Source of the DNA: Dehalococcoidia bacterium
GTDB taxonomy: Bacteria; Chloroflexota; Dehalococcoidia; Lucifugimonadales; QGNO01
Direction of reading: 5' to 3'
NCBI GenBank assembly: GCA_965197965.1
Contig: OZ240235.1
Location: forward strand, 549,820 to 613,819
Length of the DNA: 64,000 nt
The translations under genes were made by a program, and so were the position numbers. The notes below the pieces were generated by a model. That model saw only the letters and a list, made by a program, of their open reading frames with translations, was not told where the DNA came from and ran no database searches. Positions 1-64,000 of this stretch are shown piece after piece (the first letter of the stretch is position 1; the number at the start of each line of letters is the position of its first letter).

Positions 1-1226
1 TCCAGCTTGTATATCTTCCAGAACTCCTCCGCCTCCGTGGCGGCTGTTCCGGTCATGCCGGCCAGCTTGGAGTACATGCGGAAGTAGTTTTGCAGAGTGA
101 CGGTAGCGTAGGTCAGGCTCTCCTGCCTAACTTGGATGTTCTCCTTGGCCTCTATGGCCTGATGAAGGCCTTCCGAATAACGCCGACCCGGCATGAGGCG
201 TCCGGTGAACTCATCGACGATTATCACCTCTCCGTTCTGCACCACGTAATCAGTATCGCGCTGGTAAGCTACCTGGGCTCTGAGCGCATTCTCTACATAG
301 TGGGTCAGGGCGTAGTTTTCCGGGTCGTAGAGATTGTTCAGATTCAAAAGCTTCTCTACTTTGGATATACCATCTTCCGTGAGAACCACGGTGCGTTCCT
401 TCTCTTCAAAGACGTAGTCCTCTTCTCGGATGAGCCGCGGCACCATCTTGGCCATCGTGTTATACAGCTTGGTGGACTGGCGTGCAGGGCCGCTGATGAT
501 CAGCGGCGTTCTGGCCTCATCTATGAGGATGTTGTCCACTTCGTCAACTATGGCGTATTGCAATTCGCGGTGCACCATCATGTCCGCGCTGACCACTATG
601 TTGTCTCTCAAATAATCGAAGCCAAACTCGTTGTTGGTGCCGTAGGTGATGTCCGCGTGGTAGGCCTCTCGGCGGCTGATGGGACGCAAATGCTTCAGGG
701 CAGGGCCGTCGCCTTCGTAAGCCGGATCGAACAGGTAGGATGCGTCATGCTGCAGAGAGGCCACACTCAGCCCCAGAGAATGGAATATAGGCCCCATCCA
801 CTGGGCGTCGCGTTTCGCTAGGTAGTCGTTGACCGTGACCAGGTGCGCGCCCTTGCCTTCCAAAGCGTTGAGGTAGAGAGGCAGTGTGGCCACCAGCGTC
901 TTCCCCTCACCAGTTTTCATCTCGGCTATCTTGCCTTGATGCAGAACAATGCCACCCAAGAGCTGCACGTCGTAGTGCCTCATGCCTATGATCCGTTTAG
1001 AAGCTTCTCTAACGGCGGCAAATGCATCGGGCAGTAGATCGTCCAGAGACTTGCCCTCTGAGATGAGGTCTTTGAGTTCAGCCGTGGTCTGCTCAAGCTC
1101 CCCGGAGGAAAGCTTCTCAAACTCAGGCTCCAAACCGTTTACGTCCTCAACAAGCGATCTGAGCTTGTTGACCTCGTCCTCGTTAGAGCCTGTTATCTTC
1201 TTGAACGCGCTGGTTAAGATGCTCAT
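1..1226 (-). CDS. secA: Preprotein translocase ATPase SecA, N-terminal ~408 codons (gene continues beyond the left edge)
   Basis: My reverse translation from ATG (1226-1224) reads [22 protein letters not shown]...[67 protein letters not shown]. At the window edge it reads [37 protein letters not shown] and MTGTA are SecA hallmarks. The gene is absent from the ORF track because it is open at the edge. Track ORFs 90..821(+), 843..1037(+) and 982..1476(+) are antisense shadows. Confidence 0.9.
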
Positions 1227-1280
1227 GATTATTGCTAACAGCATGCAATGGAAGGCTATACCAAACTGCCTCCAAACCTT

Positions 1281-2228
1281 CTATTGGAACATTGCTCCCA
1301 CCGACAGCCCCCCATGGATCCTGTGTATGGCCTCTCCAAGCAAAGGAGCCACAGACAAGACGGTTATCTTTTCGTGCCTTCTGCCGTCCGTCATCTGCAT
1401 GGTGTCGGTGACAATGAGCTCCTTAAGGCGGCTGCCGCCTATCCTCTCCACGGCATTGCCGGACAGTACGGCATGAGTGCAGCAGGCGTAGACCTCGCGG
1501 ACGCCCCGCTGCTCCAGAGCTTCCACCGCAGATAGCAAGGAGCCGCCCGTATCTATTTCGTCATCCACGATGATGGCTATCTTGCCTTCCACCTCACCTA
1601 TAACGTTCAAGGTCTCCGCTCTATCTTCATTGCCGATTCGTCTCTTTTCAACTATGGCCAGCGGAGCGCCAACGCGTTGAGCCAAATCTCTGGCCCGCTT
1701 GATGGCTCCCAGGTCTACTCCTATGACCACGGCGTCGGGCAGTTCCTTTCCTTGGATATAGCGCGCCAGTATGGGCAGCGCAGTTAGCTCATCCACCGGT
1801 ATGTTGAAGAAACCCTGTATCTGGCCCGCATGCAGGTCTACGGTAAGCACCCTATCGGCTCCCGCCGTGGAGACCATGTCCGCTATCAACCGGGCGGAGA
1901 TGGGAACCCTGGGCTGGTCCTTCTTGTCCGTTCTGCCGTATGCAAAGTATGGGATTACGGCGGTCACTCTACCCGCGGAAGCCCTCTTGGCGGCGTCTAT
2001 CATTATCAGAAGCTCTACGATCTTATCGTTCACCGGGTAGGAAAATGGCTGCACAATGAAGACGTCCCGCTGGCGTATGTTCTCCTTGAACTGCACAAAC
2101 GTGTTGTCATTGGTGAACTTGAATACGTCCGCCCGTCCCACGGAAATGTCCAAATACTGGCAAATCGCTTCTGTAAGATCGGGGTGTGCCGTGCCGGAGA
2201 ATACCCGCAATTCGTCAAAGTTAGGCAT
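1281..2228 (-). CDS. prs: Ribose-phosphate pyrophosphokinase (PRPP synthetase)
   Basis: 315-aa ORF beginning MPNFDELRVFSGTAHPDLTEAICQYL. It has the PRPP-binding loop KIAIIVDDEIDTGGS and the length typical of Prs. Confidence 0.95.
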   Translation of the reverse strand: MPNFDELRVFSGTAHPDLTEAICQYLDISVGRADVFKFTNDNTFVQFKENIRQRDVFIVQPFSYPVNDKIVELLIMIDAAKRASAGRVTAVIPYFAYGRTDKKDQPRVPISARLIADMVSTAGADRVLTVDLHAGQIQGFFNIPVDELTALPILARYIQGKELPDAVVIGVDLGAIKRARDLAQRVGAPLAIVEKRRIGNEDRAETLNVIGEVEGKIAIIVDDEIDTGGSLLSAVEALEQRGVREVYACCTHAVLSGNAVERIGGSRLKELIVTDTMQMTDGRRHEKITVLSVAPLLGEAIHRIHGGLSVGAMFQ

Positions 2229-2385
2229 TACGTTCCCTTATGGCGTGTCAAGATTAAACTCCGATGCCTCTAACTGCGAATTCTTACATATCATAACACA
2301 GCCAGTCAGCCCACCAAGTGAATCGGCGGGAGTTTGACACTCCGTATTCAAGGGCAGAAAATGTGGCTTTACAAAGGAGCAGGTT

Positions 2386-3570
2386 ATGCAACAAGCGGTC
2401 ATAGTTAGTGGAGCACGCACCCCCATAGGCAGGTTTGGCGGCGCATTCAAATCGTTCGGTGCCCCGGACTTGGGCGCGGTCGCTATCAAAGCGGCCTTGG
2501 AAAGAACAGGCATAGACCCCGAGGAAGTAGACGAGGTAATACTAGGCAACGTCCTTCAGGCAGCCGACGCAGGATATGCTCCCCGTCTGGCTTCACTGAG
2601 AGCGGGCATCCCGGAGGAAGTCCCCGTTATAGCCATAAACCGTCAGTGCTCTTCAGGGCTGGAGGCAATAAATCTAGCCGCTCAGCTAATTCGCACGGGT
2701 GATGCCGACGTTGTGGTTGCGGGCGGTACGGAGAATATGAGCATGTCCCCTTATCTAATGCGCAACGTACGCTGGGATGGACTGCGCATGGGCAAGGCCA
2801 ACATGGACGATTCTTTGATAGAGGGGCTTAGCTGCCCGGTCAATAACTACCACATGGGCGTCACTGCTGAGAACGTGGCTTCGCGTTTTGAAGTGACCAG
2901 AGAGGACCAAGACCAGATGGCCGTCCTCAGCCATCAGCGTGCGGCGCACGCGGTGGATGCGGGCCTCTTCAAAGAGCAGATAGTGCCGGTCAGCGTACCG
3001 CAGCAACGCGGCGACCCCGTTTCTATCGACCGAGATGAAGGGCCCCGCGGCGATGCCACTCTGGAGAAGCTGGCCGAGCTGAGGCCCATCTTCAAAGACG
3101 GCGGCACAGTCACCGCGGGCAATGCATCCCAGGTCAACGACGGCGCCGCTGCCGTGGTGATGGTATCTATGGAAAAGGCCAAGTCCCTGGGACTGACACC
3201 CAGGCTGGAATGGGTGTCTCGTGCCGTAGCAGGAGTTGACCCGGCTTATATGGGCACCGGCCCGGTTCCCGCCGTGCGCAAGGTGTTGCAGAAAGCGGAG
3301 ATGTCCCTTGGCGATATAGACCTCATAGAGCTGAACGAGGCTTTCGCGGCTCAGGCTCTCTACTGCATACGGGAGCTTGATCTGGATATGGACAGGACCA
3401 ACGTGAACGGCAGCGGCATATCTCTGGGCCATCCCATAGGCGCTACCGGCGCCGTAATGACCGTGAAGTTGATGGAGGAGCTATCCTTGCGAGATGAGGA
3501 GACGGGCCTGGTCACAATGTGCGTGGGCGGAGGACAGGGCTGCGCCACAATTCTGAGGCGGGTGAGCTAG
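2386..3570 (+). CDS. Acetyl-CoA C-acetyltransferase (thiolase II family)
   Basis: 394 aa. It carries the active-site Cys region INRQCSSGLEAI and the C-terminal motifs NGSGISLGHPIGATGA and MCVGGGQG. Confidence 0.9.
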   Translation: MQQAVIVSGARTPIGRFGGAFKSFGAPDLGAVAIKAALERTGIDPEEVDEVILGNVLQAADAGYAPRLASLRAGIPEEVPVIAINRQCSSGLEAINLAAQLIRTGDADVVVAGGTENMSMSPYLMRNVRWDGLRMGKANMDDSLIEGLSCPVNNYHMGVTAENVASRFEVTREDQDQMAVLSHQRAAHAVDAGLFKEQIVPVSVPQQRGDPVSIDRDEGPRGDATLEKLAELRPIFKDGGTVTAGNASQVNDGAAAVVMVSMEKAKSLGLTPRLEWVSRAVAGVDPAYMGTGPVPAVRKVLQKAEMSLGDIDLIELNEAFAAQALYCIRELDLDMDRTNVNGSGISLGHPIGATGAVMTVKLMEELSLRDEETGLVTMCVGGGQGCATILRRVS

Positions 3571-3608
3571 CAGGAGCAATGCGCCTGTAAAGCCAGCCCA
3601 CTCACGCT

Positions 3609-3661
3609 TTCCAACTCCCCCTCTGCGCTGTTATAATCTCCAACTGCCCCGAGTTCGGGGC
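3609..3661 (+). promoter_or_regulatory. Candidate sigma70-type promoter plus leader hairpin upstream of purA
   Basis: TTCCAA (3609-3614), a 17-nt spacer, then TATAAT (3632-3637). This is followed by the hairpin GCCCCG-AGTT-CGGGGC (3646-3661) and TATCTTT. The hairpin could equally be the thiolase terminator. This is a sequence-pattern call only. Confidence 0.3.
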
Positions 3662-3675
3662 TATCTTTAGGTTAG

Positions 3676-4986
<1,311 letters not shown>

Positions 4987-5027
4987 AGGGCATCATACCG
5001 ATGCTCCATAGCCGGTAGGGAGGGAAT

Positions 5028-5927
5028 ATGAAGCTGGCCTACTTTGACGACTTTAGACTAGGTGTAGTCAGAGGCGAACACGTATTTGACGTAACTAACG
5101 TTGTGCAGGACATCCCGCACGTGGGCCCTCACGATCTGGTCAACTACCTCATAGAAGCGTTCGATACATACAGAGAGCGCTTAGAAGAGGCGTCCACCGG
5201 TTCTGAAGGGATCCCCATCAGCCAGGTCGCGTTCCGCCCGCCGTTGCCCAGGCCCGGCAAGATCCTTTGTATGGCTATCAACTACCTGGAGCACGGGCCG
5301 GAATCGGACATGCCTCCTATAAACGGCTTCCTCAAATCTCCCAACTCGGTGGCCGGAGACGGCGACACCGTGGAGTTACCCCCGGATCAGGCCTCCATAT
5401 TTGAACACGAGGCCGAATTGGGGGTTGTCATCGGCAAACGGGCCAGCAGAGTGAGTCAAGCCGATGCCTACAACTACGTCTTTGGCTACGTCAACCTGGT
5501 AGATGTATCGGCCCGCGACCTGGGCAATCCGCCGTACGACAGCTATTTCCCCATCAAGTCATGGCACAACTTCGCTCCCATAGGCCCTTACCTGGTCTCC
5601 GGCGACGAAATCAGCCAGCCCCAGAATACCCGCGTACGGCTCTGGGTCAGCGGCAAGCTGAACCAGGACTTCTATACCAGCGCCATGGCTCACAAGATAC
5701 CGGAATGCATCGAATGGGCATCCACCATCACCACTCTTGACCCCGGCGATATCATAGCCACGGGGACTCACCATCTTGACCTGGGACCGCTGCAAGACGG
5801 CGATGCGGTGGAGATGGAAGCGGATGGCTTGGGCAGGCTTCACTTCAAGGTAGTGGATCCTCTTAAACGTGAATGGCCCCGTGAAACACGCGCCGAAAAA
5901 GCCGCACGGGAAGCAGCAGGGAGATAG
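5028..5927 (+). CDS. Fumarylacetoacetate hydrolase (FAH) family protein
   Basis: 299 aa. The FAH-type core motifs are FEHEAELGVVIGK, FGYVNLVDVSARD and LDPGDIIATGT. Confidence 0.85.
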   Translation: MKLAYFDDFRLGVVRGEHVFDVTNVVQDIPHVGPHDLVNYLIEAFDTYRERLEEASTGSEGIPISQVAFRPPLPRPGKILCMAINYLEHGPESDMPPINGFLKSPNSVAGDGDTVELPPDQASIFEHEAELGVVIGKRASRVSQADAYNYVFGYVNLVDVSARDLGNPPYDSYFPIKSWHNFAPIGPYLVSGDEISQPQNTRVRLWVSGKLNQDFYTSAMAHKIPECIEWASTITTLDPGDIIATGTHHLDLGPLQDGDAVEMEADGLGRLHFKVVDPLKREWPRETRAEKAAREAAGR

Positions 5928-5930
5928 ACA

Positions 5931-6821
5931 GTGAAACTCGTTCTTTTCAACAGCACAAGACTAGGCGTGGTCAGCAACGGAAACGTTGTTGATATCACAG
6001 ACGCCGTTCAGGATATTCCTCACGTCACAACACAAGACCTGGTCAACGGAGTCATAGCCGGGTTCGACTCGCTTAAAAGCAAGCTGGAGGATGCGGCATC
6101 GTCCTCATCGGGGGTACCTCTGGAAAGCGTAACGCTGTCGCCTCCCCTGCCCAGGCCGGGCAAGCTCATCGCTATGGCGGTGAACTACATGGAGAACGGC
6201 GCTCTTAAAGAGAAGCCGCCCATCCATGCTTTTCTCAAATCACGCAACGCCGTCATTGGCCCGGGAGACACCATCGTTCTGCCAGAAGCTGAGGCTAACG
6301 TATTCCATCACGAGGCGGAACTGGGCGTAGTCATTGGCAAAGAGGCCACCAATGTAAAAGCCGAACAGGCTTTCGATTACGTGTTCGGCTATCTCAACTT
6401 CATCGACGTCTCGGCGAGGGGGCTCGGGGGCGGCAACTTCTTCTGGGTCAAGAGCTGGGACACCTTTGCCCCTATAGGTCCCTACCTTGTCAGCAAAGAC
6501 GAAATCGAGGACCCGCAAGACCTACCCATAAAGCTATGGGTGAACAATGAAATCCGGCAAGACTTGTCCACCAGCGATATGGCCCATGGCGTGGCCCGGT
6601 GTGTGGAATGGGTTTCGTCTATAACCACCCTTAACCCCGGCGACATCATTGCTACAGGAACCAACCATCAGGGTCTCGGCGCCATTCAGGACGGAGATGT
6701 CATCGATATGGAGATACAGGGTCTGGGCAGGCTAACCGTAAACGTACGGGATGACCGGAAGCGCGAGTGGCCCCGCAACGTAGACCAGCGTTTCGCAGAT
6801 AGAATGGCGGGACGGGCCTAG
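5931..6821 (+). CDS. FAH family protein, tandem paralog of the preceding gene
   Basis: 296 aa with a GTG start 3 nt after the upstream stop. It is collinear with the 5028..5927 product throughout (MKL..F....LGVV, PPLPRPGK, HHEAELGVVIGK, LNPGDIIATGT). Confidence 0.85.
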   Translation: MKLVLFNSTRLGVVSNGNVVDITDAVQDIPHVTTQDLVNGVIAGFDSLKSKLEDAASSSSGVPLESVTLSPPLPRPGKLIAMAVNYMENGALKEKPPIHAFLKSRNAVIGPGDTIVLPEAEANVFHHEAELGVVIGKEATNVKAEQAFDYVFGYLNFIDVSARGLGGGNFFWVKSWDTFAPIGPYLVSKDEIEDPQDLPIKLWVNNEIRQDLSTSDMAHGVARCVEWVSSITTLNPGDIIATGTNHQGLGAIQDGDVIDMEIQGLGRLTVNVRDDRKREWPRNVDQRFADRMAGRA

Positions 6822-6822
6822 C

Positions 6823-7521
6823 TTGCGCCTCAGCACGGTCCTGTTTGACTTCGACGATACTCTCGTTGACTCACTACAGGCGCGTGTGAATGCTCTTGGC
6901 TTGGTTTTCAATCGTGCGGGCATAGATGTCGATGCCGAAGCGTTCATGCTCGGGCTGAAGGGCCGCCAGCTGAAAAATGTGTTGGATGACCTGGAGGCGC
7001 GCGACGGGCGCAATTTAGGGCTTTTTGAAGCGTACAGAAGCACCTACTGGGGCAAACCGCCGGGCACCATCAAGCTGCTTCCAGGTGTGGCAGAGATGCT
7101 TCAGGAGCTGCACCATAGAGGCTTCAAACTGGGGATAGTGACCCAGAAGGGGCGCGACGTTGAGATAGACGGCCGGCGGGTCGGCGCTTGGCACGAGCTG
7201 GCAGAGCTCGGCATGGCGCATATGTTCCCCGTCATGGTGGGCTTTGAGGACGTGAGTCGTTACAAACCCGACCCTGAAGGAATACACATGGCGCTGGACC
7301 AGATCCAAGCGGATGCAGCAGCAACGATGTTCGTGGGTGACGGCGCCGCCGATATAGAAGCGGCACAGGCGGCAGGATGCTGGAGCTGTCACGCTGTATG
7401 GGGTATTCCACAAGAACAGCGCGTTCTGGACGGCGTGAGGCCGCACGCGGTGGCGGAGTCGCCCCAGGCGCTGCTTGATTTCGTTCTAACATTTAGTCAG
7501 GAGGTCGTGAGGCATGGCTGA
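6823..7521 (+). CDS. HAD-superfamily hydrolase (phosphatase-like)
   Basis: 232 aa with a non-ATG (TTG) start. HAD motif I is LFDFDDTLVDS and the late motif is FVGDGAADIEAA. The stop is TGA at 7519-7521, a genuine TGA stop. Confidence 0.8.
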   Translation: MRLSTVLFDFDDTLVDSLQARVNALGLVFNRAGIDVDAEAFMLGLKGRQLKNVLDDLEARDGRNLGLFEAYRSTYWGKPPGTIKLLPGVAEMLQELHHRGFKLGIVTQKGRDVEIDGRRVGAWHELAELGMAHMFPVMVGFEDVSRYKPDPEGIHMALDQIQADAAATMFVGDGAADIEAAQAAGCWSCHAVWGIPQEQRVLDGVRPHAVAESPQALLDFVLTFSQEVVRHG

Positions 7522-8227
7522 AGAGTCCAAAGAGCAGCCCTACAAACGAGGCATGGTGGTTGTAGCCCATCCGGATGACGCCGAGTTCGGTTGCTCTGCT
7601 TCCGTGGCCAGGTGGGTCAGAGAAGGCATCGAATTCGTCTACGTCCTTTGCACCGATGGCAGCAAAGGCACCTCCGACCGAAACATCACGTCAGAACAAC
7701 TGGTTGAAATACGCAAGCAGGAGCAGATAAGCGCGGGCAAAGTCCTAGGCCTCAAAGACGTGGTCTTTCTGGGCTATCCCGACGGTTATCTACAGCCCAC
7801 CCTAGACCTGCGCCGCGATATCGCCCGTGAGATACGCCGGTTCCGTCCCGATATCCTCATCACAACCAGTCCCACGCGTACGCTGACTGGCACCGGCTAC
7901 CTGGGCCATCCCGACCATTTCGCGGCGGGCGAAGCCGCGCTATCCGCCGTCTACCCGGCCGCACGGGACCACCTGACCTTTCCCGAACTGCTGGAACAGG
8001 GTTTGGAGCCTCACAAAGTACGGGAGGTCCTGATCATAGGGCACGACATATCCAATAAGTGGGTAGACGTTACTTCCGGCATAGACATCGCAATTCAGGC
8101 CCTGCTGGAGCACAAGAGCCAGGTTGGCGGCACCGCCGGGGAGCGCATGAAAGAGTGGAAGAGCCAGGCTGGCAAAGAGCACGGAATGGAATACGCCGAG
8201 GGATTCAAGAGCTTTACGTTGTCCTAG
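7514..8227 (+). CDS. PIG-L/LmbE family N-acetylglucosaminyl deacetylase
   Basis: 237 aa. It has VVAHPDDAEFG and GHPDH, the zinc-site motifs characteristic of PIG-L deacetylases. It overlaps the upstream gene by 8 nt. Confidence 0.8.
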   Translation: MAEESKEQPYKRGMVVVAHPDDAEFGCSASVARWVREGIEFVYVLCTDGSKGTSDRNITSEQLVEIRKQEQISAGKVLGLKDVVFLGYPDGYLQPTLDLRRDIAREIRRFRPDILITTSPTRTLTGTGYLGHPDHFAAGEAALSAVYPAARDHLTFPELLEQGLEPHKVREVLIIGHDISNKWVDVTSGIDIAIQALLEHKSQVGGTAGERMKEWKSQAGKEHGMEYAEGFKSFTLS

Positions 8228-8241
8228 CTCAGCTGCCTAAT

Positions 8242-9225
8242 CTATTTGTTGGCAGCGCGCTCCGCCCGTATCCGCTTGTAGTCCTCACGTCTCCAGCGAT
8301 AGGGCAAGCTGACGACCGTCCCCGCTTCTGTGGCCGTTTCCAGAACGTTCAGCGCGTCTTCCAGTATCACACGATGCTGGTCCGCATTGTTCGGCTCACC
8401 CATGGGCCGGCCAAATGGGAAGCGGACGTGGGCAACGCGAGGGGGATGAATCTTCTCCGCCATCTCCTTGTACATCATGACGAGCACCGTGGAGATGCCC
8501 TCCCCTTCTATTGCCCTTGCTATCAGTCCGCCGGACCGGTTGCACACCGGTCAGGTGGACGTGAGCACCACAGCCTGAACGCCGTCGGCCTTCAGACGTT
8601 TCGCCACTTCGGGAGCGGTCTCAGTGCTGAGCAGGTCGGGACGTTGTATGTACCCCATGAACGAGTAGTTGGTGCTCGCGAGACTCCCTATAACCCCTTC
8701 CTGTTCCAGTTCTACCATTCTGTCCAACGGGAAGACGCAGTTGATGTCTTCACGAGGCCCGGAGAGGTCGTAATGCAGGTGGGCCAGGCGAAGCTCATCG
8801 CGTGGAACATCCTTGGGAATCGCCCGCCACGACCAGTCGCCCAGGCCTTCCGGCCCATCCGTCTGGTAGGGTTCCTGACCCTCCACGTAAACGCCGCCTG
8901 TGGTAATCAAGGCGAATTTGGCCTGGTTCAGCGGCGCCGCAACAGGCGACCACGGTATTCCTTCCACATCCACGCCGCGGGCCCGTGCTCCGGCCAGAGC
9001 TCTGCCCCGTTCTTCCCATACCTCCAGGTAGTCCCATAGCGCCGCGGCGTCTCCAGCTTCCCTACTCTCAACCGCCTTTTGCAGCAGTCCGTTGAGAAAC
9101 TCCGCCTGCTCCTCCTCGCTCATGTGCGTGCCCACGTAGCGAATGAAGGAAAAAGCCGCCGTATTTGCGGGTGTCCTCAGTATCCGCCCCATGAGCGCTT
9201 TAACGTCTGTTGATTGCTCCGTCAT
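8242..9225 (-). CDS. Glycine/sarcosine/betaine/D-proline reductase selenoprotein-B (GRDB) family protein, with in-frame UGA read as selenocysteine
   Basis: Track ORFs 8551..9225 (224 aa) and 8242..8547 (101 aa) are in the same frame, separated only by TGA (8553-8551) plus CCG. The joined ~327-aa product reads ...ADGVQAVVLTST-U-PVCNRSGGLIARAIEGEGISTVLV, which contains a UxxC motif. ALITTGGV, NCVFPLDRMVELEQEGVIGSLA and FPFGRPMGEP fit the GRDB family as I remember it. Confidence 0.75.
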
Positions 9226-9339
9226 ATCACCAGCCCAGGTCAGGATGCCTTGATTTTAGCAGAAGGCCTAACGGCGTTGAAATCATGCTCCCTACCCAAG
9301 TAGAGTGTAGCCGTCTGTCCGCCCGCTGTCATACCGGAG

Positions 9340-10845
9340 TTGACGCCAATGACCCACGAGACGCCGCCTCAACTGTCCAAATCCAGGTTCGTAGCCGGGC
9401 TTCAGTGCCTGAAACGACTCTATCTGGACTGCTATCACCGCGAGCTTGCCGACCCCGTGGAAGCGGGCCAGCAAGCTGTCTTTGATACCGGAACCACCGT
9501 CGGCGAGCTGGCAAGACAGCGATTCCCCAAAGGGGTCCTCGTTGCGGAGCAGTACCATGAGCACTCCCAAGCAGTGCAATCAACGCAGGTTCTACTGTCT
9601 GACGTCTCCGTCCCCGTCATGTACGAGCCGGCCTTCGCCTTCCAGAGCATCAGGACGCGGGTCGACGTCCTCGTCCGGGCCGACGGGCAGGAGTTCGACC
9701 TAATCGAGGTCAAGTCGACCGCCAGCCCCAAGGAGCAGCACGTCCCTGACGTTGCAATTCAAATGTACGTTGTAGATGGCTGCGGCGTCCCCGTCAGAAG
9801 GGCGTATCTCATGCATATCAATACCGGATACGTTTACCAGGGCGGAGCCTATGACCTGGAACGGCTCTTCTCCCTAGAAGACGTTACGGACAAGGCCAGG
9901 ACGTACATAGCGGAACAAGTGCCCGGGGCCCTGTCGCAGATGTGGGAGTCGCTGCAGCTTGCCGAGACCCCGGACATCGAAACTGGCCCCCACTGCACGA
10001 CCCCCTATCGGTGTCCCTTCTTTGGACACTGCCATGCAGGTGAGCCGGAGCACCCAATTAGAGACTTGCCCCGGTTGAGGCATACAGACCGCAAACGCCT
10101 GAAGGAATCCGGAATACGGGACGTAGGCAGCATACCGCTGGACTTCCCGGGCCTCTTGCAGATACAGCGTCGAGTGCGGGACAGCGTGACCATGTGCCGA
10201 CCTTTCGTAGGTCCCAACTTGGCGTCGAGGCTGGCGGAGATAGACTTCCCGGCTGCCTTCCTGGACTTTGAGACGCTGGGCCCTGCCGTTCCCATATTCG
10301 CGGGCACAAGGCCCTACCAGACAATTCCGTTCCAGTGGTCGCTGCACGTGATGAACCGGGACGGCGGGCTGAGGCACAGCGCCTTCCTGGACAACGGCCT
10401 AGACGACCCTAGGGAGCGTCTGATAGTCGCTCTGCTTGAAGCAACGCCCTCCGAAGGCTCGATAGTTGTGTACTCGGGCTACGAGGCAACGGTTCTCAGA
10501 GAACTGGCGCAGGCGTTCCCCCAGTACGAAGGCCACCTGCTGGCCCTGTGCGACAGAATGGTCGATCTCCTGAGGATTATAAGGGAGAGCTACTATCACC
10601 CGGAGTTGCACGGCAGCTTCTCCATCAAATCGGTTGCGCCGGTCCTGGCTCCGGGACTGGCTTACGACGACCTAGAGGTGCCGGAGGGCATGGCGGCCGC
10701 GGCGGCCTACGCCCGCCTACTTACCGACGACCCGCTGGAGAGCGAGAGGGCCGCGACCAGGGAAGCGCTGCTGGCCTACTGCGAGCGTGACACGCTGGCT
10801 ATGGTCCGGGTATACGAAGCGCTGCTGGCGAAGGCGCGCCAGTAA
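9340..10845 (+). CDS. DUF2779 domain protein (Cas4/RecB-like PD-(D/E)xK nuclease superfamily with a Cys cluster)
   Basis: 501 aa. The N-terminus LSKSRFVAGLQCLKRLYL is typical of DUF2779. It has DLIEVKS (ExK-like) and the Cys cluster HCTTPYRCPFFGHCH. The start is TTG 9340 or ATG 9349. Confidence 0.7.
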   Translation: MTPMTHETPPQLSKSRFVAGLQCLKRLYLDCYHRELADPVEAGQQAVFDTGTTVGELARQRFPKGVLVAEQYHEHSQAVQSTQVLLSDVSVPVMYEPAFAFQSIRTRVDVLVRADGQEFDLIEVKSTASPKEQHVPDVAIQMYVVDGCGVPVRRAYLMHINTGYVYQGGAYDLERLFSLEDVTDKARTYIAEQVPGALSQMWESLQLAETPDIETGPHCTTPYRCPFFGHCHAGEPEHPIRDLPRLRHTDRKRLKESGIRDVGSIPLDFPGLLQIQRRVRDSVTMCRPFVGPNLASRLAEIDFPAAFLDFETLGPAVPIFAGTRPYQTIPFQWSLHVMNRDGGLRHSAFLDNGLDDPRERLIVALLEATPSEGSIVVYSGYEATVLRELAQAFPQYEGHLLALCDRMVDLLRIIRESYYHPELHGSFSIKSVAPVLAPGLAYDDLEVPEGMAAAAAYARLLTDDPLESERAATREALLAYCERDTLAMVRVYEALLAKARQ

Positions 10846-10863
10846 CGCTGAAAGGAGGCTTTG

Positions 10864-11595
10864 ATGAAGATTCTGGGCGACAAAGTAATTAACAGAACCG
10901 AAAACTGGAAGACGGTCAAGCATTTCTATGGACTAAAAGGAGAGGCCAAGGCCCGTCTCACTGGGAGCTTACTGGCGCATCACCTTGGAACCGATTCCGG
11001 GCAAATACCCGTTGATTCCGACGATGTAGAGATTGGACTTTTCTGGTATGGAATGCGCGATTACGTGCATCAGGACGACAGACAGACTAAAAAATTGAAG
11101 GCAGTTTTCGCGAACATCTATAATCTCTTATTCTCTAATTTGCGGAATGATTTGAAGGTATTTCGCCAAAAACTCCCCTACAGATTCCCGGAAATGAGAC
11201 CCTATCACTATGCTCTGCCTGACCCGACATACGAGTCTAAGTTTTACAACAACCTTACAAGTACTGAAGTAGATGTTGTCTTGGAAACTTCTGATTACCT
11301 CTTGATTGGAGAATGTAAACACGAAAGCGATCTTGGTGTGAATCCTGACTACATACTCGTGCATCAGGTTATTCGCCAGTATGTCATGGCAAGAATTCTC
11401 GTTAATCATATTTCAGCATCATCTAATGTTAAGGAAAAGAAGGTTGTTCCGTTTATTGTTGGAGATAAAGATAAGCTTCCGAGCATTAGAAACAGCACGC
11501 AAATCAAATTCATGACGGAAAGCGAGATGCCCTCGATGAGCAAGAAAAACGTGCTCACATGGAACTGCATAGAGAAACTAGCTGGCGGACCTTAA
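10864..11595 (+). CDS. Hypothetical protein with a PD-(D/E)xK-like motif, in a low-GC insertion
   Basis: The ATG at 10864 is preceded by AGGAGG 5 nt upstream. The ~243-aa product contains EVDVVLETSDYLLIGECKHESD (a D...ExK arrangement). The stretch is visibly AT-rich compared with both flanks. I recognise no family. Confidence 0.5.
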   Translation: MKILGDKVINRTENWKTVKHFYGLKGEAKARLTGSLLAHHLGTDSGQIPVDSDDVEIGLFWYGMRDYVHQDDRQTKKLKAVFANIYNLLFSNLRNDLKVFRQKLPYRFPEMRPYHYALPDPTYESKFYNNLTSTEVDVVLETSDYLLIGECKHESDLGVNPDYILVHQVIRQYVMARILVNHISASSNVKEKKVVPFIVGDKDKLPSIRNSTQIKFMTESEMPSMSKKNVLTWNCIEKLAGGP

Positions 11596-11721
11596 CCGGC
11601 AGTGGGGTCTCACCCCACCGTCCAGATACTCATGGATAACATGCTGACCCACGGATTCAGCCACCTAGGCGAGATGTGGCTCCTCCGTGGGATGCAGGGA
11701 ATGACTGGGACGCCCGTGTAA
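11596..11721 (+). pseudogene. C-terminal remnant of a DinB/YfiT-like protein
   Basis: The frame opening directly at the TAA of the preceding ORF reads PAVGSHPTVQILMDNMLTHGFSHLGEMWLLRGMQGMTGTPV*. The H..H.GE...LRG pattern resembles DinB-family C-termini. No N-terminal part is present. Confidence 0.35.
11602..11618 (+). terminator. GC-rich hairpin just after the low-GC ORF
   Basis: GTGGGGT-ctc-ACCCCAC forms a 7-bp stem 7 nt after the TAA. There is no T-tract, so terminator function is uncertain. Confidence 0.25.
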
Positions 11722-11766
11722 CCCAGCAGTCGCGCACCCGTGCTGAGTTGCTGGTCCGGGTCGCCA

Positions 11767-12165
11767 TCACTCCCTGGCATCCAGCCGGTTGAGGCTGCCG
11801 CTCCATCCCAGGATGCGGTCATCCGCAGTCAGCAACCGGTGTCCGCCCAAGGCCGTCGCCACTATGATGCGGTCGGCGGGGTCTGCGTGTAAGTCGGGCA
11901 AAGCGCTGGCTCGGATTGCAATATCGCCATCGACTGGGATCTCCGCTACTCCTTGGCCGAGCAATTCTCGACGCCACAGCCCTACGTCCTCCGGGAAGTC
12001 CAAGCGGCTCTTGGCCCTAAGCATGGCAACCTCCCAGAACGTCATAGCAGACACGGCGAGTTCCCGGTCGCGGAGAGCATCATCAAGCGTCCGTCTTGCG
12101 CCTGTTCCCAAGCGAGATTCACCGGTCCACAGCCAGACAAGCGTATGGGTGTCCGCTAGAATCAC
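11767..12165 (-). CDS. vapC: Type II toxin, PIN-domain VapC family
   Basis: 132 aa. MILADTHTLVWLWTG...MTFWEVAMLRAK...DPADRIIVATAL...LLTADDRIL carries the conserved PIN acidic residues. A 4-nt ATGA-type overlap links it to the upstream antitoxin gene. Confidence 0.85.
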   Translation of the reverse strand: MILADTHTLVWLWTGESRLGTGARRTLDDALRDRELAVSAMTFWEVAMLRAKSRLDFPEDVGLWRRELLGQGVAEIPVDGDIAIRASALPDLHADPADRIIVATALGGHRLLTADDRILGWSGSLNRLDARE

Positions 12166-12446
12166 GGATTCAACACCCGGTCAGGGTCGACCTCCGCTTC
12201 CCACTCGACGTCAATGGGACTGATGATATCGCCGACTATCTTCATCCGGCTGCGACCCGCGCCAAAGAGAGACTTGGGCCGTTCTCGGTAAGGCACCAGG
12301 CGGGAGACCGGCTTCCCGTTCTTGGTGATGACAATCTCGCCCCCGCCTTTGGCCACCTCGTCCATAAGCTGAAGGCACTTGGACTTGAACTCCGACGCCT
12401 TCATAGTCCGCGTGCCGATGGGTGTGTCGTTGTTTGCATCCGCCAC
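12162..12446 (-). CDS. Type II antitoxin, Phd/YefM family
   Basis: 94 aa. MKASEFKSKCLQLMDEVAKGGGEIVITKNGKPVSRLVPY is a typical Phd/YefM N-domain. The GTG start at 12446 has GGAGGA 6 nt upstream. Confidence 0.8.
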   Translation of the reverse strand: MADANNDTPIGTRTMKASEFKSKCLQLMDEVAKGGGEIVITKNGKPVSRLVPYRERPKSLFGAGRSRMKIVGDIISPIDVEWEAEVDPDRVLNP

Positions 12447-12527
12447 GCCGTTCCTCCAGACCTAGTCTGCTTCTATAATACCATAGTCACGACCATGGTC
12501 ACATGCACCCAGCCCGGCGCAGCTAAA

Positions 12528-14264
12528 TCAACGGCGCCACTCGGCAATGTTCCACAGCTCGCTGTCCCAGCCATTGATTCGAACGCCCCTCAGGGTGTCC
12601 AGGTGGGCCGAAACGATGCCCCGGTTAACCAGAGGAATCTCGTAGTAGCCCTGTACCAGCATGTCGTTCATGCTCTTGACAAGCTCGGTGCGGTCGGGGC
12701 CGATGGGGGTATGGGAAAGCTCCTCGACCAGCCCATCGAAATCAGGATCGCAGGACCGTGCGACGTTGCTTCCGCCCCAGTTGCTGTCCGCGTCCGGTAT
12801 CTCGTCGCAGGTCAAGCCAACAAGATACTGCTGAGGGTCGATGTCCGGACCGGTGGCGTACATCTGAATATCGGCGAAAAAGCGGACGTAAACCTGCTCC
12901 TTGTCGTCCACAGGGTCGCCGCCGAAGAAAACCGCAGCGTCGTGGTGGATGATCTCGGTCCCGATGCCGATTTGCGCCCACCAGTCTTTGACGAGGGCCT
13001 GTGTCTCCTGCCGAATATCGTTCGTGGATGTTTGGTAAGTGAGTCGGAGAGGGACACCGTTGTATTCGCGGACGCTGTCTCCGTCGGTGTCGATCACACC
13101 GTTATTGTCGAGCAGCTTGTTGGCGCCGTCGATGTCCTGGGTGAGACAGCCATCGTTGGCAGTGGAGACGTAAGCCGGGGGCCCAACGATGAGATTACAC
13201 GTGGGCTCACCGGCAAACCCGTATAGACGCTCCGAAATCAGGCCGCGGTCGATGGACATGGACATGGCCTGGGCTATGGGTGTGAAGGCGAGAAGCGGGT
13301 GGGGATTTGTACCGCCCAGGTACTCTGAGCGGTCATCTCCAAGACCAGGGTCGGGGTTGGTCTGGTTCAAGACTATACGTTCCACCAAGCTGGAGAACGC
13401 GGCTATCACCTTTCCTTTGCCCATCGCTTCCATGTTGGCCAAGTCCGTGGGGTCTATCTGGAGATTCCAGGCGTAGTCGGTGTTGCCGTGCTCCAAGACC
13501 GTCTGGGCTGCGGACAAGGCTTCGCCGCCACCCTGGAGGACAACGCGCCTGAAGTAGGGTATCTCGCCGTAATAGTGAGGATTGCGCTTGTAGACGGCCT
13601 TCTCATCGGGCACGAACTCCACTATTCGGTACGGCCCCGGCCCAAGGGGAGCATGGTTCTCTTCCTCGCAACCTGCAGCAGCCGCGCCGATGCAATCGCC
13701 GAACTGGGCCTGGCTGAGAATGGGGACTCCCGTGCCAACGAAGGCGCTGTAGGGGTAGGGTGTGGGGGCGTGAAAGGTGACTTTCACGGTCAGGTCATCC
13801 AAAGCCTCTACAGCTGTTACGTCAGCGAACGCACTGCTGGCGGTGCATCCTGTGGCTTCATCTACGCAGTATTGCCAGGTGAACACAACGTCATCGGCGG
13901 TGAGGCCGCTGCCGTCAGACCACTTGAGATTGTCCCTGAGCCTCCACGTGATGGAAGTCAGATCAGAGGAGATGCCCTCATTCTGCAGAGTGGGAATTTC
14001 GGCGGCAAGCGCCGGGACCAGAGCGCCGTCTGGATCGTACTTGGCCAACGGTTCCAGGGTGATGGCTCCCGCGTCTCGATCTTTGAATCCACCGGAAAGA
14101 TAGGGATTGGGAATGGAGGGAGCTTGCCAGTAGACCAGGGTTAGCGTCCTATCGTCGTCGGACGCAGGGTTGGAGAGAACGGCAACTACTAAGGTGACTA
14201 CGACAGCGGCGGTCAGGAAAAAGGCGAGTCCGCCAAGGATTACGGTGCGATTCATTGTTTGCAT
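12528..14264 (-). CDS. ABC transporter substrate-binding protein, family 5 (peptide/nickel/opine type)
   Basis: 578 aa with an N-terminal membrane/signal segment. LKWSDGSGLTADDVVFTW and the overall length fit SBP_bac_5. No cognate permease genes are adjacent. Confidence 0.8.
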   Translation of the reverse strand: MQTMNRTVILGGLAFFLTAAVVVTLVVAVLSNPASDDDRTLTLVYWQAPSIPNPYLSGGFKDRDAGAITLEPLAKYDPDGALVPALAAEIPTLQNEGISSDLTSITWRLRDNLKWSDGSGLTADDVVFTWQYCVDEATGCTASSAFADVTAVEALDDLTVKVTFHAPTPYPYSAFVGTGVPILSQAQFGDCIGAAAAGCEEENHAPLGPGPYRIVEFVPDEKAVYKRNPHYYGEIPYFRRVVLQGGGEALSAAQTVLEHGNTDYAWNLQIDPTDLANMEAMGKGKVIAAFSSLVERIVLNQTNPDPGLGDDRSEYLGGTNPHPLLAFTPIAQAMSMSIDRGLISERLYGFAGEPTCNLIVGPPAYVSTANDGCLTQDIDGANKLLDNNGVIDTDGDSVREYNGVPLRLTYQTSTNDIRQETQALVKDWWAQIGIGTEIIHHDAAVFFGGDPVDDKEQVYVRFFADIQMYATGPDIDPQQYLVGLTCDEIPDADSNWGGSNVARSCDPDFDGLVEELSHTPIGPDRTELVKSMNDMLVQGYYEIPLVNRGIVSAHLDTLRGVRINGWDSELWNIAEWRR

Positions 14265-14537
14265 ACGGTGTCCTTTTCCAAGCTAGAGTTATCTCACCTA
14301 TGACCGGCAAGGACGGCTTGCGGTCAGGTCTACGTGTACCATTATACCTGCCTTCTGCAATTCCATTCGTGGTGCCTCCAGCGCCGTGGAATAGACTACG
14401 GCCTGAGACACCCATTACCGTGCCCACGGCTTTGTGCTAAACTTAATATGTAGGCTTCCAGCCGTAGGCCCGGGGCCAGAAATCGCTTACAACAACCTAT
14501 AGAAGCTCTCTTTTTCCGCCTCAGGAGGGTACGACGC

Positions 14538-15707
14538 TTGCTCCGCAGTCTGGCGCGCCGGAAGCTACGAACCTCGCTTACCGTCCTCGGCATTGCTGTA
14601 GGCATTTGGACGCTCATAGTCATGAGCGCCATGGCCAACAAACTCACCGCCATAGTGGATGTTGGCTCCACCTATTTCGACAACAAGATCATGGTAAGTG
14701 ATGTGACGAATCCCGCTTTTGGTTTCGGCCTGACCCCCATGTCCGCCAGTGTGGTTGACCAAATTGCCCAAATCCAGGGAGTGGCGGTCGCAGCGCCGCG
14801 GGCACAGTTCCTCCTTGACCCTGATGACAGTGGTTCCGGCTTTGTCTCACCGGATTTTGTCGTCGCTTACAGGGCTGGCTTTGACCAAGGTTACGAGACA
14901 TTTCGGACAGAGATCTCCCAGGGGCGGCAGACCACGCTGGAGGATGAGGGGCAGCGAGTAGTTGTTCTGGGCGCGGACATAGCCAGAAAGTTTGACGTCA
15001 ACCCCAGCGACACCTTTGACATAAGAGGCGTCCCATTTGAAGTCATCGGGGTGATGGAGCCGACGTTGACGTTCTTTGACACGACCGCAATCATTCCTTG
15101 GACCGCCGGGCAGGAGATGCTGACCCGTGACAGAGCTGTTCCATCGGACGTGGACCCAACCGACCAAGAGCTGACGTCGATGGTGCTCGTGTACCCAGAA
15201 GCAGGAGCTGACACAGACTCCCTGATTCAGGCCATTGAAACGAGCTTCCCCGGATTGCGAGCAGCTTCCGGTGAAGACTTTGATGAGCAATTTGGGTCTA
15301 CCATCGCCATCTTCAACGCTATCATCCTGAGTGTGGCGCTGATCAGCGTAGTGGTTGGAGGTCTTTCCGTGATCAACACCATGACGATAAGCGTTGCGGA
15401 GCGCACCCGGGAGATCGGCATCAAGCGGGCGATCGGAGCGACGCGGCAAAGGATCATGCGAGAACTGGTTTGGGAATCCGGAGTCATGGGCTTTGTTGGT
15501 GGATTGGCCGGGCTGGGCCTTGCCGGCCTTGTAATCTACTTCTCCAACGACGCTGGTCAGGTCTCCGGTATCATACTGTTCCGGTTGACTCCATGGATTG
15601 CGGGCCTGGGCGTGACTTTCTCGACAATCCTGGGAGCGCTAGCCGGTGTGCTTCCCGCCTGGAAGGCAGCCCGAATGGACCCCGTGGAAGCGCTGAGGTA
15701 CAGCTAG
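14538..15707 (+). CDS. ABC transporter permease, FtsX/MacB-like
   Basis: 389 aa. It has an N-terminal TM segment, a large periplasmic loop and a C-terminal FtsX-type 3-TM bundle (ERTREIGIKRAIGATRQRI). Confidence 0.85.
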   Translation: MLRSLARRKLRTSLTVLGIAVGIWTLIVMSAMANKLTAIVDVGSTYFDNKIMVSDVTNPAFGFGLTPMSASVVDQIAQIQGVAVAAPRAQFLLDPDDSGSGFVSPDFVVAYRAGFDQGYETFRTEISQGRQTTLEDEGQRVVVLGADIARKFDVNPSDTFDIRGVPFEVIGVMEPTLTFFDTTAIIPWTAGQEMLTRDRAVPSDVDPTDQELTSMVLVYPEAGADTDSLIQAIETSFPGLRAASGEDFDEQFGSTIAIFNAIILSVALISVVVGGLSVINTMTISVAERTREIGIKRAIGATRQRIMRELVWESGVMGFVGGLAGLGLAGLVIYFSNDAGQVSGIILFRLTPWIAGLGVTFSTILGALAGVLPAWKAARMDPVEALRYS

Positions 15708-15714
15708 GAACGCT

Positions 15715-16410
15715 ATGGCCTTTTTGGAAGCGCACAACCTCCACAAGACCTACCGGCTAAACCGCAACAATGTCGTGCGCGCTCTTCGCGGCGTTGACAT
15801 CTCAGTGGAGGTCGGCGAGATGGTGGGTATCATGGGACCATCCGGCTGTGGCAAGAGCACGCTGATGCACATCCTGGGTCTGCTGCATTCGGCTGACCTG
15901 AGAACGAGTCCGCCGCCGACCCTGGTCATCGGCGACAACGACGTCACAGGGCTGAGTGACCGCGAGCGCACTCAAATGCGCGCGAAACAGATGGGCTTTG
16001 TGTTTCAAACGTTCAACCTGGTGCCAACCCTGACGGCACTGGAAAACGTCGCGCTTCCCGCCGAGTACGCGGGCTGGCGCCGGCGTGAGGCCAGGGCCAC
16101 AGCGGCGGAATCTCTGAAGTTAGTGGGCTTAGAGGAACGCTCGGCGCACAAGCCTACGGAGCTATCCGGTGGACAACAGCAGCGAGTCGCCATAGCGCGG
16201 GCTCTGGTCACGGAGCCAGCCCTACTGCTGGCGGACGAACCTACCGGGAACCTCGATTCGGAAAACACGGAAGAGGTCATGGCTCTCCTCCAACGGTTCA
16301 ACCGGGAGCTTGGGCAGACGATTGTCCTGGTGACACACGACACGAGAGTGAGCGAGGTGTGCAGTCGCGTGCTGACCATGTCCGACGGCGTGATTACGAA
16401 CGTGAGCTAA
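15715..16410 (+). CDS. ABC transporter ATP-binding protein (MacB/LolD-like)
   Basis: 231 aa. Walker A is GPSGCGKST, the signature is LSGGQQQRVAIARAL and Walker B is LLLADEPT. Confidence 0.9.
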   Translation: MAFLEAHNLHKTYRLNRNNVVRALRGVDISVEVGEMVGIMGPSGCGKSTLMHILGLLHSADLRTSPPPTLVIGDNDVTGLSDRERTQMRAKQMGFVFQTFNLVPTLTALENVALPAEYAGWRRREARATAAESLKLVGLEERSAHKPTELSGGQQQRVAIARALVTEPALLLADEPTGNLDSENTEEVMALLQRFNRELGQTIVLVTHDTRVSEVCSRVLTMSDGVITNVS

Positions 16411-16430
16411 CAACCACTTGGAGCCTCGGG

Positions 16431-17978
16431 TCAGGGTTCCGTGTACAACTCAGTATCCGGATGGAACTGGAACCACGCGAACCAGAACGACATGTGCGTG
16501 GGTATCCGCGCCAGCTTCTCCGACCCGTCTGTCGTGTTGACTAGAAACTCCTCGGTCACCTCCCATGTCCCGCCCGCGTCGTCCACTATCACGGACGGTA
16601 TGCCGGAGCCGCCGCCGTCCGGCGCCAGCCTGAACGACCTGCCTCCGCGGTAGTACGCCCTCGCGCCCTCGCTTCCAGCCGACCCCAGCACCAATATCTC
16701 CTCTCCTCCCACCACGTCGTTGACTATGCGGCTCCTCCGCAGCGCATCGGAGGAGTAAGCCTTGTAGCTCTCGTTCAGCTGTACCCCTAGCACTATGTCC
16801 TTTGTTTCAAGCCGTTCATCCCGTTGTGGGACTGGAAACATCGTCTCAGGCGAATTGAAGTATCTGTAGTAGATCGCCTGGGGATTCTCCTCGGGCACGT
16901 AGAATTCGGCGGGATACAGTCCCGTCTCCTGAGCCAGCACCGTAGTATCGGGATGAAGCTCCAGCCACTCCTGCCACGTCGTGAGCATAACAGGGAAGAA
17001 GTCCAGCTTTATCCCAGAGTCCCATAATGGCCCTATGATCGGCTCCATGGTGAGATGGTTCCACAGCGAGTTGGTCAGCCGGTCGTACATGACCTTGTTG
17101 CTGCGATACAGCATCCCCGACGTGCCGAAAGTGGTTGGCTCTCCGTTGATCCTGGCGGAATACACTATTCCGCTGCCGCAGAGCGTTCAGTAAGCCAGGG
17201 CAATCGGTTCGCCCCCCAACACGTCATTGGCCATTTCGTGGGCGTTCACAATGCGCAGCGGGTACGCCCTGTGCTCTCCGTTGATGGACACGCCAAAGAC
17301 CCGATCGGTAGGCAGCAAATAGTCCTGCTCCCCCGCCGAAACGACCGGGGCGTTTTGAAGATCCGGGATCCCGTCTGGCCGGACTCCTCCCCACGCGATT
17401 TCAAATACGTTTATTCGCGAGCCTTGCGCTGCCGGCTCCAGAAACTCGGCGAACCTGGGGTCAATCAGGCTCATGATCTCGCTCTTCCACCGCACGTACC
17501 CATCGGGCGGATGGTACTCGTCGGCGTTGTTGCCTAACCACTCCATCCACTCATTCCAGGCGCGGTAGCCACCCCTCAACTCCTGCCCCGTTATCGCCGA
17601 GATGCCACCGTTGAGCTCCTCTATTATGTCATCGTCCCCAAAGAAGAAGCGGAGCGTCTCTATCATTACTGGGACCATCGACTTATCTTTATGGAAGATG
17701 GCGAGTGCGATGGCCTCGTGCGTATCAAAGAGATCGTAGTCCCGGTCCGAGAAGAGCCGGAACATGTTCTCGGTGGAGTCGTAGCCCGCCGCAGGAGTCG
17801 GCGCAGCCGTCGTCGGGGTCTGGGTAGGTGAAGCCGTCGATGTCTCCTCGGCCGGCACGGTGGGCTCTTCCGTACCGGAGCAGGCAACAGCAGCAGCCGC
17901 CATAAACCCGGCCAACAGCAGTCCGAAATAAGGCAAGAGCCTGCTCAAAGTTTTCTTTCCTGGGACGTTTCGATTCAA
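16431..17978 (-). CDS. DUF3179 domain protein with in-frame UGA (candidate selenocysteine) at the first Cys of the family CxxC motif
   Basis: Track ORFs 17187..18128 and 16431..17165 are in frame. The junction reads ...NDVLGGEPIALAY-U(TGA 17189-17187)-TLCGSGIVYSARINGEPTTFGTSGMLYRSNKVMYDRLTNSLW, and the C-terminus reads FWFAWFQFHPDT. DUF3179 proteins have YCPLC(N/G)SG at this place. The open frame extends to 18128 but overlaps the divergent methyltransferase. A TTG at 17978 precedes a signal/lipoprotein-like segment (LLLAGFMAAAAVAC), so the true start is uncertain. Confidence 0.7.
17155..17173 (-). promoter_or_regulatory. Candidate bacterial SECIS hairpin for the DUF3179 UGA
   Basis: The mRNA reads UGA-ACGCUCUGCGGCA-GCGGAAUA-GUG-UAUUCCGC. 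This is a perfect 8-bp stem with a GUG apical loop, starting 13 nt 3' of the UGA. Confidence 0.55.
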
Positions 17979-18064
17979 CCTAGTAGTTGTAACTCTAATT
18001 ATATTGCATGCGACCCTATTATCCACCTCTACCGGTTCCGCTTTCGTAGTATCATGGATTGGAC

Positions 18065-18688
18065 ATGCCGAAGAACCCCAAGACGCTAGTCGAGGAAGGC
18101 TACGACCAAGTAGCCGAGGCCTACTCACGCCTTGAAGGCGACAATGAGTGGCCCAGGATGAAATGGCTGGGTAAGGTCCTAGCCAGACTGGACCCTGGGA
18201 GCGCCGTTCTTGACCTGGGCTGTGGATCCGGCGACCCGGCGGACATTGAGATCGCCAGGCTTCACCGGATTACCGGTGTGGACATATCCAACGTTCAAGT
18301 AGAACTGGCGCGTCGGAATGTTCCCCAAGGGAACTTCATCCACAGAGACCTCGGGGCGCTGGATTTCCCCGAAAGGTCTTTCGATGCCGTGGTCTCCTTC
18401 TATACGCTGGAGCACCTTCCCCGGGAGCAGCATGGCGAAATACTCAAGCGCATCCACGGCTGGCTGCAACCGGGGGGACTGCTGCTGTTTAGCCACGAAG
18501 CTGGCGACATGAACGATGTAACCGGTCAGTGGCTTGGCGTTCCCATGTTCCTCAGCGTATTTGATCCCGAGACGATGCGAAAACTTGTCCAGGACTCCGG
18601 TTTCCAGCTTGTTGAGACGGGGATCGAAAGCCAGTTGGAGCAAGGTCGAGAAGTACCCTACCTTTGGATATTAGCCCAGAGACGGTGA
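18065..18688 (+). CDS. Class I SAM-dependent methyltransferase
   Basis: About 207 aa. Motif I is VLDLGCGSGDP and the post-I acidic residue is in GVDIS. The track ORF starts at TTG 18059; ATG 18065 is more likely. Confidence 0.85.
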   Translation: MPKNPKTLVEEGYDQVAEAYSRLEGDNEWPRMKWLGKVLARLDPGSAVLDLGCGSGDPADIEIARLHRITGVDISNVQVELARRNVPQGNFIHRDLGALDFPERSFDAVVSFYTLEHLPREQHGEILKRIHGWLQPGGLLLFSHEAGDMNDVTGQWLGVPMFLSVFDPETMRKLVQDSGFQLVETGIESQLEQGREVPYLWILAQRR

Positions 18689-18709
18689 CATCGATCGAGA
18701 GGAATAACT

Positions 18710-19270
18710 TTGCGATACATTAGCAGGAATGAGTGGTTCTTCTACGGATTCATTGCCGCCGCCGTGCTGGCGTTATCGCTGCCCCTGTTCCCCTACCGGT
18801 GGCACACCTTCCTGCATATCGCTGGCGCGGTGGTTTTCCTTGGAAACATCATAGTCACCGCTGCATGGATGTTCATGGCGGAGCGAACGCATAGCGCCAA
18901 TGTCATACACTTCTCCGCCAAGGCAGTTATCCGTGCCGACCTCCTCTTCACCCTACCTGGTGTGCTCCTGGTACTGTTGAACGGGCTTGTCATGGTGTTT
19001 GACCGCTGGGGTGGCTGGAGCGCGCTTCACCAGTTGTCCTGGATCAGTGTCGCTCTGGCCCTGTTCACTGCATCCGGCGTGATATGGGTGGGAATACTTA
19101 TCCCTGTCCAGCATCGCATGGCTGTCTTCTCAAACCCGGCGGACTACCCCAACTCTCTGCCTCAGCAATTCTCCTCGGCCCTCCGCAGGTGGTACTTCTG
19201 GGGTGCGATTGCAATTGCCTTGCCCATCTGCTCGCTCTACCTGATGGTCAACAAACCAGCCTTAGGCTAG
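18710..19270 (+). CDS. Integral membrane protein (DUF2269-like)
   Basis: 186 aa with four to five hydrophobic helices, including FLHIAGAVVFLGNIIVTAAW. The family assignment is from memory only. Confidence 0.5.
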   Translation: MRYISRNEWFFYGFIAAAVLALSLPLFPYRWHTFLHIAGAVVFLGNIIVTAAWMFMAERTHSANVIHFSAKAVIRADLLFTLPGVLLVLLNGLVMVFDRWGGWSALHQLSWISVALALFTASGVIWVGILIPVQHRMAVFSNPADYPNSLPQQFSSALRRWYFWGAIAIALPICSLYLMVNKPALG

Positions 19271-19628
19271 GGTTGGGGGAACGCCGTACTCTCGGATCGA
19301 ACGTCCAACGTTCCGCGCCCGTCTCGGCGTCGAGCGCCGCTACCCGCGTGTACATCGTGGAGAGGTAGAGGATACCATCGACCATGATGGGAGTCGACTG
19401 GAATGGACCCGGCTGCGTGCCGTACTCTTCGAGAGGCGTCTCGTTCGGCTCCCACTTCCAGACAATCTCCAGTTCGCCGACGTTGGCGGCCGTGATTTCC
19501 TCGGCCTCCGAGTACTTGCTATGTGCCTGGTCGGAACCGACGGACGGCCAGCCGGTTGTTGGGTCAGGCTCTGGGCCGCATGCGACTGCGGCCGATATCA
19601 GGACTGTTGTGACAACAAGGCTCTTCAT
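19248..19628 (-). pseudogene. N-terminal fragment of a PQQ-dependent (quinoprotein) dehydrogenase
   Basis: 126 aa with a lipoprotein-like signal (ISAAVACG). ANVGELEIVWKWEP...PFQSTPIMVDGILYLSTMYTRVAALDAETGAERWTFDP matches the first propeller blades of quinoprotein dehydrogenases. These are normally 550 aa or more, and the rest is missing. The 3' end overlaps the convergent membrane-protein gene. Confidence 0.6.
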
Positions 19629-19768
19629 GAACTGGACTCCGATTGGGAATGACCGACCGCGAGCAGGTCATACTGGCTTGCCGGCGTGCGATCGACGGGG
19701 AAAGCTTGGTGCAGTTCCGCGCGGCTTCTGGGTCTTCGCCTTCGTCCCCAACAGCTACAGAAAGGCGC

Positions 19769-19843
19769 TGGTGGGCCCGGCTGGATTCGAACCAACGACC
19801 AATCGGTTATGAGCCGACCGCTCTGCCACTGAGCTACGGGCCC
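19769..19843 (-). tRNA. tRNA with CAU anticodon (Met, or lysidine-dependent Ile2)
   Basis: GGGCCCG-TA-GCTC-AGTGGCA-GAGC-G-GTCGG-CTCATAA-CCGAT-TGGTC-GTTGG-TTCGAAT-CCAGC-CGGGCCC-A-CCA folds into a full cloverleaf with encoded CCA. It is not initiator-like: 1-72 is paired and there is no GGG/CCC anticodon stem. The acceptor C4-G69/C5-G68 and the variable/T arm resemble E. coli ileX. Confidence 0.9.
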
Positions 19844-19861
19844 GTAATGACGCTGGCTTTC

Positions 19862-19891
19862 ATGATTGCTCAACCAGACGGGGCTTGTCAA
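19862..19891 (-). promoter_or_regulatory. Candidate promoter for the tRNA(CAU) gene
   Basis: On the minus strand there is a perfect TTGACA (19891-19886), an 18-nt spacer, then AATCAT (19867-19862), ending ~18 nt upstream of the tRNA 5' end. A second TTGACA and a 7-bp inverted repeat (AACGCTG/CAGCGTT) lie just upstream. Confidence 0.35.
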
Positions 19892-19979
19892 CGCTGAATC
19901 GCAGCGTTTGTCAAACGCATCTCGCCCGCATATCCCATGCTTTTCGACGAGACCTGAAGCAGACCACGAGACAGACGGG

Positions 19980-20438
19980 TCAGGATGCGCTGAACTTCTT
20001 TATCGCTTCCAACGACTCTTCGGCGTGTTGCTCCATGCTCTGAGCATCCTGGACAATGTGCCTGACCACTCCCTCTTTGTCTATGACGAACGTGACTCGG
20101 CTATCGCCAATGGTCTCCTCATTGAAGACCCCAAAAGCTCTGGAGGCTTCAAACTTGGGGAAGTCGGATACCAAAGGGAACTCCAGTCCACAGTGGCCGG
20201 CGAAGGCCCCCTGAGACGGTGCGGCGTCTGTGCTTGCACCCAGAACCTGGGTGTCCAGCTGCTGGAAGTCCGAGAGCAGGCTCTGGAACTTCCGCAGCTC
20301 CCGCTCTCAGCCGCCGGTGAAAGCCCTGGCGTAGAAGGCGATGACGAGGTTCTGCTTGCCTTTGAAATCCGCCAGCCTGATTTCCTGACGGTCGCCGGTA
20401 GTGAACCCAACGTCTGGGGTATGGTCACCTATGTTCAT
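19980..20438 (-). CDS. Peroxiredoxin (AhpC/TSA-Bcp type) with UGA/selenocysteine at the peroxidatic position
   Basis: My reverse translation from ATG 20438 reads MNIGDHTPDVGFTTGDRQEIRLADFKGKQNLVIAFYARAFTGG-U(TGA 20309-20307)-ERELRKFQSLLSDFQQLDTQVLGASTDAAPSQGAFAGHCGLEFPLVSDFPKFEASRAFGVFNEE.... Peroxiredoxins have FYPxAFTxxC(T/S)xE here. Only the last 64 aa appears in the ORF track (19980..20174). Confidence 0.8.
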
Positions 20439-20473
20439 ACTGCACCTCTTGAGCTTTGATGTGAGCGCTCAGG

Positions 20474-21826
20474 CTATAGGCCGAGCGTTTTCCTGTATTC
20501 CGGATCCCAGTAGGCGTATACGCCCTTGGACACCATATCGTCAAGGCTGCTTGTTGGGATTGGACGCTTATCAGCCGGGCTATCGGCGGTCACGCCCCCT
20601 TCTATCAGCTTCTGGTACTCCTCCTCGGAATGGCCAAGCTCTTCTACTATGTAGCGGTGGTTGCCCTCGCCGAGCTTGGGGCCAGGGCCCTTTATGGAGA
20701 CCGGCGTGTTGCTCAGCTTCCAAGGCCGGCCCATGAGCACCCGCGTACCCAGTGTGGGATCGTCCGAGGGTACTTTCTCCAGGAATCCGCGCTTCCAGTA
20801 ATGTACGTTGGTGTTCATATCGCGGGAGTCCATAACGGGCCCCGCCGGTACACCTGCGTCCTGCAACTTTTCCATCACGTCCCACTTGCTATGCTTCTCA
20901 GTCCACTCTTTGATGATACCGTCAAGCTCATCGTGGTGCTTCCAGCGGTTCAAGTGGCCAATGTACTTGGGGTCGTCCACCAAGTCTTCCCTGTCGATGG
21001 TGCGGCAAAGCGCTTCCCACTCGTGGTCGTCGCGCACAGAGAGCACGGCCCAGCCGTCTTCATCGGCGCAGGGGTAGCAGCCCTGCGGAGCGAACCAAGG
21101 ATGGCGGTTCCCTATGCGCTTGGAGTTGTCCTTGCCGTTGGCTATCCAGTCCATGAGGAACTCACTGATGTGGAACACGCCCAGCTGATACATGCCAATG
21201 TCCACCCACATACCCTTTCCCGTCTTCTTTCGGTGCCTGAGCGCCATGGAGAGGGCGAACAGACACGTCCACGAGGCCACAAAGTCCACGTAGGACTGCC
21301 CCACCTTGGATGGAATGTCTCCGTTGTATCCGGTGAGGTGGGTCAGGCCATGGGTGGCCTCCTGAGACGTGGCCACCGCGGGATAATCCGAGTAGGGGCC
21401 CTTGCCGTGACCGTATCCGGTGTTGGACATCATGATGATGTCAGGCTTCATCTCCTTCAGCTTGGGCCAGTCCATGCCCCAGTTGCGGGTGACCCTGGGA
21501 GTGAAATTCTCCATGAACACGTCCGCCGAGAGCACAAGCTCCTTCAGAACCTTGAGTCCTTCAGGGTTGCGCAGATCAAGTACCAGGGACTTCTTACCGC
21601 GGTTCACCACGTGGAAAGTAGGCGTGCGATTCCAGGGGTCGGCGCCGGGGTCGTTCTCGGGATAGGCTCCGGAAAGCATGCCGGTGCGTATAGGCTCAAC
21701 GCGAGTGGGGCCCTCTATCTTGATGACCTCAGCGCCAAGATCGGCCATTACCCCTGCCGCATAGGGGAACGCGAAGATAGCGGAGGTGTCTACTACTCTG
21801 ATTCCTTCCAATGGCAGTCTACCCAT
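20474..21826 (-). CDS. CoA-transferase family III (CaiB/BaiF-like)
   Basis: 450 aa. LEGIRVVDTSAIFAFPYAAGVMADLGAEVIKIEGP is the family III N-terminal signature region. Confidence 0.9.
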   Translation of the reverse strand: MGRLPLEGIRVVDTSAIFAFPYAAGVMADLGAEVIKIEGPTRVEPIRTGMLSGAYPENDPGADPWNRTPTFHVVNRGKKSLVLDLRNPEGLKVLKELVLSADVFMENFTPRVTRNWGMDWPKLKEMKPDIIMMSNTGYGHGKGPYSDYPAVATSQEATHGLTHLTGYNGDIPSKVGQSYVDFVASWTCLFALSMALRHRKKTGKGMWVDIGMYQLGVFHISEFLMDWIANGKDNSKRIGNRHPWFAPQGCYPCADEDGWAVLSVRDDHEWEALCRTIDREDLVDDPKYIGHLNRWKHHDELDGIIKEWTEKHSKWDVMEKLQDAGVPAGPVMDSRDMNTNVHYWKRGFLEKVPSDDPTLGTRVLMGRPWKLSNTPVSIKGPGPKLGEGNHRYIVEELGHSEEEYQKLIEGGVTADSPADKRPIPTSSLDDMVSKGVYAYWDPEYRKTLGL

Positions 21827-21861
21827 TCTTAGCTCCTTGGTTCTACGTGTTTGAGTGCGTC

Positions 21862-23058
21862 TTAGATGATGTTCAACTCACGGAGTCTTATCAGGTCCTC
21901 CTTGGAGTAGCCCATTGTCTCCGTATAGACCTCTTCATTGTGCTGGCCCAGTAGAGGCGCGGGCATCCTCTGCTGGAACGGGCTCTCCGATATATGGAAA
22001 AGCCTGAACGGAATCTTGGTCTTGCCTATGACGGGGTGCTCTATATCCTGGTAGAACTCCCTGTCGGCGAGCTGCGGGCAGTCCATCAGGTCCTCCGGAG
22101 TCTGCGATATGCCGAACAGCATGCCGAATTCCTCTGATGCCGTCTTGAACATCTCTTTCATGGTGCGGTCTTTGACGGCATCCACAAGGATGGAGTCGAA
22201 CTCTTCACCATGGTCCAGACGCTGGACCGGGTTGGCGAACCGATCCTCCGCCAGCTCAGGCTTGCCGTAGAACCGCACCTGATCGTCCCAGGTGGCCCTG
22301 GCGCCAGTCTGGCTCACAAAGTAGCCATCTTTACAGGGCATAACTTGGGTGTACATGGTACCCTTGGGGTTACGACGCCCCTGAACCGCTCCGCTGAAGG
22401 AGAACAGGGGCTGGTTCACCACCAGGGACGCGTTCACGGACTCTTGTGCGGAGACATCTATATGCTGGCTTTCGCCATCGAAGTCCCTGGCAAAAAGAGC
22501 GAACCCGGTGGCTATGGCTCCATTGAGCCCGGCCTCGTATTGCGACTGGAAGCCGCCGTGTTTCAGCGGCTCCTTGTCCTTGGTACCGCTGAAGGCCATG
22601 ATGCCGCCCATGGCGTACGCCACTATATCCTCGCTCTTGTAGTCGCGGTACGGACCGGACTGCCCGAATCCAGTTATAGAAGTCATGATGACTTTGGGGT
22701 TCGCCTTCTCCAGTTCCTGGAAACCCAGTCCCAGAGAATCCAAATAGCCGGGCTGGTAGTTTTCGATTACTACGTCCACCCCTGCCACCAGTCTCTTGAG
22801 CAACCTAGCCCCGGATGATGTTTCCAGATTAAGGGTGATGCCCTTCTTATTGTTGTTGAGCACAATGTGTATGAGACTCTTTTCCGGATGGGGGTCATCG
22901 GTGAAAAACGGGCCTATTGACCTCAGCAACTCGCCTCCCGGGGGCTCGACCTTTATCACGTCGGCGCCAAAGTCGGCCAGCAGCTTGGCGCAATAAGCCC
23001 CTGAGATTCCCTGGCTGATATCCAGAATCTTGATGTCGTCCAGAGCTGCAGGTAACAT
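21862..23058 (-). CDS. CoA-transferase family III (CaiB/BaiF-like), second copy
   Basis: The open frame runs to 23283, but MLPAALDDIKILDISQGISGAYCAKLLADFGADVIKVEPP starts at ATG 23058. That start gives the usual ~398 aa. Confidence 0.85.
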   Translation of the reverse strand: MLPAALDDIKILDISQGISGAYCAKLLADFGADVIKVEPPGGELLRSIGPFFTDDPHPEKSLIHIVLNNNKKGITLNLETSSGARLLKRLVAGVDVVIENYQPGYLDSLGLGFQELEKANPKVIMTSITGFGQSGPYRDYKSEDIVAYAMGGIMAFSGTKDKEPLKHGGFQSQYEAGLNGAIATGFALFARDFDGESQHIDVSAQESVNASLVVNQPLFSFSGAVQGRRNPKGTMYTQVMPCKDGYFVSQTGARATWDDQVRFYGKPELAEDRFANPVQRLDHGEEFDSILVDAVKDRTMKEMFKTASEEFGMLFGISQTPEDLMDCPQLADREFYQDIEHPVIGKTKIPFRLFHISESPFQQRMPAPLLGQHNEEVYTETMGYSKEDLIRLRELNII

Positions 23059-23266
23059 AAACAGGTACCCCCTGTCATGGATTGATGCGTCGCCGGTGCC
23101 ATCAGGCCCACTGGTTGAAGATACGGCCAACCAGTCCAACCAGTCGTGCTTCGCTGGGCTACTATATCCAACGGCCAGTGAATTGACAAGCATGGTCATT
23201 GACCGCACTGGCCGATAGTCGTAATGTGCAGCCAACACAACTTCCCTACCAAGGAGCAGGTCCAAC

Positions 23267-24766
23267 TTGGCCGACGACCCCATCGATACACCAGGAACCC
23301 CTGAGTGTCCTCCGGCAACACAGGGCAGGGAGGAGACCGCTCCACAAAGCTACCAGCGTCGGCCGGCGCGCTACGGGAAAGATCTGACAAAGGGAAGCAT
23401 ACCCCGCAACCTCTGGTGGCTGGCCTGGCCCCAAATGGTGGAAAACGTCCTCAACGTTGTGGACCAACTGGCGGATCTGGTGTGGGCGGGGTTCATCGGC
23501 GCCAGCACCATTGCCGGGGTGGGCATAGGACAAAGTTACAAACAGCTTGTAATGACAGGACGCTTGGGGCTGGACACCGCTATGCGAGCCACGGTGTCCA
23601 GGGCCATTGGCGCGGTGAACCCGGCGCTAGCCAACCACTATGCTCTACAGGGATTCACTCTCAGCGCAGGTTACTCTCTAATCATGGTGCTGATTGGGGT
23701 ATTTCTCACCGTTCCCCTGATGCGCGTGCTGGGCCTCAGCGAAGATATCATTGATTCCGGGTCGCTCTATCTCAGGATCCAGTTCATCGGCACCGGCGCC
23801 ATGGCGTTCCGGCAGACCAGCGGTTCCGCCCTGGTGGCCTCAGGGGATGCCATAACGCCAATGAAGGCGACTCTGCTGACCAGGGCCACCCACATAGCCC
23901 TGACTCCCTTCCTCATCTTTGGATGGCTTGGGCTTCCCGAAATGGGAATCGCCGGAGCGGCCATGGCCGACTTGCTGGCACAAAGCCTGGGCACAACCTG
24001 GAACCTTCGAGTGCTGTTCCGCGGCTCGTCCCGCCTTCACCTTTCGCTGAGAGGCTACCGGGTCGACTTTCCCACCATGGGCCGGCTGATCAGGATAGGA
24101 GCGCCAGCCTCTGTAACGGGCATGGAGAGGTCGATAGCTCAGTTGGTGGTGGTAGGTCTGGCTGCTCAGTTCGGCACATTTGCCGTGGCCGCATTTTCAT
24201 TGGGACGGCGCACCGAGAACCTGGCGCACCTGGGCAGCGGAGGCCTGGGCCGGGCTTCCGGCGTTCTTGTGGGCCAGAACCTGGGAGCGGGCAAGCCGGA
24301 AAGGGCCAGGATGACAGTGAAGTGGGCGTTGCTCTTTGTCTTCACCATTGGTCTGGTCTTGACACTCCTGCTTTTTGCTCTGGCGCCGCTCCTAGTCAAG
24401 CTTTTCACCCGCGAAGCTGAGCTTGTAGCTCTAGCAACCACCTGGCTGCGCATCCAGGCATTGAGCCTGGTTTTCCTTGGCGCCGGACAGGTCTTGGGAC
24501 AGTCGTTCAACACGGCCGGGGATACTATGGCTCCAATGCTGGTAACTCTGCTCAGCATGTGGTTTTTGGAGATCCCCTTGGCCCTGATGTTGACCGGCAC
24601 GACCCATACCTTTGGCCTGTTCGGAGGGTCCTTTACCCTACCGGTGCTGGCGCATCTCAACGAGTTCGGCATAGCGTGGGCGGTTGTAGTCGCTATGGTG
24701 GCCCGGTTTGGCTTGTACATGCCGTATTTCATGGCGGGCCGCTGGCTGCGAGTCAAAGTAATGTAG
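23267..24766 (+). CDS. MATE family efflux transporter
   Basis: 499 aa and about 12 hydrophobic segments. The N-terminal region LTKGSIPRNLWWLAWPQMVENVLNVVDQLADLVWAGFIG is typical of MatE. The start codon is uncertain (TTG at 23267). Confidence 0.8.
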   Translation: MADDPIDTPGTPECPPATQGREETAPQSYQRRPARYGKDLTKGSIPRNLWWLAWPQMVENVLNVVDQLADLVWAGFIGASTIAGVGIGQSYKQLVMTGRLGLDTAMRATVSRAIGAVNPALANHYALQGFTLSAGYSLIMVLIGVFLTVPLMRVLGLSEDIIDSGSLYLRIQFIGTGAMAFRQTSGSALVASGDAITPMKATLLTRATHIALTPFLIFGWLGLPEMGIAGAAMADLLAQSLGTTWNLRVLFRGSSRLHLSLRGYRVDFPTMGRLIRIGAPASVTGMERSIAQLVVVGLAAQFGTFAVAAFSLGRRTENLAHLGSGGLGRASGVLVGQNLGAGKPERARMTVKWALLFVFTIGLVLTLLLFALAPLLVKLFTREAELVALATTWLRIQALSLVFLGAGQVLGQSFNTAGDTMAPMLVTLLSMWFLEIPLALMLTGTTHTFGLFGGSFTLPVLAHLNEFGIAWAVVVAMVARFGLYMPYFMAGRWLRVKVM

Positions 24767-24813
24767 CGTCCTAGCCAACCGCGGGGCAATGCTATAAACT
24801 AGGGTGTACCCCA

Positions 24814-24888
24814 GCGGGGGTAGCTCAGTGGTAGAGCCCCTGCCTTCCAAGCAGGCTGTCGCGGGTTCGAGTCCCGTCCCCCGCTCCA
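24814..24888 (+). tRNA. tRNA-Gly (UCC)
   Basis: GCGGGGG-TA-GCTC-AGTGGTA-GAGC-C-CCTGC-CTTCCAA-GCAGG-CTGTC-GCGGG-TTCGAGT-CCCGT-CCCCCGC-T-CCA folds into a cloverleaf. The discriminator is U and CCA is encoded. Confidence 0.9.
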
Positions 24889-25103
24889 CGGCTATCTGTA
24901 TTTATGCCTATATATCGCAAATATTTCCATTAGTTATCACTTCCTGTATCATCTTGTGCTTCTCGTGTCTGACAATCCTTGGCTCCGGACATGGGGATTC
25001 GACCGGGGAGTCGAAACCGAGGGACTGAAGGCGTTGGCAATGTCATGCAGAACTGCTCGGACCACCCTGCAGGGTTAGCATCCCTGCAAATCGATAGCCC
25101 GTA

Positions 25104-25140
25104 GAGCCGCCCATTTAATCGGGGCGGCTCCTCTTGTTTG
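25104..25140 (+). terminator. Intrinsic-terminator-like hairpin
   Basis: GAGCCGCCC (25104-25112), a 9-nt loop, GGGCGGCTC (25122-25130), then CTCTTGTTTG. A second hairpin, TGCAGGG/CCCTGCA, lies at 25068-25088. Confidence 0.35.
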
Positions 25141-25362
25141 CCATTAATTCCGACAGATCCCCCTTTTACCGACGAGATTGCATGTGGTACGATTAAGATA
25201 CGTAGTTGCCCCACGAGAACAAATATAAGACTGAGACGCCTGCTAAACAGCTGCTTCAGTCTTAACGCAAACTCTTCCGGTAACCGTGCGGGTCCACCGA
25301 GAAGACGGCTTAATTCTTAGATCTCTTTCCGCTGGGTTGTTTGGCTGGGGTCAAGAGAACTA

Positions 25363-25587
25363 ATGAGTACACGTGTCCTAAGACTGCCGGAAATCCAGCA
25401 GTTGCTGGGTGGCGTTTCAAGAAGCACGATCTATAGATGGATCGCGGCTGGAATCTTCCCACAACCCCTCCACTTAGGCCCCCGGTCTGTGGGCTGGCCT
25501 TCGACCGATATTGAAGCTTGGATAAAGAGCCGCCGAAGGCGTGGCGGGTCTGATGGCGGAGGCATAGGGAACCAACCCTCTGCCTGA
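25363..25587 (+). CDS. AlpA-family phage/ICE transcriptional regulator (excisionase-like HTH)
   Basis: 74 aa. LRLPEIQQLLGGVSRSTIYRWIAAGIFPQPLHLGPRSVGWPSTDIEAWI matches the Phage_AlpA pattern. Confidence 0.75.
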   Translation: MSTRVLRLPEIQQLLGGVSRSTIYRWIAAGIFPQPLHLGPRSVGWPSTDIEAWIKSRRRRGGSDGGGIGNQPSA

Positions 25588-25599
25588 CTCGGGTATCTT

Positions 25600-26147
25600 G
25601 AACTACTTGGGGTAAGGCGGCGGTGTTCCTGCCTTCACGCGCCGGTGGGTCCGGCGCTTGCCAATCAGGCTAACTGTTTGGCGTGTCACTCCATAGCCCG
25701 CGGCGATCTCCTGGACGGGGTACTAGGTCATATCGGCGGCGTATTTCCAAGACTACATCACGATCAAGCATGGTCCTGGCTCCGGCGGCGGTTTGCCTTG
25801 ATGCGGCGCGCTATGGCTGTTGCACGTTCTTGCACAGCAGCTCTATCCCGTGCCGCCCTACCAGGCGAGCCGTCCGGTAAGTGGGGCAACTGCTCCGGCA
25901 TCTCGATCGGTACGAGGGACTTGAGGCGGCCGTCCGCGCGAACTCGCTTGTGGGTGTGCCCGTTGACTATGCGGGAGATAGTAGAGCGGGAGATAGGCTT
26001 GAACGTCGCCGTTATCTCCCCTACCTGATAGCCCTGGTTGTGGTACTGTAGTTGGGCCACGTCTTCTGTCACGAGACTCGTCTTTCCGATATGAAGTTCA
26101 GAACCACTAGACTTTGTGACTACCAAGTCGCCAACTGGCCGCCTCAA
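25600..26147 (-). pseudogene. Frameshifted HTH-domain gene remnants
   Basis: Two HTH-like segments lie on the minus strand in different frames: VAQLQYHNQGYQVGEITATFKPISRSTISRIVNGHTHKRV and VLEIRRRYD...QEIAAGYGVTRQTVSLIGKRRTHRRV. There is no intact long ORF. Confidence 0.3.
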
Positions 26148-26542
26148 GTTTCACAAGGCCATGCCGACATATGCTGGTAGTGATGCCGGGGAATGTTGAA
26201 GGCTACGCGGCACGCAGGGCGCAGGCTGTTTGCGTAGGGCTACGCCGGAACACAGGACGGTGGGGATTAGCTGGTGGCCATGCCCAGGCTACACACTCAC
26301 GACTAAATATAAAACCCCTCACGCCCTATATACGAGGTTTTGGAAGGTCTACTTTAACTCTCCTAAAATATGTATATATAAGTGACTGGAACACACCAGC
26401 GGTTCCGGCGCTGGCCCCGGGGCGGGGGTGAAACGGAGGGTGTCAACTTCGTTTCTCTAAAATATTATATAGGTGCCCCGCATGTCGCTCTCCCCAAACC
26501 CCGCCTTTGTGCCTGTAACGCCTTACTATAGGGGTGTTTGCG

Positions 26543-27054
26543 TTATGGAAACGACGCATAACGCCATGAAAGAGTCATGCTATCGACCGATAAGTGGGTG
26601 GAATTCGCCTGACTTTCTGCTTCGGCGAACAGCCCAGGCCACCTGCGCTTCGTCTCCACCCATCTCTGGCGGGACTGGAAGGGGCAGGCGACGCAGGCTG
26701 AGCGTTCTAGGGGCCTGTCGTAGCGGGCGTCCCACCAGTCGGCGCAGTCCCTCCTGGACATGCCAACCTCGATAAGCGGGTAGCGGTTCGTCATCCACGG
26801 GTCCCGGGAGTCCTTCATGCGGATGGCCTCGTCGGTGGAGATGCCGAGCTACGGTTCGACGTTCTTGCCGGCGGGTACGCGTTGCCGAGGCTTCGGCCCC
26901 AGCAACTCCCGTATCCTACGGCGGATGGGCCTGACCTTGTAGTTGGTGGTGCATTGGCGCATGCCCTCTGGGGCCTGGAATCCGCCAACGAGCTGTCCTA
27001 CCATGATGGTCATGCTGGCGTTGGTCCGGCAGTCCCCTTCTACCCCTCGTATTC
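26543..27054 (-). pseudogene. PAPS-reductase-family (phage-type) gene remnant with an internal stop
   Basis: The minus-strand reading is ...CTTNYKVRPIRRRIRELLGPKPRQRVPAGKNVEP*LGISTDEAIRMKDSRDPWMTNRYPLIEVGMSRRDCADWWDARYDRPLERSACVACPFQS. It resembles the C-terminal half of phage PAPS-reductase-like proteins. It is interrupted by TAG and lacks the N-terminal half. Confidence 0.45.
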
Positions 27055-27507
27055 CTCAATGCGCTGAGCGTCGACTACAACATCTACCTAATGTCACGCA
27101 TCCGCGAGGATGCAAGAGGAGCCCCGCTTACGGAGGCGACCCGCTATGCACTCGCGCGCACCGGACCCGTCATCACCTCGGCTGGGATTATCCTAGCTGG
27201 TACGTTCTCCGCTCTGATGACCCTTCCTCCCCAGGACCTGTTGCAGTTCGGATTCGGGGTTGCCGCTGGCGTTCTTATCGACACTTTCGTCACGCGCACA
27301 TTGATTGTTCCGTCGGTGGTTTCCATGGTAGGTCGATGGAACTGGTGGGCCTTCCCGCATCGGATACTGACTTGCTTTGTTCCGCATATGTCGCAACTGG
27401 TTGGATCAGCAATGGAACTTAATCCTTGCGGATCGCTTAGTCAAATGAAGTTATGGCGACCTAGCGACAGCCCGCTCCCTACGGCACACGGCGACAGCCC
27501 CTTGTAG
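27055..27507 (+). pseudogene. C-terminal fragment of an MMPL/RND-type transporter
   Basis: LNALSVDYNIYLMSRIREDARGAPLTEATRYALARTGPVITSAGIILAGTFSALM...GVLIDTFVTRTLIVPSVVSMVGRWNWW is the last TM bundle of MMPL proteins. The upstream ~700 aa is absent. Confidence 0.6.
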
Positions 27508-27787
27508 GCGTCCAAAGCCTCCCGGATGGACCGAGACCCAGGTCGTCTGCCAGGTCCTGAAGCGCCTTCAAATGCCGATAGCTGGGCCGTACTCCTCGCT
27601 GCCACCAACGCCTTACGGTGACGGGATCGACGCCGAGACGACAGGCGATCTCCACCCATGACAGGCCGGACGCGTGCTTGAACCACACCAGCCGTTGCGG
27701 AAAGTCGTCTGGGTAGGCGGGGGGCTTTCTCCCGTACTGTTCGCGCTGTCGAGTCATAGCGCCAATCCTTGTCACGGACGACCGCAA
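27479..27787 (-). CDS. HTH-domain protein (IS/phage type), function unknown
   Basis: 102 aa. SGLSWVEIACRLGVDPVTVRRWWQRG is a clear HTH. There is no transposase catalytic domain following. Confidence 0.4.
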   Translation of the reverse strand: MRSSVTRIGAMTRQREQYGRKPPAYPDDFPQRLVWFKHASGLSWVEIACRLGVDPVTVRRWWQRGVRPSYRHLKALQDLADDLGLGPSGRLWTPTRGCRRVP

Positions 27788-27842
27788 TCCAATCCGCAGT
27801 GGCTTTCCTGTTGCCAGGAAGCCCGAGCGATTGACCTCCCAC

Positions 27843-28913
27843 TCAATTCCCCGACGCGTCGTGGCGCCAGCCCGAGCCGAACGTCATCCCACCGTCGCTG
27901 ACTACCCAAACGCGCACGTCCTCCGTGGTCACCCAGTTGCCCTCTGCGGTGGCCTTGAACATATCCGTGCCGAGCAAGTCTTTGAGGTCCCTTCCCACCA
28001 TGCCTTTGTCGTAGTGGTCTACGATCGTACCGCTATCGTCCGCTATGAACGCGAACCAATCCCCTTCAACGTTCTCGGCACTGTTGTAGTACTCGATGGC
28101 CGCTGTCAGTCCGGCAAAATCGCTCTGCGGGCTGTTGAAGTATGCGATGGTCCCTTCCAGTCCTACCGAGCGGAACACGAGGACGGCGGCTGCCACAAAG
28201 GACTTGGTGAACTCGTCGGCGATGATGTACCAGCCGGAGGCGAACAGCAGCCCGTCGTGCCTCACCACCCAAGCGTTCTTGAGCTGCAACGTGCCGGTGT
28301 GGTCGTCCCCGATGCCGCCGCTCTCCGGGTTCCTGAACACGTAGGACACCCACTTGCCGTCCTCGGTGGCCGACAGCATGTCCGGCCCGAAGTTGTACCC
28401 GTTGGCGTCGGTCCCGACCCAGCCATTCACGTCCAGCCCCAGGCGCTGGGATTCGGGATGCCCGATGACCGCATCGTTCTCGTCTATGATGAACACGTAC
28501 CACTGGCCGTCGATGCTCTCTGGGCGGTTGTAGTAGGCGAGGGTGGCGTCGAGTCCCTGGGTCTCATACCTGCTGATGGCCTTCTCTACGAAGAACTTGG
28601 TGTACTCGGCAGGAGCGGACTTGGGCGGTACGGAGGCGACGACGCTGCGGGCGATGCGCTCGGCTTCGGCGGCGGTGACTCCGGGTTGCGCCGTGGGGAC
28701 CAAGGCGATGGCCGATTCGACTATCCGTTCGACCTCGGCGCGGGTGAGCCCGCGTTCCGACTGGGGCGTCGCAGGCGCTTCGGCCATCTCCGTGCGCACT
28801 ATCTCCTCGACCTCGGCCCGGGACAGCCCCGCGTCCTCGCCGCAGCCAACCAGGAGGAGGGTGATCAGCACGGCTGGCGCCGCCCATGAAAATGCTACCC
28901 TGGTGTTCTTCAT
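27843..28913 (-). CDS. Lipoprotein with tandem Cache-like sensory domains
   Basis: 356 aa with the lipobox LLLVGC. It has three short LxRAEVExIV repeats. Two segments have the Cache-type pattern (QWYVFIIDENDAVIGHPE... and DWFAFIADDSGTIVDHYD...). The stop is TGA. Confidence 0.65.
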   Translation of the reverse strand: MKNTRVAFSWAAPAVLITLLLVGCGEDAGLSRAEVEEIVRTEMAEAPATPQSERGLTRAEVERIVESAIALVPTAQPGVTAAEAERIARSVVASVPPKSAPAEYTKFFVEKAISRYETQGLDATLAYYNRPESIDGQWYVFIIDENDAVIGHPESQRLGLDVNGWVGTDANGYNFGPDMLSATEDGKWVSYVFRNPESGGIGDDHTGTLQLKNAWVVRHDGLLFASGWYIIADEFTKSFVAAAVLVFRSVGLEGTIAYFNSPQSDFAGLTAAIEYYNSAENVEGDWFAFIADDSGTIVDHYDKGMVGRDLKDLLGTDMFKATAEGNWVTTEDVRVWVVSDGGMTFGSGWRHDASGN

Positions 28914-28937
28914 GTCAATTGCTGGCTCCCTTGAACA

Positions 28938-29891
28938 TTAGAGACCTCCGATGTCGGCACTCCCATCGACCACGAAGTTGGAGTCTTCGGCAACTGCGTC
29001 GTGAGTTAGAACGGCGTCGTTTCCAGCGGCGTCCTTGATGACGCCGCCGTTCAAGCTCACTGCGTTCGCGCCGACGGCAACCCCATCACTGTCCGAGTCG
29101 TCGCTCAGTACCGTATAGCCAAACACCAGCCGGACTCCTCGGACTCCGGGGTTGAAGGCGCAGAAAGCAATCCCGAATTGGTTTGGCTCACATTTGGGCA
29201 CGGCGTAGTCGAAGTCAGCCAATTTGGCCGTACCCTCAAAGTCCAGTTCCAGATGGGGTGTGCCAGTGGCGACTACGTCTTCGCTGAACACCGCGTCAGT
29301 AACGAGCTTTTCTCCGGCGGTGTAGACGCCATCTCTTCCTCCGGTACTTGAGACGAAGGAGACGGACGATATGGTGGGGCGAACCCCGTCCACCTTGTGG
29401 CCCGTCTGGACGGCCAGTGCACCATGGGACAGGTCGGCTGCGTTGTCGGCGGCGTCCTTGATGGTGCCCCCGTTCAGCGTCAGCTTGTTGGCGCCTATGG
29501 CGATTCCGTCGTCGTCCGAGACGCCCTCTGCCACCGTGTAGCTGAAGACCACATTGGTAGTTGTGACGCTCTCGTAGGCAGCAGCTTTGCCGCTCCCGCC
29601 GATTTCCAGTTCGAGCTGGGGCGAGCCTGTAACGGTAATGTTCTCGCTGAACGTCACCGTTACCTTGATACTGTCGCCGATCCCGTAGACGCCATCATCA
29701 TCGAAGGATGAGTCGTCATCACCAGTGTCGCTGGTGATGGCAACGGACGAGATGGTTGGAGCCGTCGTGTCGGTCTGAGCCGACACCGAGGGTAGACCGT
29801 CGAATGCGAACAGTCCGATGATTCCCATGAGCGCTCCAACCACAAGCGCCCATGCCAGTTTCCCTCTAACCGTTCCAATCTCTATGGCCAT
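28938..29891 (-). CDS. Membrane-anchored/secreted protein with two ~115-aa Ig-like surface repeats
   Basis: 317 aa with an N-terminal hydrophobic anchor. The repeats run (A/R)PTISSV...P(Q/H)LEL...(F)(S/G)YTV...DSDG(I/V)A(I/V)GAN...LNGG(T/V)IKDAA(D/G)N. It ends ...ADIGGL. By my count the stop triplet sits 1 nt left of the track coordinate; I kept the track coordinates. Confidence 0.6.
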   Translation of the reverse strand: MAIEIGTVRGKLAWALVVGALMGIIGLFAFDGLPSVSAQTDTTAPTISSVAITSDTGDDDSSFDDDGVYGIGDSIKVTVTFSENITVTGSPQLELEIGGSGKAAAYESVTTTNVVFSYTVAEGVSDDDGIAIGANKLTLNGGTIKDAADNAADLSHGALAVQTGHKVDGVRPTISSVSFVSSTGGRDGVYTAGEKLVTDAVFSEDVVATGTPHLELDFEGTAKLADFDYAVPKCEPNQFGIAFCAFNPGVRGVRLVFGYTVLSDDSDSDGVAVGANAVSLNGGVIKDAAGNDAVLTHDAVAEDSNFVVDGSADIGGL

Positions 29892-29952
29892 CTTGTTCCT
29901 CTCTCTGGAGATTTGGGAGCCTTCCCTTGGGTTCGCTCCGAGGGTTTAGTCG

Positions 29953-31905
29953 TCATAGCCCTCCCATCACCACTGCCGTCGTACTCTCGCTGGTCAGCAA
30001 CTCAAAATTGCCGGCGTCGTCTGAGAACCGGACCCGCACCTTCATGACCTTGCCGTTGTCGGAAGCCTGGAGCGTGTATGTGGAACTCGTCGCCCCGTCG
30101 ATTTCCGTGTCGTCAGCCAGCCACTGGTATCTGTAGGACACGTTGTCCAGGCCGTCGGCGTCGGAGATTCCATCCGTGCTTGCCGTCAGGGTTTGTCCCA
30201 CCTGCGGCGTTCCACTGATGGTGGGGGCACCCGTGGCGGGGGAGTTGGAGACCTGCTGCTGTTCCACCACGCGGGCAGGTGTTGCCGTGACTTCAGTAGA
30301 TGGGTCACCATCGCCAACACCGTTCGCCGCGATGACCCGCACAGTATAAGAGACGCCGTTGGTCAAACCTGTGATGATATGTGAAGTTGCGGTGACCGTT
30401 TCCTCAGAGACGTCGTCCGGAGTTTCCCAGCTGTCCGAATCTTCCTTCCACTGCACTTTGTACCCGGTGATTGCCGTGCCGCCGTTGGAACGAGGCATTT
30501 CCCAGGACAGGGCAAGTTGAGCGTCACCAGGAGTGGCCGTCAGGTCATACGGGAACCGCGGCGAGTTAAAGACTAAGCCGAACCAGCGGTACCGCCTCGT
30601 CTCCATACCAAACCGTATCCCACCGGCGGCGTCACTGTCCTGGACCGCGGCGGACAGCAAGCCGACCTTGCCGTTGAACTGTATTTCACCGGCGAAGATT
30701 GGGGTCGCCGTAATCACTCCACTCGAAGTGTCTCCGGCGTTGAGGGTGACCGTCGTGCTGGACAGCGTAACTCTCTCGCCCCAAAGGGTGACTTCCAGGT
30801 TGGATGGAGCGGGTTTACTGAGGGTGACCTCCCAGGCAAAGGTATAGAACTCCTCGGCATCGCGCGATTCCAAACTTACCTCGATAGCGGTTACCGCCAT
30901 CTCTGTGACTTCAGCCGACGCTGCGTTGTCACCGTTCTGGTTGAATGCCAGCACTCGCACCGTGTAGGCGACGCCATCGGTCAAATCTGTGATGGTGTGC
31001 GACATTCCGGTCACTGTAGCCTCGGACACGTCGTCCGGAGTTACCCAGCTGCCCGAATCCTCCTTCCACTGCGCTTTGTATCCTTGTATCGGAGAACCGC
31101 CGTCGCTGGCAGGCGCTTCCCAGGACACGGCAAGTTCCTGGCTTTCACCCGAAGAGACCTTCAGGTTCCGAGGCGCGTCCTCCGCTGTGGTCGCCACTAC
31201 CGCAGTCGCAGCGCTCGTGAGCGTTTCGTTGTTGTCGGCGTCGTCGGTGAAGTTCACCTGCACCTTGATGGTCTTTCCCATGTCTTCGTCGGACAGCGTG
31301 TATGTGGCCTCCAACATGCCCCAAATGTCTATGTCCCCGACCCCCCGCGCGCCCGGAATGTCTGTGTCTTCAACCCCGTCGTTGGATATCCACTGATAGA
31401 TAAGGAAGAATCGGCTGTACCCCTCTTCGTCCTCGATGTCCGACATGGAGACTGTGAGTGTCTGCCCTGCCTGTGCTACTCCAATGATGACAGGCGCGCC
31501 CGTCGCGGGCGTGTTCGCAGCGCGGGTCACCGTCACGGTGTACGTCTGTGTGGTGTTCCCGTCTTCGGCGGTTACTTCTACTGTGATGACGTTGCTACCT
31601 ACACTCAGTGAAACGGTGCCATCCGTGTCTTCAACTCCGCCGAGCTTTGTGACGTAGCTGGCCCCTGAGTGGCTCACGGTGGGAGTGACGGTGGTCTGTT
31701 TCACGCCATTGGCGACGCTGGCAGTGTAAGAAGTGGTGCCTGATGCGAATGTGGCCAAGTCCACGTCACTCAGCGTCAGGTCACTGAGCGTGGCGTCGCT
31801 GCTCTGGCCCTCGGCCAGGACCGTATGGGTGAGGAAGACCAACCCCACCGCGAGGGCAATGAGCAAGATTCGAACAGTTAGGCTGATTCGCTTTGTTGTG
31901 CCCAT
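29953..31905 (-). CDS. Secreted protein: cadherin-like beta-sandwich + 2 FN3 + 2 'YQW' modules
   Basis: 650 aa with a signal peptide. ATLSDLTLSDVDL...TTQTYTVTVTR is a cadherin-like beta-sandwich pattern. Two FN3-like units are present (SWE(A/M)P...GG..I.GYK.QWKEDS.SW...YTVRV.A.N). Two ~88-aa YQW modules are present. It ends AVVMGGL-TGA. Confidence 0.75.
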   Translation of the reverse strand: MGTTKRISLTVRILLIALAVGLVFLTHTVLAEGQSSDATLSDLTLSDVDLATFASGTTSYTASVANGVKQTTVTPTVSHSGASYVTKLGGVEDTDGTVSLSVGSNVITVEVTAEDGNTTQTYTVTVTRAANTPATGAPVIIGVAQAGQTLTVSMSDIEDEEGYSRFFLIYQWISNDGVEDTDIPGARGVGDIDIWGMLEATYTLSDEDMGKTIKVQVNFTDDADNNETLTSAATAVVATTAEDAPRNLKVSSGESQELAVSWEAPASDGGSPIQGYKAQWKEDSGSWVTPDDVSEATVTGMSHTITDLTDGVAYTVRVLAFNQNGDNAASAEVTEMAVTAIEVSLESRDAEEFYTFAWEVTLSKPAPSNLEVTLWGERVTLSSTTVTLNAGDTSSGVITATPIFAGEIQFNGKVGLLSAAVQDSDAAGGIRFGMETRRYRWFGLVFNSPRFPYDLTATPGDAQLALSWEMPRSNGGTAITGYKVQWKEDSDSWETPDDVSEETVTATSHIITGLTNGVSYTVRVIAANGVGDGDPSTEVTATPARVVEQQQVSNSPATGAPTISGTPQVGQTLTASTDGISDADGLDNVSYRYQWLADDTEIDGATSSTYTLQASDNGKVMKVRVRFSDDAGNFELLTSESTTAVVMGGL

Positions 31906-31918
31906 ATCTAGTCTCCTT

Positions 31919-33232
31919 CTACAGGCCTCCCACGAGCGTCAGGTCACTGCCGGCGACTATCTCAAGACCTATGAGCCTGGTCCCACTCTTAGCAACCGAA
32001 TCGACGCTGACCGTGACCGTGCCGGAGGCCGTCACGGTGATGGTCTCGCTCTCCAAGGCGCCGCGAGCGATTGTGACAGTCTCGGCGGAAAGCGTGCCTC
32101 CTATGGCCGAAAGGGTTACCGACAACGAAGACGGCGCTCCCTGGTCGATACTGACGACCACACCGGCGCCTTTCTTTTCCAACTCCGCGGTGATGGTGAA
32201 CGGCGCCCCGGGGTTTTGGTCGAATTCCACGCTATCCAGATTTCCGAGGCCTTCGAACACGCCTGCGGGCAATGTTGATATCTGGTTATGACTCATGACT
32301 AAGGAATTCAAATCGCCCAGACCCTCGAACGCGCCTGAGGGCAACGCCGTGATTTTGTTGTTGAATAGGGTCAGTTGCTGCAGTTCGCCAAGGTCGCCGA
32401 ATACGCCCGAGGGCAACGCCGTGAGCTCGTTCCTGCTCAGGTACAACCACGTCAAATTGCCGAGGCCGTCGAACACCCCCTCGGGCAACGCGGTGATCTT
32501 GTTCTGGTGCAGGTTCAGGGCCATCAGGTTGGTGAGCCCGTCGAACACCTCCTCCGGCAATGCAGCGACCGAATTCCTGGGGAGCTCCAGTGAGTTGAGG
32601 CTAGTTAGCCCATCGAACACTTCCTCCGGGAGCGCGCTGACCTTGTTGGCGGTGAATGTGAGATCCTTCAGGTTGGTCAGGCCATCGAATATTTCCTCAG
32701 GCAGCGCCGTAAGACCGTTCTGGTACAGCTTCAGGTTCTGTAGGTTGGTCAGGCCGTCGAACAGGTTCTCCGGGAGCGAGCTCACCTCGGTGAAGGTCAG
32801 GTTCAGGCGTTTGAGTTCGGTGAGTCCGGAGAAGATGTCCTCGGGCAGCGAGGTGATCTGGTTGTCGTCCAGTTTCAGTTCCTGCAACCCGCTGAGACCG
32901 GCGAAGTCCCCGGACTTGAGGGAGGTCACCCCCATATTGGACAGAGCAAGCGTCCCGCTTATCCCTGACAGGTTGGCGTCGGTGACGTCCCCGCAGGCGG
33001 TAACGTCTGACAGCTTGGCAAGGATGGCGTCCTGGACCTTCTGGGTGCGGCCGCAGATACCCGGCGTGGGAGTGGGAGAGGGTGTGGGGGTAACGGCTTG
33101 CGCCAGGGCCATGCCGTGATTCGTGGGGAGGGCGAGACCTGCCGCCAGTGCGGCAGCGACCGCAAGAGCCGCGAGCAGGATAGCTGCACGCTTCAAGCTG
33201 ACCCAGCTCGTCAATACGGTCAATCTGCTCAT
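31919..33232 (-). CDS. Secreted leucine-rich-repeat (LRR) protein
   Basis: 437 aa with a signal peptide. It has the Cys-containing cap GICGRTQKVQDAILAKLSDVTACGDVTDANLSGIS and about 11 LRRs (L..L.L..N.(I/L)(T/S)(S/A)LPE..F.GL). The C-terminal beta-rich cap is NPGAPFTITAELEKKG.... It ends LTLVGGL-TAG. Confidence 0.8.
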   Translation of the reverse strand: MSRLTVLTSWVSLKRAAILLAALAVAAALAAGLALPTNHGMALAQAVTPTPSPTPTPGICGRTQKVQDAILAKLSDVTACGDVTDANLSGISGTLALSNMGVTSLKSGDFAGLSGLQELKLDDNQITSLPEDIFSGLTELKRLNLTFTEVSSLPENLFDGLTNLQNLKLYQNGLTALPEEIFDGLTNLKDLTFTANKVSALPEEVFDGLTSLNSLELPRNSVAALPEEVFDGLTNLMALNLHQNKITALPEGVFDGLGNLTWLYLSRNELTALPSGVFGDLGELQQLTLFNNKITALPSGAFEGLGDLNSLVMSHNQISTLPAGVFEGLGNLDSVEFDQNPGAPFTITAELEKKGAGVVVSIDQGAPSSLSVTLSAIGGTLSAETVTIARGALESETITVTASGTVTVSVDSVAKSGTRLIGLEIVAGSDLTLVGGL

Positions 33233-33272
33233 CGATTCTCCTGAATGTCAGGCCGATGCAATTGGCAGCTCC

Positions 33273-34415
33273 CTACAACCCGCCCATAACCACCGCCGTG
33301 GTTCCCTCGCTTGTCAGCGATTCTTCGTAGCCCGCGTCGTCCGTGAAGCTCACTCGCACCTTGATGACCTTGCCGTTGTCCGATGACTGGAGCGTGTAGG
33401 TGGAGCTCGTAGCCCCATCGATTTCGGTGTCCCTGCTCGACAGCCACTGGTAGCTGTAGGACACGTTGTCCAAGCCGTCAGCGTCAGAGATTTCAGACGT
33501 GTCTGCTGTCAAAGTCTGTCCCACCTGCGCCGTTCCGCTGATTGTCGGCGCACCAGTGGCGGAGGAGTTCTGAACGGTAACCGTCAGGTAGTACAGGTGG
33601 CCTGCGCCGTTGTTTACGTTTCCTGTATTGATGCCGATGCCAAGCCGGTTTTCGCCCCGGCCCAGATTAATCTGAAAGCCATTTGTGTCGTCGTCGGCAT
33701 CGTTGAGGACGATACCGGTAGTGGTCCCGTTCCCGTAGGAGTAGTTGCAGGTTCCTTGCAACGGTCCACCCCAGCAACCTGAGATTACTCCCCAGATCGG
33801 GTTCTTGACGAAGACGGTAAAGTAGCCGGTCAAGACGGTGGATTCCAAGGTGATGGATTCAGTATCGGTGGGGACTTCAGCGTCATATCGATTTATTCCC
33901 CTATCAAAGGAAGGGTTCAGAGTTCCAGAACTGATGGTCAGCGCCGTCAGTGGCGCCGACGAGTAAGTGCCTTCCCTGAGATTGAACGCCCCCATGGCAA
34001 TTTGAGTTGAGGAAACGAGGTTGTTCGCTTCGTTTTCGCCGCAGTACAGTTCCACTTCGACTTTCGGAAGTCTGGTAACGCCGCTCGGACTAAGGGGGAT
34101 TTCATGGGAGATTGCCTTGGTTGCCTCATTGCTGCCGGAGGCCACTGAGCCGAGGTGGGTGCGGGACGTCTCCGCGTCGTTGCTAGGGGGTCTGACCGCC
34201 AGGTAGAGGTTGTAATCGGATGAGCAGTTGTCCGGATCTGACCAGGAGACGGTGTCATCGGCGTCAGTTATCACAACCGTGATGTACGCTTCGGGGTCAG
34301 ACCCGCTCTGAGCGGCAACGTGAGAGGGACTACCCGACACCACAAGAGTCAGCCCTAACACGGCCCCAATGAGGGCCACCACTATCGGAATGCCTGCTCG
34401 ATTCACTATGTTCAT
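33273..34415 (-). CDS. Secreted protein: unknown N-domain + cadherin-like beta-sandwich + C-terminal YQW module
   Basis: 380 aa with a signal peptide. LTALTISSGTLNPSFDRGINRYDAEVPTDTESITLE is present. The C-terminus ATGAPTISGTAQVGQTLTADTSEISDADGLDNVSYSYQW...KVIKVRVSFTDDAGYEESLTSEGTTAVVMGGL is followed by TAG. Confidence 0.65.
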   Translation of the reverse strand: MNIVNRAGIPIVVALIGAVLGLTLVVSGSPSHVAAQSGSDPEAYITVVITDADDTVSWSDPDNCSSDYNLYLAVRPPSNDAETSRTHLGSVASGSNEATKAISHEIPLSPSGVTRLPKVEVELYCGENEANNLVSSTQIAMGAFNLREGTYSSAPLTALTISSGTLNPSFDRGINRYDAEVPTDTESITLESTVLTGYFTVFVKNPIWGVISGCWGGPLQGTCNYSYGNGTTTGIVLNDADDDTNGFQINLGRGENRLGIGINTGNVNNGAGHLYYLTVTVQNSSATGAPTISGTAQVGQTLTADTSEISDADGLDNVSYSYQWLSSRDTEIDGATSSTYTLQSSDNGKVIKVRVSFTDDAGYEESLTSEGTTAVVMGGL

Positions 34416-34474
34416 CTCGCCTCTCTCCTATCTCAGGTTTGATCTTCGGACAGACGTCTGCCTGGTTCCGATTC

Positions 34475-36442
34475 CTACAGCCCACCCATCACCACTGCTG
34501 CCGTTCCTATGCTTGTCAGGGACTCCTCGTTGCCCGCGTCGTCGGTGAAGGTGACCCTGACCTTTATGACCTTGCCGTTGTCGGTTGACTGGACGGTGTA
34601 GATGGAGTTCGTCGCGTCGTTGATTTCGGTATCGTCAGCCAGCCACTGGTAGCTATAGCTCACGTTGGTCAGACCGTCGGCGTCGGAGATCCCGGACGTG
34701 CTTGCCGTCAGGGTCTGGCCAACTTGTGCGGTTCCACTAATGGTGGGAGCGCCTGTTGCCGGAGTGTTGGCCTGCGACGCAGACGAGAGGGTGAGGCTAT
34801 CGCCAAGGCCGGTCTGGATGCCCTGGTATGAACCCTCCAGGAAGGCGGAGGCAACCACGGAGACCGTCACGCCGTCGTCATCGCTTATCGGGGAGGTGAT
34901 GACACCGCTCTCCAGATCGCCGCCGTTTACGGAGACGATCAGGTTGGAAGAAAGCACCCCGGCTTTGAAGTTCAGGGTGACCGACATGTTGAAGGGAGCG
35001 CCCTCGGCGATCTTGACCACCACGCCGTTGTCGCCCCGCTGCTCCAACTCCGCCGTGAACGTGAAGGGTGTTCCGGGGTTGTTGCCCATGTAGAGGGTTT
35101 CCAGGTCGCCAAGGTCCTGAAAAATCCCATCGGGCAATGCATTCAGTTTGTTGTTGGTGAATATCAACCTGTCGAGGTTGGTGAGGCCGTCGAACAGGTC
35201 CTCGGGCAATGCAGTAATCGGGTTGGTGGAGAGCACTAAGTTTTCCAGGCTGCTGAGGCCGTCGAACACGTCCTCCGGCAGTGCAGTCAGCTGGTTGTTG
35301 TGCAGACGCAGGTCCGTCAGGCTGGTGAGCCCGTCGAATACCTCCTTGTGCAGCTCCCTTATCTGGTTAGTTCCCCCCAAGGCCAGGATTTGCAGGCTGG
35401 TCAGTCCGTCGAATACGTCCTCGGGCAGTGCCGTCAGGTCGAGGAACAGGTACAGCCGTTGCAGATTGCCGAGTCCCTCGAATACGTCCTTGGGCACCGA
35501 CCTGATGTAGGAGGAGCCGGTCGGTTGAAGCCACGTCATGGAGCTGAGTCCAGCGAAGTCCCCGGACTTGATGGACGTGGCGCTTGTGAAGCTGACGACC
35601 AACTTGGTTATGCCGGCCAGGTGCGCGTCCGTGACGTCGGCGCAGTCGCTGACGTCGGACAGCAGGGCCAGAATGGCGTCCTGCACCTCCTGGGTCCGGC
35701 CGCAGATGCCCAGAGGAGCGGCCAGCGTGAGTTCAAGATCGTCGGCCTCTTCCCACGTGAGGCCAAAGTAGCTTGAATAGTCGGTGGCGCTGAAGTCGGA
35801 CGACTCCACGCTCACGGTCACCTGCACGTCGGCGGTCTGTACCCGGCTCTGGTCGCTGGGGGAGAGGCTCACAGCATCGCTCTTGATGCTGCCTCCCTCA
35901 ACTGTGACCGCCGTCGAGGACAGTGTTCCGCCCTCGGCGGACAGCGTGATTTCCATGTCGAAGGGCGCGCCCTCGGCGACCTTGACCACCACCGAGTTCG
36001 AGCCCTCCTGCTCCAGCGTCATCGTGAGGCTGAAGGGAGACCCCGTATTGAAGTTCAGCCACAGGGTGTCGAGGCTCTCGAGGCCCTCGAAGATGCCGTC
36101 CGGTAGATCGCTCAGGTCGTTGGTGTCGAGATAGAGCTGCTCCAGGCCGGACAACCCCTTGAAGTCTCCGGTCTTGAGCGCAGAAATGCTCTTGTCCGAA
36201 AGGGTCAGGGCGCCCGTTATGCCTGCCAGGTGTGAGTCGGTGACATTGGCGCATTCGCTAACGTCGGACAGCTTGGCGAGAATGGCATCTCGCACTTCCT
36301 GGGTGCGCTCGCAGATGCCGGAAGACTGGGCGAGGACCGTGCTGCTCGGCGGGATGGACACTGAGGCGGCGACGACGGCCATCACCAGCAGCGCCATGGC
36401 TACCGCAGTCTTGGTTCGCATTTTAGGTCTTCGAATTGTCAT
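34475..36442 (-). CDS. Secreted double-LRR protein with C-terminal YQW module
   Basis: 655 aa with a signal peptide. It has two GIC(E/G)RTQEV(R/Q)DAILA.LSDVS.CA.VTD.HLAGIT caps, each followed by LRRs and an NPG(T/S)PF(T/S)... cap, then a YQW module. It ends AAVVMGGL-TAG. Confidence 0.8.
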   Translation of the reverse strand: MTIRRPKMRTKTAVAMALLVMAVVAASVSIPPSSTVLAQSSGICERTQEVRDAILAKLSDVSECANVTDSHLAGITGALTLSDKSISALKTGDFKGLSGLEQLYLDTNDLSDLPDGIFEGLESLDTLWLNFNTGSPFSLTMTLEQEGSNSVVVKVAEGAPFDMEITLSAEGGTLSSTAVTVEGGSIKSDAVSLSPSDQSRVQTADVQVTVSVESSDFSATDYSSYFGLTWEEADDLELTLAAPLGICGRTQEVQDAILALLSDVSDCADVTDAHLAGITKLVVSFTSATSIKSGDFAGLSSMTWLQPTGSSYIRSVPKDVFEGLGNLQRLYLFLDLTALPEDVFDGLTSLQILALGGTNQIRELHKEVFDGLTSLTDLRLHNNQLTALPEDVFDGLSSLENLVLSTNPITALPEDLFDGLTNLDRLIFTNNKLNALPDGIFQDLGDLETLYMGNNPGTPFTFTAELEQRGDNGVVVKIAEGAPFNMSVTLNFKAGVLSSNLIVSVNGGDLESGVITSPISDDDGVTVSVVASAFLEGSYQGIQTGLGDSLTLSSASQANTPATGAPTISGTAQVGQTLTASTSGISDADGLTNVSYSYQWLADDTEINDATNSIYTVQSTDNGKVIKVRVTFTDDAGNEESLTSIGTAAVVMGGL

Positions 36443-36536
36443 AGCTCGGCCTTTGCGTCGGGAACAGGTCCTCCGGTAGAACTACGCTTACCTTGAGTGC
36501 CAGCCTTAAGCTCCGCCTGTCATCTGATCGGTATTG

Positions 36537-36660
36537 CCCATATAAACACTAGAGCCCCTTCATCGTTTTGGTAAGTGCTTAATCACACTCTTAGGACGGC
36601 AAAAGTGTTAGCTCTGAGAGAGAGTGTTTCTGCAACTTTTCGCTCTTGCTGACATAGACG
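36537..36660. repeat. Conserved intergenic cassette, copy A (short form)
   Basis: CCCATATAAACACTAGAGCCCCTTCATCG(T/A)TTTGGTAAGTGCTTAATCACACT...GTTAGCT...AGAGAGTGT(G)TTTCTGCAACTTTT(T/C)GCTCTTGCTGACATAGACG is shared with copies at 46304, 51098 and 62260. It lies ~95 nt upstream of the 34475..36442 start. The minus-strand promoter candidate is TTACCA (36574-36569), 17 nt, then TAGTGT (36551-36546). Confidence 0.8.
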
Positions 36661-36790
36661 CGACCGGGAGATGCCGCTGCCCTCTCCCCCGGCCATCCGC
36701 ATACGCGGGCATTTCTTGTTGCCCGGAAAGACAAGCGCTATGCACCGCCCGATCTATCTTTTAGGCCCGGAACCCTCTATAGCGACGGGA

Positions 36791-39700
36791 CTACTGCCCC
36801 GGCCCGGAAACAGTGAACACCAGACTATTGGACAGCTTTCTGCCGTCCTCCGTGCAGACGGCTCCCTGAGCCTCGCAGTCCGTCGTGACGGGCAGAACGA
36901 TGGTCACATCCTCGCTGGAGTCTGGCCTCACCATTATTCGCCACTTGATGTTGCTTGGCTTGTCCATGCGTTGAGCCTTTAGAATGGACCCACCGGTCAC
37001 AGTAAAGGCATGGAACTTTAGGGTCTTGTAGCTGAGCGGAATTTCCTCGCTGAACCGGATGTCGAATGTGAAGACATTCGAGGCGCCGTGGTGGCCGGCC
37101 ACGGGGAACACCAGGCGGACGGTCAGCGGCGTGGGCTTCGCCGCCACCGCCGCCGTCGCATCGCTGGTCAGCGTCTCATCGTTGTCGGCATCGTCGCGGA
37201 AGGAGACCCGCACTTGGATTGTCTGCCCTTTCTGCATGTCCTTGAGGGTGTAGCTGGAGCCGGTGGCCCCCGAGATGTCCGACCCTCCGGCGGTCCACTG
37301 GTAGCTGTACGAGACGTTGGTCAGCCCGTCCTGGTCGGCGATGTTAGACGTGTCAGCGGTCAGCGTCTGGTCCACCTGGGGCGTCCCGCCGATGGTGGGC
37401 AGTCCGGTGGCCGGAGAGTTGGGCTTGGCCGCAACCACCCCTGTCGCCGCGCTGGTCAGCGATTCGATGTTGTCCCGGTCGTCGGCGAATCTCACCCTTA
37501 CCGTGACGGTCTTGCCCTGCTCGTTGGCGGTGAGGGTGTAGGTCGAGCGGGTGGCCCCGATGGTCAGGCCCCCGGCCCTCCACTGGTAGAAGAAGGTGGC
37601 GTTCGTTATCCCGTCGAGGTCGGAGATGTTCGAGGTGTCCGCCGTCAGCGTCTGGCCCACGCGGGCCGTACCGTCGATGGTGGGCTTGCCGGTGGCCTGA
37701 CGGTTGGGTGCCGCAACCACCGCGCCCGTCGCATCGCTGGTCCGGGCCTCTGCGTTGTTCCGGTCGTCGATGAAGAACACCCTGACCTGGATGGTCTGCC
37801 CCTGCTCGCTGGAGGTGAGCAGGTAGCTGGGTCCGGTGGCTCCGTCGATGTCCGTACCGCCGGAAATCCACTGGTAGCCGTAGGACACGTTGGTCAGCCC
37901 GTCCTGGTCGTCTATGGGCGAGGTGTCCGCAGTCAACGTCTGGTCCACCTGGGGGGTCCCGCCGATGGTGGGCTTGCCCGTGGCCGGGGTGTTCTCGGCT
38001 GGCTCAATCACTCTGACGGCAACCTCATCCCCCTCGGACAAGTCCAGTCCCGGGTCGTTCCACTGGAACTGGATGATGGAGATGGAGTCCCTCTCCAGGG
38101 TCGATGCGTCGGTAGAGGCGAATTCGTCCGTCCCAACCACTAGGACAAAGTCGGCAGCCAATTTTGGCATCACTGAGAGAATCAGCTTGCCGTTCAGAAC
38201 CCCCAAGGCCCTGACGGTGTAGCTGGCATCGTCCAACGTGATGGTGTCGGACGAGAGAGCACCCAGGGTGTTGGTTTCCGGCAAAGACAGGAATGTCGTA
38301 TAGCCGGCAAAATTCTCTCCGCCCCCTACCGTCAAGGTCGCGGACCATATCGGTTCTTCCTGTGGTGTTCCAGAGGCTTCGGCCGACGTGGGAACGCCAA
38401 ACACCCAGGGGCGGGCCTGTTTGATGGACAGAACATCGTCGCTGGTGATCTTGAACTCGATTTCCATTGCGAAGGGTTCGTCGGGTCCGGGGTTGTACAG
38501 ACCCTCGAAATGGTCATGGATATCCTGGAGATGCCGGCGCAACTGGTCAATTTGAGCATCGCTCATGAGGAGTTGTCCTCGCGGCACCTGGTTGGAGGTT
38601 ACCAGGGTGGTGTATGAACCGGACAGGTCCAACAGGATTTCCTCGGGCACCGAGTGTGCGTCGGGATTGGTGACCAGGTCCTCACCCAGTTGCGTGTTGA
38701 CGTAGTAGCTCCCGTCCGTTTCGTAGATAGGGTCGAAGCTGACGGCCACGCCGTTGGCCAGCTCGTCCGAGTAGTTGGGATGGACCAGCACCCCCATCGC
38801 CGTCGCCAGGTGGTCGATGCGGTGGAACTCGCGTTCAGTGAATGCCCGGAAGTTCCACAGGCTGGCCCACACCCCTTTGATGGACTTGTCGATGCCGTCC
38901 TCCTCCGTCTCCTCCGGGTCCTGGGTCTTGGAGTCGTACAGCCCGGCGCCGCTGAAGCCCGGCAGGTCTTCGTTGTTGGTGCTGGACCGGTATCGCAGCG
39001 ATTGCCCTTCAGGGTAGGTGGCGTGCATCTCCTCCAGCGCGTCGATGATCCAGTCGGGCGTCTCCCCCTTCTTTATCTTCTTGCGGAGTTTCTTGAGTTC
39101 TTTCTCTTGAGTGTCATAGTCCGACTGGAAGTCCGGGTCTTCCAGCATCTCTTCGATATCGTCATAGAACCCGTTGTGCTTCATGAACTCGTCGTAGAAG
39201 TAGAAGGGCACCACGAACCCGTCGGGGACGGTTCCGTCGGGAAAACCCAGCGTCCGCAGCACGGCCACGTTGGCCGCCTTGACTCCAAACGCATTCCAGT
39301 CGTCGAAGCCAATGTCGTCCAGGTCGGTGATCTGGGTGACTGTGAGGTCCCGTTCCGGCGTCTGGGTTCCGGGAGGGCGCGAAGCGGCGAAGTAGGCCTC
39401 GACTTCGGCGGGAGTGGCGGCGCGGATGGAGTAGCCGTCCGCCGTGACGCTGTAGTGGACGTATCTGCCGATGAGATCATCGATGTCGCCGTCGTCTAGG
39501 GCGTCGCGAATGAAGGCGTTGGGGACACCGTCCTGGACGGCCCGCAGGTTGACGTGGGAAAGCGGTGTCTGGGGTACGGTGGTGATGAGGCCGGCGACCC
39601 GGGAAAGCTCGTTGGGGATAGTCTCGTAGATCACCACGTCGCGCGGGTCGGGGCGTTCCTCCAGCGACATGAGCCTGAGGAAACCGTACCCTTCCCCAAC

Positions 39701-42700
39701 GTTGAGGGGGAGGAATGGAACATCTGGCAGGATGTCCTCTCTCAACACCACATTGATCCGGGAATCATCGTAGAGGGCCCGTTCTCTGTGATAGAGCGGC
39801 AGGGCTCTCCTCGGCATGGGGTAATAGGCAAGGTTGTCATCAAGCAGCGCCATACTGGCCGCCAAAACCTCATACGAACGGGCCACATGGCCGAAGGGGT
39901 ATGCATCCATAGGCTGGAACTGGTAAAGGTAGACGCCCAGGGAACCATCAGGAGCAACCACATTGGGGTGGTATATGATCTCGCCGCCCATGTACCCCTG
40001 TCCCCAGAGTGGGTCGTCCCAGAGACCGATTGCATCCCCGAAATCGGGATGTATTCGGTGGGTCTCGGTGTTCATGAAATAGATGCCCATGTTGCCGGTA
40101 GACACGCCGATAATGTAGAACTTGACAAACTCCAGGTCCTGGAGATGGCGGTGATAGGGAACGTCTCTGCCCTTGTAGGAAAGCGCCTCAAATGTCTCAC
40201 GGTCTGGAATGGCAACAGCGCCATCAGGAAAAGGGACCGCCCTAGCGGGGTTCAGCGGGTTCATCGTCACCGGGTCCCCCAATTCGGTGATGTCGTCGAT
40301 GCAGTCGTTGTCGATGTCGGCCGGGTCGGCAATGAGGAACTTTTCCACCCGGTAATGTTCCTTGGGGAGCGGGGACAACTGCTCAGTCAGCGTTGTTGTG
40401 CCGTCTTCGCCCAGGGTCACCGAGACCGGGAACTCTCGTTCGGAGTCCAGGGCGGGCCGCACGTAGAGCACAAAGTATTCCTCGGTGGTGGACTCGACGA
40501 TAGCGGGAACGGCTTGAACCTCTACCGCCGTTGCCGCCGTGGCATGCTCGCCGACCGTGCACGCCACGACTGATACCTTGACCGTCCTATCACTGGTCAG
40601 CGCCTCCAGGCTGCCTGCGTCGTCATAGAACGACACCCGCACGCTAATGGTCTTGCCAAGGTCAGCCATAACCAGGGTGTAGGTCGAAGCCGTCGCTCCT
40701 TCGATGTCGGAGGAATTGCTCCCGAAGGGGCTGCGGACCCACTGGAAACTGAACGCGTCATCGTCGAGCCCGTCGGGGTCGGCGACCCCTGACACGTCCG
40801 CCGTCAGCGATTCGCCGACTTGGACGGCGCCGCTAATGACGGGCGCTCCCGTCGCGGCACGGTTGGCGGCCACCCTGAGAATCCTGTCGACGCCGGGTCT
40901 GTTGGAGGTGGCGATGTACAGAGCCCCGTCGGGGCCGAGCACCGGGGTCCGCAGTCGGCCGTGGCTGCCGTCGAGCTCCGGAACGACGATCTGACCCGCG
41001 AAATCGCCCTGTTCGGTGAACTCGAAGACCCGCAGCGACTTCGTCTTGAGCGTGGCCACCGCGAGTCGCCCTTCCCACTCCCCCCATTGGGGGCCCTGCA
41101 GGAAGACGGCCCCGCTGGTCGCCAGGGTGGGGAATCCCGAGGACCATCTGGCCTGGCGGGCAGATGGGAACTTCGCCAGGTCAGTCATGGGGACGCCGGC
41201 CTCGTCGGAATAGTCGTAGAAGACCAACGTGCCGTCGTCCGGGATCGGGTCCCAGCCGTAGTTGCCCCCTGGTGCGAGCAGATTGATCTCGTCGTCGTGT
41301 TTCGGGCCGTGCTCCACCAGCCACATCTGATCCGTGCCCGGGCGCAGAGCCAGGCCCTGGGGGTTGCGGAATCCGTAGGCGTACACCGGCGAGGAGGCGT
41401 CGAATGGATTGCCGGGCGCCCCGGCGCCCGTCCGTGGGTCTACGCGGAGGACCTTGCCGCCCAAGGACGTCAGGTCCTGCGCGCCCGTTACCACCCGCCC
41501 GTCGCCGGTCGCGATCCATAGATATCCCTCCGGACCGAAAAGCAGCCGGCCTCCCGAGTGCCAGGGGCCCGGACCGATCGGCATGCCCTTTACCAGGGGA
41601 TCGACGACGCGTGTGGCTTCGTCGTAGTCCGCGTCGATCGTCCAGGCGATCACCTGCATCTCGCGTCCGGCGTGCCCCTGGAGCGTGTAGAACCGCCGGT
41701 TGGTCGTAAAGTCCGGGTCCACGGCCAGCGCCTGCAGACCGGCGAACCCGTCGACCAACAGATCTCCGAGATCCGCGGCGACCCGCTTGACGGTGCCGTC
41801 GGTCAGCCTCGCGTTCAGCACGCCGGCGCGCTGGGTGAACAGCATCGTCCCGTCTGGGGTGAAATCAATGCCCCAGGGGTAGGACAGGCCCGTGACTATT
41901 TCCGTCACCGTCAGTTCCGGACCCGGCTCGCGGGCGCCCACGACGGCGGGCGAAACAGCTTCCGCGGACTTGCCGGGGCCCTGCCCGTCGGTGTACGACG
42001 CCTCGGCCTTGAGCAGCATCCCTTCGTCTTCTTCAGTTGGAACGTAGCTGTCTCCGTCGTCGTAGGCCTCGACGCCGGTCCAGGCGGTTCCGTCGGAGGA
42101 CCTGGCCCAGCTCCAAGAAACCGCGCCCGAAGACGCCGCAGGGCCCGAGCCGCCGCCCTCGAGGCCGTCGGGATCGCTCAGCGCGGCGCTGACCACCGTC
42201 CCGACCCTCGGCCTCGCCGGAAAGAGCGAAACGGTTCCGGGCCAATCCGCCGCCTTGATAGCCTCGGTGGCCTCGCTGGTCAGCGTTTCATAATTGCCAC
42301 GGTCGTCGACGAACGCCACCCGCACTTTGATCCGCTTGCCCATATCCTCGGCGACGAGCGTGTAGGTGGGCGAGCCGGTCCCGATGTTCGTCTCGGTCGC
42401 GCCGTCGACCCGCATCCACTGGTACGAGTAGGCCGCCCGGGTCAGCCCGTCGTCGTCCGACACGTCGGAGACCGCCGAGGCGAGCGTCCCCTTCACCTGC
42501 GGCGTGCCCGTGACCGTCGCCTCGCCGGCAGCCGGGTTGTTGATGAAGGAGCCTCTCGCCTCGATCTTGTAGGAAAACGCGTCGGAGGCCCATCCCTGAG
42601 CAGCGGCCTGAGGAGAATATGTCGCGCTTCCGTCCGCGATGGACCACCCCTCCGCGGCTCCCGTGTCTTCGGAGCCTCTCGCCGTTCCACTGATGGCGAT

Positions 42701-45700
42701 GGCGCCGGAACCGGTGACGCGGACCCTTTCGACGACCACGAAGTAGGTCCTCTCTTTCACGAGAGCCGGGCAGGTCGTCCCAGAGGCCGGAGCGGCGAAG
42801 GTGTTCACGCTCCGCTCGGACAGGCTCGCCAGGGCGATCAGCGTGCAGAGAGCGTCGCCCGGGACGCCGCCGCCGTCCGCGTTGAGCGTCACCTCGAGGT
42901 CGGACGACGTGTCCGAAACTTCGCCGAACTCGATCCCTACGGACGCCAGCGCGTACCCGGCTTTGCTGGTCCCGGTGGTGAACGCCTGGGCCCTCTTCGC
43001 GCCGGCCGAGCCCAGGTCATGGCCGACATCGCCGGACTGCCCCGTGTTGCCGACCAGCGCGGCGGCGGTCTCCGCGTCTTCGACGAACGGCCGAACGACA
43101 CCGCCGACGCCATGATAGGTGTAGATCATGGCATCGTCGGCGTCGACGACGTAGAAGGTCTCCCCGTCCGACCAGATGCCGGAGGCGTGGTCGTTGTCCT
43201 CGTGGAGCGGAAAGTCGTACCCCGCCTCGGTTCCGTCGGACAGTTTCACGCTCCGCACCGAGGCGTCGTTCGAGGCGAACCTGACGCCCCACATCGTCCG
43301 TCCGTCGGTGAAGAGGCCCCTCAGCTGGCCCCTGCCGGGGATCGTCAGCTTCCGGGACGTGTCCAGCCTCCCGTATTCGTCATCCCGCGTCTCGGGGTCG
43401 TCGAACAGACGGAAGGCGTGCGCGTGCGACGTGGTGTTGGTGATCCACAGGTGACGGCCGTCCGTCGCCATGCCGCGCACTATGAACACTCCCCCCGCGA
43501 CGTTCAAGCCCCCGTAGACGAAGTCCCGATCTTCCGCGCGCGTGAAACTCGTCAGGTCGTAGCCGAAGACGTCCCGGCTGGCGCCGTCAAGGGACTCTTC
43601 GGCCACGTACAGGCGGGGGCCGTGACCGGTGACGTAATGGTCCTCCTGGCCGAGGCTCGGAACGTCCCAGCCGGGGTCCCGGGTCCCGTACTCGCTGACC
43701 GCTGTGCCGGGGTTGTCCCACAGCTTGTAGGCGAAGACCTGCCGGGCGCTGCTGTCGCCGACCCACAGCGTTTCGCCGTCCGACCAGATGCTCTTCGGGC
43801 TCGCGTTCTCCGGATGCAGAGCAAAATCTTCGTCCTGGATCCATTCCCTTTGAACCAATGGTCTGCCGATCCACAAATGCATGTCACTGCCGCGGTCGGT
43901 GCGGATCCCCGACGTGGAACCTCCTGCAGGCAACAGAAAAGCAGCGGAGTCGATCTCTATCGTGACGGGATGGTGCCCGTGCGCACGAACATCGACAACG
44001 TCCGAATTTGAACTGCCCGAGGCGATGGTGACGGTCTCGGCGGACAGCTCTCCGTTACGGGCCGACAGTTCGACCTTCAGGTCGAGCGGCGTCGCGCCTT
44101 CGGCCAATCGGACCACGACCGTATCGTCTCCCCGCCGCTCCAGCTCCGCGGTGAACGTGAAAGGTGCGCCAGGATTGTCGCCCGCGTCGAGATCCGTCAG
44201 CCCCGAAAGACCTTCGAAGAGGCCGGTCGGCAGATCCTTGAGCTCGTTTCCCGAAAGGTCCAGCTCAGCGAGACTTCCGGTCTCGGCGAACACGTCCTCC
44301 GGCAAGCTCTTCAGGTCGTTCCCCGCGAGCGACAGTCTCTGCAGGTTGCCGAGACCGCCAAACACCCCGGCCGGCAGCTCGTCTATCGAGTTGGCGGACA
44401 GGTCCAGCTCCTCGATTTCGACCAGGTCGTCGAAAAGGCCGGCCGGTAGGTCCGAGAGCCCGTTGCCCGTGAGCGACAGCGAGACGAGTGCGTCCAAGTT
44501 TCCTAGCACGCCGTCCGGCAGCCACTCCAGGCGGTTCGCCGACAGGTCCAGAACGTTCAGATTCGCGGTTTGGCCGGCGAACGTCCCGTCAGGCAGTTCG
44601 TTCAGAAGGTTTCCCGACAGATAGATCTCCTCCACCGTCCGAAGGTCTTCGAAGAGGCCCTCCGAAACCGTCTCGAGGAAGTTTCTGTTCAGGTCCAGGG
44701 CGCGCAGCGCGTGCAGGTCCTGGAAATCCCCGGCCTGCAGGGCCGACAGTCCTCTCCCCTGAAGGTACAGCCCGGGCGTGACGTCGGGGCCGAAGTGCTG
44801 GGAGCCGGTCCAAGTCCTGAGCCTCGTCTCGGAAACCTCCGAGCAGTCGCCGACGCCGGGCATCCCGGCGACGATGGCCGCCATCACCGCAGGCGTCCGG
44901 TCGCAGATGCCGGGGGCGCCGACCCGGCCCGTCGGCTCGCTGGTAAGCGACTCTTCGTTGCCGGCGCCGTCGGTGAAGGACACCCTGACCTTGACGGCCC
45001 TGTCCCGGTCGCCGGGGACGATGGTGTAGGTTGAATCGGTCGCGCCCGCGATGTCCGTCTCGGCGTTCCCGTCGTTCGAAACCCATTGATATTCGAAGAT
45101 GGCGGCGTCCAGCCCGTCCGCGTCGGCGATGGAGCGGGTGCCCGCCGCCAGCGTCTCGTCCACTCGGACCGCGCCGGTTATCGTCGGCGCGCCCGCGGCA
45201 GGATTGTTCCAGTCGTATGCGTAGAGCTTAGCGTCATCGCGGGACGCCACCCACATCGTGGACCCGGCCGACCAGATGCCCTCGTAAGATTCATCGTCGG
45301 CGTCCAGCGCGAAGTCCTTGCTGCCGTCCCAGCTCCGGTCCGACATCCGGTAGGCGTACAGCTTGGAGTCCCGCCAGTCCGAAACCCACATCGTGGATCC
45401 GTTCGACCAGATGCCCATCGGAGAGTCGTGGCCGGGGCCCAGCGTGATGTCCTTCTCGAAGTCCCAGGCCCTGGTCGACAGGTCGTAGGCGAAGACCGTG
45501 TCGTTGCCGGTGTCCGCCACCCACATGGTGGTCCCGTCCGACCAGATGCCCTCGGGAAATCTGTTGCCGGCGGCGAACAACGTGTTGAAGTCCTTGCCCG
45601 AGTCCCGGCTCCGGTCCGACATCCGGTAGGCGTACAGCTTGGCGTCGGTGAAGTCCGACGCCCACATGGTGATCCCGTCCGACCAGATGCCCACCGGAGA

Positions 45701-45976
45701 GCCGTTGGCGGCGTCCAGGGTGAAATCCTTGCCCGAGTCCCGGCTCCGGTCCGACATCCGGTAGGCGTACAGCTTGTGATCCTCGAAGTCCGCGACCCAC
45801 ATGGTGGTCCCGTCCGACCAGACTCCGGTCGGATAGCCGTTGGCGGCGGCCAGAGTGAAATCGCTGCCGGAGTCCCGGCTCTGGGCGTGGGCATCAGGAG
45901 TGAGAAGCAGGGCGGCGATGACCGTCAGTCCGATGAGCAGCAGTGGGAGTGGAGCAAGACGCCGGGAGGCGGTCAT
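36791..45976 (-). CDS. Giant secreted mosaic protein (3061 aa): propeller repeats, YQW modules, LRR, PQQ-type sugar dehydrogenase propeller, PEP-utilising/PPDK_N-like domains
   Basis: The signal peptide is MTASRRLAPLPLLLIGLTVIAALLLTPDAHAQ.
- Five ~46-aa repeats (GIWSDG.TMWV.D....KLYAY) at ~45210-45890.
- LRR block at ~44000-44915.
- GSDH-like propeller at ~40870-41910 (GLSYPWGIDFTPDG...HSGGRLLFGPEGYLW...GFRNPQGLA...GGNYGWD).
- PEP-utilising His-domain-like plus PPDK_N-like region at ~38600-39700.
- Three tandem YQW modules at ~37130-38000.
- A unique C-terminal domain. Confidence 0.85.
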   Translation of the reverse strand: MTASRRLAPLPLLLIGLTVIAALLLTPDAHAQSRDSGSDFTLAAANGYPTGVWSDGTTMWVADFEDHKLYAYRMSDRSRDSGKDFTLDAANGSPVGIWSDGITMWASDFTDAKLYAYRMSDRSRDSGKDFNTLFAAGNRFPEGIWSDGTTMWVADTGNDTVFAYDLSTRAWDFEKDITLGPGHDSPMGIWSNGSTMWVSDWRDSKLYAYRMSDRSWDGSKDFALDADDESYEGIWSAGSTMWVASRDDAKLYAYDWNNPAAGAPTITGAVRVDETLAAGTRSIADADGLDAAIFEYQWVSNDGNAETDIAGATDSTYTIVPGDRDRAVKVRVSFTDGAGNEESLTSEPTGRVGAPGICDRTPAVMAAIVAGMPGVGDCSEVSETRLRTWTGSQHFGPDVTPGLYLQGRGLSALQAGDFQDLHALRALDLNRNFLETVSEGLFEDLRTVEEIYLSGNLLNELPDGTFAGQTANLNVLDLSANRLEWLPDGVLGNLDALVSLSLTGNGLSDLPAGLFDDLVEIEELDLSANSIDELPAGVFGGLGNLQRLSLAGNDLKSLPEDVFAETGSLAELDLSGNELKDLPTGLFEGLSGLTDLDAGDNPGAPFTFTAELERRGDDTVVVRLAEGATPLDLKVELSARNGELSAETVTIASGSSNSDVVDVRAHGHHPVTIEIDSAAFLLPAGGSTSGIRTDRGSDMHLWIGRPLVQREWIQDEDFALHPENASPKSIWSDGETLWVGDSSARQVFAYKLWDNPGTAVSEYGTRDPGWDVPSLGQEDHYVTGHGPRLYVAEESLDGASRDVFGYDLTSFTRAEDRDFVYGGLNVAGGVFIVRGMATDGRHLWITNTTSHAHAFRLFDDPETRDDEYGRLDTSRKLTIPGRGQLRGLFTDGRTMWGVRFASNDASVRSVKLSDGTEAGYDFPLHEDNDHASGIWSDGETFYVVDADDAMIYTYHGVGGVVRPFVEDAETAAALVGNTGQSGDVGHDLGSAGAKRAQAFTTGTSKAGYALASVGIEFGEVSDTSSDLEVTLNADGGGVPGDALCTLIALASLSERSVNTFAAPASGTTCPALVKERTYFVVVERVRVTGSGAIAISGTARGSEDTGAAEGWSIADGSATYSPQAAAQGWASDAFSYKIEARGSFINNPAAGEATVTGTPQVKGTLASAVSDVSDDDGLTRAAYSYQWMRVDGATETNIGTGSPTYTLVAEDMGKRIKVRVAFVDDRGNYETLTSEATEAIKAADWPGTVSLFPARPRVGTVVSAALSDPDGLEGGGSGPAASSGAVSWSWARSSDGTAWTGVEAYDDGDSYVPTEEDEGMLLKAEASYTDGQGPGKSAEAVSPAVVGAREPGPELTVTEIVTGLSYPWGIDFTPDGTMLFTQRAGVLNARLTDGTVKRVAADLGDLLVDGFAGLQALAVDPDFTTNRRFYTLQGHAGREMQVIAWTIDADYDEATRVVDPLVKGMPIGPGPWHSGGRLLFGPEGYLWIATGDGRVVTGAQDLTSLGGKVLRVDPRTGAGAPGNPFDASSPVYAYGFRNPQGLALRPGTDQMWLVEHGPKHDDEINLLAPGGNYGWDPIPDDGTLVFYDYSDEAGVPMTDLAKFPSARQARWSSGFPTLATSGAVFLQGPQWGEWEGRLAVATLKTKSLRVFEFTEQGDFAGQIVVPELDGSHGRLRTPVLGPDGALYIATSNRPGVDRILRVAANRAATGAPVISGAVQVGESLTADVSGVADPDGLDDDAFSFQWVRSPFGSNSSDIEGATASTYTLVMADLGKTISVRVSFYDDAGSLEALTSDRTVKVSVVACTVGEHATAATAVEVQAVPAIVESTTEEYFVLYVRPALDSEREFPVSVTLGEDGTTTLTEQLSPLPKEHYRVEKFLIADPADIDNDCIDDITELGDPVTMNPLNPARAVPFPDGAVAIPDRETFEALSYKGRDVPYHRHLQDLEFVKFYIIGVSTGNMGIYFMNTETHRIHPDFGDAIGLWDDPLWGQGYMGGEIIYHPNVVAPDGSLGVYLYQFQPMDAYPFGHVARSYEVLAASMALLDDNLAYYPMPRRALPLYHRERALYDDSRINVVLREDILPDVPFLPLNVGEGYGFLRLMSLEERPDPRDVVIYETIPNELSRVAGLITTVPQTPLSHVNLRAVQDGVPNAFIRDALDDGDIDDLIGRYVHYSVTADGYSIRAATPAEVEAYFAASRPPGTQTPERDLTVTQITDLDDIGFDDWNAFGVKAANVAVLRTLGFPDGTVPDGFVVPFYFYDEFMKHNGFYDDIEEMLEDPDFQSDYDTQEKELKKLRKKIKKGETPDWIIDALEEMHATYPEGQSLRYRSSTNNEDLPGFSGAGLYDSKTQDPEETEEDGIDKSIKGVWASLWNFRAFTEREFHRIDHLATAMGVLVHPNYSDELANGVAVSFDPIYETDGSYYVNTQLGEDLVTNPDAHSVPEEILLDLSGSYTTLVTSNQVPRGQLLMSDAQIDQLRRHLQDIHDHFEGLYNPGPDEPFAMEIEFKITSDDVLSIKQARPWVFGVPTSAEASGTPQEEPIWSATLTVGGGENFAGYTTFLSLPETNTLGALSSDTITLDDASYTVRALGVLNGKLILSVMPKLAADFVLVVGTDEFASTDASTLERDSISIIQFQWNDPGLDLSEGDEVAVRVIEPAENTPATGKPTIGGTPQVDQTLTADTSPIDDQDGLTNVSYGYQWISGGTDIDGATGPSYLLTSSEQGQTIQVRVFFIDDRNNAEARTSDATGAVVAAPNRQATGKPTIDGTARVGQTLTADTSNISDLDGITNATFFYQWRAGGLTIGATRSTYTLTANEQGKTVTVRVRFADDRDNIESLTSAATGVVAAKPNSPATGLPTIGGTPQVDQTLTADTSNIADQDGLTNVSYSYQWTAGGSDISGATGSSYTLKDMQKGQTIQVRVSFRDDADNDETLTSDATAAVAAKPTPLTVRLVFPVAGHHGASNVFTFDIRFSEEIPLSYKTLKFHAFTVTGGSILKAQRMDKPSNIKWRIMVRPDSSEDVTIVLPVTTDCEAQGAVCTEDGRKLSNSLVFTVSGPGQ

Positions 45977-45991
45977 GAATCACCCCTAACC

Positions 45992-46253
45992 GGCCCGGAA
46001 ACAGTGAACACCAGACTATTGGACAGCTTTCTGCCGTCTCCGGTGCAGACGGCCCCGTCAGCGTCGCAGTCCGTCGTGGCGGGCAGAACGATGGTCACAT
46101 CCTCGTTGGAGTCTGGCCTCACCATTATTCGCCACTTGATGTTGCTTGGCTTGTCCATGCGTTGAGCCTTTAGTATGGATCCACCGGTCACAGTAAAGGC
46201 GTGGAACTTTAGCGTCTTGTAGCTGAGGGGAATATCCTCGCTGAACCGGATGT
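45992..46253 (-). pseudogene. Remnant copy of the 3' end of the giant gene (C-terminal domain only)
   Basis: About 260 bp is nearly identical by eye to 36801-37062. Track ORF 45973..46191 reads (M)TGGSILKAQRMDKPSNIKWRIMVRPDSNEDVTIVLPATTDCDADGAVCTGDGRKLSNSLVFTVSGP, against the genuine C-terminus ...VTGGSILKAQRMDKPSNIKWRIMVRPDSSEDVTIVLPVTTDCEAQGAVCTEDGRKLSNSLVFTVSGPGQ. Its TGA overlaps the ATG of the 3061-aa gene (ATGA). Confidence 0.75.
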
Positions 46254-46303
46254 GGAACTTACGACCTCCTCCGCTGTCCCCACGTAGAGCGGCGGCCTGT
46301 GAT

Positions 46304-46957
46304 TCCGCTTATCGTATGGTTCTTCTTACGCATCTACCCATAAGAACACTAGAGCCCCTTCATCGATTTGGTAAGTGCCTAATCACACTGTCGCGGCAGC
46401 AATTTTGTTAGCTTTTAGAGAGTGTGTTTCTGCAACTTTTTGCTCTTGCTAACATAGACGGAAGTGGCTAGATTGGTAGTCATCTACAGACCGCCGTGAC
46501 CGCCAAACACTCCATGGTCTCACGCGCATACCGGAGAGCAGATGTCTCAGCCCGCCTGCGTCTGGCGGAACTGGCGCACCGGCCTTCGGGTTGCCCGGAG
46601 CGATATGTCGTGTATGCGCCGCTATTCCTGCCGCAAAGGCCGGGGGCAGGCCGGCGCGAGGTCGCTGCGCCAGTTCCGCCGGCGGTCCAGTGTCATCTGA
46701 CCGGGCTCCGGCGTCGCTTCGCACCAGGGTTGGGTTGGATATTGGAATAGGGGCCTGACTTGATGAAGGCAGCGTTCGGCGCAATACAGACGCGGGTTCT
46801 TCAGATGCTCTGGCTCGACCCGGGCGAGGCATCGTACGCCGCCAAGGTCACGGTGTGGCTACGCTGGCTATTCTGGGTCGGCGCCGTGATCGAACTCGCC
46901 TATCGCCCGACGTTCACGCAAGCGAAGTACATTCCGTTCATGCTCATGCATGTGCCG
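46304..46957. repeat. Conserved intergenic cassette, copy B (long form, includes duplicated kinase 5' end)
   Basis: It is collinear with 62260-62876, with high identity in the core and in the kinase N-terminal coding part, and a patchy middle. The rightward promoter candidate is TTGCTA (46446-46451), 17 nt, then TAGATT (46469-46474). The leftward candidate is TTACCA (46374-46369), 17 nt, then TAGTGT (46351-46346). Confidence 0.8.
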
Positions 46958-47056
46958 GTGGGCGGACGAGAGACCACGACTCAGGGTCACCAGTCCGGGA
47001 CCGAACCCCTGCTGGACGGGCTAGATGCGGTTCAAGTTATTCAATCACCACTGTAG
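46760..47056 (+). pseudogene. Truncated duplicate of the sensor-kinase N-terminus
   Basis: MKAAFGAIQTRVLQMLWLDPGEASYAAKVTVWLRWLFWVGAVIELAYRPTFTQAKYIPFMLMHVP matches the first ~65 aa of the 62681..63892 kinase. It then diverges and stops. No HisKA or ATPase part is present. Confidence 0.75.
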
Positions 47057-47130
47057 GGACAAGTAGTACCGGGGAGAGACGGGAGGCAGGCATCGCAATC
47101 AGGGAGTTCATACGTGGCCCAGGCCTGACC

Positions 47131-48267
47131 ATGAAGGCGGCCAGGTTGTCGTTGTCGTTGTTGGCAGTAGTCGGAGTACTTCTAACGCTGCTCATCCTTC
47201 TTACTCCACAGGGACGGACCGCGTTCCATACCGCGTTGTTCGTCATGCAGGTGTTGGAGATGCCGGTGCAGGCCCAGTCCTGGTTTACGGACGAACCGTT
47301 GCGGCATAGAGTGCACTTCCCCACCTCCAGCGGCGCGTCTGAGGCTGAAGTGTACCGTCTGCCCGACGGGAATCTCCAGCCTGCGGTGGTGCTCTCTCTA
47401 GGAGTTGCCAATGAAGGGTTTAGCGATCCCCGCGTGGTCAACCTTGGCAACGCACTTTCGCGGGCTGGCGTAGTCGTGATGATCTACTGGTCACCGGAGA
47501 TGGCCCTGCGCCATCAACTCGACCCCGACGAACCTGATAAACTGGTGTCGGCATACCTCTATCTGGCGGAGCAGGACTACGTGGACCCGGAATGGGTCGG
47601 CATAGGTGGGTTCTCCGCCGGGGCAGCCTTCGCCTTGATGGCTGCTGCCGACCGCCGAATCAGAGACCAGATTTACCTGGTCAATGTCTTTGGCCCCTAC
47701 TTCGATGCGGAGACACTGCTACTCCAGGCGACTTCCCGGTCCGTAGTCTACGAAGGAGAGCAGCGTCCGTGGGAGCCTGACTGGCTCGTCATGCAGGTTC
47801 TTGCCACCGAGCTGATTGAGGTCCTGAATAATCCCGAAGAAGCGGCCCTGCTGACTCGCCGCTACGTGGACGGCTATACTATCTCATCCGAAAAGTTGGG
47901 CGGGCTGTCTTCTCAGGGCAAAGTGATAGTCCGCCTACTGGACGGCGTATCTCTTGAGGAGGCGAAGACCCTTTATGGACTGCTGCCATCCAGCAAGCGA
48001 CGGGAACTGGCACAAATCTCCCCGGCCACCTATATCAGTGATGTTCGCGCCAGAGTGCTGGTGCTTCATGACTACAACGACAATATGGTGCCGTCCTCCG
48101 AATCCAGGCGCTTGATGGAGGCGTTAAAGAGCCGGGGGAATATTCGCTACACCGAGGTTCGATCCTTCGACCACGCCACCGTGGGTCGCAGCAACGTGCT
48201 GGCTTATCTTGGGGATGCGGCCCGTCTTTACTGGCACATGTACGAGATATTGCGAGTCGCTTCCTGA
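47131..48267 (+). CDS. Alpha/beta hydrolase (membrane-anchored; S9/dienelactone-hydrolase-like)
   Basis: The track ORF is open from 46855, but MKAARLSLSLLAVVGVLLTLLILL (ATG 47131) is a plausible signal anchor. The nucleophile elbow is GIGGFSAGAA (GxSxG). Late D and H candidates are VLHDYNDNMV and FDHAT. Confidence 0.7.
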   Translation: MKAARLSLSLLAVVGVLLTLLILLTPQGRTAFHTALFVMQVLEMPVQAQSWFTDEPLRHRVHFPTSSGASEAEVYRLPDGNLQPAVVLSLGVANEGFSDPRVVNLGNALSRAGVVVMIYWSPEMALRHQLDPDEPDKLVSAYLYLAEQDYVDPEWVGIGGFSAGAAFALMAAADRRIRDQIYLVNVFGPYFDAETLLLQATSRSVVYEGEQRPWEPDWLVMQVLATELIEVLNNPEEAALLTRRYVDGYTISSEKLGGLSSQGKVIVRLLDGVSLEEAKTLYGLLPSSKRRELAQISPATYISDVRARVLVLHDYNDNMVPSSESRRLMEALKSRGNIRYTEVRSFDHATVGRSNVLAYLGDAARLYWHMYEILRVAS

Positions 48268-48422
48268 CCGTCTCGGATTGACCGATGGCCCCTGCAGGAA
48301 CGACGAGCCGCCAAGCCAACCCTGACGTGACAGAAACCTTGTCCTGTGAGTGAGTGTATCTCGACCTACGGACTAGACCGGCATTGGAGAGTCAGACCTG
48401 AAGTGAAGTCAACCGTACAGCT

Positions 48423-51041
48423 ATGAAAGATGCAGCTTCGCAGAGATTCAGTACCTTTCTGGAGAGGCGCTCCGGCTGGATAGTATTCGGGGTTCTCGTA
48501 GTAACCCTGCTGCTTGTCATACCTCTCATAGCCCTCGCGCCGGACGAGCAGGCTTCAACAGAGCCCGGCGGGCCCGTTTTCGACCTGCGCGATCAGGTAG
48601 ACGAGCGCTTTCCCCCTGCACTCTACGTCCCGACCTACATGCTGGAATCTCTCGACGGTCCGGATGGCGACGTCTTGATCCAAGCTGCCCTGTGGGAGCT
48701 GTACCAGAATGAGAATACCCTCCGCCGGGCCGACGAACGCGGGGAGCTGCGCCCCCCCAAGCTGGAGGCCCAGCCTCATTTGTACCGGGGCAACAACCCC
48801 AGCACCCAGCACCCCATGCACGGAATCTTCACCGTCGCCGACGCGGTTCAGGCCGTCCTCGCCGAAATGGGCACTGACCTTGAACGCGCCAGCGACGATG
48901 AAGTCAAGCTCGCCCTCCACTACGTGCTTCTCGAGGACTCGCCCACATCTAGTCTGCTGAGGTCCTTATCGGAGATGGCCTCGTTCACTCTGGAGGAATC
49001 GGAGGACATCGGGCAGTACAGGCGCTGGCGCTCTCCAGCCATCATTATCTTTGTAATGGCCGAAAACAGCCGGCTGGGCGGGGGACCGCTGACCATAAAC
49101 ATCGGAGGGGACGACACCGCCATACAGAAGGAGCACTTTGGCCGAAATGTACAGAGAATCCTAAGAGGCGAAGAGCGGAACTATCGACTTTGGGGCGTCG
49201 CCATAGACCCAAACCTGGAATCTCAGGATCAGGGACGAATTGCCATCCCCTTCATCTTCGCAACCGTGGTGGCCGTTCTGGTGGTAATCGGGATAAGCCT
49301 GCGCTCCTGGCGGGTGGTGCTCCTTACAGCCGTCGGCCTGACAATGCTCATCCTGTGGCTCAAGGGAATATCGAACCTCCTTGGCCTCAAGGGCGGCTTA
49401 GTCGTGGAACTGATCGTGCCCATCGCCATGATCTCCCTGGGAGTCGACTTCGCCATTCACGCCCTGCACCGCTATCGAGAGGAGAGGAGCAGAGGACTTG
49501 GACCGCGCATGGCATTGAGAGCGGGATTCGCAGGCGTAATGGGTGCGCTGGTGCTTGCTATGCTCACAGACGGAATGGCCTTCTTCTCCAACACTGTTTC
49601 AGGCATAGAATCAATAGTTGGGTTTGGAATCGCCGCTGGTATAGCCGTAATGTCCTCCTTCATTATCATGGGTATATTCGTGCCCCTGGTGTTCATGCGG
49701 ATGGACGCGCGAAGTGAAACCGGGCAGGCCAACTCTGAGCCGGTATCCGATCCAGGTCCTTCTGCGAATAGCAGCCAATCCAGCAGGGCTCTGAGCGCCG
49801 AGTGGGTTGTGGCGAGACTAGCTCGGAGTTGCTTCATTGTGCTCCCTGTGGTGGCGGTATTGACCGGGGTAGCCCTGCTTTTCGCCAGCAGGCTAGAGGC
49901 GCAGCTGGACGTCAAGGACTTCTTCGATAGCGACTCGGACTTCGTGGTTGGACTGGACAAGCTTGACCAGCACGCTGGGGCCACCCAAGGCGAGCCGGGG
50001 ATCATCTACATAGAGGGCGACCTGTCGGCCAGCGAGTCTCTTGAGGCACTCAGAGAGCTTCAATCAAAGTTGAAGGCCAACCCCTACGTGGCCAAGGGCG
50101 TCGATGGAGAGCCCACTCTATACAGCACGACGGTCTTTGAGTTGATGGAGCGTCTCATCGGCAGCGAGTACGCCCTTTACCAGGTGGAGCTTGTAACGGA
50201 GCAGGCCATCACGGACACGGACGGCGACAAAATGCCGGACACCCAGGCCCAGATCAGGGCTGCCTTCGACTACATTGTAGACCGAGGCGTTCCACTGGAC
50301 GAGTCGACTTTGGCTTTCACGCCGTCCCAGGTTCAGGGGAGCCTATTCCACGATCCCTCCGGACATGACCCCGATGCTCTCCAAATTCGCGTTGGCCTGC
50401 CCGGCACCAGGGAGCAATCTTTGGTATCCGGGGCGCGGCAGGCCGTCGAGGCTAACCTGGAGTTTCTTGAGGACGTGCCCTCTATCTCCGCGGCTGGTCT
50501 CACCGGCTCAGCCTTAACCAGGGCTGCCTCCCTGGATGCGGCTGTGCGCTCCCTGCTCATCTCGCTGCCCATTGCCGTGGCGTCCTGCTTCCTGGTGGTG
50601 GCGGTGTTCATGCGCTCAGTGCGTTATGCCATCGTGACCATCATCCCCATAGGCCTGGTGGTGACCTGGCTGTACGCCATGATGCACCTGATGGGATTTC
50701 ACCTCAACTTCGTGACGGCCACCATCGGGGCGGTCTCCATCGGAGTCGGCGTGGACTTCTCCATCCACATGACCCAGCGGTTCCGGGAAGAGATGGGAAG
50801 GGTCGGCGATGGAATGCGCGCGATGGAGCGGACCGCGAGAGGCACGGGGACAGCCCTCATGGCGTCGGCAGGGTCAAGCATCTGCGGATTCGCGATCATG
50901 GCCCTTGCTCCCATGCCCATGTTCTCCGCCTACGGCATTCTCACCGCCGTCATGGTCTTCATGGCGGCCGCAGCAGCCCTGCTGGTCCTGCCGTCCCTGC
51001 TGTTGCTGGTGACCCCCGAACCCCGACAGGTGGATGGTTAA
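48423..51041 (+). CDS. MMPL/RND-superfamily transporter
   Basis: 872 aa. It has two 6-TM bundles, each preceded by a large soluble domain. GVDFAIHALHRYREE and GVDFSIHMTQRFREE are the duplicated MMPL-type motifs. Confidence 0.85.
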   Translation: MKDAASQRFSTFLERRSGWIVFGVLVVTLLLVIPLIALAPDEQASTEPGGPVFDLRDQVDERFPPALYVPTYMLESLDGPDGDVLIQAALWELYQNENTLRRADERGELRPPKLEAQPHLYRGNNPSTQHPMHGIFTVADAVQAVLAEMGTDLERASDDEVKLALHYVLLEDSPTSSLLRSLSEMASFTLEESEDIGQYRRWRSPAIIIFVMAENSRLGGGPLTINIGGDDTAIQKEHFGRNVQRILRGEERNYRLWGVAIDPNLESQDQGRIAIPFIFATVVAVLVVIGISLRSWRVVLLTAVGLTMLILWLKGISNLLGLKGGLVVELIVPIAMISLGVDFAIHALHRYREERSRGLGPRMALRAGFAGVMGALVLAMLTDGMAFFSNTVSGIESIVGFGIAAGIAVMSSFIIMGIFVPLVFMRMDARSETGQANSEPVSDPGPSANSSQSSRALSAEWVVARLARSCFIVLPVVAVLTGVALLFASRLEAQLDVKDFFDSDSDFVVGLDKLDQHAGATQGEPGIIYIEGDLSASESLEALRELQSKLKANPYVAKGVDGEPTLYSTTVFELMERLIGSEYALYQVELVTEQAITDTDGDKMPDTQAQIRAAFDYIVDRGVPLDESTLAFTPSQVQGSLFHDPSGHDPDALQIRVGLPGTREQSLVSGARQAVEANLEFLEDVPSISAAGLTGSALTRAASLDAAVRSLLISLPIAVASCFLVVAVFMRSVRYAIVTIIPIGLVVTWLYAMMHLMGFHLNFVTATIGAVSIGVGVDFSIHMTQRFREEMGRVGDGMRAMERTARGTGTALMASAGSSICGFAIMALAPMPMFSAYGILTAVMVFMAAAAALLVLPSLLLLVTPEPRQVDG

Positions 51042-51097
51042 AGCAAGGCAGGACTGCCCCACGAGAAATAACCGCCGGACATCCCTGGCAGCAGCCT

Positions 51098-51191
51098 TAT
51101 CACACTGTCGCGGCAGCAATTTTGTTAGCTTTTAGAGAGTGTGTTTCTGCAACTTTTCGCTCTTGCTGACATAAACGGAAGTGGCTAGATT
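51098..51191. repeat. Conserved intergenic cassette, copy C (right half only)
   Basis: ATCACACTGTCGCGGCAGCAATTTTGTTAGCTTTTAGAGAGTGTGTTTCTGCAACTTTTCGCTCTTGCTGACATAAACGGAAGTGGCTAGATT is near-identical to copies B and D. It retains the rightward promoter candidate TTGCTG (51163-51168), 17 nt, then TAGATT (51186-51191). It lacks the leftward half. Confidence 0.8.
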
Positions 51192-51329
51192 ATCGTTCAG
51201 GCCCTGGCCGACGTCCCTCGCCCATGCTAAGACAGGCTCTGTTAGCCGCAGTTTCTCAGCTCCGCTCGCTGCCCAGGCACGGTAATCGTCAAGCTTTGCC
51301 CGGGGCGTTCTCAAGTCGCTCGGTGATGA

Positions 51330-51407
51330 ACTTGCGCTGAATACGTCGAAGGGCGATTCGGCCCCGGTTCGGGACAATGGTACGAAGCCCAACTCGTCTA
51401 TGATCAA
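51330..51407 (-). pseudogene. Short IS21-family IstB (helper ATPase) fragment
   Basis: The minus-strand sequence MIIDELGFVPLSRTGAESPFDVFS resembles the Walker-B region of IstB (..IIDE(L/W)GY.P......LF.(V/L)...). The remainder of track ORF 51132..51407 does not look like IstB. Confidence 0.35.
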
Positions 51408-51491
51408 CAGCTTGAGCCGGGACAGTTGTCTTTGCAGAACTGGCGTCTCCGCATTGCTATACCTGATTGTTCCCCTACCGCGGACTGCGGT

Positions 51492-52322
51492 CTACCGCCG
51501 CCGTCTACGGACATACGCCACGACGACGCCTACCACGAGGACTATCCCGGCAACCACCAGGACGATCAACCATGCCGGCGCGCCGCCGCTCGACTCCTGT
51601 GCTGGAGGGGTCGGGGGAGCGGCCGTCGCCGGGGCGGCCGTCGGTTCGGGCTCAGGCGTGACCGTCGGTTCGGGTTCGGGCGTGGCCGTCGGTTCGGGCT
51701 CAGGAGTGGCCGTAGGCTCAGGCTCAGGCGTGACCGTTGGTTCGGGCTCAGGAGTGGCCGTTGGTTCGGGCTCAGGAGTGGCCGTAGGCTCAGGCTCAGG
51801 AGTGGCCGTAGGCTCAGGCTCGGGCGTGGCCGTCGGTTCGGGCTCGGGCGTGGCCGTCGGCTCGGGCTCAGGCGGTGGCGGTGGCGGCGGTGGTGGCCCC
51901 ACCCGCAGCATCGTGTCGCCCGAAATAGTCCGCTCCTCGCGGTCTTCATTCTTGACGACGCCCGAGAAGGTGTACTCCCCTTCGGCGCTTGGGACGGTTA
52001 GGACATAGGTGAAGGCTGGGTTGCCAAGCAGGTTGAACGAAACAGTCTGCCCGTTGACCTCAACTTGGAAGTCGTCAAGGCTCGTGCGGACGTAGGTGAA
52101 TCCCGCCGGCAGTTCTTCGACCACCTGGCCGATGGGACCGTAGTTGCTGGCGGTGATTGTGACCCGGAATTCGCTGCCGGGCGCCGCCCAGTCCTGCTGA
52201 AAGGTCCTGGTGGCGTTGTGGGATTGCGCCTCCACGCCGTCGGGCTGCGCCAACAGCACGACGGCGCCCACCATGGCGGCGATTGCCAGGGCCGCAATTG
52301 CTCCAATGGGAGTTCGGATCAA
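51492..52322 (-). CDS. Membrane-anchored surface protein: beta-sandwich domain + Pro9 + (PEPEPTAT)x~10 linker + C-terminal TM/Arg5 anchor
   Basis: 276 aa. It has a signal peptide, a ~110-aa domain (EFRVTITASNYGPIGQVVEELPAGFTYV...YTFSGVV), PPPPPPPPP, then PEPEPT(A/V)T repeats. It ends SSGGAPAWLIVLVVAGIVLVVGVVVAYVRRRRR. It lies 39 nt downstream of the 3236-aa gene on the same strand. Confidence 0.7.
   Translation of the reverse strand: MIRTPIGAIAALAIAAMVGAVVLLAQPDGVEAQSHNATRTFQQDWAAPGSEFRVTITASNYGPIGQVVEELPAGFTYVRTSLDDFQVEVNGQTVSFNLLGNPAFTYVLTVPSAEGEYTFSGVVKNEDREERTISGDTMLRVGPPPPPPPPPEPEPTATPEPEPTATPEPEPTATPEPEPTATPEPEPTATPEPEPTVTPEPEPTATPEPEPTATPEPEPTVTPEPEPTAAPATAAPPTPPAQESSGGAPAWLIVLVVAGIVLVVGVVVAYVRRRRR
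51636..51872. repeat. 24-bp tandem repeat array (~10 units) encoding PEPEPTAT
   Basis: The units are GGTTCGGGCTCAGG(C/A)GTG(A/G)CCGT(C/T/A), imperfect and contiguous without spacers. The array lies inside CDS 51492..52322. Confidence 0.9.
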
Positions 52323-52361
52323 TTTGTCCTCCTTTTTGCCTGCGTTACGCCTCTGCCCCCA

Positions 52362-55300
52362 CTACACAGCAAAATAGCGCGCGACGAGCGCCAGAACGTC
52401 GTTCTTCTCTATGAGGCCGGCGAAGTAATCGGAAACCGCCGCTAGAACCTCGTCTTTCTCAATTGTTCCGTTGCGATTGAAGTCGTAGCGAATGGCCGGC
52501 GGCTCAGGCTCGGTGACCCGTATGGACACCCCGATTTCCACGGTGATGGTGGACCCTCCGACCCGGGCGACCGAGGCGCGCAGCGTGACATCGTAGGTAT
52601 CCCCCTCCTCCAGCGACACTTCCTGACCGACGCGAATCTGACCCGTACTCTCGTCGACAGTGAACTTGGTGGAGTCGGTCCCGCTCAGCAAATATGTGAA
52701 GCCAGAGTAGGTGGGGTGCGTTGCGACCAAAGGCTTGCCCACGGCGTCGCCGGGCCGCGCGCTCGCCGGCAGCAGGCGTGTCGTACTGGAGCCTTCGGCA
52801 AAGCTCGGCGGATCGACCTCCGGGACGGTTACGCCACCACCTCCTCCTCCGCCACCACCTCCTCCGCCGCCACCCTGCGGCGGCCTTGCGGAAGAGGCAG
52901 CGGTCACCGTTATGGTCACCTCGATGGTGGCGTCCGAGGCGCTGGACTCGTTGTAGCCCCCGTCGAAGCCGTCGTGGACGGACACCATCACTTCGTAGGT
53001 GTTGTCACCGTCCGGGTCCGGGTCGTGCTCGAGGACATCTTTCGTCCGGATCTGGCCGGTGGCCGCATCGATGTCGAAGGCATCACCGTCTGTCCCGCTC
53101 AGCGAGTAGGTCAGGACATCGCCCTGGTCGGCATCGGTGGCTCTGACACGCGAGCCGACGTTCCGGCCTGACGCCGTGCCCGCAGAAACTTTGCGAGTTA
53201 CCGGCGCCGTCTCTGTGAACTCGGGCGCCGTGTTCGCTGCGGGCCGTGTATCGCCGACCGGCGACGACAGCACGGCAGAAGCCGTCTTGTTGCTACCCCG
53301 GCGGTCCTCGTAGGAGGCGCTTGCCCGAAGGTACTGGTTGGCGTCGTCGGCAGTGACCGTGTAGCTGCTCGACGTTTCGCCGGCGATGTCCGTCCAACTG
53401 CTCCTGCCGTTGGGCGACCGCGCCCACTGCCACGTCTCGCCGGTGACGCCGCCATCGTCGTCGGTCAGGACGGCCATGAACTCTGTCAGAACGTTCACCC
53501 AGCCTCGCGGCGGGGTGATGACTACCGCTCCCTCTTCCTCCGCGTCCGTCACCGTGACGGTCACGTCGAGCGTCCCTGACAGGGGTGTTGTCACGTCGTC
53601 GTCGGTGGCGGTGACCGTCACCTGGTACGACGTCTGAGTCTCGTAGCTGGGCGGCGTGCGGAAGTACAGCTGGCCGCGCTGCGAGATCCAGAAGTCGTCG
53701 CTGCTCACCGACCACGTGAGCGTGTCGCGCTCCGGGTCCGTGCCGGTGTAGGTCGCGATAGCCCGGTTGGCGTCCTCCTGGTAAGACACCGTCGCGTCGC
53801 CCGTGACCTCCGGCGCCTCGTTGACGTTGGTCACAGTGATGGTCACGTTTTGACTGTCGTCGATCGCGTCCATGTCGTCGTCGCCGTTCTGGTCCCTGCC
53901 GTCGGTGACTTCCACGGTGACGCGGTACGTCCGCTTGTCCTCGTAGTCCAGTTGCGCACCCGCCGCCAAGCTGATCTGCCCCGTGCTGGAGTCGATGGTG
54001 AACGACGCCACGTCCGTGCCGCTCAATGAGTAGGCAAGCGGGTCATTGACCGCCGAGTCGCCGGCGTTCAGATCTGTCGCCGCCACCGGGGTTCCGACAG
54101 CCGAGTCCTCCGCGGAGTTCTCCTCCACTTCGCGCCGGCCGTCCTCCGTCGAAGGGAAGACAGGCTCCGAGTTCACCGGCGGCGGGTCTCCCACGCGCGC
54201 CGATACGGCGTTGGCCGTCTTGTTCGGGCCGTGCCCGTCCGTGTACGACGCCGTGGCGCGGATGTAGTTGCCCCGGTCCTCCTCCAGCGTTGGCGTGTAC
54301 GCGGCAAGCGTGGCGCCCTGGATGTTGACCCAGTCCGTCCGCCCGTTCGGGGAGCGCGACCACTGCCAGGTGACGCCGGAGGGAATGTCGTCGTCCTCGA
54401 GCGCCGCCGTCACTTCCACGCGGGCCTGGATCGACTGGGTGTCGGTGGTGAGCGTTATCGTCCCGGGCTCTTCCACGTTCTCCACCGTGATCGTGACCGC
54501 CTGCGTATCGTCGATGGTGGTGGACGTGGCGCCGGAGCCGTCCCGCCCGTCGTGCACCTCGATGGTGAAGCTGTAGCTGGGCTTTGTCTCGTAGTCCAGG
54601 TCGTCCTTCACCCGGATCTGGCCCGTCGTCTCCACGATGGTGAAGGCGGCGGCGTCCGAGCCAGTCAGTGTGTACGTCAGACTGTCATTCTCCGAGTCGT
54701 CGGCGGCCACGGGAGCGCCGATGTTCGCGCCCGCCCTGCTGTTCTCGGGCACGGTGCGCTGGCCGGTTTCGGTGGACGGGAAACGAGGGCGCCGGTTCTC
54801 GCTCGGAACGGGGTCGTCCGTGACCGCCTCCGCGCTCTTTCCGGCGCCGCGCCGGTCCGTGTACGTGACGGTGGCCCGCAGGAAGAAGTCCTCATCGGCC
54901 ACGGTTGGCGTGTAGCTGCTTGACGTGGCCCCCGAGATGTTGGTCCAGCCGGTGCGCCCGTTCTCGGACCGCGCCCACTGCCATATCTCGCCGGTGACGA
55001 CGCCGTCGCCGTCCTCGAGGGTTGCGGTCAACGGCATCCCCGTCTCCGGCTCATCGGTCGAGAGGGTGACGACCCCGTCCTCCTCCACGTCCACGACACT
55101 GATGGTCGCCGACCTGGTGGCGTCGATCGAGGAGTCGTCGATCTCGGCGTTGTTTGCGTCAACGCCCTTGCCGTCGTGCAGCGTCAGGTAAAAGAACAGG
55201 GGTCCCGGCGTCGTTTCGAAGTCCAACGCCTGGGCGAGCCGGACCTGCCCGGTGGACGGGTCGATCTCGAAGTATGCGGAGTCTCCTCCTGACTGGATGC

Positions 55301-58300
55301 CGTACGTCAGGGTGTCGTTGTCGCGGTCAGTCGCGTGGGTGGGGGCGCCGACGGCCCCGCCTGCGGGGCCCTCCTCGACAGACCATGAGCTGTCCCCCCG
55401 GAACCGTGGCGGCGCGTTGACAATGGGATCAGCCGTTACCTCAGCGGTCTCCCGGCTCAGGGCTGTCTTCCCCGACCCTCTCCGGTCGGTGTAGGTAACC
55501 ATGGCGCGGATCGCCTTCCCCGTGACGTCCTCGTCAACGACCCACGGGAAGGTCGTCGAGGCGGGGGTGAGTACGCCGGAGACCCTCGCCCATGATCCCC
55601 CGGTCGCCTTTGATTGGATAGCCCAGGTCATGCTGGAGGTGTCGATGCTGCCGTCCGGGTCGGTCAGCCTGAATGTCACGGTCTCTCCCGCCGCCGGACT
55701 CAGGTTCTCCACCTCGAGGGTCCCGTCTTCTTCCACGTCCCCGACGGTCACCGTGACGGCGACACTGACGTTCCGGCGGCTGGAGCCGCTCCGGACGTCG
55801 GTGGCGACCACATTGAACTCGTAGACGTTGTCGCCGCCGGAGTCCTCCGGCGCCTCGTAGTTGGGCGTTTTGACGAAGGTGAGCACGCCGTCGGCGCTGA
55901 TGGCAAAATCGCGCCTGTCCGTGCCCGTCCGCGACCAGGTCACGCCGACCTCCTCGTCTTCCGCGTCGTAGTCCGCAAGGTCCATCACAACGTAGTTGGT
56001 GTTCGCATCATGCTCATCGAGGGTTATCGCCGTTTCGGGAGTCCCGGTAAACTCCGGGACCTCGTTCACGTCAGTCACCGTGATGACGACGGCGTAGTCC
56101 GTGGTCTTCTTGTCGGTGGCGTCGTCAAAAGCCCGCACGGTGATGGAGTAGGTGTTGCTGCTGCCGTCACCGACGTCGTCGTCGCGGGGATGCTCGAAGT
56201 TGGGCAGCGGGCCCTGGCCGAAGCCGCTGTCCTGCGTGAAGGTCAGGACGCCCGTTGTGGGGTCGATTTCCAGGTAGGCCGCGTCCGTGCCGACAAGCGC
56301 CCACCCGATGGTGTCCCCAACGTCATAGTCTTCGGCGGTGAAGGTGTGGACGTTGTCCGGCGTCCCCGTGAAGTCGTACTCGATCTCCATGTAGTTCTGC
56401 GGCGCGTTGAAATTCTCGTCGATGTCCGGCCGCTCGTTCACGTCCGTGACCGTGACGACAACCTCGAGCTCCCTGGTGTTCGAGGCGGTGTCCCTGGCCC
56501 TCACGGTGACGTTGTACACGTTGTCTGTGCCGGCATCCGCCGGCATCTCGAAGTTGGGGAAGTTGGGCCGCTGGGCAAACGACAGGACTCCGGTACTGCT
56601 GTCGATGGTGAAGTCGGCGGCGTCCGTGCCCGTCCGCGACCAGGTGATGGTCTGGCCCTCCTCGTCGCGCCCGTCGTAGTCGGCGATGGTGAGGACCGCG
56701 GTCATGGCGTCGTACTCGATCTCCATGAACGAAGGAGCGGTATGGCTCGCGTCCGTGGTCGTGATCTCCGGCGTCTCATCAACGTTGGTGACGGTCACGG
56801 TCACCGTAAATGTCCCGACGCTGTTGCTCTCACCCTGACCGTCATCCGCCTCCACGACGATCTCGTAGGTGTTGCTGGAGCCCATATCGACGGCGTTTTC
56901 GAAGTCCGGACGGATGCTGAAGGAGAGGACGCCGGACGAGCTGTCGATGGTGAAGTGCGCCGCGTCGTCGCCGCTCACGTCCCATGTGATGGTCTGTAGG
57001 TTGGCGTTGTCGCTGTTGTCATCGTCGGTGGCCGAGTAGGTGGCGATAATGTAGTTCGCGGCGGTGAGGTCCGCGTCGAGGACGTCGTACTCGATCTCCG
57101 CGAAGTCCGGGGAGTTGTCGCCGCTGACCACCGGCGTCTCGTTCACGTCCGTCACCGTGACTTGGACCATGAGCGTGGTACCTAGACCGCCGGCGTCCCT
57201 GACCCTTACCGTCACGTCGTACGCGTTGTCGGTGTCGTCGTCGACCGGCATCTCAAAGTTGGGTACGTTCCTGAACTCGAGCTCCCCGTGACCATCGGCG
57301 TTCTTCGTGATGGTGAAGTCGCCCGCGTCATCGCCATGCAGGTCCCACGTCAGCACGCTGTTCGCGTCCGGGTCTGCCGCTTCGTAGGTCTTGATGACCA
57401 CCGAGGTTGCCGTGTTCTCAGCGACGTCGAAGCTCGTGTCGGTCACTTCAAGGGTCGTGATCTTCGGCGGCTCATTGACGTTGGTCACCGTGACCGTGAC
57501 CTCGTGCGTGTCGGGCAGGCCGCCGGCGTCTGTGACCTTCACCGTCACGACGTAGGTGTTGTTCATGGCGGTGCTGCCGACATCGGTCGGCGTCTCGAAG
57601 TCGGGGGCGTTCTTGAAGGTGAGCGCGCCGGTCGTGGAGTCGATGTCGAACTTGCCCCCGTCATCGGCGGTCTCCACGGACCACGTGAGCGTGTCCGACG
57701 CGTCCACGTCAGTCGCCGCAAACGTATGGACGGCGGTCGAGTTCTCGGGCACGGACCTTGTGGCCGGGGGAGACGTGATCACCGGCTCCTCGTTGACGTC
57801 GGTCACGTGGACGTTGACCCCAATGGTGTCTTCCTTCCTTGGAGAACCGTTGTCCCTGACCCTCACGACCAGGACGTATATGTTCCCGTCGACCGAGCCT
57901 TTCGGGTCCTCGAAGTCAGGCACGTTCCTGAACTTGAGCTCCCCTTGCCCCTGGGGGTTGGTCGTGATTCTGAAGTCGCCCGCGTCAGCGCCTTCCAGGC
58001 TCCACGTCAACGTGGTGCTCGCGTCTACGTCGGTCGCTTCGAATGTCTCGATGACCACCGATGTCGCCGTGTTCTCAGCTTCGCTAAGGATGTGGGCTGC
58101 ACCGGAATTAGTCGTGATCTCCGGCGCCTCGTTCACGTTGGTCACCGTGACCGTGAACGTGAGCGTGTCACTCAGGCCGCCGCTGTCGGTGAGCTTCACC
58201 TTCACGACGTAGGTGTTGTTCATGGCAGTGTCGCCAACGTCGGTCGGCGTCTCGAAGTCCGGCTGGTCCTTGAAGGAGAGCATCGTGAGAAAGTCGCTCG

Positions 58301-61300
58301 CGACCTGAAACTTGTCCCCGTCGTCGGTGGACTCCACGGACCAAGTCTGCGTATCCGGCACGTCGACGTCCAACGCCATAAGGAGGATAGTTCCGCTGGA
58401 GTTCTCGGGCACGTTGGGTGCATCCAAAAGGTTCGTGATCTCCGGCGCCTCGTTGACGTTGGTCAGGTTGATGGTCACCGCGATGGTGTCGTCGGTGGCG
58501 GTGTTGGCGTTGCCGGCGGCGTCCTTGCTGTCGCGCACGCTCACGGTCACGCTGTAGCTCTTCTTCGAGGACTCGAAGTTGAAGGTGTGCGTGGACCCGG
58601 TCTTGACCTTGATCTGGCCGTCCGAGTCGATCTCGAAGCGAGCTGCGTCCGCGCCGGTCAGCGAGTAGGTCAGCGTGTCCGAGTCGCCGTCCGTGGCCGT
58701 GATCACGCCCCCGACGACGTCCACCCCGGCGCCGCTGTTCTCCGGCAGGGTGCGCGTGGCCGTCTCCGCGCTGAACTCCGGCTCGGCGTTGCCGGCGCCC
58801 ACCGCGCTGCTCGACACCGCGCTGGCAGTCTTGCCCGAACCCTGGGGATCTGTGTAGGTCACCGTGGCCCGCAGGTACTTGCCCACGTCCGCGGCGACCG
58901 GCGTGTAGCCGGCGGTGATGGCCCCGCTGATATCGTTGAACGACCCGGTGGCCGTGCTCCCCCTCGCCCATCGCCACGAAGCGCCGGAGACGGTCCCGTC
59001 AAGGTCGCTCACCGATGCCGTGGCCGCCGTACCCCCGGTGAACGTGGCCGGCAGCGTCACCGTCCCGGCCTCGTCCAGGTTGTTGACGGAGATGGTGACG
59101 GCAATCGTGGCGTCGACGGTGGTGTCGGCCACGCCGACGGCGTTCTTGCCGTCGTGCACGGTCACGTTCACCGAGTAGCTGCTATCGGTCTCAAAGTCCA
59201 GGGAGGCGCTCGTCTTCAGCTGGCCGCTGGCCGTGTCGATGGTGAAGGATGACGCGTCCGTGCCGGTCAGCCCGTAGACCAGCGTATCGCTTTCGGGGTC
59301 GGTGGCCGCGACGGCAGCGCCGATGTCGGCGGCCGAGGCTGTGTTCTCGTCCACGCTGCGCGTCGTGGGCGCGGTGTCGGTGAACTCCGGCGGGTTGTTG
59401 ACCACCTCCAGCAGGTAGACGACGGTCTCCTCGCCTACGGTCCACTCGACGTCCTCGGCGACGGCCGGCCAGAGCAAGAACATTTGGCCCCCAGCCTTGT
59501 TTATTGAGATGTCGTCGTCCGACACAAGCCACTCGCGGCCCGTGTCGACGATCCACGCCTCCTCTTCGTTAGCGCCCGGAATCGGGCTCATGGTGATAGC
59601 GAGTCCGGTGCTCGGGACAGGGCCGAAATCTATTTGGTCGAACGCGTAGGTGTCCGAACCGTAGGTGAACGACGAGGGGCTGAGGGAACCGTCAGTGCCG
59701 GCGGTGTTTACGCCGATCGCGCCGAAGCCGCGGTCCGCGGGCGTGAGCGTTCCCACCCAGAGCAGCTTCCGCGTGGCGCCGGAGGCGACCACCTCGTGGG
59801 TCTCGGCGCTGGTCAGCGACTCCGAGTAGCCCTCGACGTCGGTAAACGTCACCGTGAGGCTGATGGCGTCTCTCACCTCGGATGCCGTGAGCGTGTAGGT
59901 CGATGAGGTCGCGCCGGATATGGCCGTGCCGTCGGCGAGCCACTGGTAGGAGAGCGTGCCCAGGCCGTCGGCGTCGGCGATGCCCGCGGTGTCCGCCGTC
60001 AGGACCTCGTCCTGCTGAAGCACGCCGCTGATGGAGGGCGCGCCGGTGGCGAAGTTGTTGTCGGCGTCAGTGCCCTTGACCTCAATGAGGAGGGGACGCA
60101 TGTTGCTGAACCACCGACCTGGATTGGAAGACACAGGACCCTGACGCTGCGTGTGGCCATCTCCGATGGACCAGCCCGCCGCGCCGCCGGGGTCCTCTGC
60201 GTCGTTGTCGGTTGCGGACAGGTAAGTGAATGTCCTCGAGTCGTTCTTGAGGAGAACCCAATAGGTGGTGCCCGCATGAAGCGTGGGGCAGGTTGTGCCC
60301 ATGGTTGGGGCGGCAAATGCGTGCAGCCCGGAGCCGCCGAAGGTCGCCGGGTTGGCCAGGCTACACAGCTCGGCACTGTCGCCGTCCGCGTTCAGCGTCG
60401 CGCTGATACGGTTGGCGGCTGGCGAGAGGTTGTTCGCGGTGCTGAAGAAGTGAACGCCGATCGAGTCCAGGGTATAGCCGCCGGTGTTCGCGCCGGTTGT
60501 GAATCCCTGGGCAATTAGGTCAGGGCTTTGCGAATCAAAATCCTCGCCGGAACTCCTGCGGGTCTGCCTCGTGTTCCTGACCAGGACGTCGGCCGGGACA
60601 ATGGTGTCGGACAGTGCGCTGGAGAGCGGCCCCTCGGCGTTGGTGAGGTCGTCGGTGAAGGTGACGTCCACCCTGATCCGCCTCTCCGCGTCGTCGTCCA
60701 TGAGGGTGTAGGTGGAGGAGTCCGTGCCGATGTTGGTGGTGCTGCCGCCGACGACGCGGACCCACTGGTAGGTGAATGTCGCGGAGGTCGTCCCGTCGTC
60801 GTCCATGATGGCCGAGGTGTCCGCGGTGAGCTCCTCGCCCACGCGCGGAGTGCCGGTGATTGTCGGCGCGCCGGTGGCCGGGTTGTTGATTGCGTAGCCC
60901 CTGACGGCCAGCTGGTGGTTAAAATTGGCGTTTGCTACCCACGCGGCCCCGGGGTTCACAACCACATAGCTGCTATCCCCGATTGTCCAGCCCGTCGCGC
61001 CGCCGGTGTCCTCGCCGTCCGCGGCAGTAACGTCCAAAGACATCGTGGATGTTGCGGTGTTCGCCACCCGCTGAACCACCGCAAAGTAGGTCTTGTTCGC
61101 CTCCAGCGTTGGGCACGAGTCCGTGGTCGACGCGTCGAAGGTCTGCACGCCCGAGCCGGAGAAGGTCCCCGGGTCGATCAGCGTGCACAGCGCAGCGTCC
61201 GGATTGGTGCTGCTGTCCACCCCGTTCAGCGTCACAGCCAGGTCGCCGCCGGCTGTCGAGGTGCTGGCGATGCCGCCGAAGCTGAAGCCGATGGAGCCCA

Positions 61301-62072
61301 GCGTGTATCCGGCGGGGTTGGCGCCGGTGGTGAACGCCTGGGCACGCTTGGAGTTGCCACCGACGCCCAGACCGTAGTCACCGCTGTCGGTTTGCCCCGT
61401 GTTCTTGATCAGGACGGGTGGGACTATCACGGAGCCCTTGACCTCGATCAGGAGGGCCGCTGCCTCTTCTGACCATTCCATGCCATCATAGGTGAAGGCC
61501 AAGCCGTCCACTTCCCAGCCCGCCGCAGCGCCGGAGTCCTCGGCAGCGCTAATGGTTTGGTCGACAGCGATTGCGCCTGTATTGGTGTTCGCCCGCTCGA
61601 TGACAGCGAAGTAGAGCGTTTCCGGCAGAAGCGTGGGGCACGGGTCCGTGGTTGGCACATCGAAGGTTTGCACGCCTGAGCCGGAGAAGGTCCCCGGGTC
61701 GGTGAGCGTGCACAGCGGACTGTTTGGCGCGTCGACGGAGTAAGTCTCATCAAAGGTCGCGTCGTAAAGCTTGACCGTCAGCTCGGCCCCTGCCGTCGTG
61801 GTGTCGCCGATGGTCCGGAATCTGATGCCGATGGAGCTCAGCGTGTAGCCGGAGGCGTGGGCGCCGGTGGTGAATCCCTGGGCTTGGCCGGGGAACGAGG
61901 CGTTAATCAAACCACTTGTACCAGTGGCGGCCTGCCCCGTGTTCTTGACCAGGACGGTGGCCGTCTGCGCCTGGACCGTCGATGACCAGAGGAGCACGCC
62001 GCCCAGGGCCAGCAGGGCGAGCAGTGCGATGAGCACCCGGGGGAGCGGCGCAAAGCGCCGGGAGGTGGTCAT
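52362..62072 (-). CDS. Giant secreted cadherin-repeat protein (3236 aa)
   Basis: The signal peptide is MTTSRRFAPLPRVLIALLALLALGGVLLWSSTVQAQ.
- Four ~190-aa N-terminal repeats (NTGQ...AQ(G/A)FTTG...GYTL.SIG..F...LCTL.DPGTFSGSGVQTFD) at ~59600-61960.
- Two YQW modules.
- About 16 cadherin-type repeats with (T)V(T)(N/D)VNE.P linkers, interleaved with 5 'W(Q/R)WARS' ~95-aa modules, at ~52900-59400.
- A Gly14 run (52833-52874).
- A C-terminal EF-hand/dockerin-like segment YDFNRNGTIEKDEVLAAVSDYFAG. Confidence 0.85.
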   Translation of the reverse strand: MTTSRRFAPLPRVLIALLALLALGGVLLWSSTVQAQTATVLVKNTGQAATGTSGLINASFPGQAQGFTTGAHASGYTLSSIGIRFRTIGDTTTAGAELTVKLYDATFDETYSVDAPNSPLCTLTDPGTFSGSGVQTFDVPTTDPCPTLLPETLYFAVIERANTNTGAIAVDQTISAAEDSGAAAGWEVDGLAFTYDGMEWSEEAAALLIEVKGSVIVPPVLIKNTGQTDSGDYGLGVGGNSKRAQAFTTGANPAGYTLGSIGFSFGGIASTSTAGGDLAVTLNGVDSSTNPDAALCTLIDPGTFSGSGVQTFDASTTDSCPTLEANKTYFAVVQRVANTATSTMSLDVTAADGEDTGGATGWTIGDSSYVVVNPGAAWVANANFNHQLAVRGYAINNPATGAPTITGTPRVGEELTADTSAIMDDDGTTSATFTYQWVRVVGGSTTNIGTDSSTYTLMDDDAERRIRVDVTFTDDLTNAEGPLSSALSDTIVPADVLVRNTRQTRRSSGEDFDSQSPDLIAQGFTTGANTGGYTLDSIGVHFFSTANNLSPAANRISATLNADGDSAELCSLANPATFGGSGLHAFAAPTMGTTCPTLHAGTTYWVLLKNDSRTFTYLSATDNDAEDPGGAAGWSIGDGHTQRQGPVSSNPGRWFSNMRPLLIEVKGTDADNNFATGAPSISGVLQQDEVLTADTAGIADADGLGTLSYQWLADGTAISGATSSTYTLTASEVRDAISLTVTFTDVEGYSESLTSAETHEVVASGATRKLLWVGTLTPADRGFGAIGVNTAGTDGSLSPSSFTYGSDTYAFDQIDFGPVPSTGLAITMSPIPGANEEEAWIVDTGREWLVSDDDISINKAGGQMFLLWPAVAEDVEWTVGEETVVYLLEVVNNPPEFTDTAPTTRSVDENTASAADIGAAVAATDPESDTLVYGLTGTDASSFTIDTASGQLKTSASLDFETDSSYSVNVTVHDGKNAVGVADTTVDATIAVTISVNNLDEAGTVTLPATFTGGTAATASVSDLDGTVSGASWRWARGSTATGSFNDISGAITAGYTPVAADVGKYLRATVTYTDPQGSGKTASAVSSSAVGAGNAEPEFSAETATRTLPENSGAGVDVVGGVITATDGDSDTLTYSLTGADAARFEIDSDGQIKVKTGSTHTFNFESSKKSYSVTVSVRDSKDAAGNANTATDDTIAVTINLTNVNEAPEITNLLDAPNVPENSSGTILLMALDVDVPDTQTWSVESTDDGDKFQVASDFLTMLSFKDQPDFETPTDVGDTAMNNTYVVKVKLTDSGGLSDTLTFTVTVTNVNEAPEITTNSGAAHILSEAENTATSVVIETFEATDVDASTTLTWSLEGADAGDFRITTNPQGQGELKFRNVPDFEDPKGSVDGNIYVLVVRVRDNGSPRKEDTIGVNVHVTDVNEEPVITSPPATRSVPENSTAVHTFAATDVDASDTLTWSVETADDGGKFDIDSTTGALTFKNAPDFETPTDVGSTAMNNTYVVTVKVTDAGGLPDTHEVTVTVTNVNEPPKITTLEVTDTSFDVAENTATSVVIKTYEAADPDANSVLTWDLHGDDAGDFTITKNADGHGELEFRNVPNFEMPVDDDTDNAYDVTVRVRDAGGLGTTLMVQVTVTDVNETPVVSGDNSPDFAEIEYDVLDADLTAANYIIATYSATDDDNSDNANLQTITWDVSGDDAAHFTIDSSSGVLSFSIRPDFENAVDMGSSNTYEIVVEADDGQGESNSVGTFTVTVTVTNVDETPEITTTDASHTAPSFMEIEYDAMTAVLTIADYDGRDEEGQTITWSRTGTDAADFTIDSSTGVLSFAQRPNFPNFEMPADAGTDNVYNVTVRARDTASNTRELEVVVTVTDVNERPDIDENFNAPQNYMEIEYDFTGTPDNVHTFTAEDYDVGDTIGWALVGTDAAYLEIDPTTGVLTFTQDSGFGQGPLPNFEHPRDDDVGDGSSNTYSITVRAFDDATDKKTTDYAVVITVTDVNEVPEFTGTPETAITLDEHDANTNYVVMDLADYDAEDEEVGVTWSRTGTDRRDFAISADGVLTFVKTPNYEAPEDSGGDNVYEFNVVATDVRSGSSRRNVSVAVTVTVGDVEEDGTLEVENLSPAAGETVTFRLTDPDGSIDTSSMTWAIQSKATGGSWARVSGVLTPASTTFPWVVDEDVTGKAIRAMVTYTDRRGSGKTALSRETAEVTADPIVNAPPRFRGDSSWSVEEGPAGGAVGAPTHATDRDNDTLTYGIQSGGDSAYFEIDPSTGQVRLAQALDFETTPGPLFFYLTLHDGKGVDANNAEIDDSSIDATRSATISVVDVEEDGVVTLSTDEPETGMPLTATLEDGDGVVTGEIWQWARSENGRTGWTNISGATSSSYTPTVADEDFFLRATVTYTDRRGAGKSAEAVTDDPVPSENRRPRFPSTETGQRTVPENSRAGANIGAPVAADDSENDSLTYTLTGSDAAAFTIVETTGQIRVKDDLDYETKPSYSFTIEVHDGRDGSGATSTTIDDTQAVTITVENVEEPGTITLTTDTQSIQARVEVTAALEDDDIPSGVTWQWSRSPNGRTDWVNIQGATLAAYTPTLEEDRGNYIRATASYTDGHGPNKTANAVSARVGDPPPVNSEPVFPSTEDGRREVEENSAEDSAVGTPVAATDLNAGDSAVNDPLAYSLSGTDVASFTIDSSTGQISLAAGAQLDYEDKRTYRVTVEVTDGRDQNGDDDMDAIDDSQNVTITVTNVNEAPEVTGDATVSYQEDANRAIATYTGTDPERDTLTWSVSSDDFWISQRGQLYFRTPPSYETQTSYQVTVTATDDDVTTPLSGTLDVTVTVTDAEEEGAVVITPPRGWVNVLTEFMAVLTDDDGGVTGETWQWARSPNGRSSWTDIAGETSSSYTVTADDANQYLRASASYEDRRGSNKTASAVLSSPVGDTRPAANTAPEFTETAPVTRKVSAGTASGRNVGSRVRATDADQGDVLTYSLSGTDGDAFDIDAATGQIRTKDVLEHDPDPDGDNTYEVMVSVHDGFDGGYNESSASDATIEVTITVTAASSARPPQGGGGGGGGGGGGGGVTVPEVDPPSFAEGSSTTRLLPASARPGDAVGKPLVATHPTYSGFTYLLSGTDSTKFTVDESTGQIRVGQEVSLEEGDTYDVTLRASVARVGGSTITVEIGVSIRVTEPEPPAIRYDFNRNGTIEKDEVLAAVSDYFAGLIEKNDVLALVARYFAV

Positions 62073-62300
62073 GACCTACCCCCGGCTAGCCGAGTCCAAA
62101 AATCGGGGGCTGACAGGGGTATTGCCGTCACCGTTAAAGCGTCTCTTACGTTTCCGTTCGGCATCTTTACGTCGTCAGGTGAAACCTTGGGCTAACCACT
62201 CGCCAGCTTGAGACCCCCGTATGCAATCACTGTCCTATCGCAGAGTGGCAGCCTGAGGGTCCGCTTATCGTATGGTCTTCTTACGCATCCACCCATATAA

Positions 62301-62329
62301 ACAGTAGAGCCCCTTCATCGATTTGGTAA
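62301..62329 (-). promoter_or_regulatory. Candidate leftward promoter for the 3236-aa gene
   Basis: On the minus strand: TTACCA (62329-62324), a 17-nt spacer, then TACTGT (62306-62301). The same geometry is conserved in copies A and B (-10 TAGTGT). It would give a ~230-nt 5' UTR. Confidence 0.3.
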
Positions 62330-62400
62330 GTGCTTAATCACACTGTCGCGGCAGCAATTTTGTTAGCTTTTAGAGAGTGTGTTTCTGCAACTTTTTGCTC

Positions 62401-62429
62401 TTGTGGACACAAACAAAAGTGGCTAGATT
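62401..62429 (+). promoter_or_regulatory. Candidate rightward promoter for the kinase/regulator operon
   Basis: TTGTGG (62401-62406), a 17-nt spacer, then TAGATT (62424-62429). The -10 and spacing are conserved in copies B and C (-35 TTGCTA / TTGCTG). About 250 nt of leader precede ATG 62681. Confidence 0.35.
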
Positions 62430-62680
62430 AGTAGCATCTTCACACCGTCGTGACCGCCAAACACTCCTTGGTCTCACGCGCAAACCGGAGAGGAGATGTC
62501 TCAGCCACATTGCCTAAGCCGGGGCCTGCGTCCAATCAGAGCAGCCGCCAGCGTCTTTGGCATGAGCGTCGAGCCGCTCATCCGCCTCAGACTCGGACTG
62601 GCTGGGATGCACCGCTATTCCCGCTGGGGGCAGGTCGGCGCCAGGGTTAGGTTGGGTGTTGGAAGAGGGGCCTGTACTTT

Positions 62681-63892
62681 ATGAAGACATCGATGGGCGC
62701 AATACAGACGCGGCTTCTCCAGATGCTCTGGCTCGACCCGGACGAGGCATCGTACGCCGCCAATATCACGGTGTGGCTACGCTGGCTCTTCTGGGTCGGC
62801 GCCGTGATCGAGCTTGCCTATCGACCGGCGTTCACGCATGCCAAGTACATTCCGTTCATGCTCATGCACGTGCCGCTGGTCGCGCTCAACGGCTATGTGC
62901 ACTACCGTCTGCTCTCCCGGCGCAGGGTGACGTGGCGTCACCTGCTCCTCCTCAGCGCCATGGACATAGCCCTGATCACGGCCAGCGTCGTCGTCGATGG
63001 TGGTTTCGACACCTTCCTCTACATCCCCTACTATCCCGCCCTTGCCGCCTTTGCCGCCATCTTCACCTCCGCTCTGCTGAATCTCACCTGGACTACGATC
63101 ACAGCCTCCACATACGTCGGCGTGAGCTTGATCATGGGCATGGGCTTCGATGGGATCAATGAGAAGATGCTGTTCTCCAGGGTGCTCGCGATGTTTGGGG
63201 TTGTCCTGGCTGTCAACTTCATCACCCGGTTTCAACGGCGCAGGGCGAGAGCGGCGATGGAACGGGAGCGGGAGCTGCAACGGGAACGGATCGAGCTCTC
63301 TCAGACGATTCACGATACGGTCGCCCAGACCGCCTTCATGATCGGCCTGGGGATAGACGCGGCCAAGCAGGTTGCCGGAGACTCGAACGAGGAGCTCACC
63401 GCCAGGCTCGATGCGACCTCACGGCTTTCCAAGATCTCCGTCTGGCAGTTGAGACACTCGATAGACATGGGCCGCATCTTCGAGGGTAGTGAGCTGGGCT
63501 GGACCCTGGACTCGCACGTTGCGACGTTCAGGACCATCACGTCGGTGTCGGCGGAGCTGACTCAGAACGGGGCGGAGCCGCCACTTTCGATGGAGGCTAA
63601 GAGTCTCCTGTTCTCCATAGCCCACAACGCCCTCGCCAACGCCTTTCGCCATGCCTGGGCGAGCCGGGTGCTGGTCGAGCTCGACTTCGGACGGGATGAG
63701 CTCAGGTTGTCGGTGTCGGACGACGGGGCGGGGCTTCCCGACGACTACGAGGAGCGCGGCCACGGCTTCGCAAATATGCGGGCGTACGCCGAACGTCTGG
63801 GCGGACGGCTTATCGTCGAGCCCAGGGGACCGGACGGGGGCGCGAGCGTGACCTGCCTGATGCCATTGTCTCGCGATAGAAAGGAGGGATAG
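62681..63892 (+). CDS. Sensor histidine kinase, HisKA_3 (NarX/LiaS-like) type, polytopic N-terminal domain
   Basis: 403 aa with ~5-6 hydrophobic segments. The H-box is LSQTIHDTVAQTAF. The ATPase motifs are HNALANAFRHA, SVSDDGAGLP and GHGFANMRAYAERLGGRL. Confidence 0.85.
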   Translation: MKTSMGAIQTRLLQMLWLDPDEASYAANITVWLRWLFWVGAVIELAYRPAFTHAKYIPFMLMHVPLVALNGYVHYRLLSRRRVTWRHLLLLSAMDIALITASVVVDGGFDTFLYIPYYPALAAFAAIFTSALLNLTWTTITASTYVGVSLIMGMGFDGINEKMLFSRVLAMFGVVLAVNFITRFQRRRARAAMERERELQRERIELSQTIHDTVAQTAFMIGLGIDAAKQVAGDSNEELTARLDATSRLSKISVWQLRHSIDMGRIFEGSELGWTLDSHVATFRTITSVSAELTQNGAEPPLSMEAKSLLFSIAHNALANAFRHAWASRVLVELDFGRDELRLSVSDDGAGLPDDYEERGHGFANMRAYAERLGGRLIVEPRGPDGGASVTCLMPLSRDRKEG

Positions 63893-63893
63893 G

Positions 63894-64000
63894 TTGCCAA
63901 CGGAATCTCGTCGCATAAGGGTGCTGCTGGCCGACGACCATGCGGTCACGCGGGAAGGTCTTCAGGTGATGCTGGAGCGGTCTGGGGAGTTCGAGGTGGT
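63894..64000 (+). CDS. Response regulator, NarL/LuxR-type receiver domain (5' part; runs off the right edge)
   Basis: The TTG at 63894 is preceded by AAGGAGGG. It reads (M)PTESRRIRVLLADDHAVTREGLQVMLERSGEFEVV, a typical REC N-terminus paired with HisKA_3 kinases. Confidence 0.75.
   Translation, partial: MPTESRRIRVLLADDHAVTREGLQVMLERSGEFEV

Follow-up and report, generated by a model that had tools for sequence, protein, structure and literature searches.

Introduction

The well-known C-terminal sorting signals of bacteria are all tripartite and combine a motif, a membrane helix and a basic tail. LPXTG/sortase, PEP-CTERM/exosortase, GlyGly-CTERM/rhombosortase, PGF-CTERM/archaeosortase and MYXO-CTERM/myxosortase all follow this scheme of motif, transmembrane helix and basic cluster. 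A second format, in which three or four residues at the very end of the protein are read with their carboxylate, is that of the PDZ ligands, of the substrates of DegS (YxF end) and Prc/CtpA (apolar tails), and of the PTS1 (-SKL) and KDEL signals. In transpeptidation systems, one or two C-terminal residues are spent for ATP-free attachment outside the cell, penicillin-binding proteins acting on acyl-D-Ala-D-Ala and asparaginyl endopeptidase ligases on Asn-His-Val or Asn-Gly-Leu. To our knowledge, no tri- or tetrapeptide C-terminal tag of this kind has been described on bacterial Sec-exported proteins. Our literature searches retrieved no published -GGL or Gly-Gly-Leu terminal signal and no SAR202 sorting signal, in agreement with an earlier sequence-only reading of the DNA studied here, which knew of no such signal.

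We analysed a stretch of 64,000 nucleotides from a Dehalococcoidia bacterium (contig OZ240235.1), hereafter the window, in which neighbouring genes for secreted proteins share a short C-terminal tail. Like the sortase-type signals, this tail is a short C-terminal signature on unrelated signal-peptide proteins of one lineage, an arrangement that would suit many substrates with one reader, and like GlyGly-CTERM it is built around Gly-Gly. With the carboxylate-read signals it shares a position at the extreme C-terminus, a hydrophobic last residue and unrelated cargo. The likeness to transpeptidation substrates, a small residue then a hydrophobic last one, is a pure analogy.

Results

Five consecutive genes with a Gly-Gly-Leu end

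The sequence-only reading had noticed five consecutive genes between positions 28938 and 36442 whose products end in -GGL. All five ORFs were found at these coordinates, with matching ends:

28938..29891, minus strand: secreted protein of 317 aa (ORF and translation) with a signal peptide, two tandem Ig-like domains and the tail ...SADIGGL; IGGL and stop codon TAA at 28938..28952, minus strand
29953..31905, minus strand: secreted protein of 650 aa with a cadherin-like domain, a YQW module, two fn3 domains, a terminal YQW module and the tail ...AVVMGGL; MGGL and TGA at 29953..29967, minus strand
31919..33232, minus strand: secreted LRR protein of 437 aa with a C-terminal beta-rich module (LRR-C) and the tail ...DLTLVGGL; VGGL and TAG at 31919..31933, minus strand
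33273..34415, minus strand: secreted protein of 380 aa with a terminal YQW module and the tail ...AVVMGGL; MGGL and TAG at 33273..33287, minus strand
34475..36442, minus strand: secreted protein of 655 aa with two LRR blocks, each followed by an internal, tail-less LRR-C, a terminal YQW module and the tail ...AVVMGGL; MGGL and TAG at 34475..34489, minus strand

The whole window has 504 stop-to-stop ORFs of 60 aa or more, of which exactly 5 end in GGL, namely the five genes above. As read from the sequence, all five products have a signal-peptide-like N-terminus with an AxA-type site before Q or E. The adjacent Cache-type lipoprotein (...DASGN) and the two giant proteins (...SGPGQ and ...RYFAV) end differently, as was noted before. 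Three independent origins of a given tripeptide among about 8 adjacent genes would have a probability of about 1e-8 when estimated from residue frequencies, and of about 1e-4 after correction for all 8000 tripeptides.

In the AlphaFold model of the 28938 protein (pLDDT 84), the last strand comprises residues 306-308 and the last 8 residues form a coil beyond it (pLDDT about 62), so that the tail is predicted to lie outside the fold, flexible and exposed. Foldseek matches of this protein are generic tandem Ig folds, for example SiiE and titin. An exact look-up of the protein itself gave no record, and PDB sequence searches with the Ig-like family gave nothing significant.

The tail is borne by sequence-unrelated terminal modules

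Alignment bears out that three of the five proteins have a homologous terminal YQW module and that MGGL is missing from the internal YQW modules, which run on as ...AVVAAPN, ...VVAAKPN, ...AVAAKPT or ...AVVATTA where the terminal ones read ...AVVMGGL. The LRR-C copies behave in the same way: internal and foreign copies continue after ...LTL with SSAS, AAPL, SR or APAG, at the place where the 31919 protein has VGGL. For each module, the linker of the internal copies begins exactly where the terminal copies bear the tail. The LRR (31919) and Ig-like (28938) ends had been described as unrelated to YQW, and this view stands, since BLASTP between the terminal modules of the 28938, 31919 and YQW proteins gave no match or E values of 0.9 to 2.5, and hhalign among the three terminal module types of the window gave probabilities of 0.2%, 3.6% and 0.4%. 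In the 75 related loci and the window, at least 7 sequence-unrelated terminal module classes bear the tail (Ig-like 41, YQW 18, LRR-C 5, cadherin 3, GDDGW 3, YCNG 3 and Calx-like 2, plus singletons). A homologue search with the 101-aa LRR-C module found 3 proteins; the distant copy P0132, from another contig, is tail-less. When protein representatives were searched with the terminal YQW module, 26,016 matches were obtained; they are uninformative on the spread of the tail, since among the 150 matches listed all are giant multi-repeat proteins and none is tailed.

At the DNA level, the GGL codons vary across the five genes (GGA GGT CTC, GGA GGG CTA, GGA GGC CTG, GGC GGG TTG and GGT GGG CTG), and TAA, TGA and TAG are all represented among their stop codons. 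Tails overall use the four Gly codons in genome-like proportions, the six Leu codons and the three stop codons, and no conserved DNA was found 3' of the five window tails. This free use of Gly, Leu and stop codons, together with the lack of conserved downstream DNA, indicates that selection keeps the tail at the protein level. A Shine-Dalgarno artefact, in which GGAGG within the Gly-Gly codons would serve the next gene, was rejected because the next start is 13-61 nt away, which places these codons too far upstream, and because the codons vary. Read-through or recoding was rejected as well, since all three stop codons occur. In a promoter and terminator scan of positions 27400-37000, counts were no higher than in shuffled sequence.

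The homologous terminal YQW module of three of the five genes would suit descent of all the tails from a YQW-type ending, or their spread through recombination or gene conversion at the 3' ends. Such an origin is extremely improbable and in our opinion already largely refuted: the YQW, LRR-C and Ig-like terminal modules have no detectable sequence or profile similarity, synonymous and stop codons are used freely, no conservation is seen in the flanking DNA, and indels occur just before the GG (e.g., DIGGL, NIGGL, GAGGL, APGGL and PNRIGGL).

Conservation and enrichment in related loci

The survey set consisted of 75 related loci of 20 kb and the window (1.58 Mb), mostly from Dehalococcoidia/SAR202 MAGs, with genes and signal peptides called by simple heuristics of our own. 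No C-terminal tripeptide was as frequent as GGL in the 5529 ORFs of 100 aa or more (62 times, with 18 GGV and 7 GGI), although tail counts are biased because these phylogenetically related loci were gathered through a single tail-bearing family. Of the 408 signal-peptide-like ORFs, 65 end in GG[LVI], compared with 13 of 940 other ORFs (Fisher p = 1.6e-23); the enrichment on signal-peptide proteins that had been put forward as a check is strong in these related loci. Conservation in orthologues, also proposed as a check, was observed among 120 homologues of the 28938 protein, 46 of which end in GGL and 8 in GGV, most others being frameshifted or truncated. Among non-redundant sequences matched by a regular expression for the terminal Ig-like motif, 81 of 103 have the tail; about 15 of the 22 tail-less sequences are false matches as judged by eye, which raises the rate to roughly 81 of 88, or about 90%. 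In the unique tails, both Gly are invariant (85/85) and the final residue is always L, V, I or M (85/85). The motif is [I/M/V/P/A/L]-G-G-[L>V>I>M], broader than GGL, and it is specific to proteins with adhesin-like modules instead of being common to all secreted proteins.

MAGs with the tail have been assigned to three phyla, whose cell envelopes differ. Many of the tailed proteins belong to uncultured SAR202-type bacteria, apparently from sponges; several related MAGs carry names that we take to be those of sponge MAG sets.

Since the tail is enriched, conserved in orthologues and found on modules without detectable homology, neither of the two outcomes that the sequence-only reading had set against its own proposal, namely no enrichment or conservation of the ending, or tails all derived from YQW, was found. 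That proposal, a C-terminal recognition tag, holds insofar as the shared ending is neither coincidence nor simple homology; recognition as such is taken up below as a tentative reading.

A Cache-type lipoprotein gene is linked to the tail genes

Two further genes of the window are relevant to the arrays:

27843..28913, minus strand: Cache-type lipoprotein of 356 aa with the lipobox LLVGC (Cys23), a flexible helical-repeat linker and two PAS/Cache-like modules
62681..63892, plus strand: HisKA_3 histidine kinase with about 5 transmembrane helices and no extracellular domain

In the window, 24 nt separate the last tail gene from the lipoprotein gene downstream of it. The linked lipoprotein and two-component system were absent from the earlier reading of this locus.

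Pfam scores of the lipoprotein are just under the cut-offs for sCache_3_2 (26.6 vs 28.4), dCache_2 (23.4 vs 26.5) and sCache_2 (22.8 vs 25). Its AlphaFold model is mediocre (pLDDT 66), and with this model Foldseek gives a probability of 1.0 to dCache ligand-binding domains with TM-scores of 0.2-0.5; a PDB sequence search found nothing significant. The Foldseek matches include the ligand-binding domains of Mlp24, PctA/C and CtaA, which are amino-acid chemoreceptors, and the matched fold class binds small carboxylate-bearing ligands, including free Leu, Ile and Val. The model suggests a tandem PAS/Cache-like fold similar to the Cache domains of chemoreceptors and kinases, with weak Pfam scores; unlike these, the window lipoprotein is free-standing and has no transmembrane signalling module.

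Tail genes are genomically linked to the Cache lipoprotein gene. We counted 52 copies in 47 of the 76 sources (75 related loci and the window), usually straight after a tail gene, and reverse look-ups from Cache homologues (L077-L080) found tail genes immediately upstream in 4 of 4 cases. The Cache gene follows tail genes of several module classes and, in the related loci, is the only conserved array gene that is neither tail-bearing nor regulatory. The two also occur together in MAGs assigned to Latescibacterota and Acidimicrobiia, with 72% identity of the lipoprotein across phyla, and the overall identity of the lipoprotein (62-94%) is far above that of the adjoining tail-bearing proteins.

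The arrays are often linked to a HisKA_3/GerE two-component system, with a homologue of the HisKA_3 kinase near the tail genes in 25 of 80 loci, and this kinase is a possible regulator of the arrays. The lipoprotein may alternatively be an accessory sensor of the two-component system, a role that fits its several copies per genome and the nearby kinase without a sensor domain.

Discussion

Comparison with described C-terminal signals

All five tail proteins stop one residue past Gly-Gly, without the helix and basic cluster of sortase-type signals. NCBIfam sorting-domain models gave no match in these proteins and their neighbours (E <= 0.01 to 0.1), and no sortase-type gene (sortase, exosortase or rhombosortase) is present among the recurrent neighbours of the arrays. 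Unlike the ligands of PDZ, DegS, Prc/CtpA, PTS1 and KDEL systems, the tail has Gly at -2 and -1, which fits none of these classes; it has neither the class-defining -2 residue of PDZ ligands (Ser/Thr, hydrophobic or Asp/Glu) nor a small apolar ...LAA end, and the neighbour clusters examined around the arrays contain no PDZ or S41 gene. Most tails differ from the substrates of asparaginyl endopeptidase ligases in having no Asn/Asp at P1, and from those of penicillin-binding proteins in consisting of L-amino acids. Three other candidates were rejected: a T9SS C-terminal domain, which would be a beta-sandwich of 70-100 aa (no match to a C-terminal-domain HMM, and terminal modules of at least 7 unrelated kinds), a T1SS secretion signal, which would go with an RTX-type C-terminus and no signal peptide (an N-terminal signal-peptide-like sequence in all five proteins), and a ubiquitin-like Gly-Gly(-X) end, which would call for a beta-grasp fold and conjugation in the cytoplasm (a tandem Ig-like fold, and export signals).

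A possible docking tag and its alternatives

We tentatively propose, as a possible rather than a probable reading, that the tail is a modular C-terminal recognition tag by which adhesin-like proteins dock to an extracytoplasmic partner, likeliest the Cache lipoprotein. The proteins would be exported by Sec and their signal peptides cut at the AxA-type site, leaving them without any other anchor. The tail, being flexible and ending in a hydrophobic residue with a free carboxylate, would protrude from the last beta-sandwich module, where it could be captured by the Cache-type lipoprotein, which is tethered to the membrane and whose gene lies at the end of the array or inside it. Binding by this partner would result in surface retention, so that diverse adhesin-like proteins (LRR, Ig-like, cadherin-like, fn3 and YQW) could be held on the SAR202 cell. 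Peptidoglycan synthesis genes are reported missing from SAR202 genomes (PMC6306507); the cell is probably without peptidoglycan, and sortase anchoring to a cell wall would not be available. Against docking in general stands the Gly at -2, unlike the ligands of known C-terminal peptide binders, and against the Cache lipoprotein as partner stand the tail-gene loci with no Cache gene within 10 kb, the multiple Cache copies per genome, and the mediocre model with its low TM-scores and sub-threshold Pfam matches.

A four-residue tag at the extreme end of Sec-exported proteins would be a format different from the tripartite signals and nearer to the eukaryotic PTS1 and KDEL. It would yield a simple sequence rule for spotting surface or secreted interaction proteins of SAR202 and other uncultured lineages in metagenomes, a handle on the retention of adhesin-like proteins by a cell probably lacking peptidoglycan, and a testable function for a very abundant family of free-standing Cache lipoproteins. 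If specifically recognised, the terminal tetrapeptide could serve as a small affinity or display tag. In a more speculative and unlikely extension, the arrays would be self-contained, horizontally mobile surface-display cassettes, in which a lipid-anchored Cache receptor grips the GG-Leu/Val/Ile carboxy-terminus of the co-encoded proteins. Such a cassette would provide a non-covalent tag-and-dock system for interchangeable adhesin-like modules in wall-less SAR202 and other acquiring symbionts, with a new kind of bacterial sorting signal and, in the protein C-terminus, a new class of ligand for Cache domains.

The invariance of Gly-Gly, with an interchangeable last residue, would also suit a scissile site followed by a leaving group. 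An enzyme encoded elsewhere in the genome, peptidase or transpeptidase, might cut one or two residues from the C-terminus, with Leu/Val/Ile as leaving group, so that the protein would end in -GG or become joined to an amine of a lipid, the S-layer or the matrix, by analogy with D-Ala-D-Ala transpeptidation and with asparaginyl endopeptidase ligases, which have short C-terminal leaving groups; the Cache lipoprotein would then merely be a sensor for the adjacent two-component system. There is no ATP outside the cell and peptide-bond exchange would be economical, the tail is predicted by AlphaFold to be flexible and exposed, and a kinase without its own sensor domain leaves a separate job for the lipoprotein. 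This covalent processing is nevertheless unlikely, because no protease or transpeptidase gene recurs among the neighbour clusters of the arrays, the S9-like hydrolase of the window (46855-48267) recurs in only one other locus, and we know of no enzyme with specificity for GG-L/V/I ends.

Distinctly unlikely is a tail aimed at the host or at other cells, as a short linear motif read by a sponge protein such as a PDZ-like binder of C-terminal peptides and modulating recognition or phagocytosis, since none of the canonical PDZ classes fits Gly at -1 and -2 and a bacterial partner is suggested by the transfer of the Cache lipoprotein together with the tail genes. Yet the carriers include the LRR, cadherin, fn3 and Ig module classes, for which a role in host-microbe interaction has been postulated in sponge symbionts (PMC6306507). 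The occurrence in three phyla with differing envelopes is likewise in favour of a host target, as are the presumed sponge MAG names. A purely structural or protective role, with no receptor, would have the Gly-Gly turn let the hydrophobic last residue cap the exposed face of the terminal beta-sandwich, or the tail slow carboxypeptidase. It would agree with carriers that are all beta-rich and normally tandem, with a further domain after internal copies and the tail after terminal ones. We consider it very unlikely: the tail is not packed on the domain in the AlphaFold model, the distant LRR-C homologue P0132 and the giant proteins made of the same YQW modules do without it, and an identical solution on seven folds in one lineage is more typical of a shared reader.

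The recurrent neighbour clusters of the arrays comprise antisense ORFs, CoA-transferases, an RCC1-repeat lipoprotein and transposases.

Five consecutive genes with a common C-terminal end

Five consecutive secreted proteins encoded on the minus strand finish in a hydrophobic residue followed by Gly-Gly-Leu (hereafter the tail, which also includes ends in Val or Ile). The termini and stop codons listed for them in the sequence-only reading were reproduced exactly from the ORFs and their translations:

28938-29891, minus strand: tail gene, protein with two tandem Ig-like domains, end ...SADIGGL, stop TAA
29953-31905, minus strand: tail gene, terminal YQW module, end ...TAVVMGGL, stop TGA
31919-33232, minus strand: tail gene, LRR protein with LRR-C module, end ...DLTLVGGL, stop TAG
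33273-34415, minus strand: tail gene, terminal YQW module, end ...TAVVMGGL, stop TAG
34475-36442, minus strand: tail gene, terminal YQW module, end ...AAVVMGGL, stop TAG

The five co-directional ORFs are separated by gaps of 13-61 nt, the Gly-Gly-Leu codons vary between them and the DNA following the stops is unrelated. A six-frame list of the window's stop-to-stop ORFs (60 aa or longer) has 504 entries, of which exactly these five end in GGL; as previously noted, the ends of the neighboring Cache lipoprotein and of the two giant proteins are different. Each N-terminus consists of a basic stretch, 18-20 hydrophobic residues and an AxA-type site before Gln/Glu, and the tail carriers are Sec-type exported proteins without other anchor. 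LRR, fn3 and cadherin-like domains were detected in the tail proteins with Pfam, and the YQW module gave weak matches to the AIR9 Ig domain and the ZirU family.

The homology of the terminal YQW module in three of the five genes was confirmed, as was the claim that internal copies of this module do not carry MGGL. The LRR and Ig-like proteins had been considered to stand outside this homology, and this held: when the three types of terminal module were compared with one another, BLASTP gave either no match or E values from 0.9 to 2.5, and profile-profile comparison gave probabilities of 0.2%, 3.6% and 0.4%. These comparisons argue that simple homology does not explain the tail, and its origin by common descent or gene conversion is largely refuted and highly improbable.

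Ends of terminal and internal copies of the three modules in the window
YQW: terminal ...AVV-MGGL (stop); internal ...AVV-AAPN, ...VVA-AKPN, ...AVV-ATTA
LRR-C: terminal ...DLTL-VGGL (stop); internal ...SLTL-SSAS, ...LELTL-AAPL
Ig-like: terminal ...VVDG-SADIGGL (stop); internal ...KVDG-VRPTISS

Since the internal copies mark the end of the domain in each class, the tail is a separate unit of about four residues added at the domain boundary. A distant LRR-C homologue on another contig ends in ...PLTL-SR. According to AlphaFold (model pLDDT 84), the last strand of the 28938 protein is formed by residues 306-308 and its final eight residues are a low-confidence coil, so the tail is predicted to lie outside the fold.

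Conservation and enrichment of the tail in related genomes

The tail is kept in orthologues: the best 120 homologues of the 28938 protein, which share 38-95% identity with it, include 46 with the end GGL and 8 with GGV, the others being mostly visibly frameshifted or truncated. The residues ahead of Gly-Gly vary by insertions and deletions (DIGGL, NIGGL, AVGGL, GAGGL, APGGL, PNQIGGL). When non-redundant sequences were selected by a regular expression for the Ig-like domain motif near the C-terminus, 81 of 103 carried the tail; judged by eye, about 15 of the remaining 22 were false matches (unrelated or spurious ORFs), giving a genuine rate of approximately 81/88. One homologue (L069, 9659-10651) has no stop after ...ADIGGL and continues for 22 further residues, representing either a natural variant with a masked tail or a sequencing error.

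A scan of species-representative genomes provided 75 loci, mostly from Dehalococcoidia MAGs (one labelled SAR202 cluster bacterium) with a few from Latescibacterota, Acidimicrobiia and others. In these loci and the window (1.58 Mb; 5529 ORFs with a minimum length of 100 aa), GGL is the most frequent C-terminal tripeptide (62 times), GGV and GGI occurring 18 and 7 times; the second most frequent, RRR, derives from spurious GC-rich ORFs. In a non-overlapping set, 65 of 408 signal-peptide-like ORFs end in GGL, GGV or GGI versus 13 of 940 others (Fisher p = 1.6e-23). The loci were gathered via a single family that bears the tail, and their sequences are related by phylogeny; genes and signal peptides were called by simple heuristics, so that p-values are only indicative. 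The 13 ORFs without a signal-peptide-like start are mostly fragments, and chance is a negligible explanation.

At least seven sequence-unrelated classes of terminal module bear the tail, and an example of an eighth was found in an Acidimicrobiia locus, where the internal repeat reads ...NGSFV-TGPAF versus ...NGHFV-GGL at the terminus. In a close relative (L001), tail genes also stand five in a row, and three encode a cadherin-type terminal module. The consensus of 85 unique tails is [I/M/P/V/A/L]-G-G followed by L (64), V (14), I (4) or M (3). Gly codon usage at both positions mirrors that of the genes in general, every Leu codon and each of the three stops is used, and no position downstream of the tail genes is conserved in the loci and window; selection thus acts on the protein. 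TAG is over-used after the tail (38/69 versus 187/537 other long ORFs, Fisher p = 0.0014, relatedness ignored).

The 343 signal-peptide-like ORFs of the same loci without the tail include solute-binding proteins, lipoproteins and other secreted proteins. The giant YQW-module proteins (1-8 thousand residues) finish in conserved domains of their own, ...FTVSGPGQ/GG or ...HIDTPAAP, and none of the best 150 representative matches carries the tail. The proteins that do carry it are adhesin-like and of small to medium size (about 100-1250 aa).

Linkage to a Cache-type lipoprotein gene

The gene content of the window is typically SAR202-like (family III CoA-transferases, FAA hydrolases). One of its genes, that of a lipoprotein, recurs with the arrays; a kinase gene is listed with it:

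27843-28913, minus strand: lipoprotein with two PAS/Cache-like modules, 24 nt past the last tail gene
62681-63892, plus strand: HisKA_3 histidine kinase, about five membrane helices, no extracellular domain

Tail genes are linked to the gene of this Cache-type lipoprotein, homologues of which occur as 52 copies in 47 of 76 sources (75 loci and the window), usually directly after a tail gene of the Ig-like, YQW or LRR-C class. In four loci reached from Cache homologues, independently of the tail, tail genes lie directly upstream in all four. In L077 the Cache gene is preceded by three tail genes and followed by two more, and in L079 its start overlaps the stop of a tail gene. The lipoprotein is 62-94% identical in the best 120 of more than 1300 matches, its neighbors being much less conserved. 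Its 72% identity in a Latescibacterota locus (L073) where tail genes are also present points to horizontal transfer of the tail/Cache cassette between these lineages. Both elements are found together in L073, in L074 (Latescibacterota MAG) and in L049 (Acidimicrobiia MAG), loci with a different GC content (0.62-0.67).

In the model of the lipoprotein (pLDDT 66), a lipobox with Cys23 is followed by about 75 residues of flexible linker and then by the two Cache-like modules. Its Pfam Cache matches are just under the cut-offs, and Foldseek retrieved dCache ligand-binding domains of amino-acid chemoreceptors with a probability of 1.0 and low TM-scores. Roughly one locus in three has a HisKA_3 kinase and a GerE-type regulator close to the arrays, and the free-standing lipoprotein could be an accessory sensor of the kinase.

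Putative role of the tail

Conservation, enrichment and modularity support, as far as sequence evidence reaches, the earlier proposal of a functional C-terminal tag rather than a coincidence: the tail is a conserved, modular and exposed addition at the extreme C-terminus. Like C-terminal sorting signals, it is common to unrelated secreted proteins of one lineage; unlike sortase-type signals, it is followed by neither a membrane helix nor a basic cluster and matches no HMM. Its format resembles that of free-carboxylate signals (PDZ ligands, tail-specific protease tails, PTS1, KDEL), but Gly-Gly at -2 and -1 lies outside these known classes, and literature searches returned no description of such a signal.

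Peptidoglycan synthesis genes are reported absent from SAR202 genomes (PMC6306507), so sortase anchoring to the cell wall would not be an option. In the model that we prefer, although tentatively, the free Gly-Gly-Leu/Val/Ile end would be captured non-covalently by the membrane-tethered Cache lipoprotein; we infer both this reader and the outcome of the reading. Capture would explain why the tail is the sole element common to such diverse proteins, why the lipoprotein is the only conserved array gene neither tail-bearing nor regulatory, the joint transfer of both across phyla, and the involvement of a fold class with small carboxylates as ligands. The farthest-reaching interpretation, a system in which the Cache lipoprotein docks a tetrapeptide tag at protein termini, is considered rather unlikely.

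Alternatively, an enzyme not linked to the arrays could process the tail covalently, releasing its last residue as the leaving group, and the Cache protein would then serve only as a sensor of the kinase; this is likewise improbable, and no protease or transpeptidase gene recurs near the arrays of the related loci. The free, exposed end could also be a motif read by a host, somewhat less probably still, or a structural or anti-exopeptidase cap, which we hold to be slightly more doubtful again.

Other C-terminal ends and neighboring genes

Among the 150 listed giant proteins (P0133-P0282), 24, including the 3061-aa protein of the window (36791-45976, minus strand), end in '...TDC..GAIC..LSN.L.FTVSGPGQ/GG' and about 16 in '...YTYRIKAIN..SERSRW.HIDTPAAP'; these recurrent ends may represent terminal domains that serve a separate function. 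The secreted 276-aa protein at 51492-52322 (minus strand) has a long (PEPEPTAT)n linker and ends in '...ESSGGAPAW', a transmembrane helix and 'RRRRR', a tripartite end similar to the sorting signals of sortases or rhombosortases; no NCBIfam model matches it.

Adjacent to the giant genes lies an S9/alpha-beta-hydrolase-like gene (46855-48267, plus strand) with 98% identity to L077 16863-17591, which shows that the L077 contig belongs to a genome very closely related to that of the window; there is no other link between this gene and the arrays. The region 24814-27800 contains a tRNA-Gly (24814-24888), then an apparently decayed integrated element, otherwise without convincing genes, with:

25363-25587, plus strand: AlpA-like excisionase ORF
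27091-27507, plus strand: MMPL C-terminal fragment

Some tail proteins (L077 4391-6286, L078 4927-7939) start with 'TDRRRFPVL...', resembling a twin-arginine signal, and some family members may be exported pre-folded via Tat. The 3236-aa protein of the window (52362-62072, minus strand) ends in '...EKNDVLALVARYFAV' and a 104-aa ORF of L001 (3906-4220) in '...DEVIGMVQLYFFSV', which may represent a common short C-terminal element of another kind.

Follow-up and report, generated by a model that had tools for sequence, protein, structure and literature searches.

A non-coding block of about 300 bases occurs four times, always in one orientation, in a 64,000-nucleotide stretch of a Dehalococcoidia contig (the window), which raises the question of what this block, here called the cassette, does and why it is repeated. 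On balance, the cassette probably serves in uncultured Dehalococcoidia as a two-way promoter and control region shared by a giant surface-protein gene and a sensor-kinase/regulator operon, with its copies also marking sites of module recombination.

Cassette copies and their neighbouring genes

The first-pass annotation had reported four copies, A (36537–36660), B (46304–46957), C (51098–51191) and D (62260–62876), and all were found at these coordinates. The 25-nt right-half core GTGTTTCTGCAACTTTTYGCTCTTG occurs exactly four times in the window (at 36624, 46424, 51141 and 62379), and the left-half core TAGAGCCCCTTCATCGATTTGGTAAGTGC has three occurrences, one each in A, B and D; for each, shuffles of the window give an expectation of zero. 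Both partial copies are as originally described: the homology of C, a right half lacking the left-half core, starts at about 51098 and stops immediately past the plus-strand −10 element, and the similarity of A ends before that element, at 36660, within the plus-promoter spacer. B and D remain homologous past the leader and into the first ~65 histidine kinase codons, to 46957 and 62876, respectively (repeat families D8 and D19). Copy D is apparently a full and intact cassette. The copies and surrounding genes are:

34475–36442, minus: LRR protein of 655 aa with a signal peptide; predicted minus-strand target of copy A
36467–36660, no strand: copy A, left-only cassette, with minus leader and promoter, central inverted repeat and R block; its ortholog is the left-only copy in locus L006
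36791–45976, minus: giant LRR/GSDH/PPDK_N protein of 3061 aa with a signal peptide; predicted minus-strand target of copy B
46268–46571, no strand: copy B, full cassette; limits are those of the nhmmer match, with B–D homology continuing to 46957
46760–47056, plus: truncated kinase N-terminus remnant that follows copy B and is homologous to the D kinase up to 46957
51098–51191, no strand: copy C, right-only cassette downstream of an MMPL gene, with inverted repeat (51101–51108 and 51136–51143), R block and plus promoter
52362–62072, minus: giant cadherin-repeat protein of 3236 aa with a signal peptide; predicted minus-strand target of copy D
62227–62495, no strand: copy D, full cassette, from the minus-strand leader through the end of the plus-strand leader
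~62437–62495, plus: plus-strand leader, with Shine-Dalgarno sequence GGAGAGGAG
62496–62684, plus: 62-codon upstream ORF, whose TGA overlaps the kinase ATG
62681–63892, plus: HisKA_3/HATPase_c histidine kinase (domain match; homologs found)
63894–64000, plus: NarL-type (REC + GerE) response regulator, start only, the gene being cut by the window end

In type-a modules, the ATG equivalent to that of the D upstream ORF starts the kinase itself. The adjacent NarL-type regulator named in the first reading is borne out by its REC and GerE domains, and full-length orthologs match PF00072 and PF00196. Regulator amino-acid identity across modules is 81–100% (mean of 93% in the receiver domain); the DNA-binding domain hardly differs from module to module, and its HTH recognition helix is nearly invariant among the module sequences inspected.

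Predicted divergent promoter elements in a constant gene context

Hexamers in A, B and D on the minus strand (TTACCA, 17 nt, TA(G/C)TGT) and in B, C and D on the plus strand (TTG(C/T)(T/G)(A/G), 17 nt, TAGATT) were read at the sites at which they had been proposed, with the proposed spacers, giving these predicted promoters:

36546–36574, minus: copy A promoter, −35 TTACCA (36574–36569), 17 nt, −10 TAGTGT (36551–36546), toward the LRR gene at 34475–36442
46346–46374, minus: copy B promoter, TTACCA (46369–46374), 17 nt, TAGTGT (46346–46351), toward the giant gene at 36791–45976
62301–62329, minus: copy D promoter, TTACCA (62329–62324), 17 nt, TACTGT (62306–62301), toward the giant cadherin gene at 52362–62072
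46446–46474, plus: copy B promoter, TTGCTA (46446–46451), 17 nt, TAGATT (46469–46474)
51163–51191, plus: copy C promoter, TTGCTG (51163–51168), 17 nt, TAGATT (51186–51191)
62401–62429, plus: copy D promoter, TTGTGG (62401–62406), 17 nt, TAGATT (62424–62429)

The two −35 hexamers lie ~71 bp apart. A simple scan with the E. coli consensus flagged neither cassette promoter, because each fits just 7–8 of 12 consensus positions. The surroundings fit the predicted promoters: the plus leader carries a Shine-Dalgarno sequence and an ATG, and all three minus-strand genes begin with signal peptides.

Related genomes extend this pattern. The survey comprised 22 loci (L001–L022) from ~19 Dehalococcoidia MAGs, including extra copies in L003 and L004, to which seven more diverged loci (L032–L038) were added through kinase homologs; the invariance of a 21-nt core in L001–L022 was imposed by the search pattern and reflects ascertainment bias. 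The most diverged copies retain minus TTACCA-17-TAnnGT and plus TTGnnn-17-TAGATT; L035 keeps both 17-nt spacings although its minus spacer sequence is wholly different, and the minus −10 varies only at positions 3–4 (TAGTGT, TACTGT, TACCGT, TATTGT). Among eight copies found outside the search pattern, the four hexamers have 0.83–0.92 identity to the consensus, compared with 0.68 for the minus spacer, 0.71 for the middle and 0.65 for the segment past the −10; the contrast between hexamers and spacers is small, and the plus spacer (0.84) is as conserved as the hexamers. The paired hexamers are read as two putative back-to-back σ70-like promoters.

More than 30 cassette copies, in ~25 related Dehalococcoidia assemblies, are all flanked by a surface-protein gene on the minus strand and a kinase/regulator operon on the plus strand. 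Throughout L001–L022 and L032–L038 the orientation is constant, with the surface-protein gene (its product a giant secreted protein of LRR, cadherin or ankyrin type) on the left and a HisKA_3 kinase followed by a NarL-type REC-GerE regulator on the right. Left-only copies (window A, L006, L018, the second copy of L004 and the inverted second copy of L003, which is upstream of an ankyrin lipoprotein gene) precede minus-direction genes only and end at, or shortly before, the plus −10. Right-only copies (window C and L001) face the plus direction only and are preceded by a same-strand MMPL gene. Comparison supports the main first-pass reading, a duplicated bidirectional control region, through the constant divergent context, the retained hexamers and 17-nt spacings, and the retention of the gene-facing half in partial copies.

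Recombination junctions and the nature of the conserved centre

Cassette copies are also recombination and gene-conversion junctions, marking where gene modules recombined. Window C and its ortholog L001, which has the left flank of C and an intact kinase/regulator operon to its right, are 98–100% identical over the 600 nt before the cassette, 86–88% identical within it and unrelated beyond; window A and L010 show a similar pattern. Recombination breakpoints fall within cassettes. B, C and D share the same central 60 nt, from which L001 differs, and the two modules L014 and L019 of one genome, whose sensor halves are unrelated, match at 100% in a transmitter segment. Gene conversion and recombination between copies account for much of the uniformity of the cassette. 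A mobile or recombination-prone element had been offered as the alternative to a control region; the mobile part falls, since copies keep one context and have no sharp ends, and the recombination-prone part is upheld by the mosaic and breakpoint patterns. The two alternatives had been posed as mutually exclusive; on the present reading, control region and recombination junctions hold together.

Such homogenisation, seen in B, C and D and in the L014/L019 transmitter, is what would be expected if the cassette were neutral repeat DNA carried with duplicated modules, with only its promoters functional and its centre conserved through youth and gene conversion. Four-fold degenerate sites in orthologous genes of the source genomes have an identity of 0.81–0.97 (~0.90 in the neighbouring regulator gene), equal to or above the cross-species identity of the cassette (~0.72 pairwise, gaps counted); as the source genomes are close relatives, cassette conservation is no better than neutral and by itself no proof of constraint. 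Moreover, the "invariant" core varies freely in L035, L033 and the second copies of L003 and L004. Nevertheless, the centre is the sole part common to all copies, left-only and right-only included, even the most diverged copies retain the inverted-repeat arms, and each of the three larger indels in the centre measures about one helical turn, although a 1-nt length difference is also seen. We consider the neutral reading rather unlikely.

The elements of this centre are:

62331–62389, no strand: copy D central imperfect inverted repeat, 17-nt arms (62331–62347 and 62373–62389) 76% complementary by the repeat tool; candidate regulator-binding region
46384–46426, no strand: copy B central inverted repeat, CACACTGT (46384–46391) and AGAGTGTG (46419–46426), in a stretch identical in B, C and D
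62379–62403, no strand: R block GTGTTTCTGCAACTTTTTGCTCTTG, lying upstream of the plus −35 and running into it; shared by A, B, C and D

The 8-nt arms first noted in D (62339–62346 and 62374–62381) are indeed complementary at 7 of 8 positions and 27 nt apart. Every copy, left-only and right-only alike, contains the inverted repeat and flanking blocks, with the R block GTGTTTCTGCAACTTTTTGCTCTTG variable in copies found without its search pattern. Across 26 copies, 93% of arm cells are complementary, without covariation. The arm-to-arm distance ranges from ~16 to 40 nt, which is a poor fit to a simple, single dimeric operator. Distances from GGTAAGTG to the CTCTTG anchor fall into classes of 54, 64/65, 75 and 77 nt; these steps of ~10–12 nt, behind which lie only three independent indel events, suggest a DNA-level binding region in which helical phase between sites matters. 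The central region may thus be bound by the highly conserved regulator.

The centre might instead act as a structured RNA on the plus strand, whether a small RNA, a long 5′ leader of the kinase operon or a terminator/insulator hairpin with a U-rich tract, and every variant of the central region does fold into a hairpin, with a possible second one at GCAACTTTTCG...CGAAAGTGGC. Owing to G-U pairs, folding is better on the plus than on the minus strand; window A and its close ortholog L006 differ by one U:A to C:G exchange, and in C and L001 a hairpin and UUUCU lie immediately downstream of the MMPL gene. The signature of RNA structure is missing, however. Against shuffles, neither strand folds with a strong z-score (most values run from −0.2 to −2.7), and RNAalifold gives a consensus of just −9.2 kcal/mol and a covariation term of −0.55. 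None of the pairs shows a change on both sides in 26 copies, and shuffled sequences score as well as the real alignment; a register shift by 2 leaves 86% of cells paired, which points to a pyrimidine tract opposite a purine tract. A terminator scan of D found none, and the centre is upstream of both conserved promoters. A known RNA family, raised by the first-pass annotation as an exclusion to be made, is ruled out, as Rfam gave no match to the cassette at a cutoff as loose as E ≤ 10. The RNA reading is accordingly given a low probability.

A MITE-like non-autonomous element with outward-facing promoters is very improbable and was rejected: there are multiple copies per genome, some partial, the cassette has a weak quasi-palindromic character overall (aligned with its reverse complement, it scores ~2.2 SD above shuffles) and IS elements lie near certain copies (L005, L033/L034), but gene context and orientation are identical for every copy, homology runs on through the leaders on either side and into the kinase gene without defined ends, no sharp-ended terminal inverted repeats were found, no transposase is associated with the cassette, viral contigs contain no copies and JGI metagenomes gave chance coding matches only. 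A DGR repeat reading of the cassette was likewise rejected.

Proposed control and known systems

We favor the shared control region. The repeated module consists of a gene for a secreted giant adhesin-like protein (LRR, cadherin or ankyrin) reading leftward, and a HisKA_3 kinase followed by a NarL/LuxR-type regulator reading rightward, with predicted divergent σ70-type promoters, a conserved leader after each and, between them, the imperfect inverted repeat and two conserved blocks. The module's own response regulator would bind this inter-promoter region and control both directions, such that the kinase/regulator operon would be autoregulated and the surface-protein gene co-regulated. Duplication of the module has yielded several cassette copies, which undergo homologous recombination and convert one another because they are long and nearly identical; these exchanges account for within-genome uniformity and for the partial copies (A cut in the plus promoter, C a right half, B with a truncated kinase).

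Correia elements of Neisseria are promoter-carrying MITEs. The cassette resembles them as short repeated non-coding DNA of inverted-repeat character that can give neighbours promoters, but has no defined ends, target duplications or scatter and, among the copies examined, never lies outside the module context. In Dehalococcoides, of the same bacterial class, rdhAB operons have an adjacent two-component or MarR regulator and form many paralogous regulator-plus-target modules in recombination-prone regions. The pairing of a regulator with a neighbouring divergent target in many paralogs is shared; targets there are reductive dehalogenases, whereas here they are surface proteins, and here the regulator and intergenic DNA are near-identical, with just the sensor half and target gene differing.

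The regulator BvgA of Bordetella belongs to the NarL/FixJ family. In the bvgAS-fhaB locus (B. bronchiseptica cluster), as here, a giant secreted adhesin gene is divergent from a two-component operon. BvgA binds a heptanucleotide inverted repeat well upstream of fhaB, centred at −88.5, and weaker sites that extend as far as the fhaB −35 (PMC2225982); relative to the predicted starts, the inverted repeat here is centred at ~−66 on the minus and ~−77 on the plus strand, and the conserved blocks extend to both −35 hexamers. The present modules differ in belonging to an unrelated phylum, Chloroflexota, with no sequence homology, in having a membrane HisKA_3 kinase rather than a BvgS-type phosphorelay, and in being multi-copy with interchangeable sensors and adhesins; their promoters and binding are predicted only. 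The cassette itself is uncharacterised; the kind of system to which it would belong is already known, with bvgAS-fhaB as its apparent analogue.

Cassette copies and their gene setting

A non-coding cassette of about 300 bases, carrying two putative back-to-back promoters, is predicted to serve a giant surface-protein gene in one direction and a two-component operon (HisKA_3 kinase and REC-GerE regulator) in the other; gene, cassette and operon together make up a module. All four copies claimed in the first-pass annotation were recovered on one shared strand (A, 36467–36660; B, 46268–46571; C, 51098–51191; D, 62227–62495), and the hexamer pairs, 17-nt spacers and inverted repeat that it described lie exactly where it had placed them. 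When the window was compared with itself, one repeat-finder family (D8) joined all four sites and another (D19) extended the similarity between B and D to 46964 and 62882. Over the whole window the 25-nt core of the right half is present four times and no more, and the 29-nt core of the left half three times, where shuffled versions of the window lead one to expect neither. The genes around the copies are as follows.

34475–36442, minus strand: LRR protein gene with a signal peptide, left of A
36791–45976, minus strand: gene for a 3061-aa protein with LRR, GSDH and PPDK_N domains and a signal peptide, left of B
52362–62072, minus strand: gene for a 3236-aa cadherin-repeat protein with a signal peptide, left of D
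62496–62684, plus strand: 62-codon upstream ORF, right of D and preceded by a conserved leader with a Shine-Dalgarno sequence
62681–63892, plus strand: HisKA_3 kinase gene, right of D, after the upstream ORF
from 63894, plus strand: start of the response regulator gene, right of D, after the kinase

Copy B has the same leader as D but is followed only by a truncated kinase N-terminus. Copy C, which comes after a plus-strand MMPL gene, lacks the left half and has no gene on its right, and copy A is cut within the plus-promoter spacer, giving way there to the 3′ flank of the giant gene.

The two giant genes starting at 45976 and 62072 (minus strand) encode similar SRR signal peptides (MTASRRLAPLP and MTTSRRFAPLP), which recall twin-arginine signals; the LRR gene starting at 36442 (minus strand) opens with MTIRRPKM, in which RR is present and SRR is absent. 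The gap between the giant gene's start and cassette B contains what is left of the C-terminal domain of a giant protein, 268 nt long (45990–46257). This remnant is 94% identical to the giant gene's own 3′ end (36799–37066) and is probably the relic of a deleted upstream paralog; a DGR TR/VR pair was rejected for this repeat because the mismatches hit all bases and are not adenine-specific. About 14 tandem units of 24 nt (51583–51918) lie inside overlapping ORFs of both strands, and a homolog of the minus-strand ORF over them (51492–52322) adjoins the giant cadherin gene in the related locus L020.

Related copies were collected by three routes. An exact-pattern scan, run on a single genome from each species, gave 22 loci (L001–L022), all within about 19 Dehalococcoidia MAGs; a profile search of the retrieved loci gave two further copies; and kinase homologs (67–75% identity) led to seven more diverged cassette-bearing loci (L032–L038). 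The core pattern found nine matches in a metagenome scan, all of them chance matches inside unrelated sequences, and no match in a scan of viral contigs. Downstream on the plus side, every full-length copy has the kinase/regulator operon, reduced to a remnant in L002, L005, L013 and L020; in the operon the cognate regulator, with REC and a GerE-type HTH, is encoded directly after the kinase. On the minus side most have a surface-protein gene (types include LRR, cadherin, FN3, Big_2 and ankyrin), several loci have no clear gene, and L033 and L034 carry an IS3-family insertion in its place. Partial copies retain the gene-facing half, the exception being window copy C, with no downstream plus-strand gene: left-only copies (window copy A, L006, L018, the second copy in L004 and an inverted second copy in L003) precede minus-direction genes only and stop at the plus −10 or just short of it, and the right-only copies (window copy C and L001) both follow an MMPL gene. 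Only the centre, which runs from ATCACAC to the plus −35 region, is found in every copy. In L005, L018 and L020, otherwise unrelated cassette-adjacent ORFs open with the same seven residues (MALDRPV), which implies another short common DNA segment near some cassettes.

The predicted promoter pair and the region between

All full copies carry TTACCA-17-TA(G/C)TGT on the minus strand and TTGnnn-17-TAGATT on the plus strand, a predicted divergent σ70-type pair with spacers inside the 17 ± 1 nt range. The hexamers match the consensus (TTGACA/TATAAT) at 7–8 of 12 positions, and because the match is no closer than this, a strict scan with the E. coli consensus flagged neither promoter. The four most conserved blocks among the diverged copies each hold one of the hexamers: GGTAAGTG the minus −35, ACAnTAG the minus −10, CTCTTGC the plus −35 and GGCTAGATT the plus −10; the minus −10 varies at its middle positions only. 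In eight copies that were not selected by the search pattern, the hexamers are 0.83–0.92 identical to the consensus of the copies, with values of 0.68 for the minus spacer, 0.71 for the middle and 0.65 for the segment after the −10. Hexamers and spacing are kept while the minus spacer drifts; the contrast between hexamers and spacers is real but modest, because the plus spacer is also 0.84 identical in the same eight copies. In L035 the minus spacer has been replaced by a different sequence, yet both 17-nt spacings are retained.

Several copies are rearranged at or near the promoters. L017 (minus strand, starting some 20 nt beyond the core match, 6540–6561) has an 18-nt tandem duplication that includes the plus −10, with TAGATTAGTAGTCATCTC present twice, and in L033 and L034 (3440–3860) the whole central region is tandemly duplicated. 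In L035 (2210–2300) the core TTTCTGCAAC is replaced by TGACGTCAAA, giving the perfect palindrome TGACGTCA, with both promoters and spacings retained. A palindromic origin of the whole cassette, by ancient inverted duplication of a promoter and its leader, was unconvincing, at just about 2.2 SD above shuffles.

The centre, positioned upstream of both promoters, holds an inverted repeat that can be extended to 17-nt arms at 76% complementarity. Its arms stand about 16–40 nt apart, at a distance that shifts in steps of about 11 nt, and not at the fixed short spacing of half-sites in a NarL-LuxR-type operator. Measured from anchor to anchor, the centre falls into length classes of 54, 64/65, 75 and 77 nt; these steps of about one helical turn, which rest on three independent indels, suggest that proteins may bind along one constant side of the helix.

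A hairpin is possible in all variants of the centre, with the better fold on the plus strand; by explicit counting over 26 copies, 93% of the cells in the repeat are complementary. Folding z-scores against shuffles lie between −0.2 and −4.6 (plus strand) and between +1.0 and −4.6 (minus strand) and are mostly weak, and the RNAalifold consensus of the centre (−9.2 kcal/mol) has a covariation term near nil. None of the eight outer-stem pairs is changed on both sides in the 26 copies, shuffles equal the real alignment, and a register shifted by two is still 86% complementary. Pairing without covariation, and nearly as complete in a shifted register, means that the "stem" is a conserved pyrimidine tract opposite a conserved purine tract. 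The evidence for RNA structure in the cassette is weak, and a structured RNA is unlikely: single folds, shuffle z-scores, RNAalifold and pair counting brought out no covariation. The cassette also matches no known RNA family, a point that the first-pass annotation had set for checking: at an E-value of 10 or less, copy D gave a single chance miRNA match outside the core, and over the whole window the Rfam covariance models reached gathering score only at two tRNA genes.

19772–19843, minus strand: tRNA gene (Rfam, gathering score)
24814–24885, plus strand: tRNA gene (Rfam, gathering score)

No intrinsic terminator (G+C-rich hairpin and U run) was found in a scan of 62000–62750 around D, and the stem of the inverted repeat is A/U- and G-U-rich; no more than a weak terminator-like site follows the giant gene close to copy A.

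Mosaic modules and recombination

The identity profile between module types is sharply mosaic.

Identity between module types, by segment
Cassette: 75–92%
Kinase sensor half: 36–46% (aa), 0.32–0.53 at four-fold sites; essentially unrelated
Transmitter half and regulator: 90–100%
Beyond the regulator: abruptly unrelated

In one genome (OZ240224.1), the loci L014 and L019 have unrelated sensors beside a 100% identical transmitter segment. Mosaic kinases are also seen in the pairs L019/L022, L004/L003 and L008/L007, with unrelated sensor halves and 90–100% nucleotide identity in transmitter and regulator. By sequence comparison the mosaic kinases point to gene conversion or sensor swapping, and a literature search on either process in kinases returned nothing relevant. 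Window copy C and L001 are 98–100% identical over the 600 nt up to the cassette, 86–88% identical within it and unrelated past it; copy A and L010 follow the same pattern, and the central 60 nt are identical among B, C and D and different in the ortholog L001. The mosaic profile, these two breaks and the uniform centre of B, C and D together identify the cassettes as homologous-recombination junctions and gene-conversion tracts, which accounts for the partial copies in the window. The alternative put forward in the first-pass annotation, a mobile or recombination-prone element, therefore held in its recombination part only: a MITE or other non-autonomous transposon was rejected, since sharp ends, terminal inverted repeats and unrelated contexts were not found, the context being constant and homology grading into flanking leaders and genes.

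An unlikely extension of the recombination reading is that a system diversifying the modules by recombination uses the cassette and the near-identical transmitter-plus-regulator block as its two homology arms, with cassette uniformity selected for the exchangeability of modules and no mere by-product. If this were true, crossovers or conversion in the arms would swap sensor halves and giant adhesin genes within and between genomes, and all variants would remain wired to one common regulator and one promoter region.

Type-b modules (window 62496–62684 and 46542–46759; L004, L008–L011, L017, L019, L032) have a G+C-rich insert of roughly 150–385 nt between a conserved start codon (MSQ) and the beginning of the kinase; the insert creates the upstream ORF, which in D encodes 62 aa and has a stop overlapping the kinase ATG; in type-a modules the kinase itself begins at the ATG that opens the type-b upstream ORF. 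The insert of B has a long perfect stem and a folding energy of −117 kcal/mol (z −2.6). The minus-strand leader of L011 contains, about 150 nt left of the core (5716–5737, plus strand, locus coordinates), 22 nt that run the opposite way from those of every other copy (TCCACCTGCGGACAGCGGAGGA vs. TCTTCCGCTGTCCGCAGGTGGA elsewhere), resembling a flipped hairpin loop.

Conservation of the cassette means less than first appears. Orthologous genes among the source genomes are 0.81–0.97 identical at four-fold degenerate sites and the adjoining regulator gene about 0.90; cassette pairwise identity is about 0.72, gaps counted. Because the four-fold-site identity of neighbouring genes is so high (0.8–0.97), cross-species conservation was abandoned as proof of constraint. 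The search pattern itself forced the invariance of a 21-nt core in L001–L022, and copies found by other routes vary within it. A 22-nt block that seems "perfectly conserved" over about 19 species largely reflects how closely the species are related, together with gene conversion and ascertainment by pattern.

Proposed control of the giant surface-protein genes

The NarL-type regulator of the module most likely binds the region between the promoters, where the inverted repeat is a candidate site; its DNA-binding domain is near-identical across all modules. Relative to the predicted starts of transcription, the inverted repeat has its centre at about −66 (minus) and −77 (plus), and the conserved blocks that flank it have theirs at about −42 (L block) and −52 (R block; 62379–62403 in D). 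Positions such as these are common locations of activator sites. The cassette would be a precise control point for the giant proteins, with two promoters and one candidate regulator site in about 150 bp, and the predicted regulon would connect several kinases, their sensor halves unrelated, to a single shared type of regulator. The giant proteins of LRR, cadherin and ankyrin type probably make up the cell-surface and host-contact repertoire of this uncultured lineage, and unrelated sensor halves amid 90–100% identical surroundings provide a concrete pattern of two-component module evolution.

The closest analog is bvgAS-fhaB of Bordetella, where a two-component operon likewise diverges from the gene of a giant adhesin and BvgA binds an upstream heptad inverted repeat and weaker sites as far as −35 (PMC2225982). 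The cassette is an uncharacterised new example of this known kind of control region; its more unusual aspect is the multi-copy, recombining arrangement with swapped sensor halves.

Follow-up and report, generated by a model that had tools for sequence, protein, structure and literature searches.

Dikinases built around a swivelling histidine domain usually operate within the cell, where ATP is available. Glucan,water dikinase (GWD) is arranged as a central domain, a His domain and an ATP domain, and the His domain of StGWD1 comprises seven strands and three helices, with the histidine at a helix N-terminus (PMC13553574). We describe here a module that appears odd for this very reason, since it is predicted to act outside the cytoplasm. 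It lies in a 64,000-nucleotide stretch of DNA from a Dehalococcoidia bacterium (hereafter the window), within an uninterrupted reading frame with an ATG start; the first-pass annotation had delimited the same ORF, and all nine peptide strings that it quoted were found at their places. The product, a giant of 3061 aa, most likely serves a sponge-type Dehalococcoidia symbiont as an exported, adhesin-like display protein that carries two separate enzyme units, a sugar dehydrogenase propeller and the module. Judging from sequence, we give a probability of about 0.6 to the module being an active exported dikinase that phosphorylates some acceptor.

Table 1. Predicted layout of the giant, in window positions.
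Feature	Position	Strand	Basis or remark
Whole ORF, probable exported adhesin-like giant, 3061 aa	36791..45976	-	backed by collinear ortholog and MAG loci
Signal peptide, aa 1-31	45884..45976	-	MTASRR / LAPLPLLLIGLTVIAALLL / TPDAHA before cut, Q after; read from sequence
Leucine-rich repeat region, aa ~403-604	44165..44770	-	LRR_8, E 2.1e-34
Choice-of-anchor R domain, aa 976-1142	42551..43051	-	NCBIfam NF041539, E 2.4e-20, exceeds cut-off
PQQ-type glucose/sorbosone dehydrogenase beta-propeller, aa 1364-1695	40892..41887	-	PF07995, E 4.5e-66
Mobile ~730-aa putative dikinase module, aa ~1806-2527	38396..40561	-	homologue search
Module part 1, small beta-sandwich with EF-hand-like Ca2+ loop	40280..40534	-	predicted structure, conservation
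Module part 2, orphan alpha/beta domain, aa ~1900-2087	39716..40279	-	pLDDT 87-97
Module part 3, candidate GWD-type phospho-histidine (swivel) domain, aa ~2088-2199	39380..39715	-	predicted secondary structure and hhalign
His2141 codon (LSH2141VNLRA), putative phospho-accepting His	39554..39556	-	conservation, GWD alignment
Module part 4, PPDK_N ATP-grasp, aa 2230-2524	38405..39289	-	PF01326, E 7e-28 to 1.3e-29
ZirU-family / Ig-like tandem repeats, aa 2744-2925	37202..37747	-	NCBIfam NF040485, E 2.5e-39, 6 stretches
C-terminal ~80-aa domain, aa 2981-3061	36794..37036	-	shared by 53 of 261 module-bearing proteins

Signal peptides were called by eye and with a crude hydrophobicity script; by eye, the N-terminus of the giant (MTASRRLAPLPLLLIGLTVIAALLLTPDAHA, followed after the cut by QS) has n-, h- and c-regions and an AxA site. 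Together with the leucine-rich repeats, the Ig-like repeats and the choice-of-anchor R domain, this bears out the earlier description of an adhesin-like giant with a signal peptide. The C-terminal domain, for which no Pfam match was found, recurs in 53 of 261 module-bearing proteins. The ortholog P0121 (3210 aa) is 90% identical to the giant and collinear with it over aa 1-2924. In 11 Dehalococcoidia MAG loci, of which eight lie on records titled 'chromosome: 1', the module region shows 94-96% identity.

The propeller had been recognized as GSDH-like in the first pass, and PF07995 (GSDH) indeed covers 328 of its 332 profile positions there. In the PDB, the propeller comes closest to PQQ sugar dehydrogenases (2ism, 3a9g, 7cdy and 2g8s; E 3e-44 to 5e-35), and its relatives there also include the secreted Hedgehog-interacting protein. 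Residue-level alignment to 2ism and 3a9g showed that the motifs WH1473SGGR, GFR1537N1538PQG, EHGPxxDDEIN and GRLR are retained. The label "cytoplasmic-type" does not suit this family, whose members are periplasmic or secreted, A. calcoaceticus sGDH and E. coli YliI being periplasmic. Since GSDH enzymes are natively found there, this half of the giant is ordinary, of the PQQ-dependent aldose sugar dehydrogenase type with putative PQQ binding. Fusions of GSDH with the module, which the first-pass annotation proposed to look for, occur in two independent cases with opposite domain orders.

What had been set aside as a ~400-aa unassigned region proved to belong to a single mobile module of ~730 aa, of which it forms the conserved N-terminal half. 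Its beta-sandwich, predicted with pLDDT ~95, contains a loop (D1887-x-D1889-x-D1891-C1892-x-x-D1895-x-x-E1898) with invariant ligand positions, and 176 of the 191 complete modules contain the EF-hand-like motif. The giant's module has no cysteines other than C1806 and C1892; exactly two occur in 136/191 complete modules, compared to ~7.6 per 700 aa in GWD. By Foldseek, the sandwich resembles CBM29, CBM32 and chitosan-binding modules at a non-significant level. The alpha/beta domain that follows matched nothing in Pfam, in a profile search of PDB sequences or, at E<0.07, in Foldseek searches of PDB and BFVD, and it failed to align with the part of GWD that precedes the His domain. This alpha/beta domain is presumed to bind the acceptor. 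Variable, indel-rich loops separate the conserved blocks of the N-terminal domain, and the module's N-terminal part has invariant polar residues. The N-terminal and His regions were covered together in 150/150 best representatives of 50%-identity clusters.

The third part centers on His2141, which is invariant in 36/36 close members and 27-28 divergent representatives. It sits at the N-terminus of a predicted helix (346-354 in the module numbering of the model), and the seven strands and three helices predicted for the domain match the description of StGWD1 (PMC13553574). In a profile alignment to real GWDs, His2141 aligns with the catalytic His in 'vlSHVaVRARN'. Profile-profile comparison of the His and ATP parts with GWDs spanned 385 collinear columns at a probability of 97.3% (E 2e-11) and brought the catalytic His into register, and the His domain alone was also placed in register by hhalign (E 0.004, probability 8%). 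The first-pass annotation had named a PEP-utilising His domain, but PF00391 gave no match to the segment at E<=1 (sub-segment) or E<=10 (17 family members); instead, PF22973 (GWD1_pHisD) appeared below threshold in 5/17 members (11.7 bits versus a 27-bit cut-off). A His-region profile found nothing among PDB sequences, Foldseek returned no match to solved swivel domains, and the full-module model has low pLDDT in the His domain, with no confident prediction of the His/ATP-grasp interface. The His domain taken alone is weakly supported as a GWD-type phospho-His domain, its sole family signal being sub-threshold PF22973 together with the in-register GWD alignment.

The PPDK_N assignment was borne out, with PF01326, like PF07995, matching at high significance. 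The range of 38600-41910 proposed for the enzyme domains does contain them, except that the ATP-grasp runs past its lower bound to ~38396-38405. By sequence and fold, this domain matches the ATP-grasps of PEP synthase (PEPS) and rifampin phosphotransferase (RPH) in the PDB (Foldseek against 2ols, 5hv1 and 9goj, E 2e-13 to 4e-11). We take its residues K2233, R2330, E2505, E2507, Q2520 and R2522 to correspond to K22, R92, D321, E323, Q335 and R337 of C. symbiosum PPDK, and the counterparts in the alignment of real GWDs are the invariant K367, D651, E653, Q665 and R667. Inspection of the catalytic residues, as advised in the first pass, found LSH2141, K2233, R-x-R2330-SSTNNED, E2505-x-E2507 and Q2520-x-R2522 invariant in the 36 close and 27-28 divergent members. 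The module thus carries a complete ATP-grasp and His catalytic set and is apparently active. Of the two readings first offered, this invariance favors an unusual extracytoplasmic phosphotransfer module and argues against degenerate, binding-only folds.

Among the best 120 of >2495 matches in a homologue search with the module, identity ranged from 60 to 97% across ~90% of the query. The family comprises 1648 representatives of 50%-identity clusters, and GTDB species genomes from six phyla contain at least 578 loci, with several paralogues per genome; named sponge-symbiont genera are included, and the sponge association of many anonymous Dehalococcoidia MAGs was deduced from co-occurring named taxa. 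Nearest neighbors across phyla are 78-84% identical. Stand-alone module proteins (P0035, P0079, P0080 and P0095) bear signal peptides or a lipobox, and 140/261 family members have signal-peptide-like N-termini by the crude hydrophobicity test, the module directly following an AxA-Q site in many. The module invariably occurs in a context of signal peptides or of cadherin, fn3 or Ig domains, and the fusion partners, in one case a sulfatase, are of extracellular type only. By these predictions, the family is large, undescribed, horizontally spread and exported, and its signal peptides, conserved Cys pair, Ca2+ loop and acidic composition indicate a module suited to extracytoplasmic life.

By homology, Mg-ATP would be bound by the six ATP-grasp residues named above, and His2141 of the swivel domain would attack the beta-phosphate, giving E-His~P, AMP and Pi. 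The His domain would then pivot to the N-terminal part, formed by the Ca-binding sandwich and the orphan domain, where the phosphate may pass to a hydroxyl of the bound acceptor (overall, ATP + acceptor + H2O -> AMP + Pi + phospho-acceptor). Our best guess for the acceptor is a host-matrix or cell-surface glycan, with the cadherin, fn3, Ig and LRR scaffold as a tether; the two GSDH fusions, the CBM-like resemblance and the sulfatase fusion are weak hints in this direction, and the substrate class is a guess because no relatives of the acceptor domain could be recognised. Extracellular ATP is scarce, and the window shows no evident partner that would supply it. Being suited to extracytoplasmic conditions, the module would thus rely on host-derived ATP outside the cell, or else work once host cells have taken it up.

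Other uses of the same chemistry are conceivable. It is unlikely that the acceptor is a small molecule, such as a phenolic or hydroxylated natural product that abounds in the sponge holobiont, inactivated or activated by phosphorylation as by RPH, zearalenone phosphotransferase or phenylphosphate synthase. The nearest solved ATP-grasps do include RPH and HpeI as well as PEPS, the RSSxxxED motif is at the PEPS/RPH position, and both the indel-rich loops of the N-terminal domain, which would fit diversified small-ligand pockets, and the paralogues agree with this. However, no likeness to the RIF-binding domain or another known small-molecule-binding domain was seen, tethering to a long adhesin-like scaffold suggests an immobile or polymeric target, and the ATP-supply problem holds here too. 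Quite unlikely is an exported quencher of extracellular ATP, with water essentially as acceptor, converting host-released ATP, which acts as a danger or purinergic signal, to AMP + 2 Pi and dampening host responses. An intact ATP site and His, exported localisation and horizontal transfer among lineages including sponge symbionts, the spread that a host-interaction factor should show, would suit it; dikinases hydrolyse E-His~P slowly without acceptor, and pathogens secrete Ndk and other ATP-consuming enzymes. Yet the N-terminal part of ~270 aa is no less obligatory than the catalytic part (the 150/150 above), and unless it has an acceptor or binding partner, its confident fold and invariant polar residues are difficult to account for. 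A simple apyrase or nucleotidase would also be a cheaper solution.

A binding-only pseudoenzyme, its folds recruited for nucleotide, phosphate or ligand binding in adhesion without turnover, seems very improbable: such proteins usually lose catalytic residues, whereas those tested here, including the His and both Mg/phosphate-ligand pairs, are invariant across relatives of 40-97% identity, and the three-part architecture always travels together. The adhesin-like setting, the divergence of the His domain from Pfam models and the scarcity of extracellular ATP speak for it. Scarcely credible is an artefact or a cytoplasmic protein, in which mis-assembly or mis-calling joined cytoplasmic genes and the hydrophobic N-terminus is fortuitous, despite the MAG-type source and very long gene. 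The collinearity of P0121 over 2924 aa, the 11 MAG loci and the unbroken ORF effectively refute it, and module-only homologues with their own signal peptides and the Cys and Ca-loop features typical of exported proteins also oppose it.

Compared to soluble PQQ sugar dehydrogenases (Thermus 2ism, Pyrobaculum 3a9g and E. coli YliI 2g8s), the giant's propeller is a full-length six-bladed match that shares the HSGGR, RNPQG, EHGP..DE and GRLR motifs and an extracytoplasmic location, but it is one domain of a multidomain protein and has F for the H of the 'GHRNPQG' motif (GFRNPQG). For the putative dikinase, the ATP-grasp is homologous to that of PEPS and PPDK (PF01326, E 7e-28; NCBIfam PRK06464, E 1e-22 over the first ~245 positions; 2ols, E 2e-13), with nucleotide and Mg ligands conserved. 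It differs in its reversed domain order, the lack of a PF00391 match and of a PEP/pyruvate TIM barrel, its predicted export and scores well short of the equivalog cut-offs (80 versus 598 bits). With RPH and related enzymes (HpeI, phenylphosphate synthase type), it shares the ATP-grasp fold (5hv1 and 5hv6, E ~2e-12; 9goj, E 4e-11) and a three-part logic of ATP-grasp, acceptor domain and swivel His, but RPH has the order ATP-grasp, RIF-binding domain, His, its acceptor domain is unrelated, and NF041857 scored 58 against a 999-bit cut-off.

A leading His domain is thus atypical relative to PEPS, PPDK and RPH, as the first-pass annotation remarked, but it is exactly the GWD order: in GWD1, PWD/GWD3 and their bacterial homologues, as in the module, a phospho-His is followed after about 90 residues by a C-terminal PPDK_N ATP-grasp. 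Both have the motif 'LSHV-x-(V/L)RA' instead of the 'GG-x-TSHAA' of PEPS and PPDK, both have 'GAGLYDS' after RS-x-x-N-x-EDL, and both presumably transfer the beta-phosphate by His~P dikinase chemistry. Unlike GWD, the module lacks CBM45 and CBM20, reaches PF22973 only below threshold and carries RSSxxxED...GAGLYDS at the PEPS-like position, ~85 residues earlier. Upstream of the His domain, its beta-sandwich and alpha/beta domain replace, with no alignment between them, the 20-helix all-alpha central domain of GWD1; and whereas GWD is plastidial or cytoplasmic, the module is predicted to be exported.

Within the adhesin-like giant protein encoded on the minus strand, a unit of ~730 aa (the module) appears, judged from sequence, to represent a new, very large, exported and horizontally mobile family of swivelling-His dikinases with an orphan acceptor domain. 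The giant itself is real: its open reading frame runs without interruption, and all the peptides quoted in the first-pass annotation were found where they had been placed. Direct reading of the N-terminus (MTASRR-LAPLPLLLIGLTVIAALLL-TPDAHA/QS, the slash marking the cleavage site) reveals the three regions of a signal peptide, while Pfam and NCBIfam place LRR_8, Ig-like AIR9/SCAB/ZirU repeats and a choice-of-anchor R domain in the remainder, in agreement with the earlier description of a signal-peptide-bearing adhesin. An assembly chimera as the source of the giant was ruled out, since an ortholog is collinear with it.

Features of the giant and of the surrounding window
Feature	Window position (strand)	Giant aa	Remarks
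Giant, adhesin-like ORF	36791..45976 (-)		3061 aa
Signal peptide		1-31	
Tandem ~45-aa repeats, first block	~45200-45880 (-)	~33-260	
Tandem ~45-aa repeats, second block	~43070-43900 (-)	~690-970	
PF07995 (GSDH) match		1364-1695	
Module		~1806-2527	
Small beta-sandwich		N-terminal end of module	pLDDT ~95 (AlphaFold)
EF-hand-like loop D1887-x-D-x-D-C1892-x-x-D-x-x-E1898		after beta-sandwich	ligand positions invariant
Alpha/beta domain		to about 2087	pLDDT 87-97 (AlphaFold)
7-strand, 3-helix domain		His2141 at N-terminus of short helix	pLDDT 52-91 (AlphaFold)
ATP-grasp		last part of module	AlphaFold model
PF01326 (PPDK_N) match		2230-2524	
Motif RYRSSTNNEDLPGFSGAGLYDS	38924-38998	2327-2351	
C-terminal ~80-aa domain	36794-37036 (-)	2981-3061	
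LRR, fn3 and cadherin-like genes	29953-36442		
Second giant ORF	52362-62072 (-)		3236 aa
Giant genes of raised G+C	40001-46000, 50001-62000		G+C 63-67%
DUF2779 / RNase_H_2-like gene	9340-10845 (+)		

Around the giant lies an island of genes of the LRR, fn3, cadherin-like and cadherin-giant types. The second giant ORF, with at least 14 cadherin repeats and PepSY- and EF-hand-like traces, makes up with its LRR, fn3 and cadherin-like neighbors a group of "eukaryotic-like" surface proteins. Both giant genes exceed the 55-60% G+C of the window's housekeeping part, which could reflect their acidic, Gly/Ala/Thr-rich repeat composition or a foreign origin. The tandem repeats of the giant (..DF.L...N..P.GIWSDGTTMWV.D....KLYAY..) are propeller-blade-like and have relatives in 15 of 261 module proteins; they matched no real Pfam family, giving spurious NCH3 and SGL traces only. 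At the other end of the protein, the C-terminal domain contains a Cys pair (..TTDCEAQGAVCTEDG..), is common to 53 of the 261 module-bearing proteins and may serve in sorting or anchoring. Pfam returned nothing convincing for this domain, for the post-module region or for the N-terminal repeats. Elsewhere in the window, the DUF2779 / RNase_H_2-like gene lies amid housekeeping genes for thiolase, adenylosuccinate synthetase, CoA-transferases, MatE and a MacB-like ABC permease.

The sugar dehydrogenase propeller assigned to the giant was confirmed by PF07995 (E 4.5e-66; 223.8 bits against a cut-off of 25), with the match spanning profile positions 1-328 of 332. Among solved structures, those closest to it belong to PQQ-dependent sugar dehydrogenases (2ism, 3a9g, 7cdy, 2g8s and sGDH 1c9u), and the secreted Hedgehog-interacting protein is also among its PDB relatives. 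The catalytic-His motif HSGGR has HSGGR and HNGGR as its counterparts in 2ism and 3a9g, and RNPQG, EHGP..DE and GRLR are likewise retained in the alignment to PDB relatives, with a single H-to-F change in GHRNPQG. GSDH enzymes are periplasmic or secreted, as in A. calcoaceticus sGDH and E. coli YliI; a GSDH domain that follows a signal peptide is thus no surprise, and the label "cytoplasmic-type" was wrong for it. The predicted PQQ-type domain thus looks ordinary. The first-pass annotation did pick out something truly out of the ordinary, the dikinase module, although it mislabeled some of the parts.

The ATP-grasp assignment held up equally well, with PF01326 matching at E 7e-28 (1.3e-29 on a sub-segment) and 98-104 bits against a cut-off of 27, over profile positions 4-309 of 328; the same profile also matched all 27 of 27 divergent family representatives. 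By sequence and by fold (fold E 2e-13 to 4e-11), this domain resembles those of PEP synthase (PEPS), rifampin phosphotransferase (RPH) and the related small-molecule dikinase HpeI. The NCBIfam equivalog cut-offs were missed (PRK06464, 79.9 vs. 598 bits; TIGR01418, 76 vs. 740; NF041857, 58 vs. 999), and alignments to the PEPS/RPH models were limited to the first ~245 positions. On inspection, the predicted catalytic residues LSH2141, K2233 (FGVKAAN), R2330 (YRSSTNNED), E2505-x-E2507 and Q2520-x-R2522 were invariant in 36 close and 27-28 divergent members. We take the PPDK counterparts of the ATP-grasp residues to be K22, R92, D321, E323, Q335 and R337. They also aligned with the invariant K, D, E, Q and R of real glucan,water dikinases (GWDs), and with the K and RSS-x-x-ED of PEPS 9dae. 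The motif RYRSSTNNEDLPGFSGAGLYDS occupies a PEPS-like position within the ATP-grasp and is 56% identical (GWD alignment A4) to FRSDSNGEDLEGYAGAGLYDS, found ~85 residues further along in GWD; such a lack of collinearity suggests rearrangement of the element between the two clades.

The "~400-aa unassigned region" between propeller and His segment is no mere spacer. A protein search with giant aa 1766-2560 returned more than 2495 proteins, and the 120 listed matches were 60-97% identical over ~90% of the query, so the region goes with the His segment and the ATP-grasp as one unit. When the N-terminal 415 aa of the module were searched against 1.84 billion cluster representatives, 1648 clusters were found at E ≤ 1e-3 and 400 at E ≤ 1e-30; each of the best 150 representatives, proteins as long as 3769 aa among them, matched across both the N-terminal part and the His region. 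Two homologous proteins, P0123 (3227 aa) and P0124 (2025 aa), carry two complete modules per polypeptide, and stand-alone proteins of ~790 aa come equipped with a signal peptide or a lipobox (P0035, P0079, P0080 and P0095). There was no second copy in the window, and the surroundings of one stand-alone homologue (locus L081) held nothing but another giant Calx-beta/fn3 protein. The homologue P0257 (1518 aa) is ~61% identical to giant aa 1235-2572 in reversed order, module then GSDH, opposite to the giant and its orthologs P0121 and P0122. GSDH and module have thus been fused twice independently, which hints at a functional link between the two enzymes.

AlphaFold models were built of the full module and of its N-terminal plus His part, the latter being the better (pLDDT 84.9). 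Foldseek with the full-module model recovered ATP-grasp relatives only, while the N-plus-His model found nothing in PDB or BFVD with E below 0.07; its CBM-like, guanylyltransferase and ligase rows were weak and below significance. The N-terminal part had no Pfam match, and a profile search of PDB sequences gave nothing meaningful for it.

Several features bear on where the module folds. Signal-peptide-like N-termini were present in 140 of 261 family proteins by a crude hydrophobicity test, many of the others being truncated gene calls, and in many members the module begins directly past an AxA-Q site. Fusion partners are solely of extracellular type (fn3, cadherin, Ig, PKD, Calx-beta, SWM and RTX). 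Exactly two Cys occur in 136 of 191 complete modules, one N-terminal and one in the Ca loop, compared with ~7.6 per 700 aa in GWD; the Ca-loop motif is found in 176 of the 191, and module composition is acidic. Together, the Cys pair, Ca loop, acidity, signal peptides and partners read as hallmarks of a protein predicted to fold outside the cytoplasm. The signal peptides of the giant and of the P0017-P0038 group contain a faintly twin-arginine-like S-R-R-(x)-(A/L)-P-L. Since the signals of other members are of non-RR or lipoprotein type, Tat export after charging of the His in the cytoplasm was considered but rejected as an explanation for the whole family.

Scanning the GTDB species genomes gave at least 578 module loci, several copies per genome being common. 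Orthologues of the window's module, 94-96% identical, sit in Dehalococcoidia MAGs, which places the window in an organism of this kind; the module is also present in Acidimicrobiia (Ca. Poriferisodalis, Poriferisocius and Aldehydirespirator), Acidobacteriota (Terriglobia, Vicinamibacterales, Ca. Versatilivorator and Multivorans), Latescibacterota, Thermodesulfobacteriota and Binatia. The nearest neighbors of modules are frequently from a different phylum, at 78-84% identity across more than 600 aa, which indicates inter-phylum transfer. Poriferisodalaceae and Aldehydirespiratoraceae include sponge-symbiotic lineages enriched in cadherin, LRR, fn3 and Calx-beta genes (PMC11706023); that paper makes no mention of the module, nor was the family described in the literature searched on sponge symbionts and on PPDK_N/dikinase proteins.

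By homology, the ATP-grasp would bind Mg-ATP and pass the beta-phosphate to His2141 with release of AMP and Pi; the His domain would then swivel towards the module's N-terminal part, where a bound acceptor would receive the phosphate. Weak hints that the acceptor may be a glycan come from the two GSDH fusions, the non-significant CBM-like resemblance of the beta-sandwich and the tethering to matrix-binding scaffolds; our confidence in the substrate is low. We tentatively propose, with a probability of about 0.3, that horizontal transfer has spread exported, scaffold-tethered dikinases among sponge symbionts of at least six phyla, and that these enzymes may draw on host-derived ATP outside the cell to phosphorylate a molecule of the host's matrix or cell surface via a new acceptor-binding fold. 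If this is true, phosphorylation of the host outside cells would be a general symbiosis mechanism. The main difficulty for an exported dikinase is the source of ATP outside the cell. An RPH-like small-molecule phosphotransferase, in keeping with the resemblance of the ATP-grasp to that of RPH, seems unlikely, and a module acting simply to quench extracellular ATP slightly more so. Less probable still is the degenerate, binding-only fold raised in the first-pass annotation: invariance of every residue expected for catalysis, in close and divergent members alike, argues strongly against such a relic, and we hold with moderate confidence that the module is an active enzyme.

Textbooks present swivelling-histidine dikinases such as PEPS, PPDK, GWD and RPH as ATP-dependent enzymes of the cell interior; the one described here is complete, has a new acceptor domain and appears made for export. 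Among unannotated catalytic modules, it is one of the more abundant in genomes that include named sponge symbionts, and it is carried on cadherin, fn3, LRR and Calx-beta scaffolds, marks of symbiotic lineages (PMC11706023). Were it active outside the cell, the dikinase superfamily would gain a new substrate class and fold, and one of the most ancient animal-microbe symbioses an unrecognized biochemistry, be it host/matrix phosphorylation or extracellular ATP removal. Its interest is high because the ~790-aa stand-alone homologues make it directly testable and because it bears on the chemical interaction of symbionts with their animal host.

The closest comparison is with GWD. The PEP-utilizing His domain (PF00391) previously read into the GLITTVPQTPLSHVNLRA segment was not recovered, either there at E ≤ 1 or in 17 family members at E ≤ 10; the motif is PQTPLSH rather than the GGxTSH signature, and a His-region profile found 0 matches among PDB sequences. 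A His domain placed first had been called atypical, which is correct relative to PEPS, PPDK and RPH but not to GWD, which has the same order: StGWD1 runs CBM45-CBM45, central domain, His domain, ATP domain, and its His domain comprises three helices and seven strands, with the catalytic His starting a short helix (PMC13553574). In the predicted structure and profile alignment, the module's His domain likewise lies immediately N-terminal of the C-terminal ATP domain, and its predicted secondary structure is like that of StGWD1. A GWD C-terminal bait sequence, 82% identical to real GWDs, was used solely to retrieve them; 18 real GWDs were aligned for profile comparison, and our conclusions rest on these. 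Over 385 collinear columns, the His plus ATP part matched the GWD profile with 97.3% probability (E 2e-11), QTPLSHVNLRAVQD aligning on "DvlSHVaVRARN" with the His residues in register; the His region alone gave a weak hhalign match in the same register (E 0.004; probability 8%). PF22973 (GWD1_pHisD) was the most frequent Pfam match, although sub-threshold (5 of 17 members; best E 0.032, 11.7 bits vs. 27). On these grounds we consider the His domain probably GWD-type.

The module's N-terminal part differs. The GWD1 central domain is described from the crystal as all-alpha (~440 aa, 20 helices), while the N-terminal part of the module is predicted to be a beta-sandwich plus a mixed alpha/beta domain; identity with the GWD central domain was rejected, since hhalign gave no alignment upstream of the His domain (~230 aa of the central domain compared). 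Unlike GWD, the module has no CBM45/CBM20, and no CBM family was found in the giant or among the 25 most frequent Pfam families of 27 representatives. Separately, Planctomycetes/Gemmataceae and Nitrospirales MAGs encode close homologues of plant GWD (~48% identity; P0328, P0332, P0348 and P0351) that contain both PF22973 and PF01326; true GWD-type enzymes are therefore not confined to plastid-bearing eukaryotes. The catalytic half of the module would work like that of GWD, yet the module itself appears to be neither GWD, PEPS nor RPH, because it lacks the acceptor and targeting domains that define those enzymes and misses their curated cut-offs.
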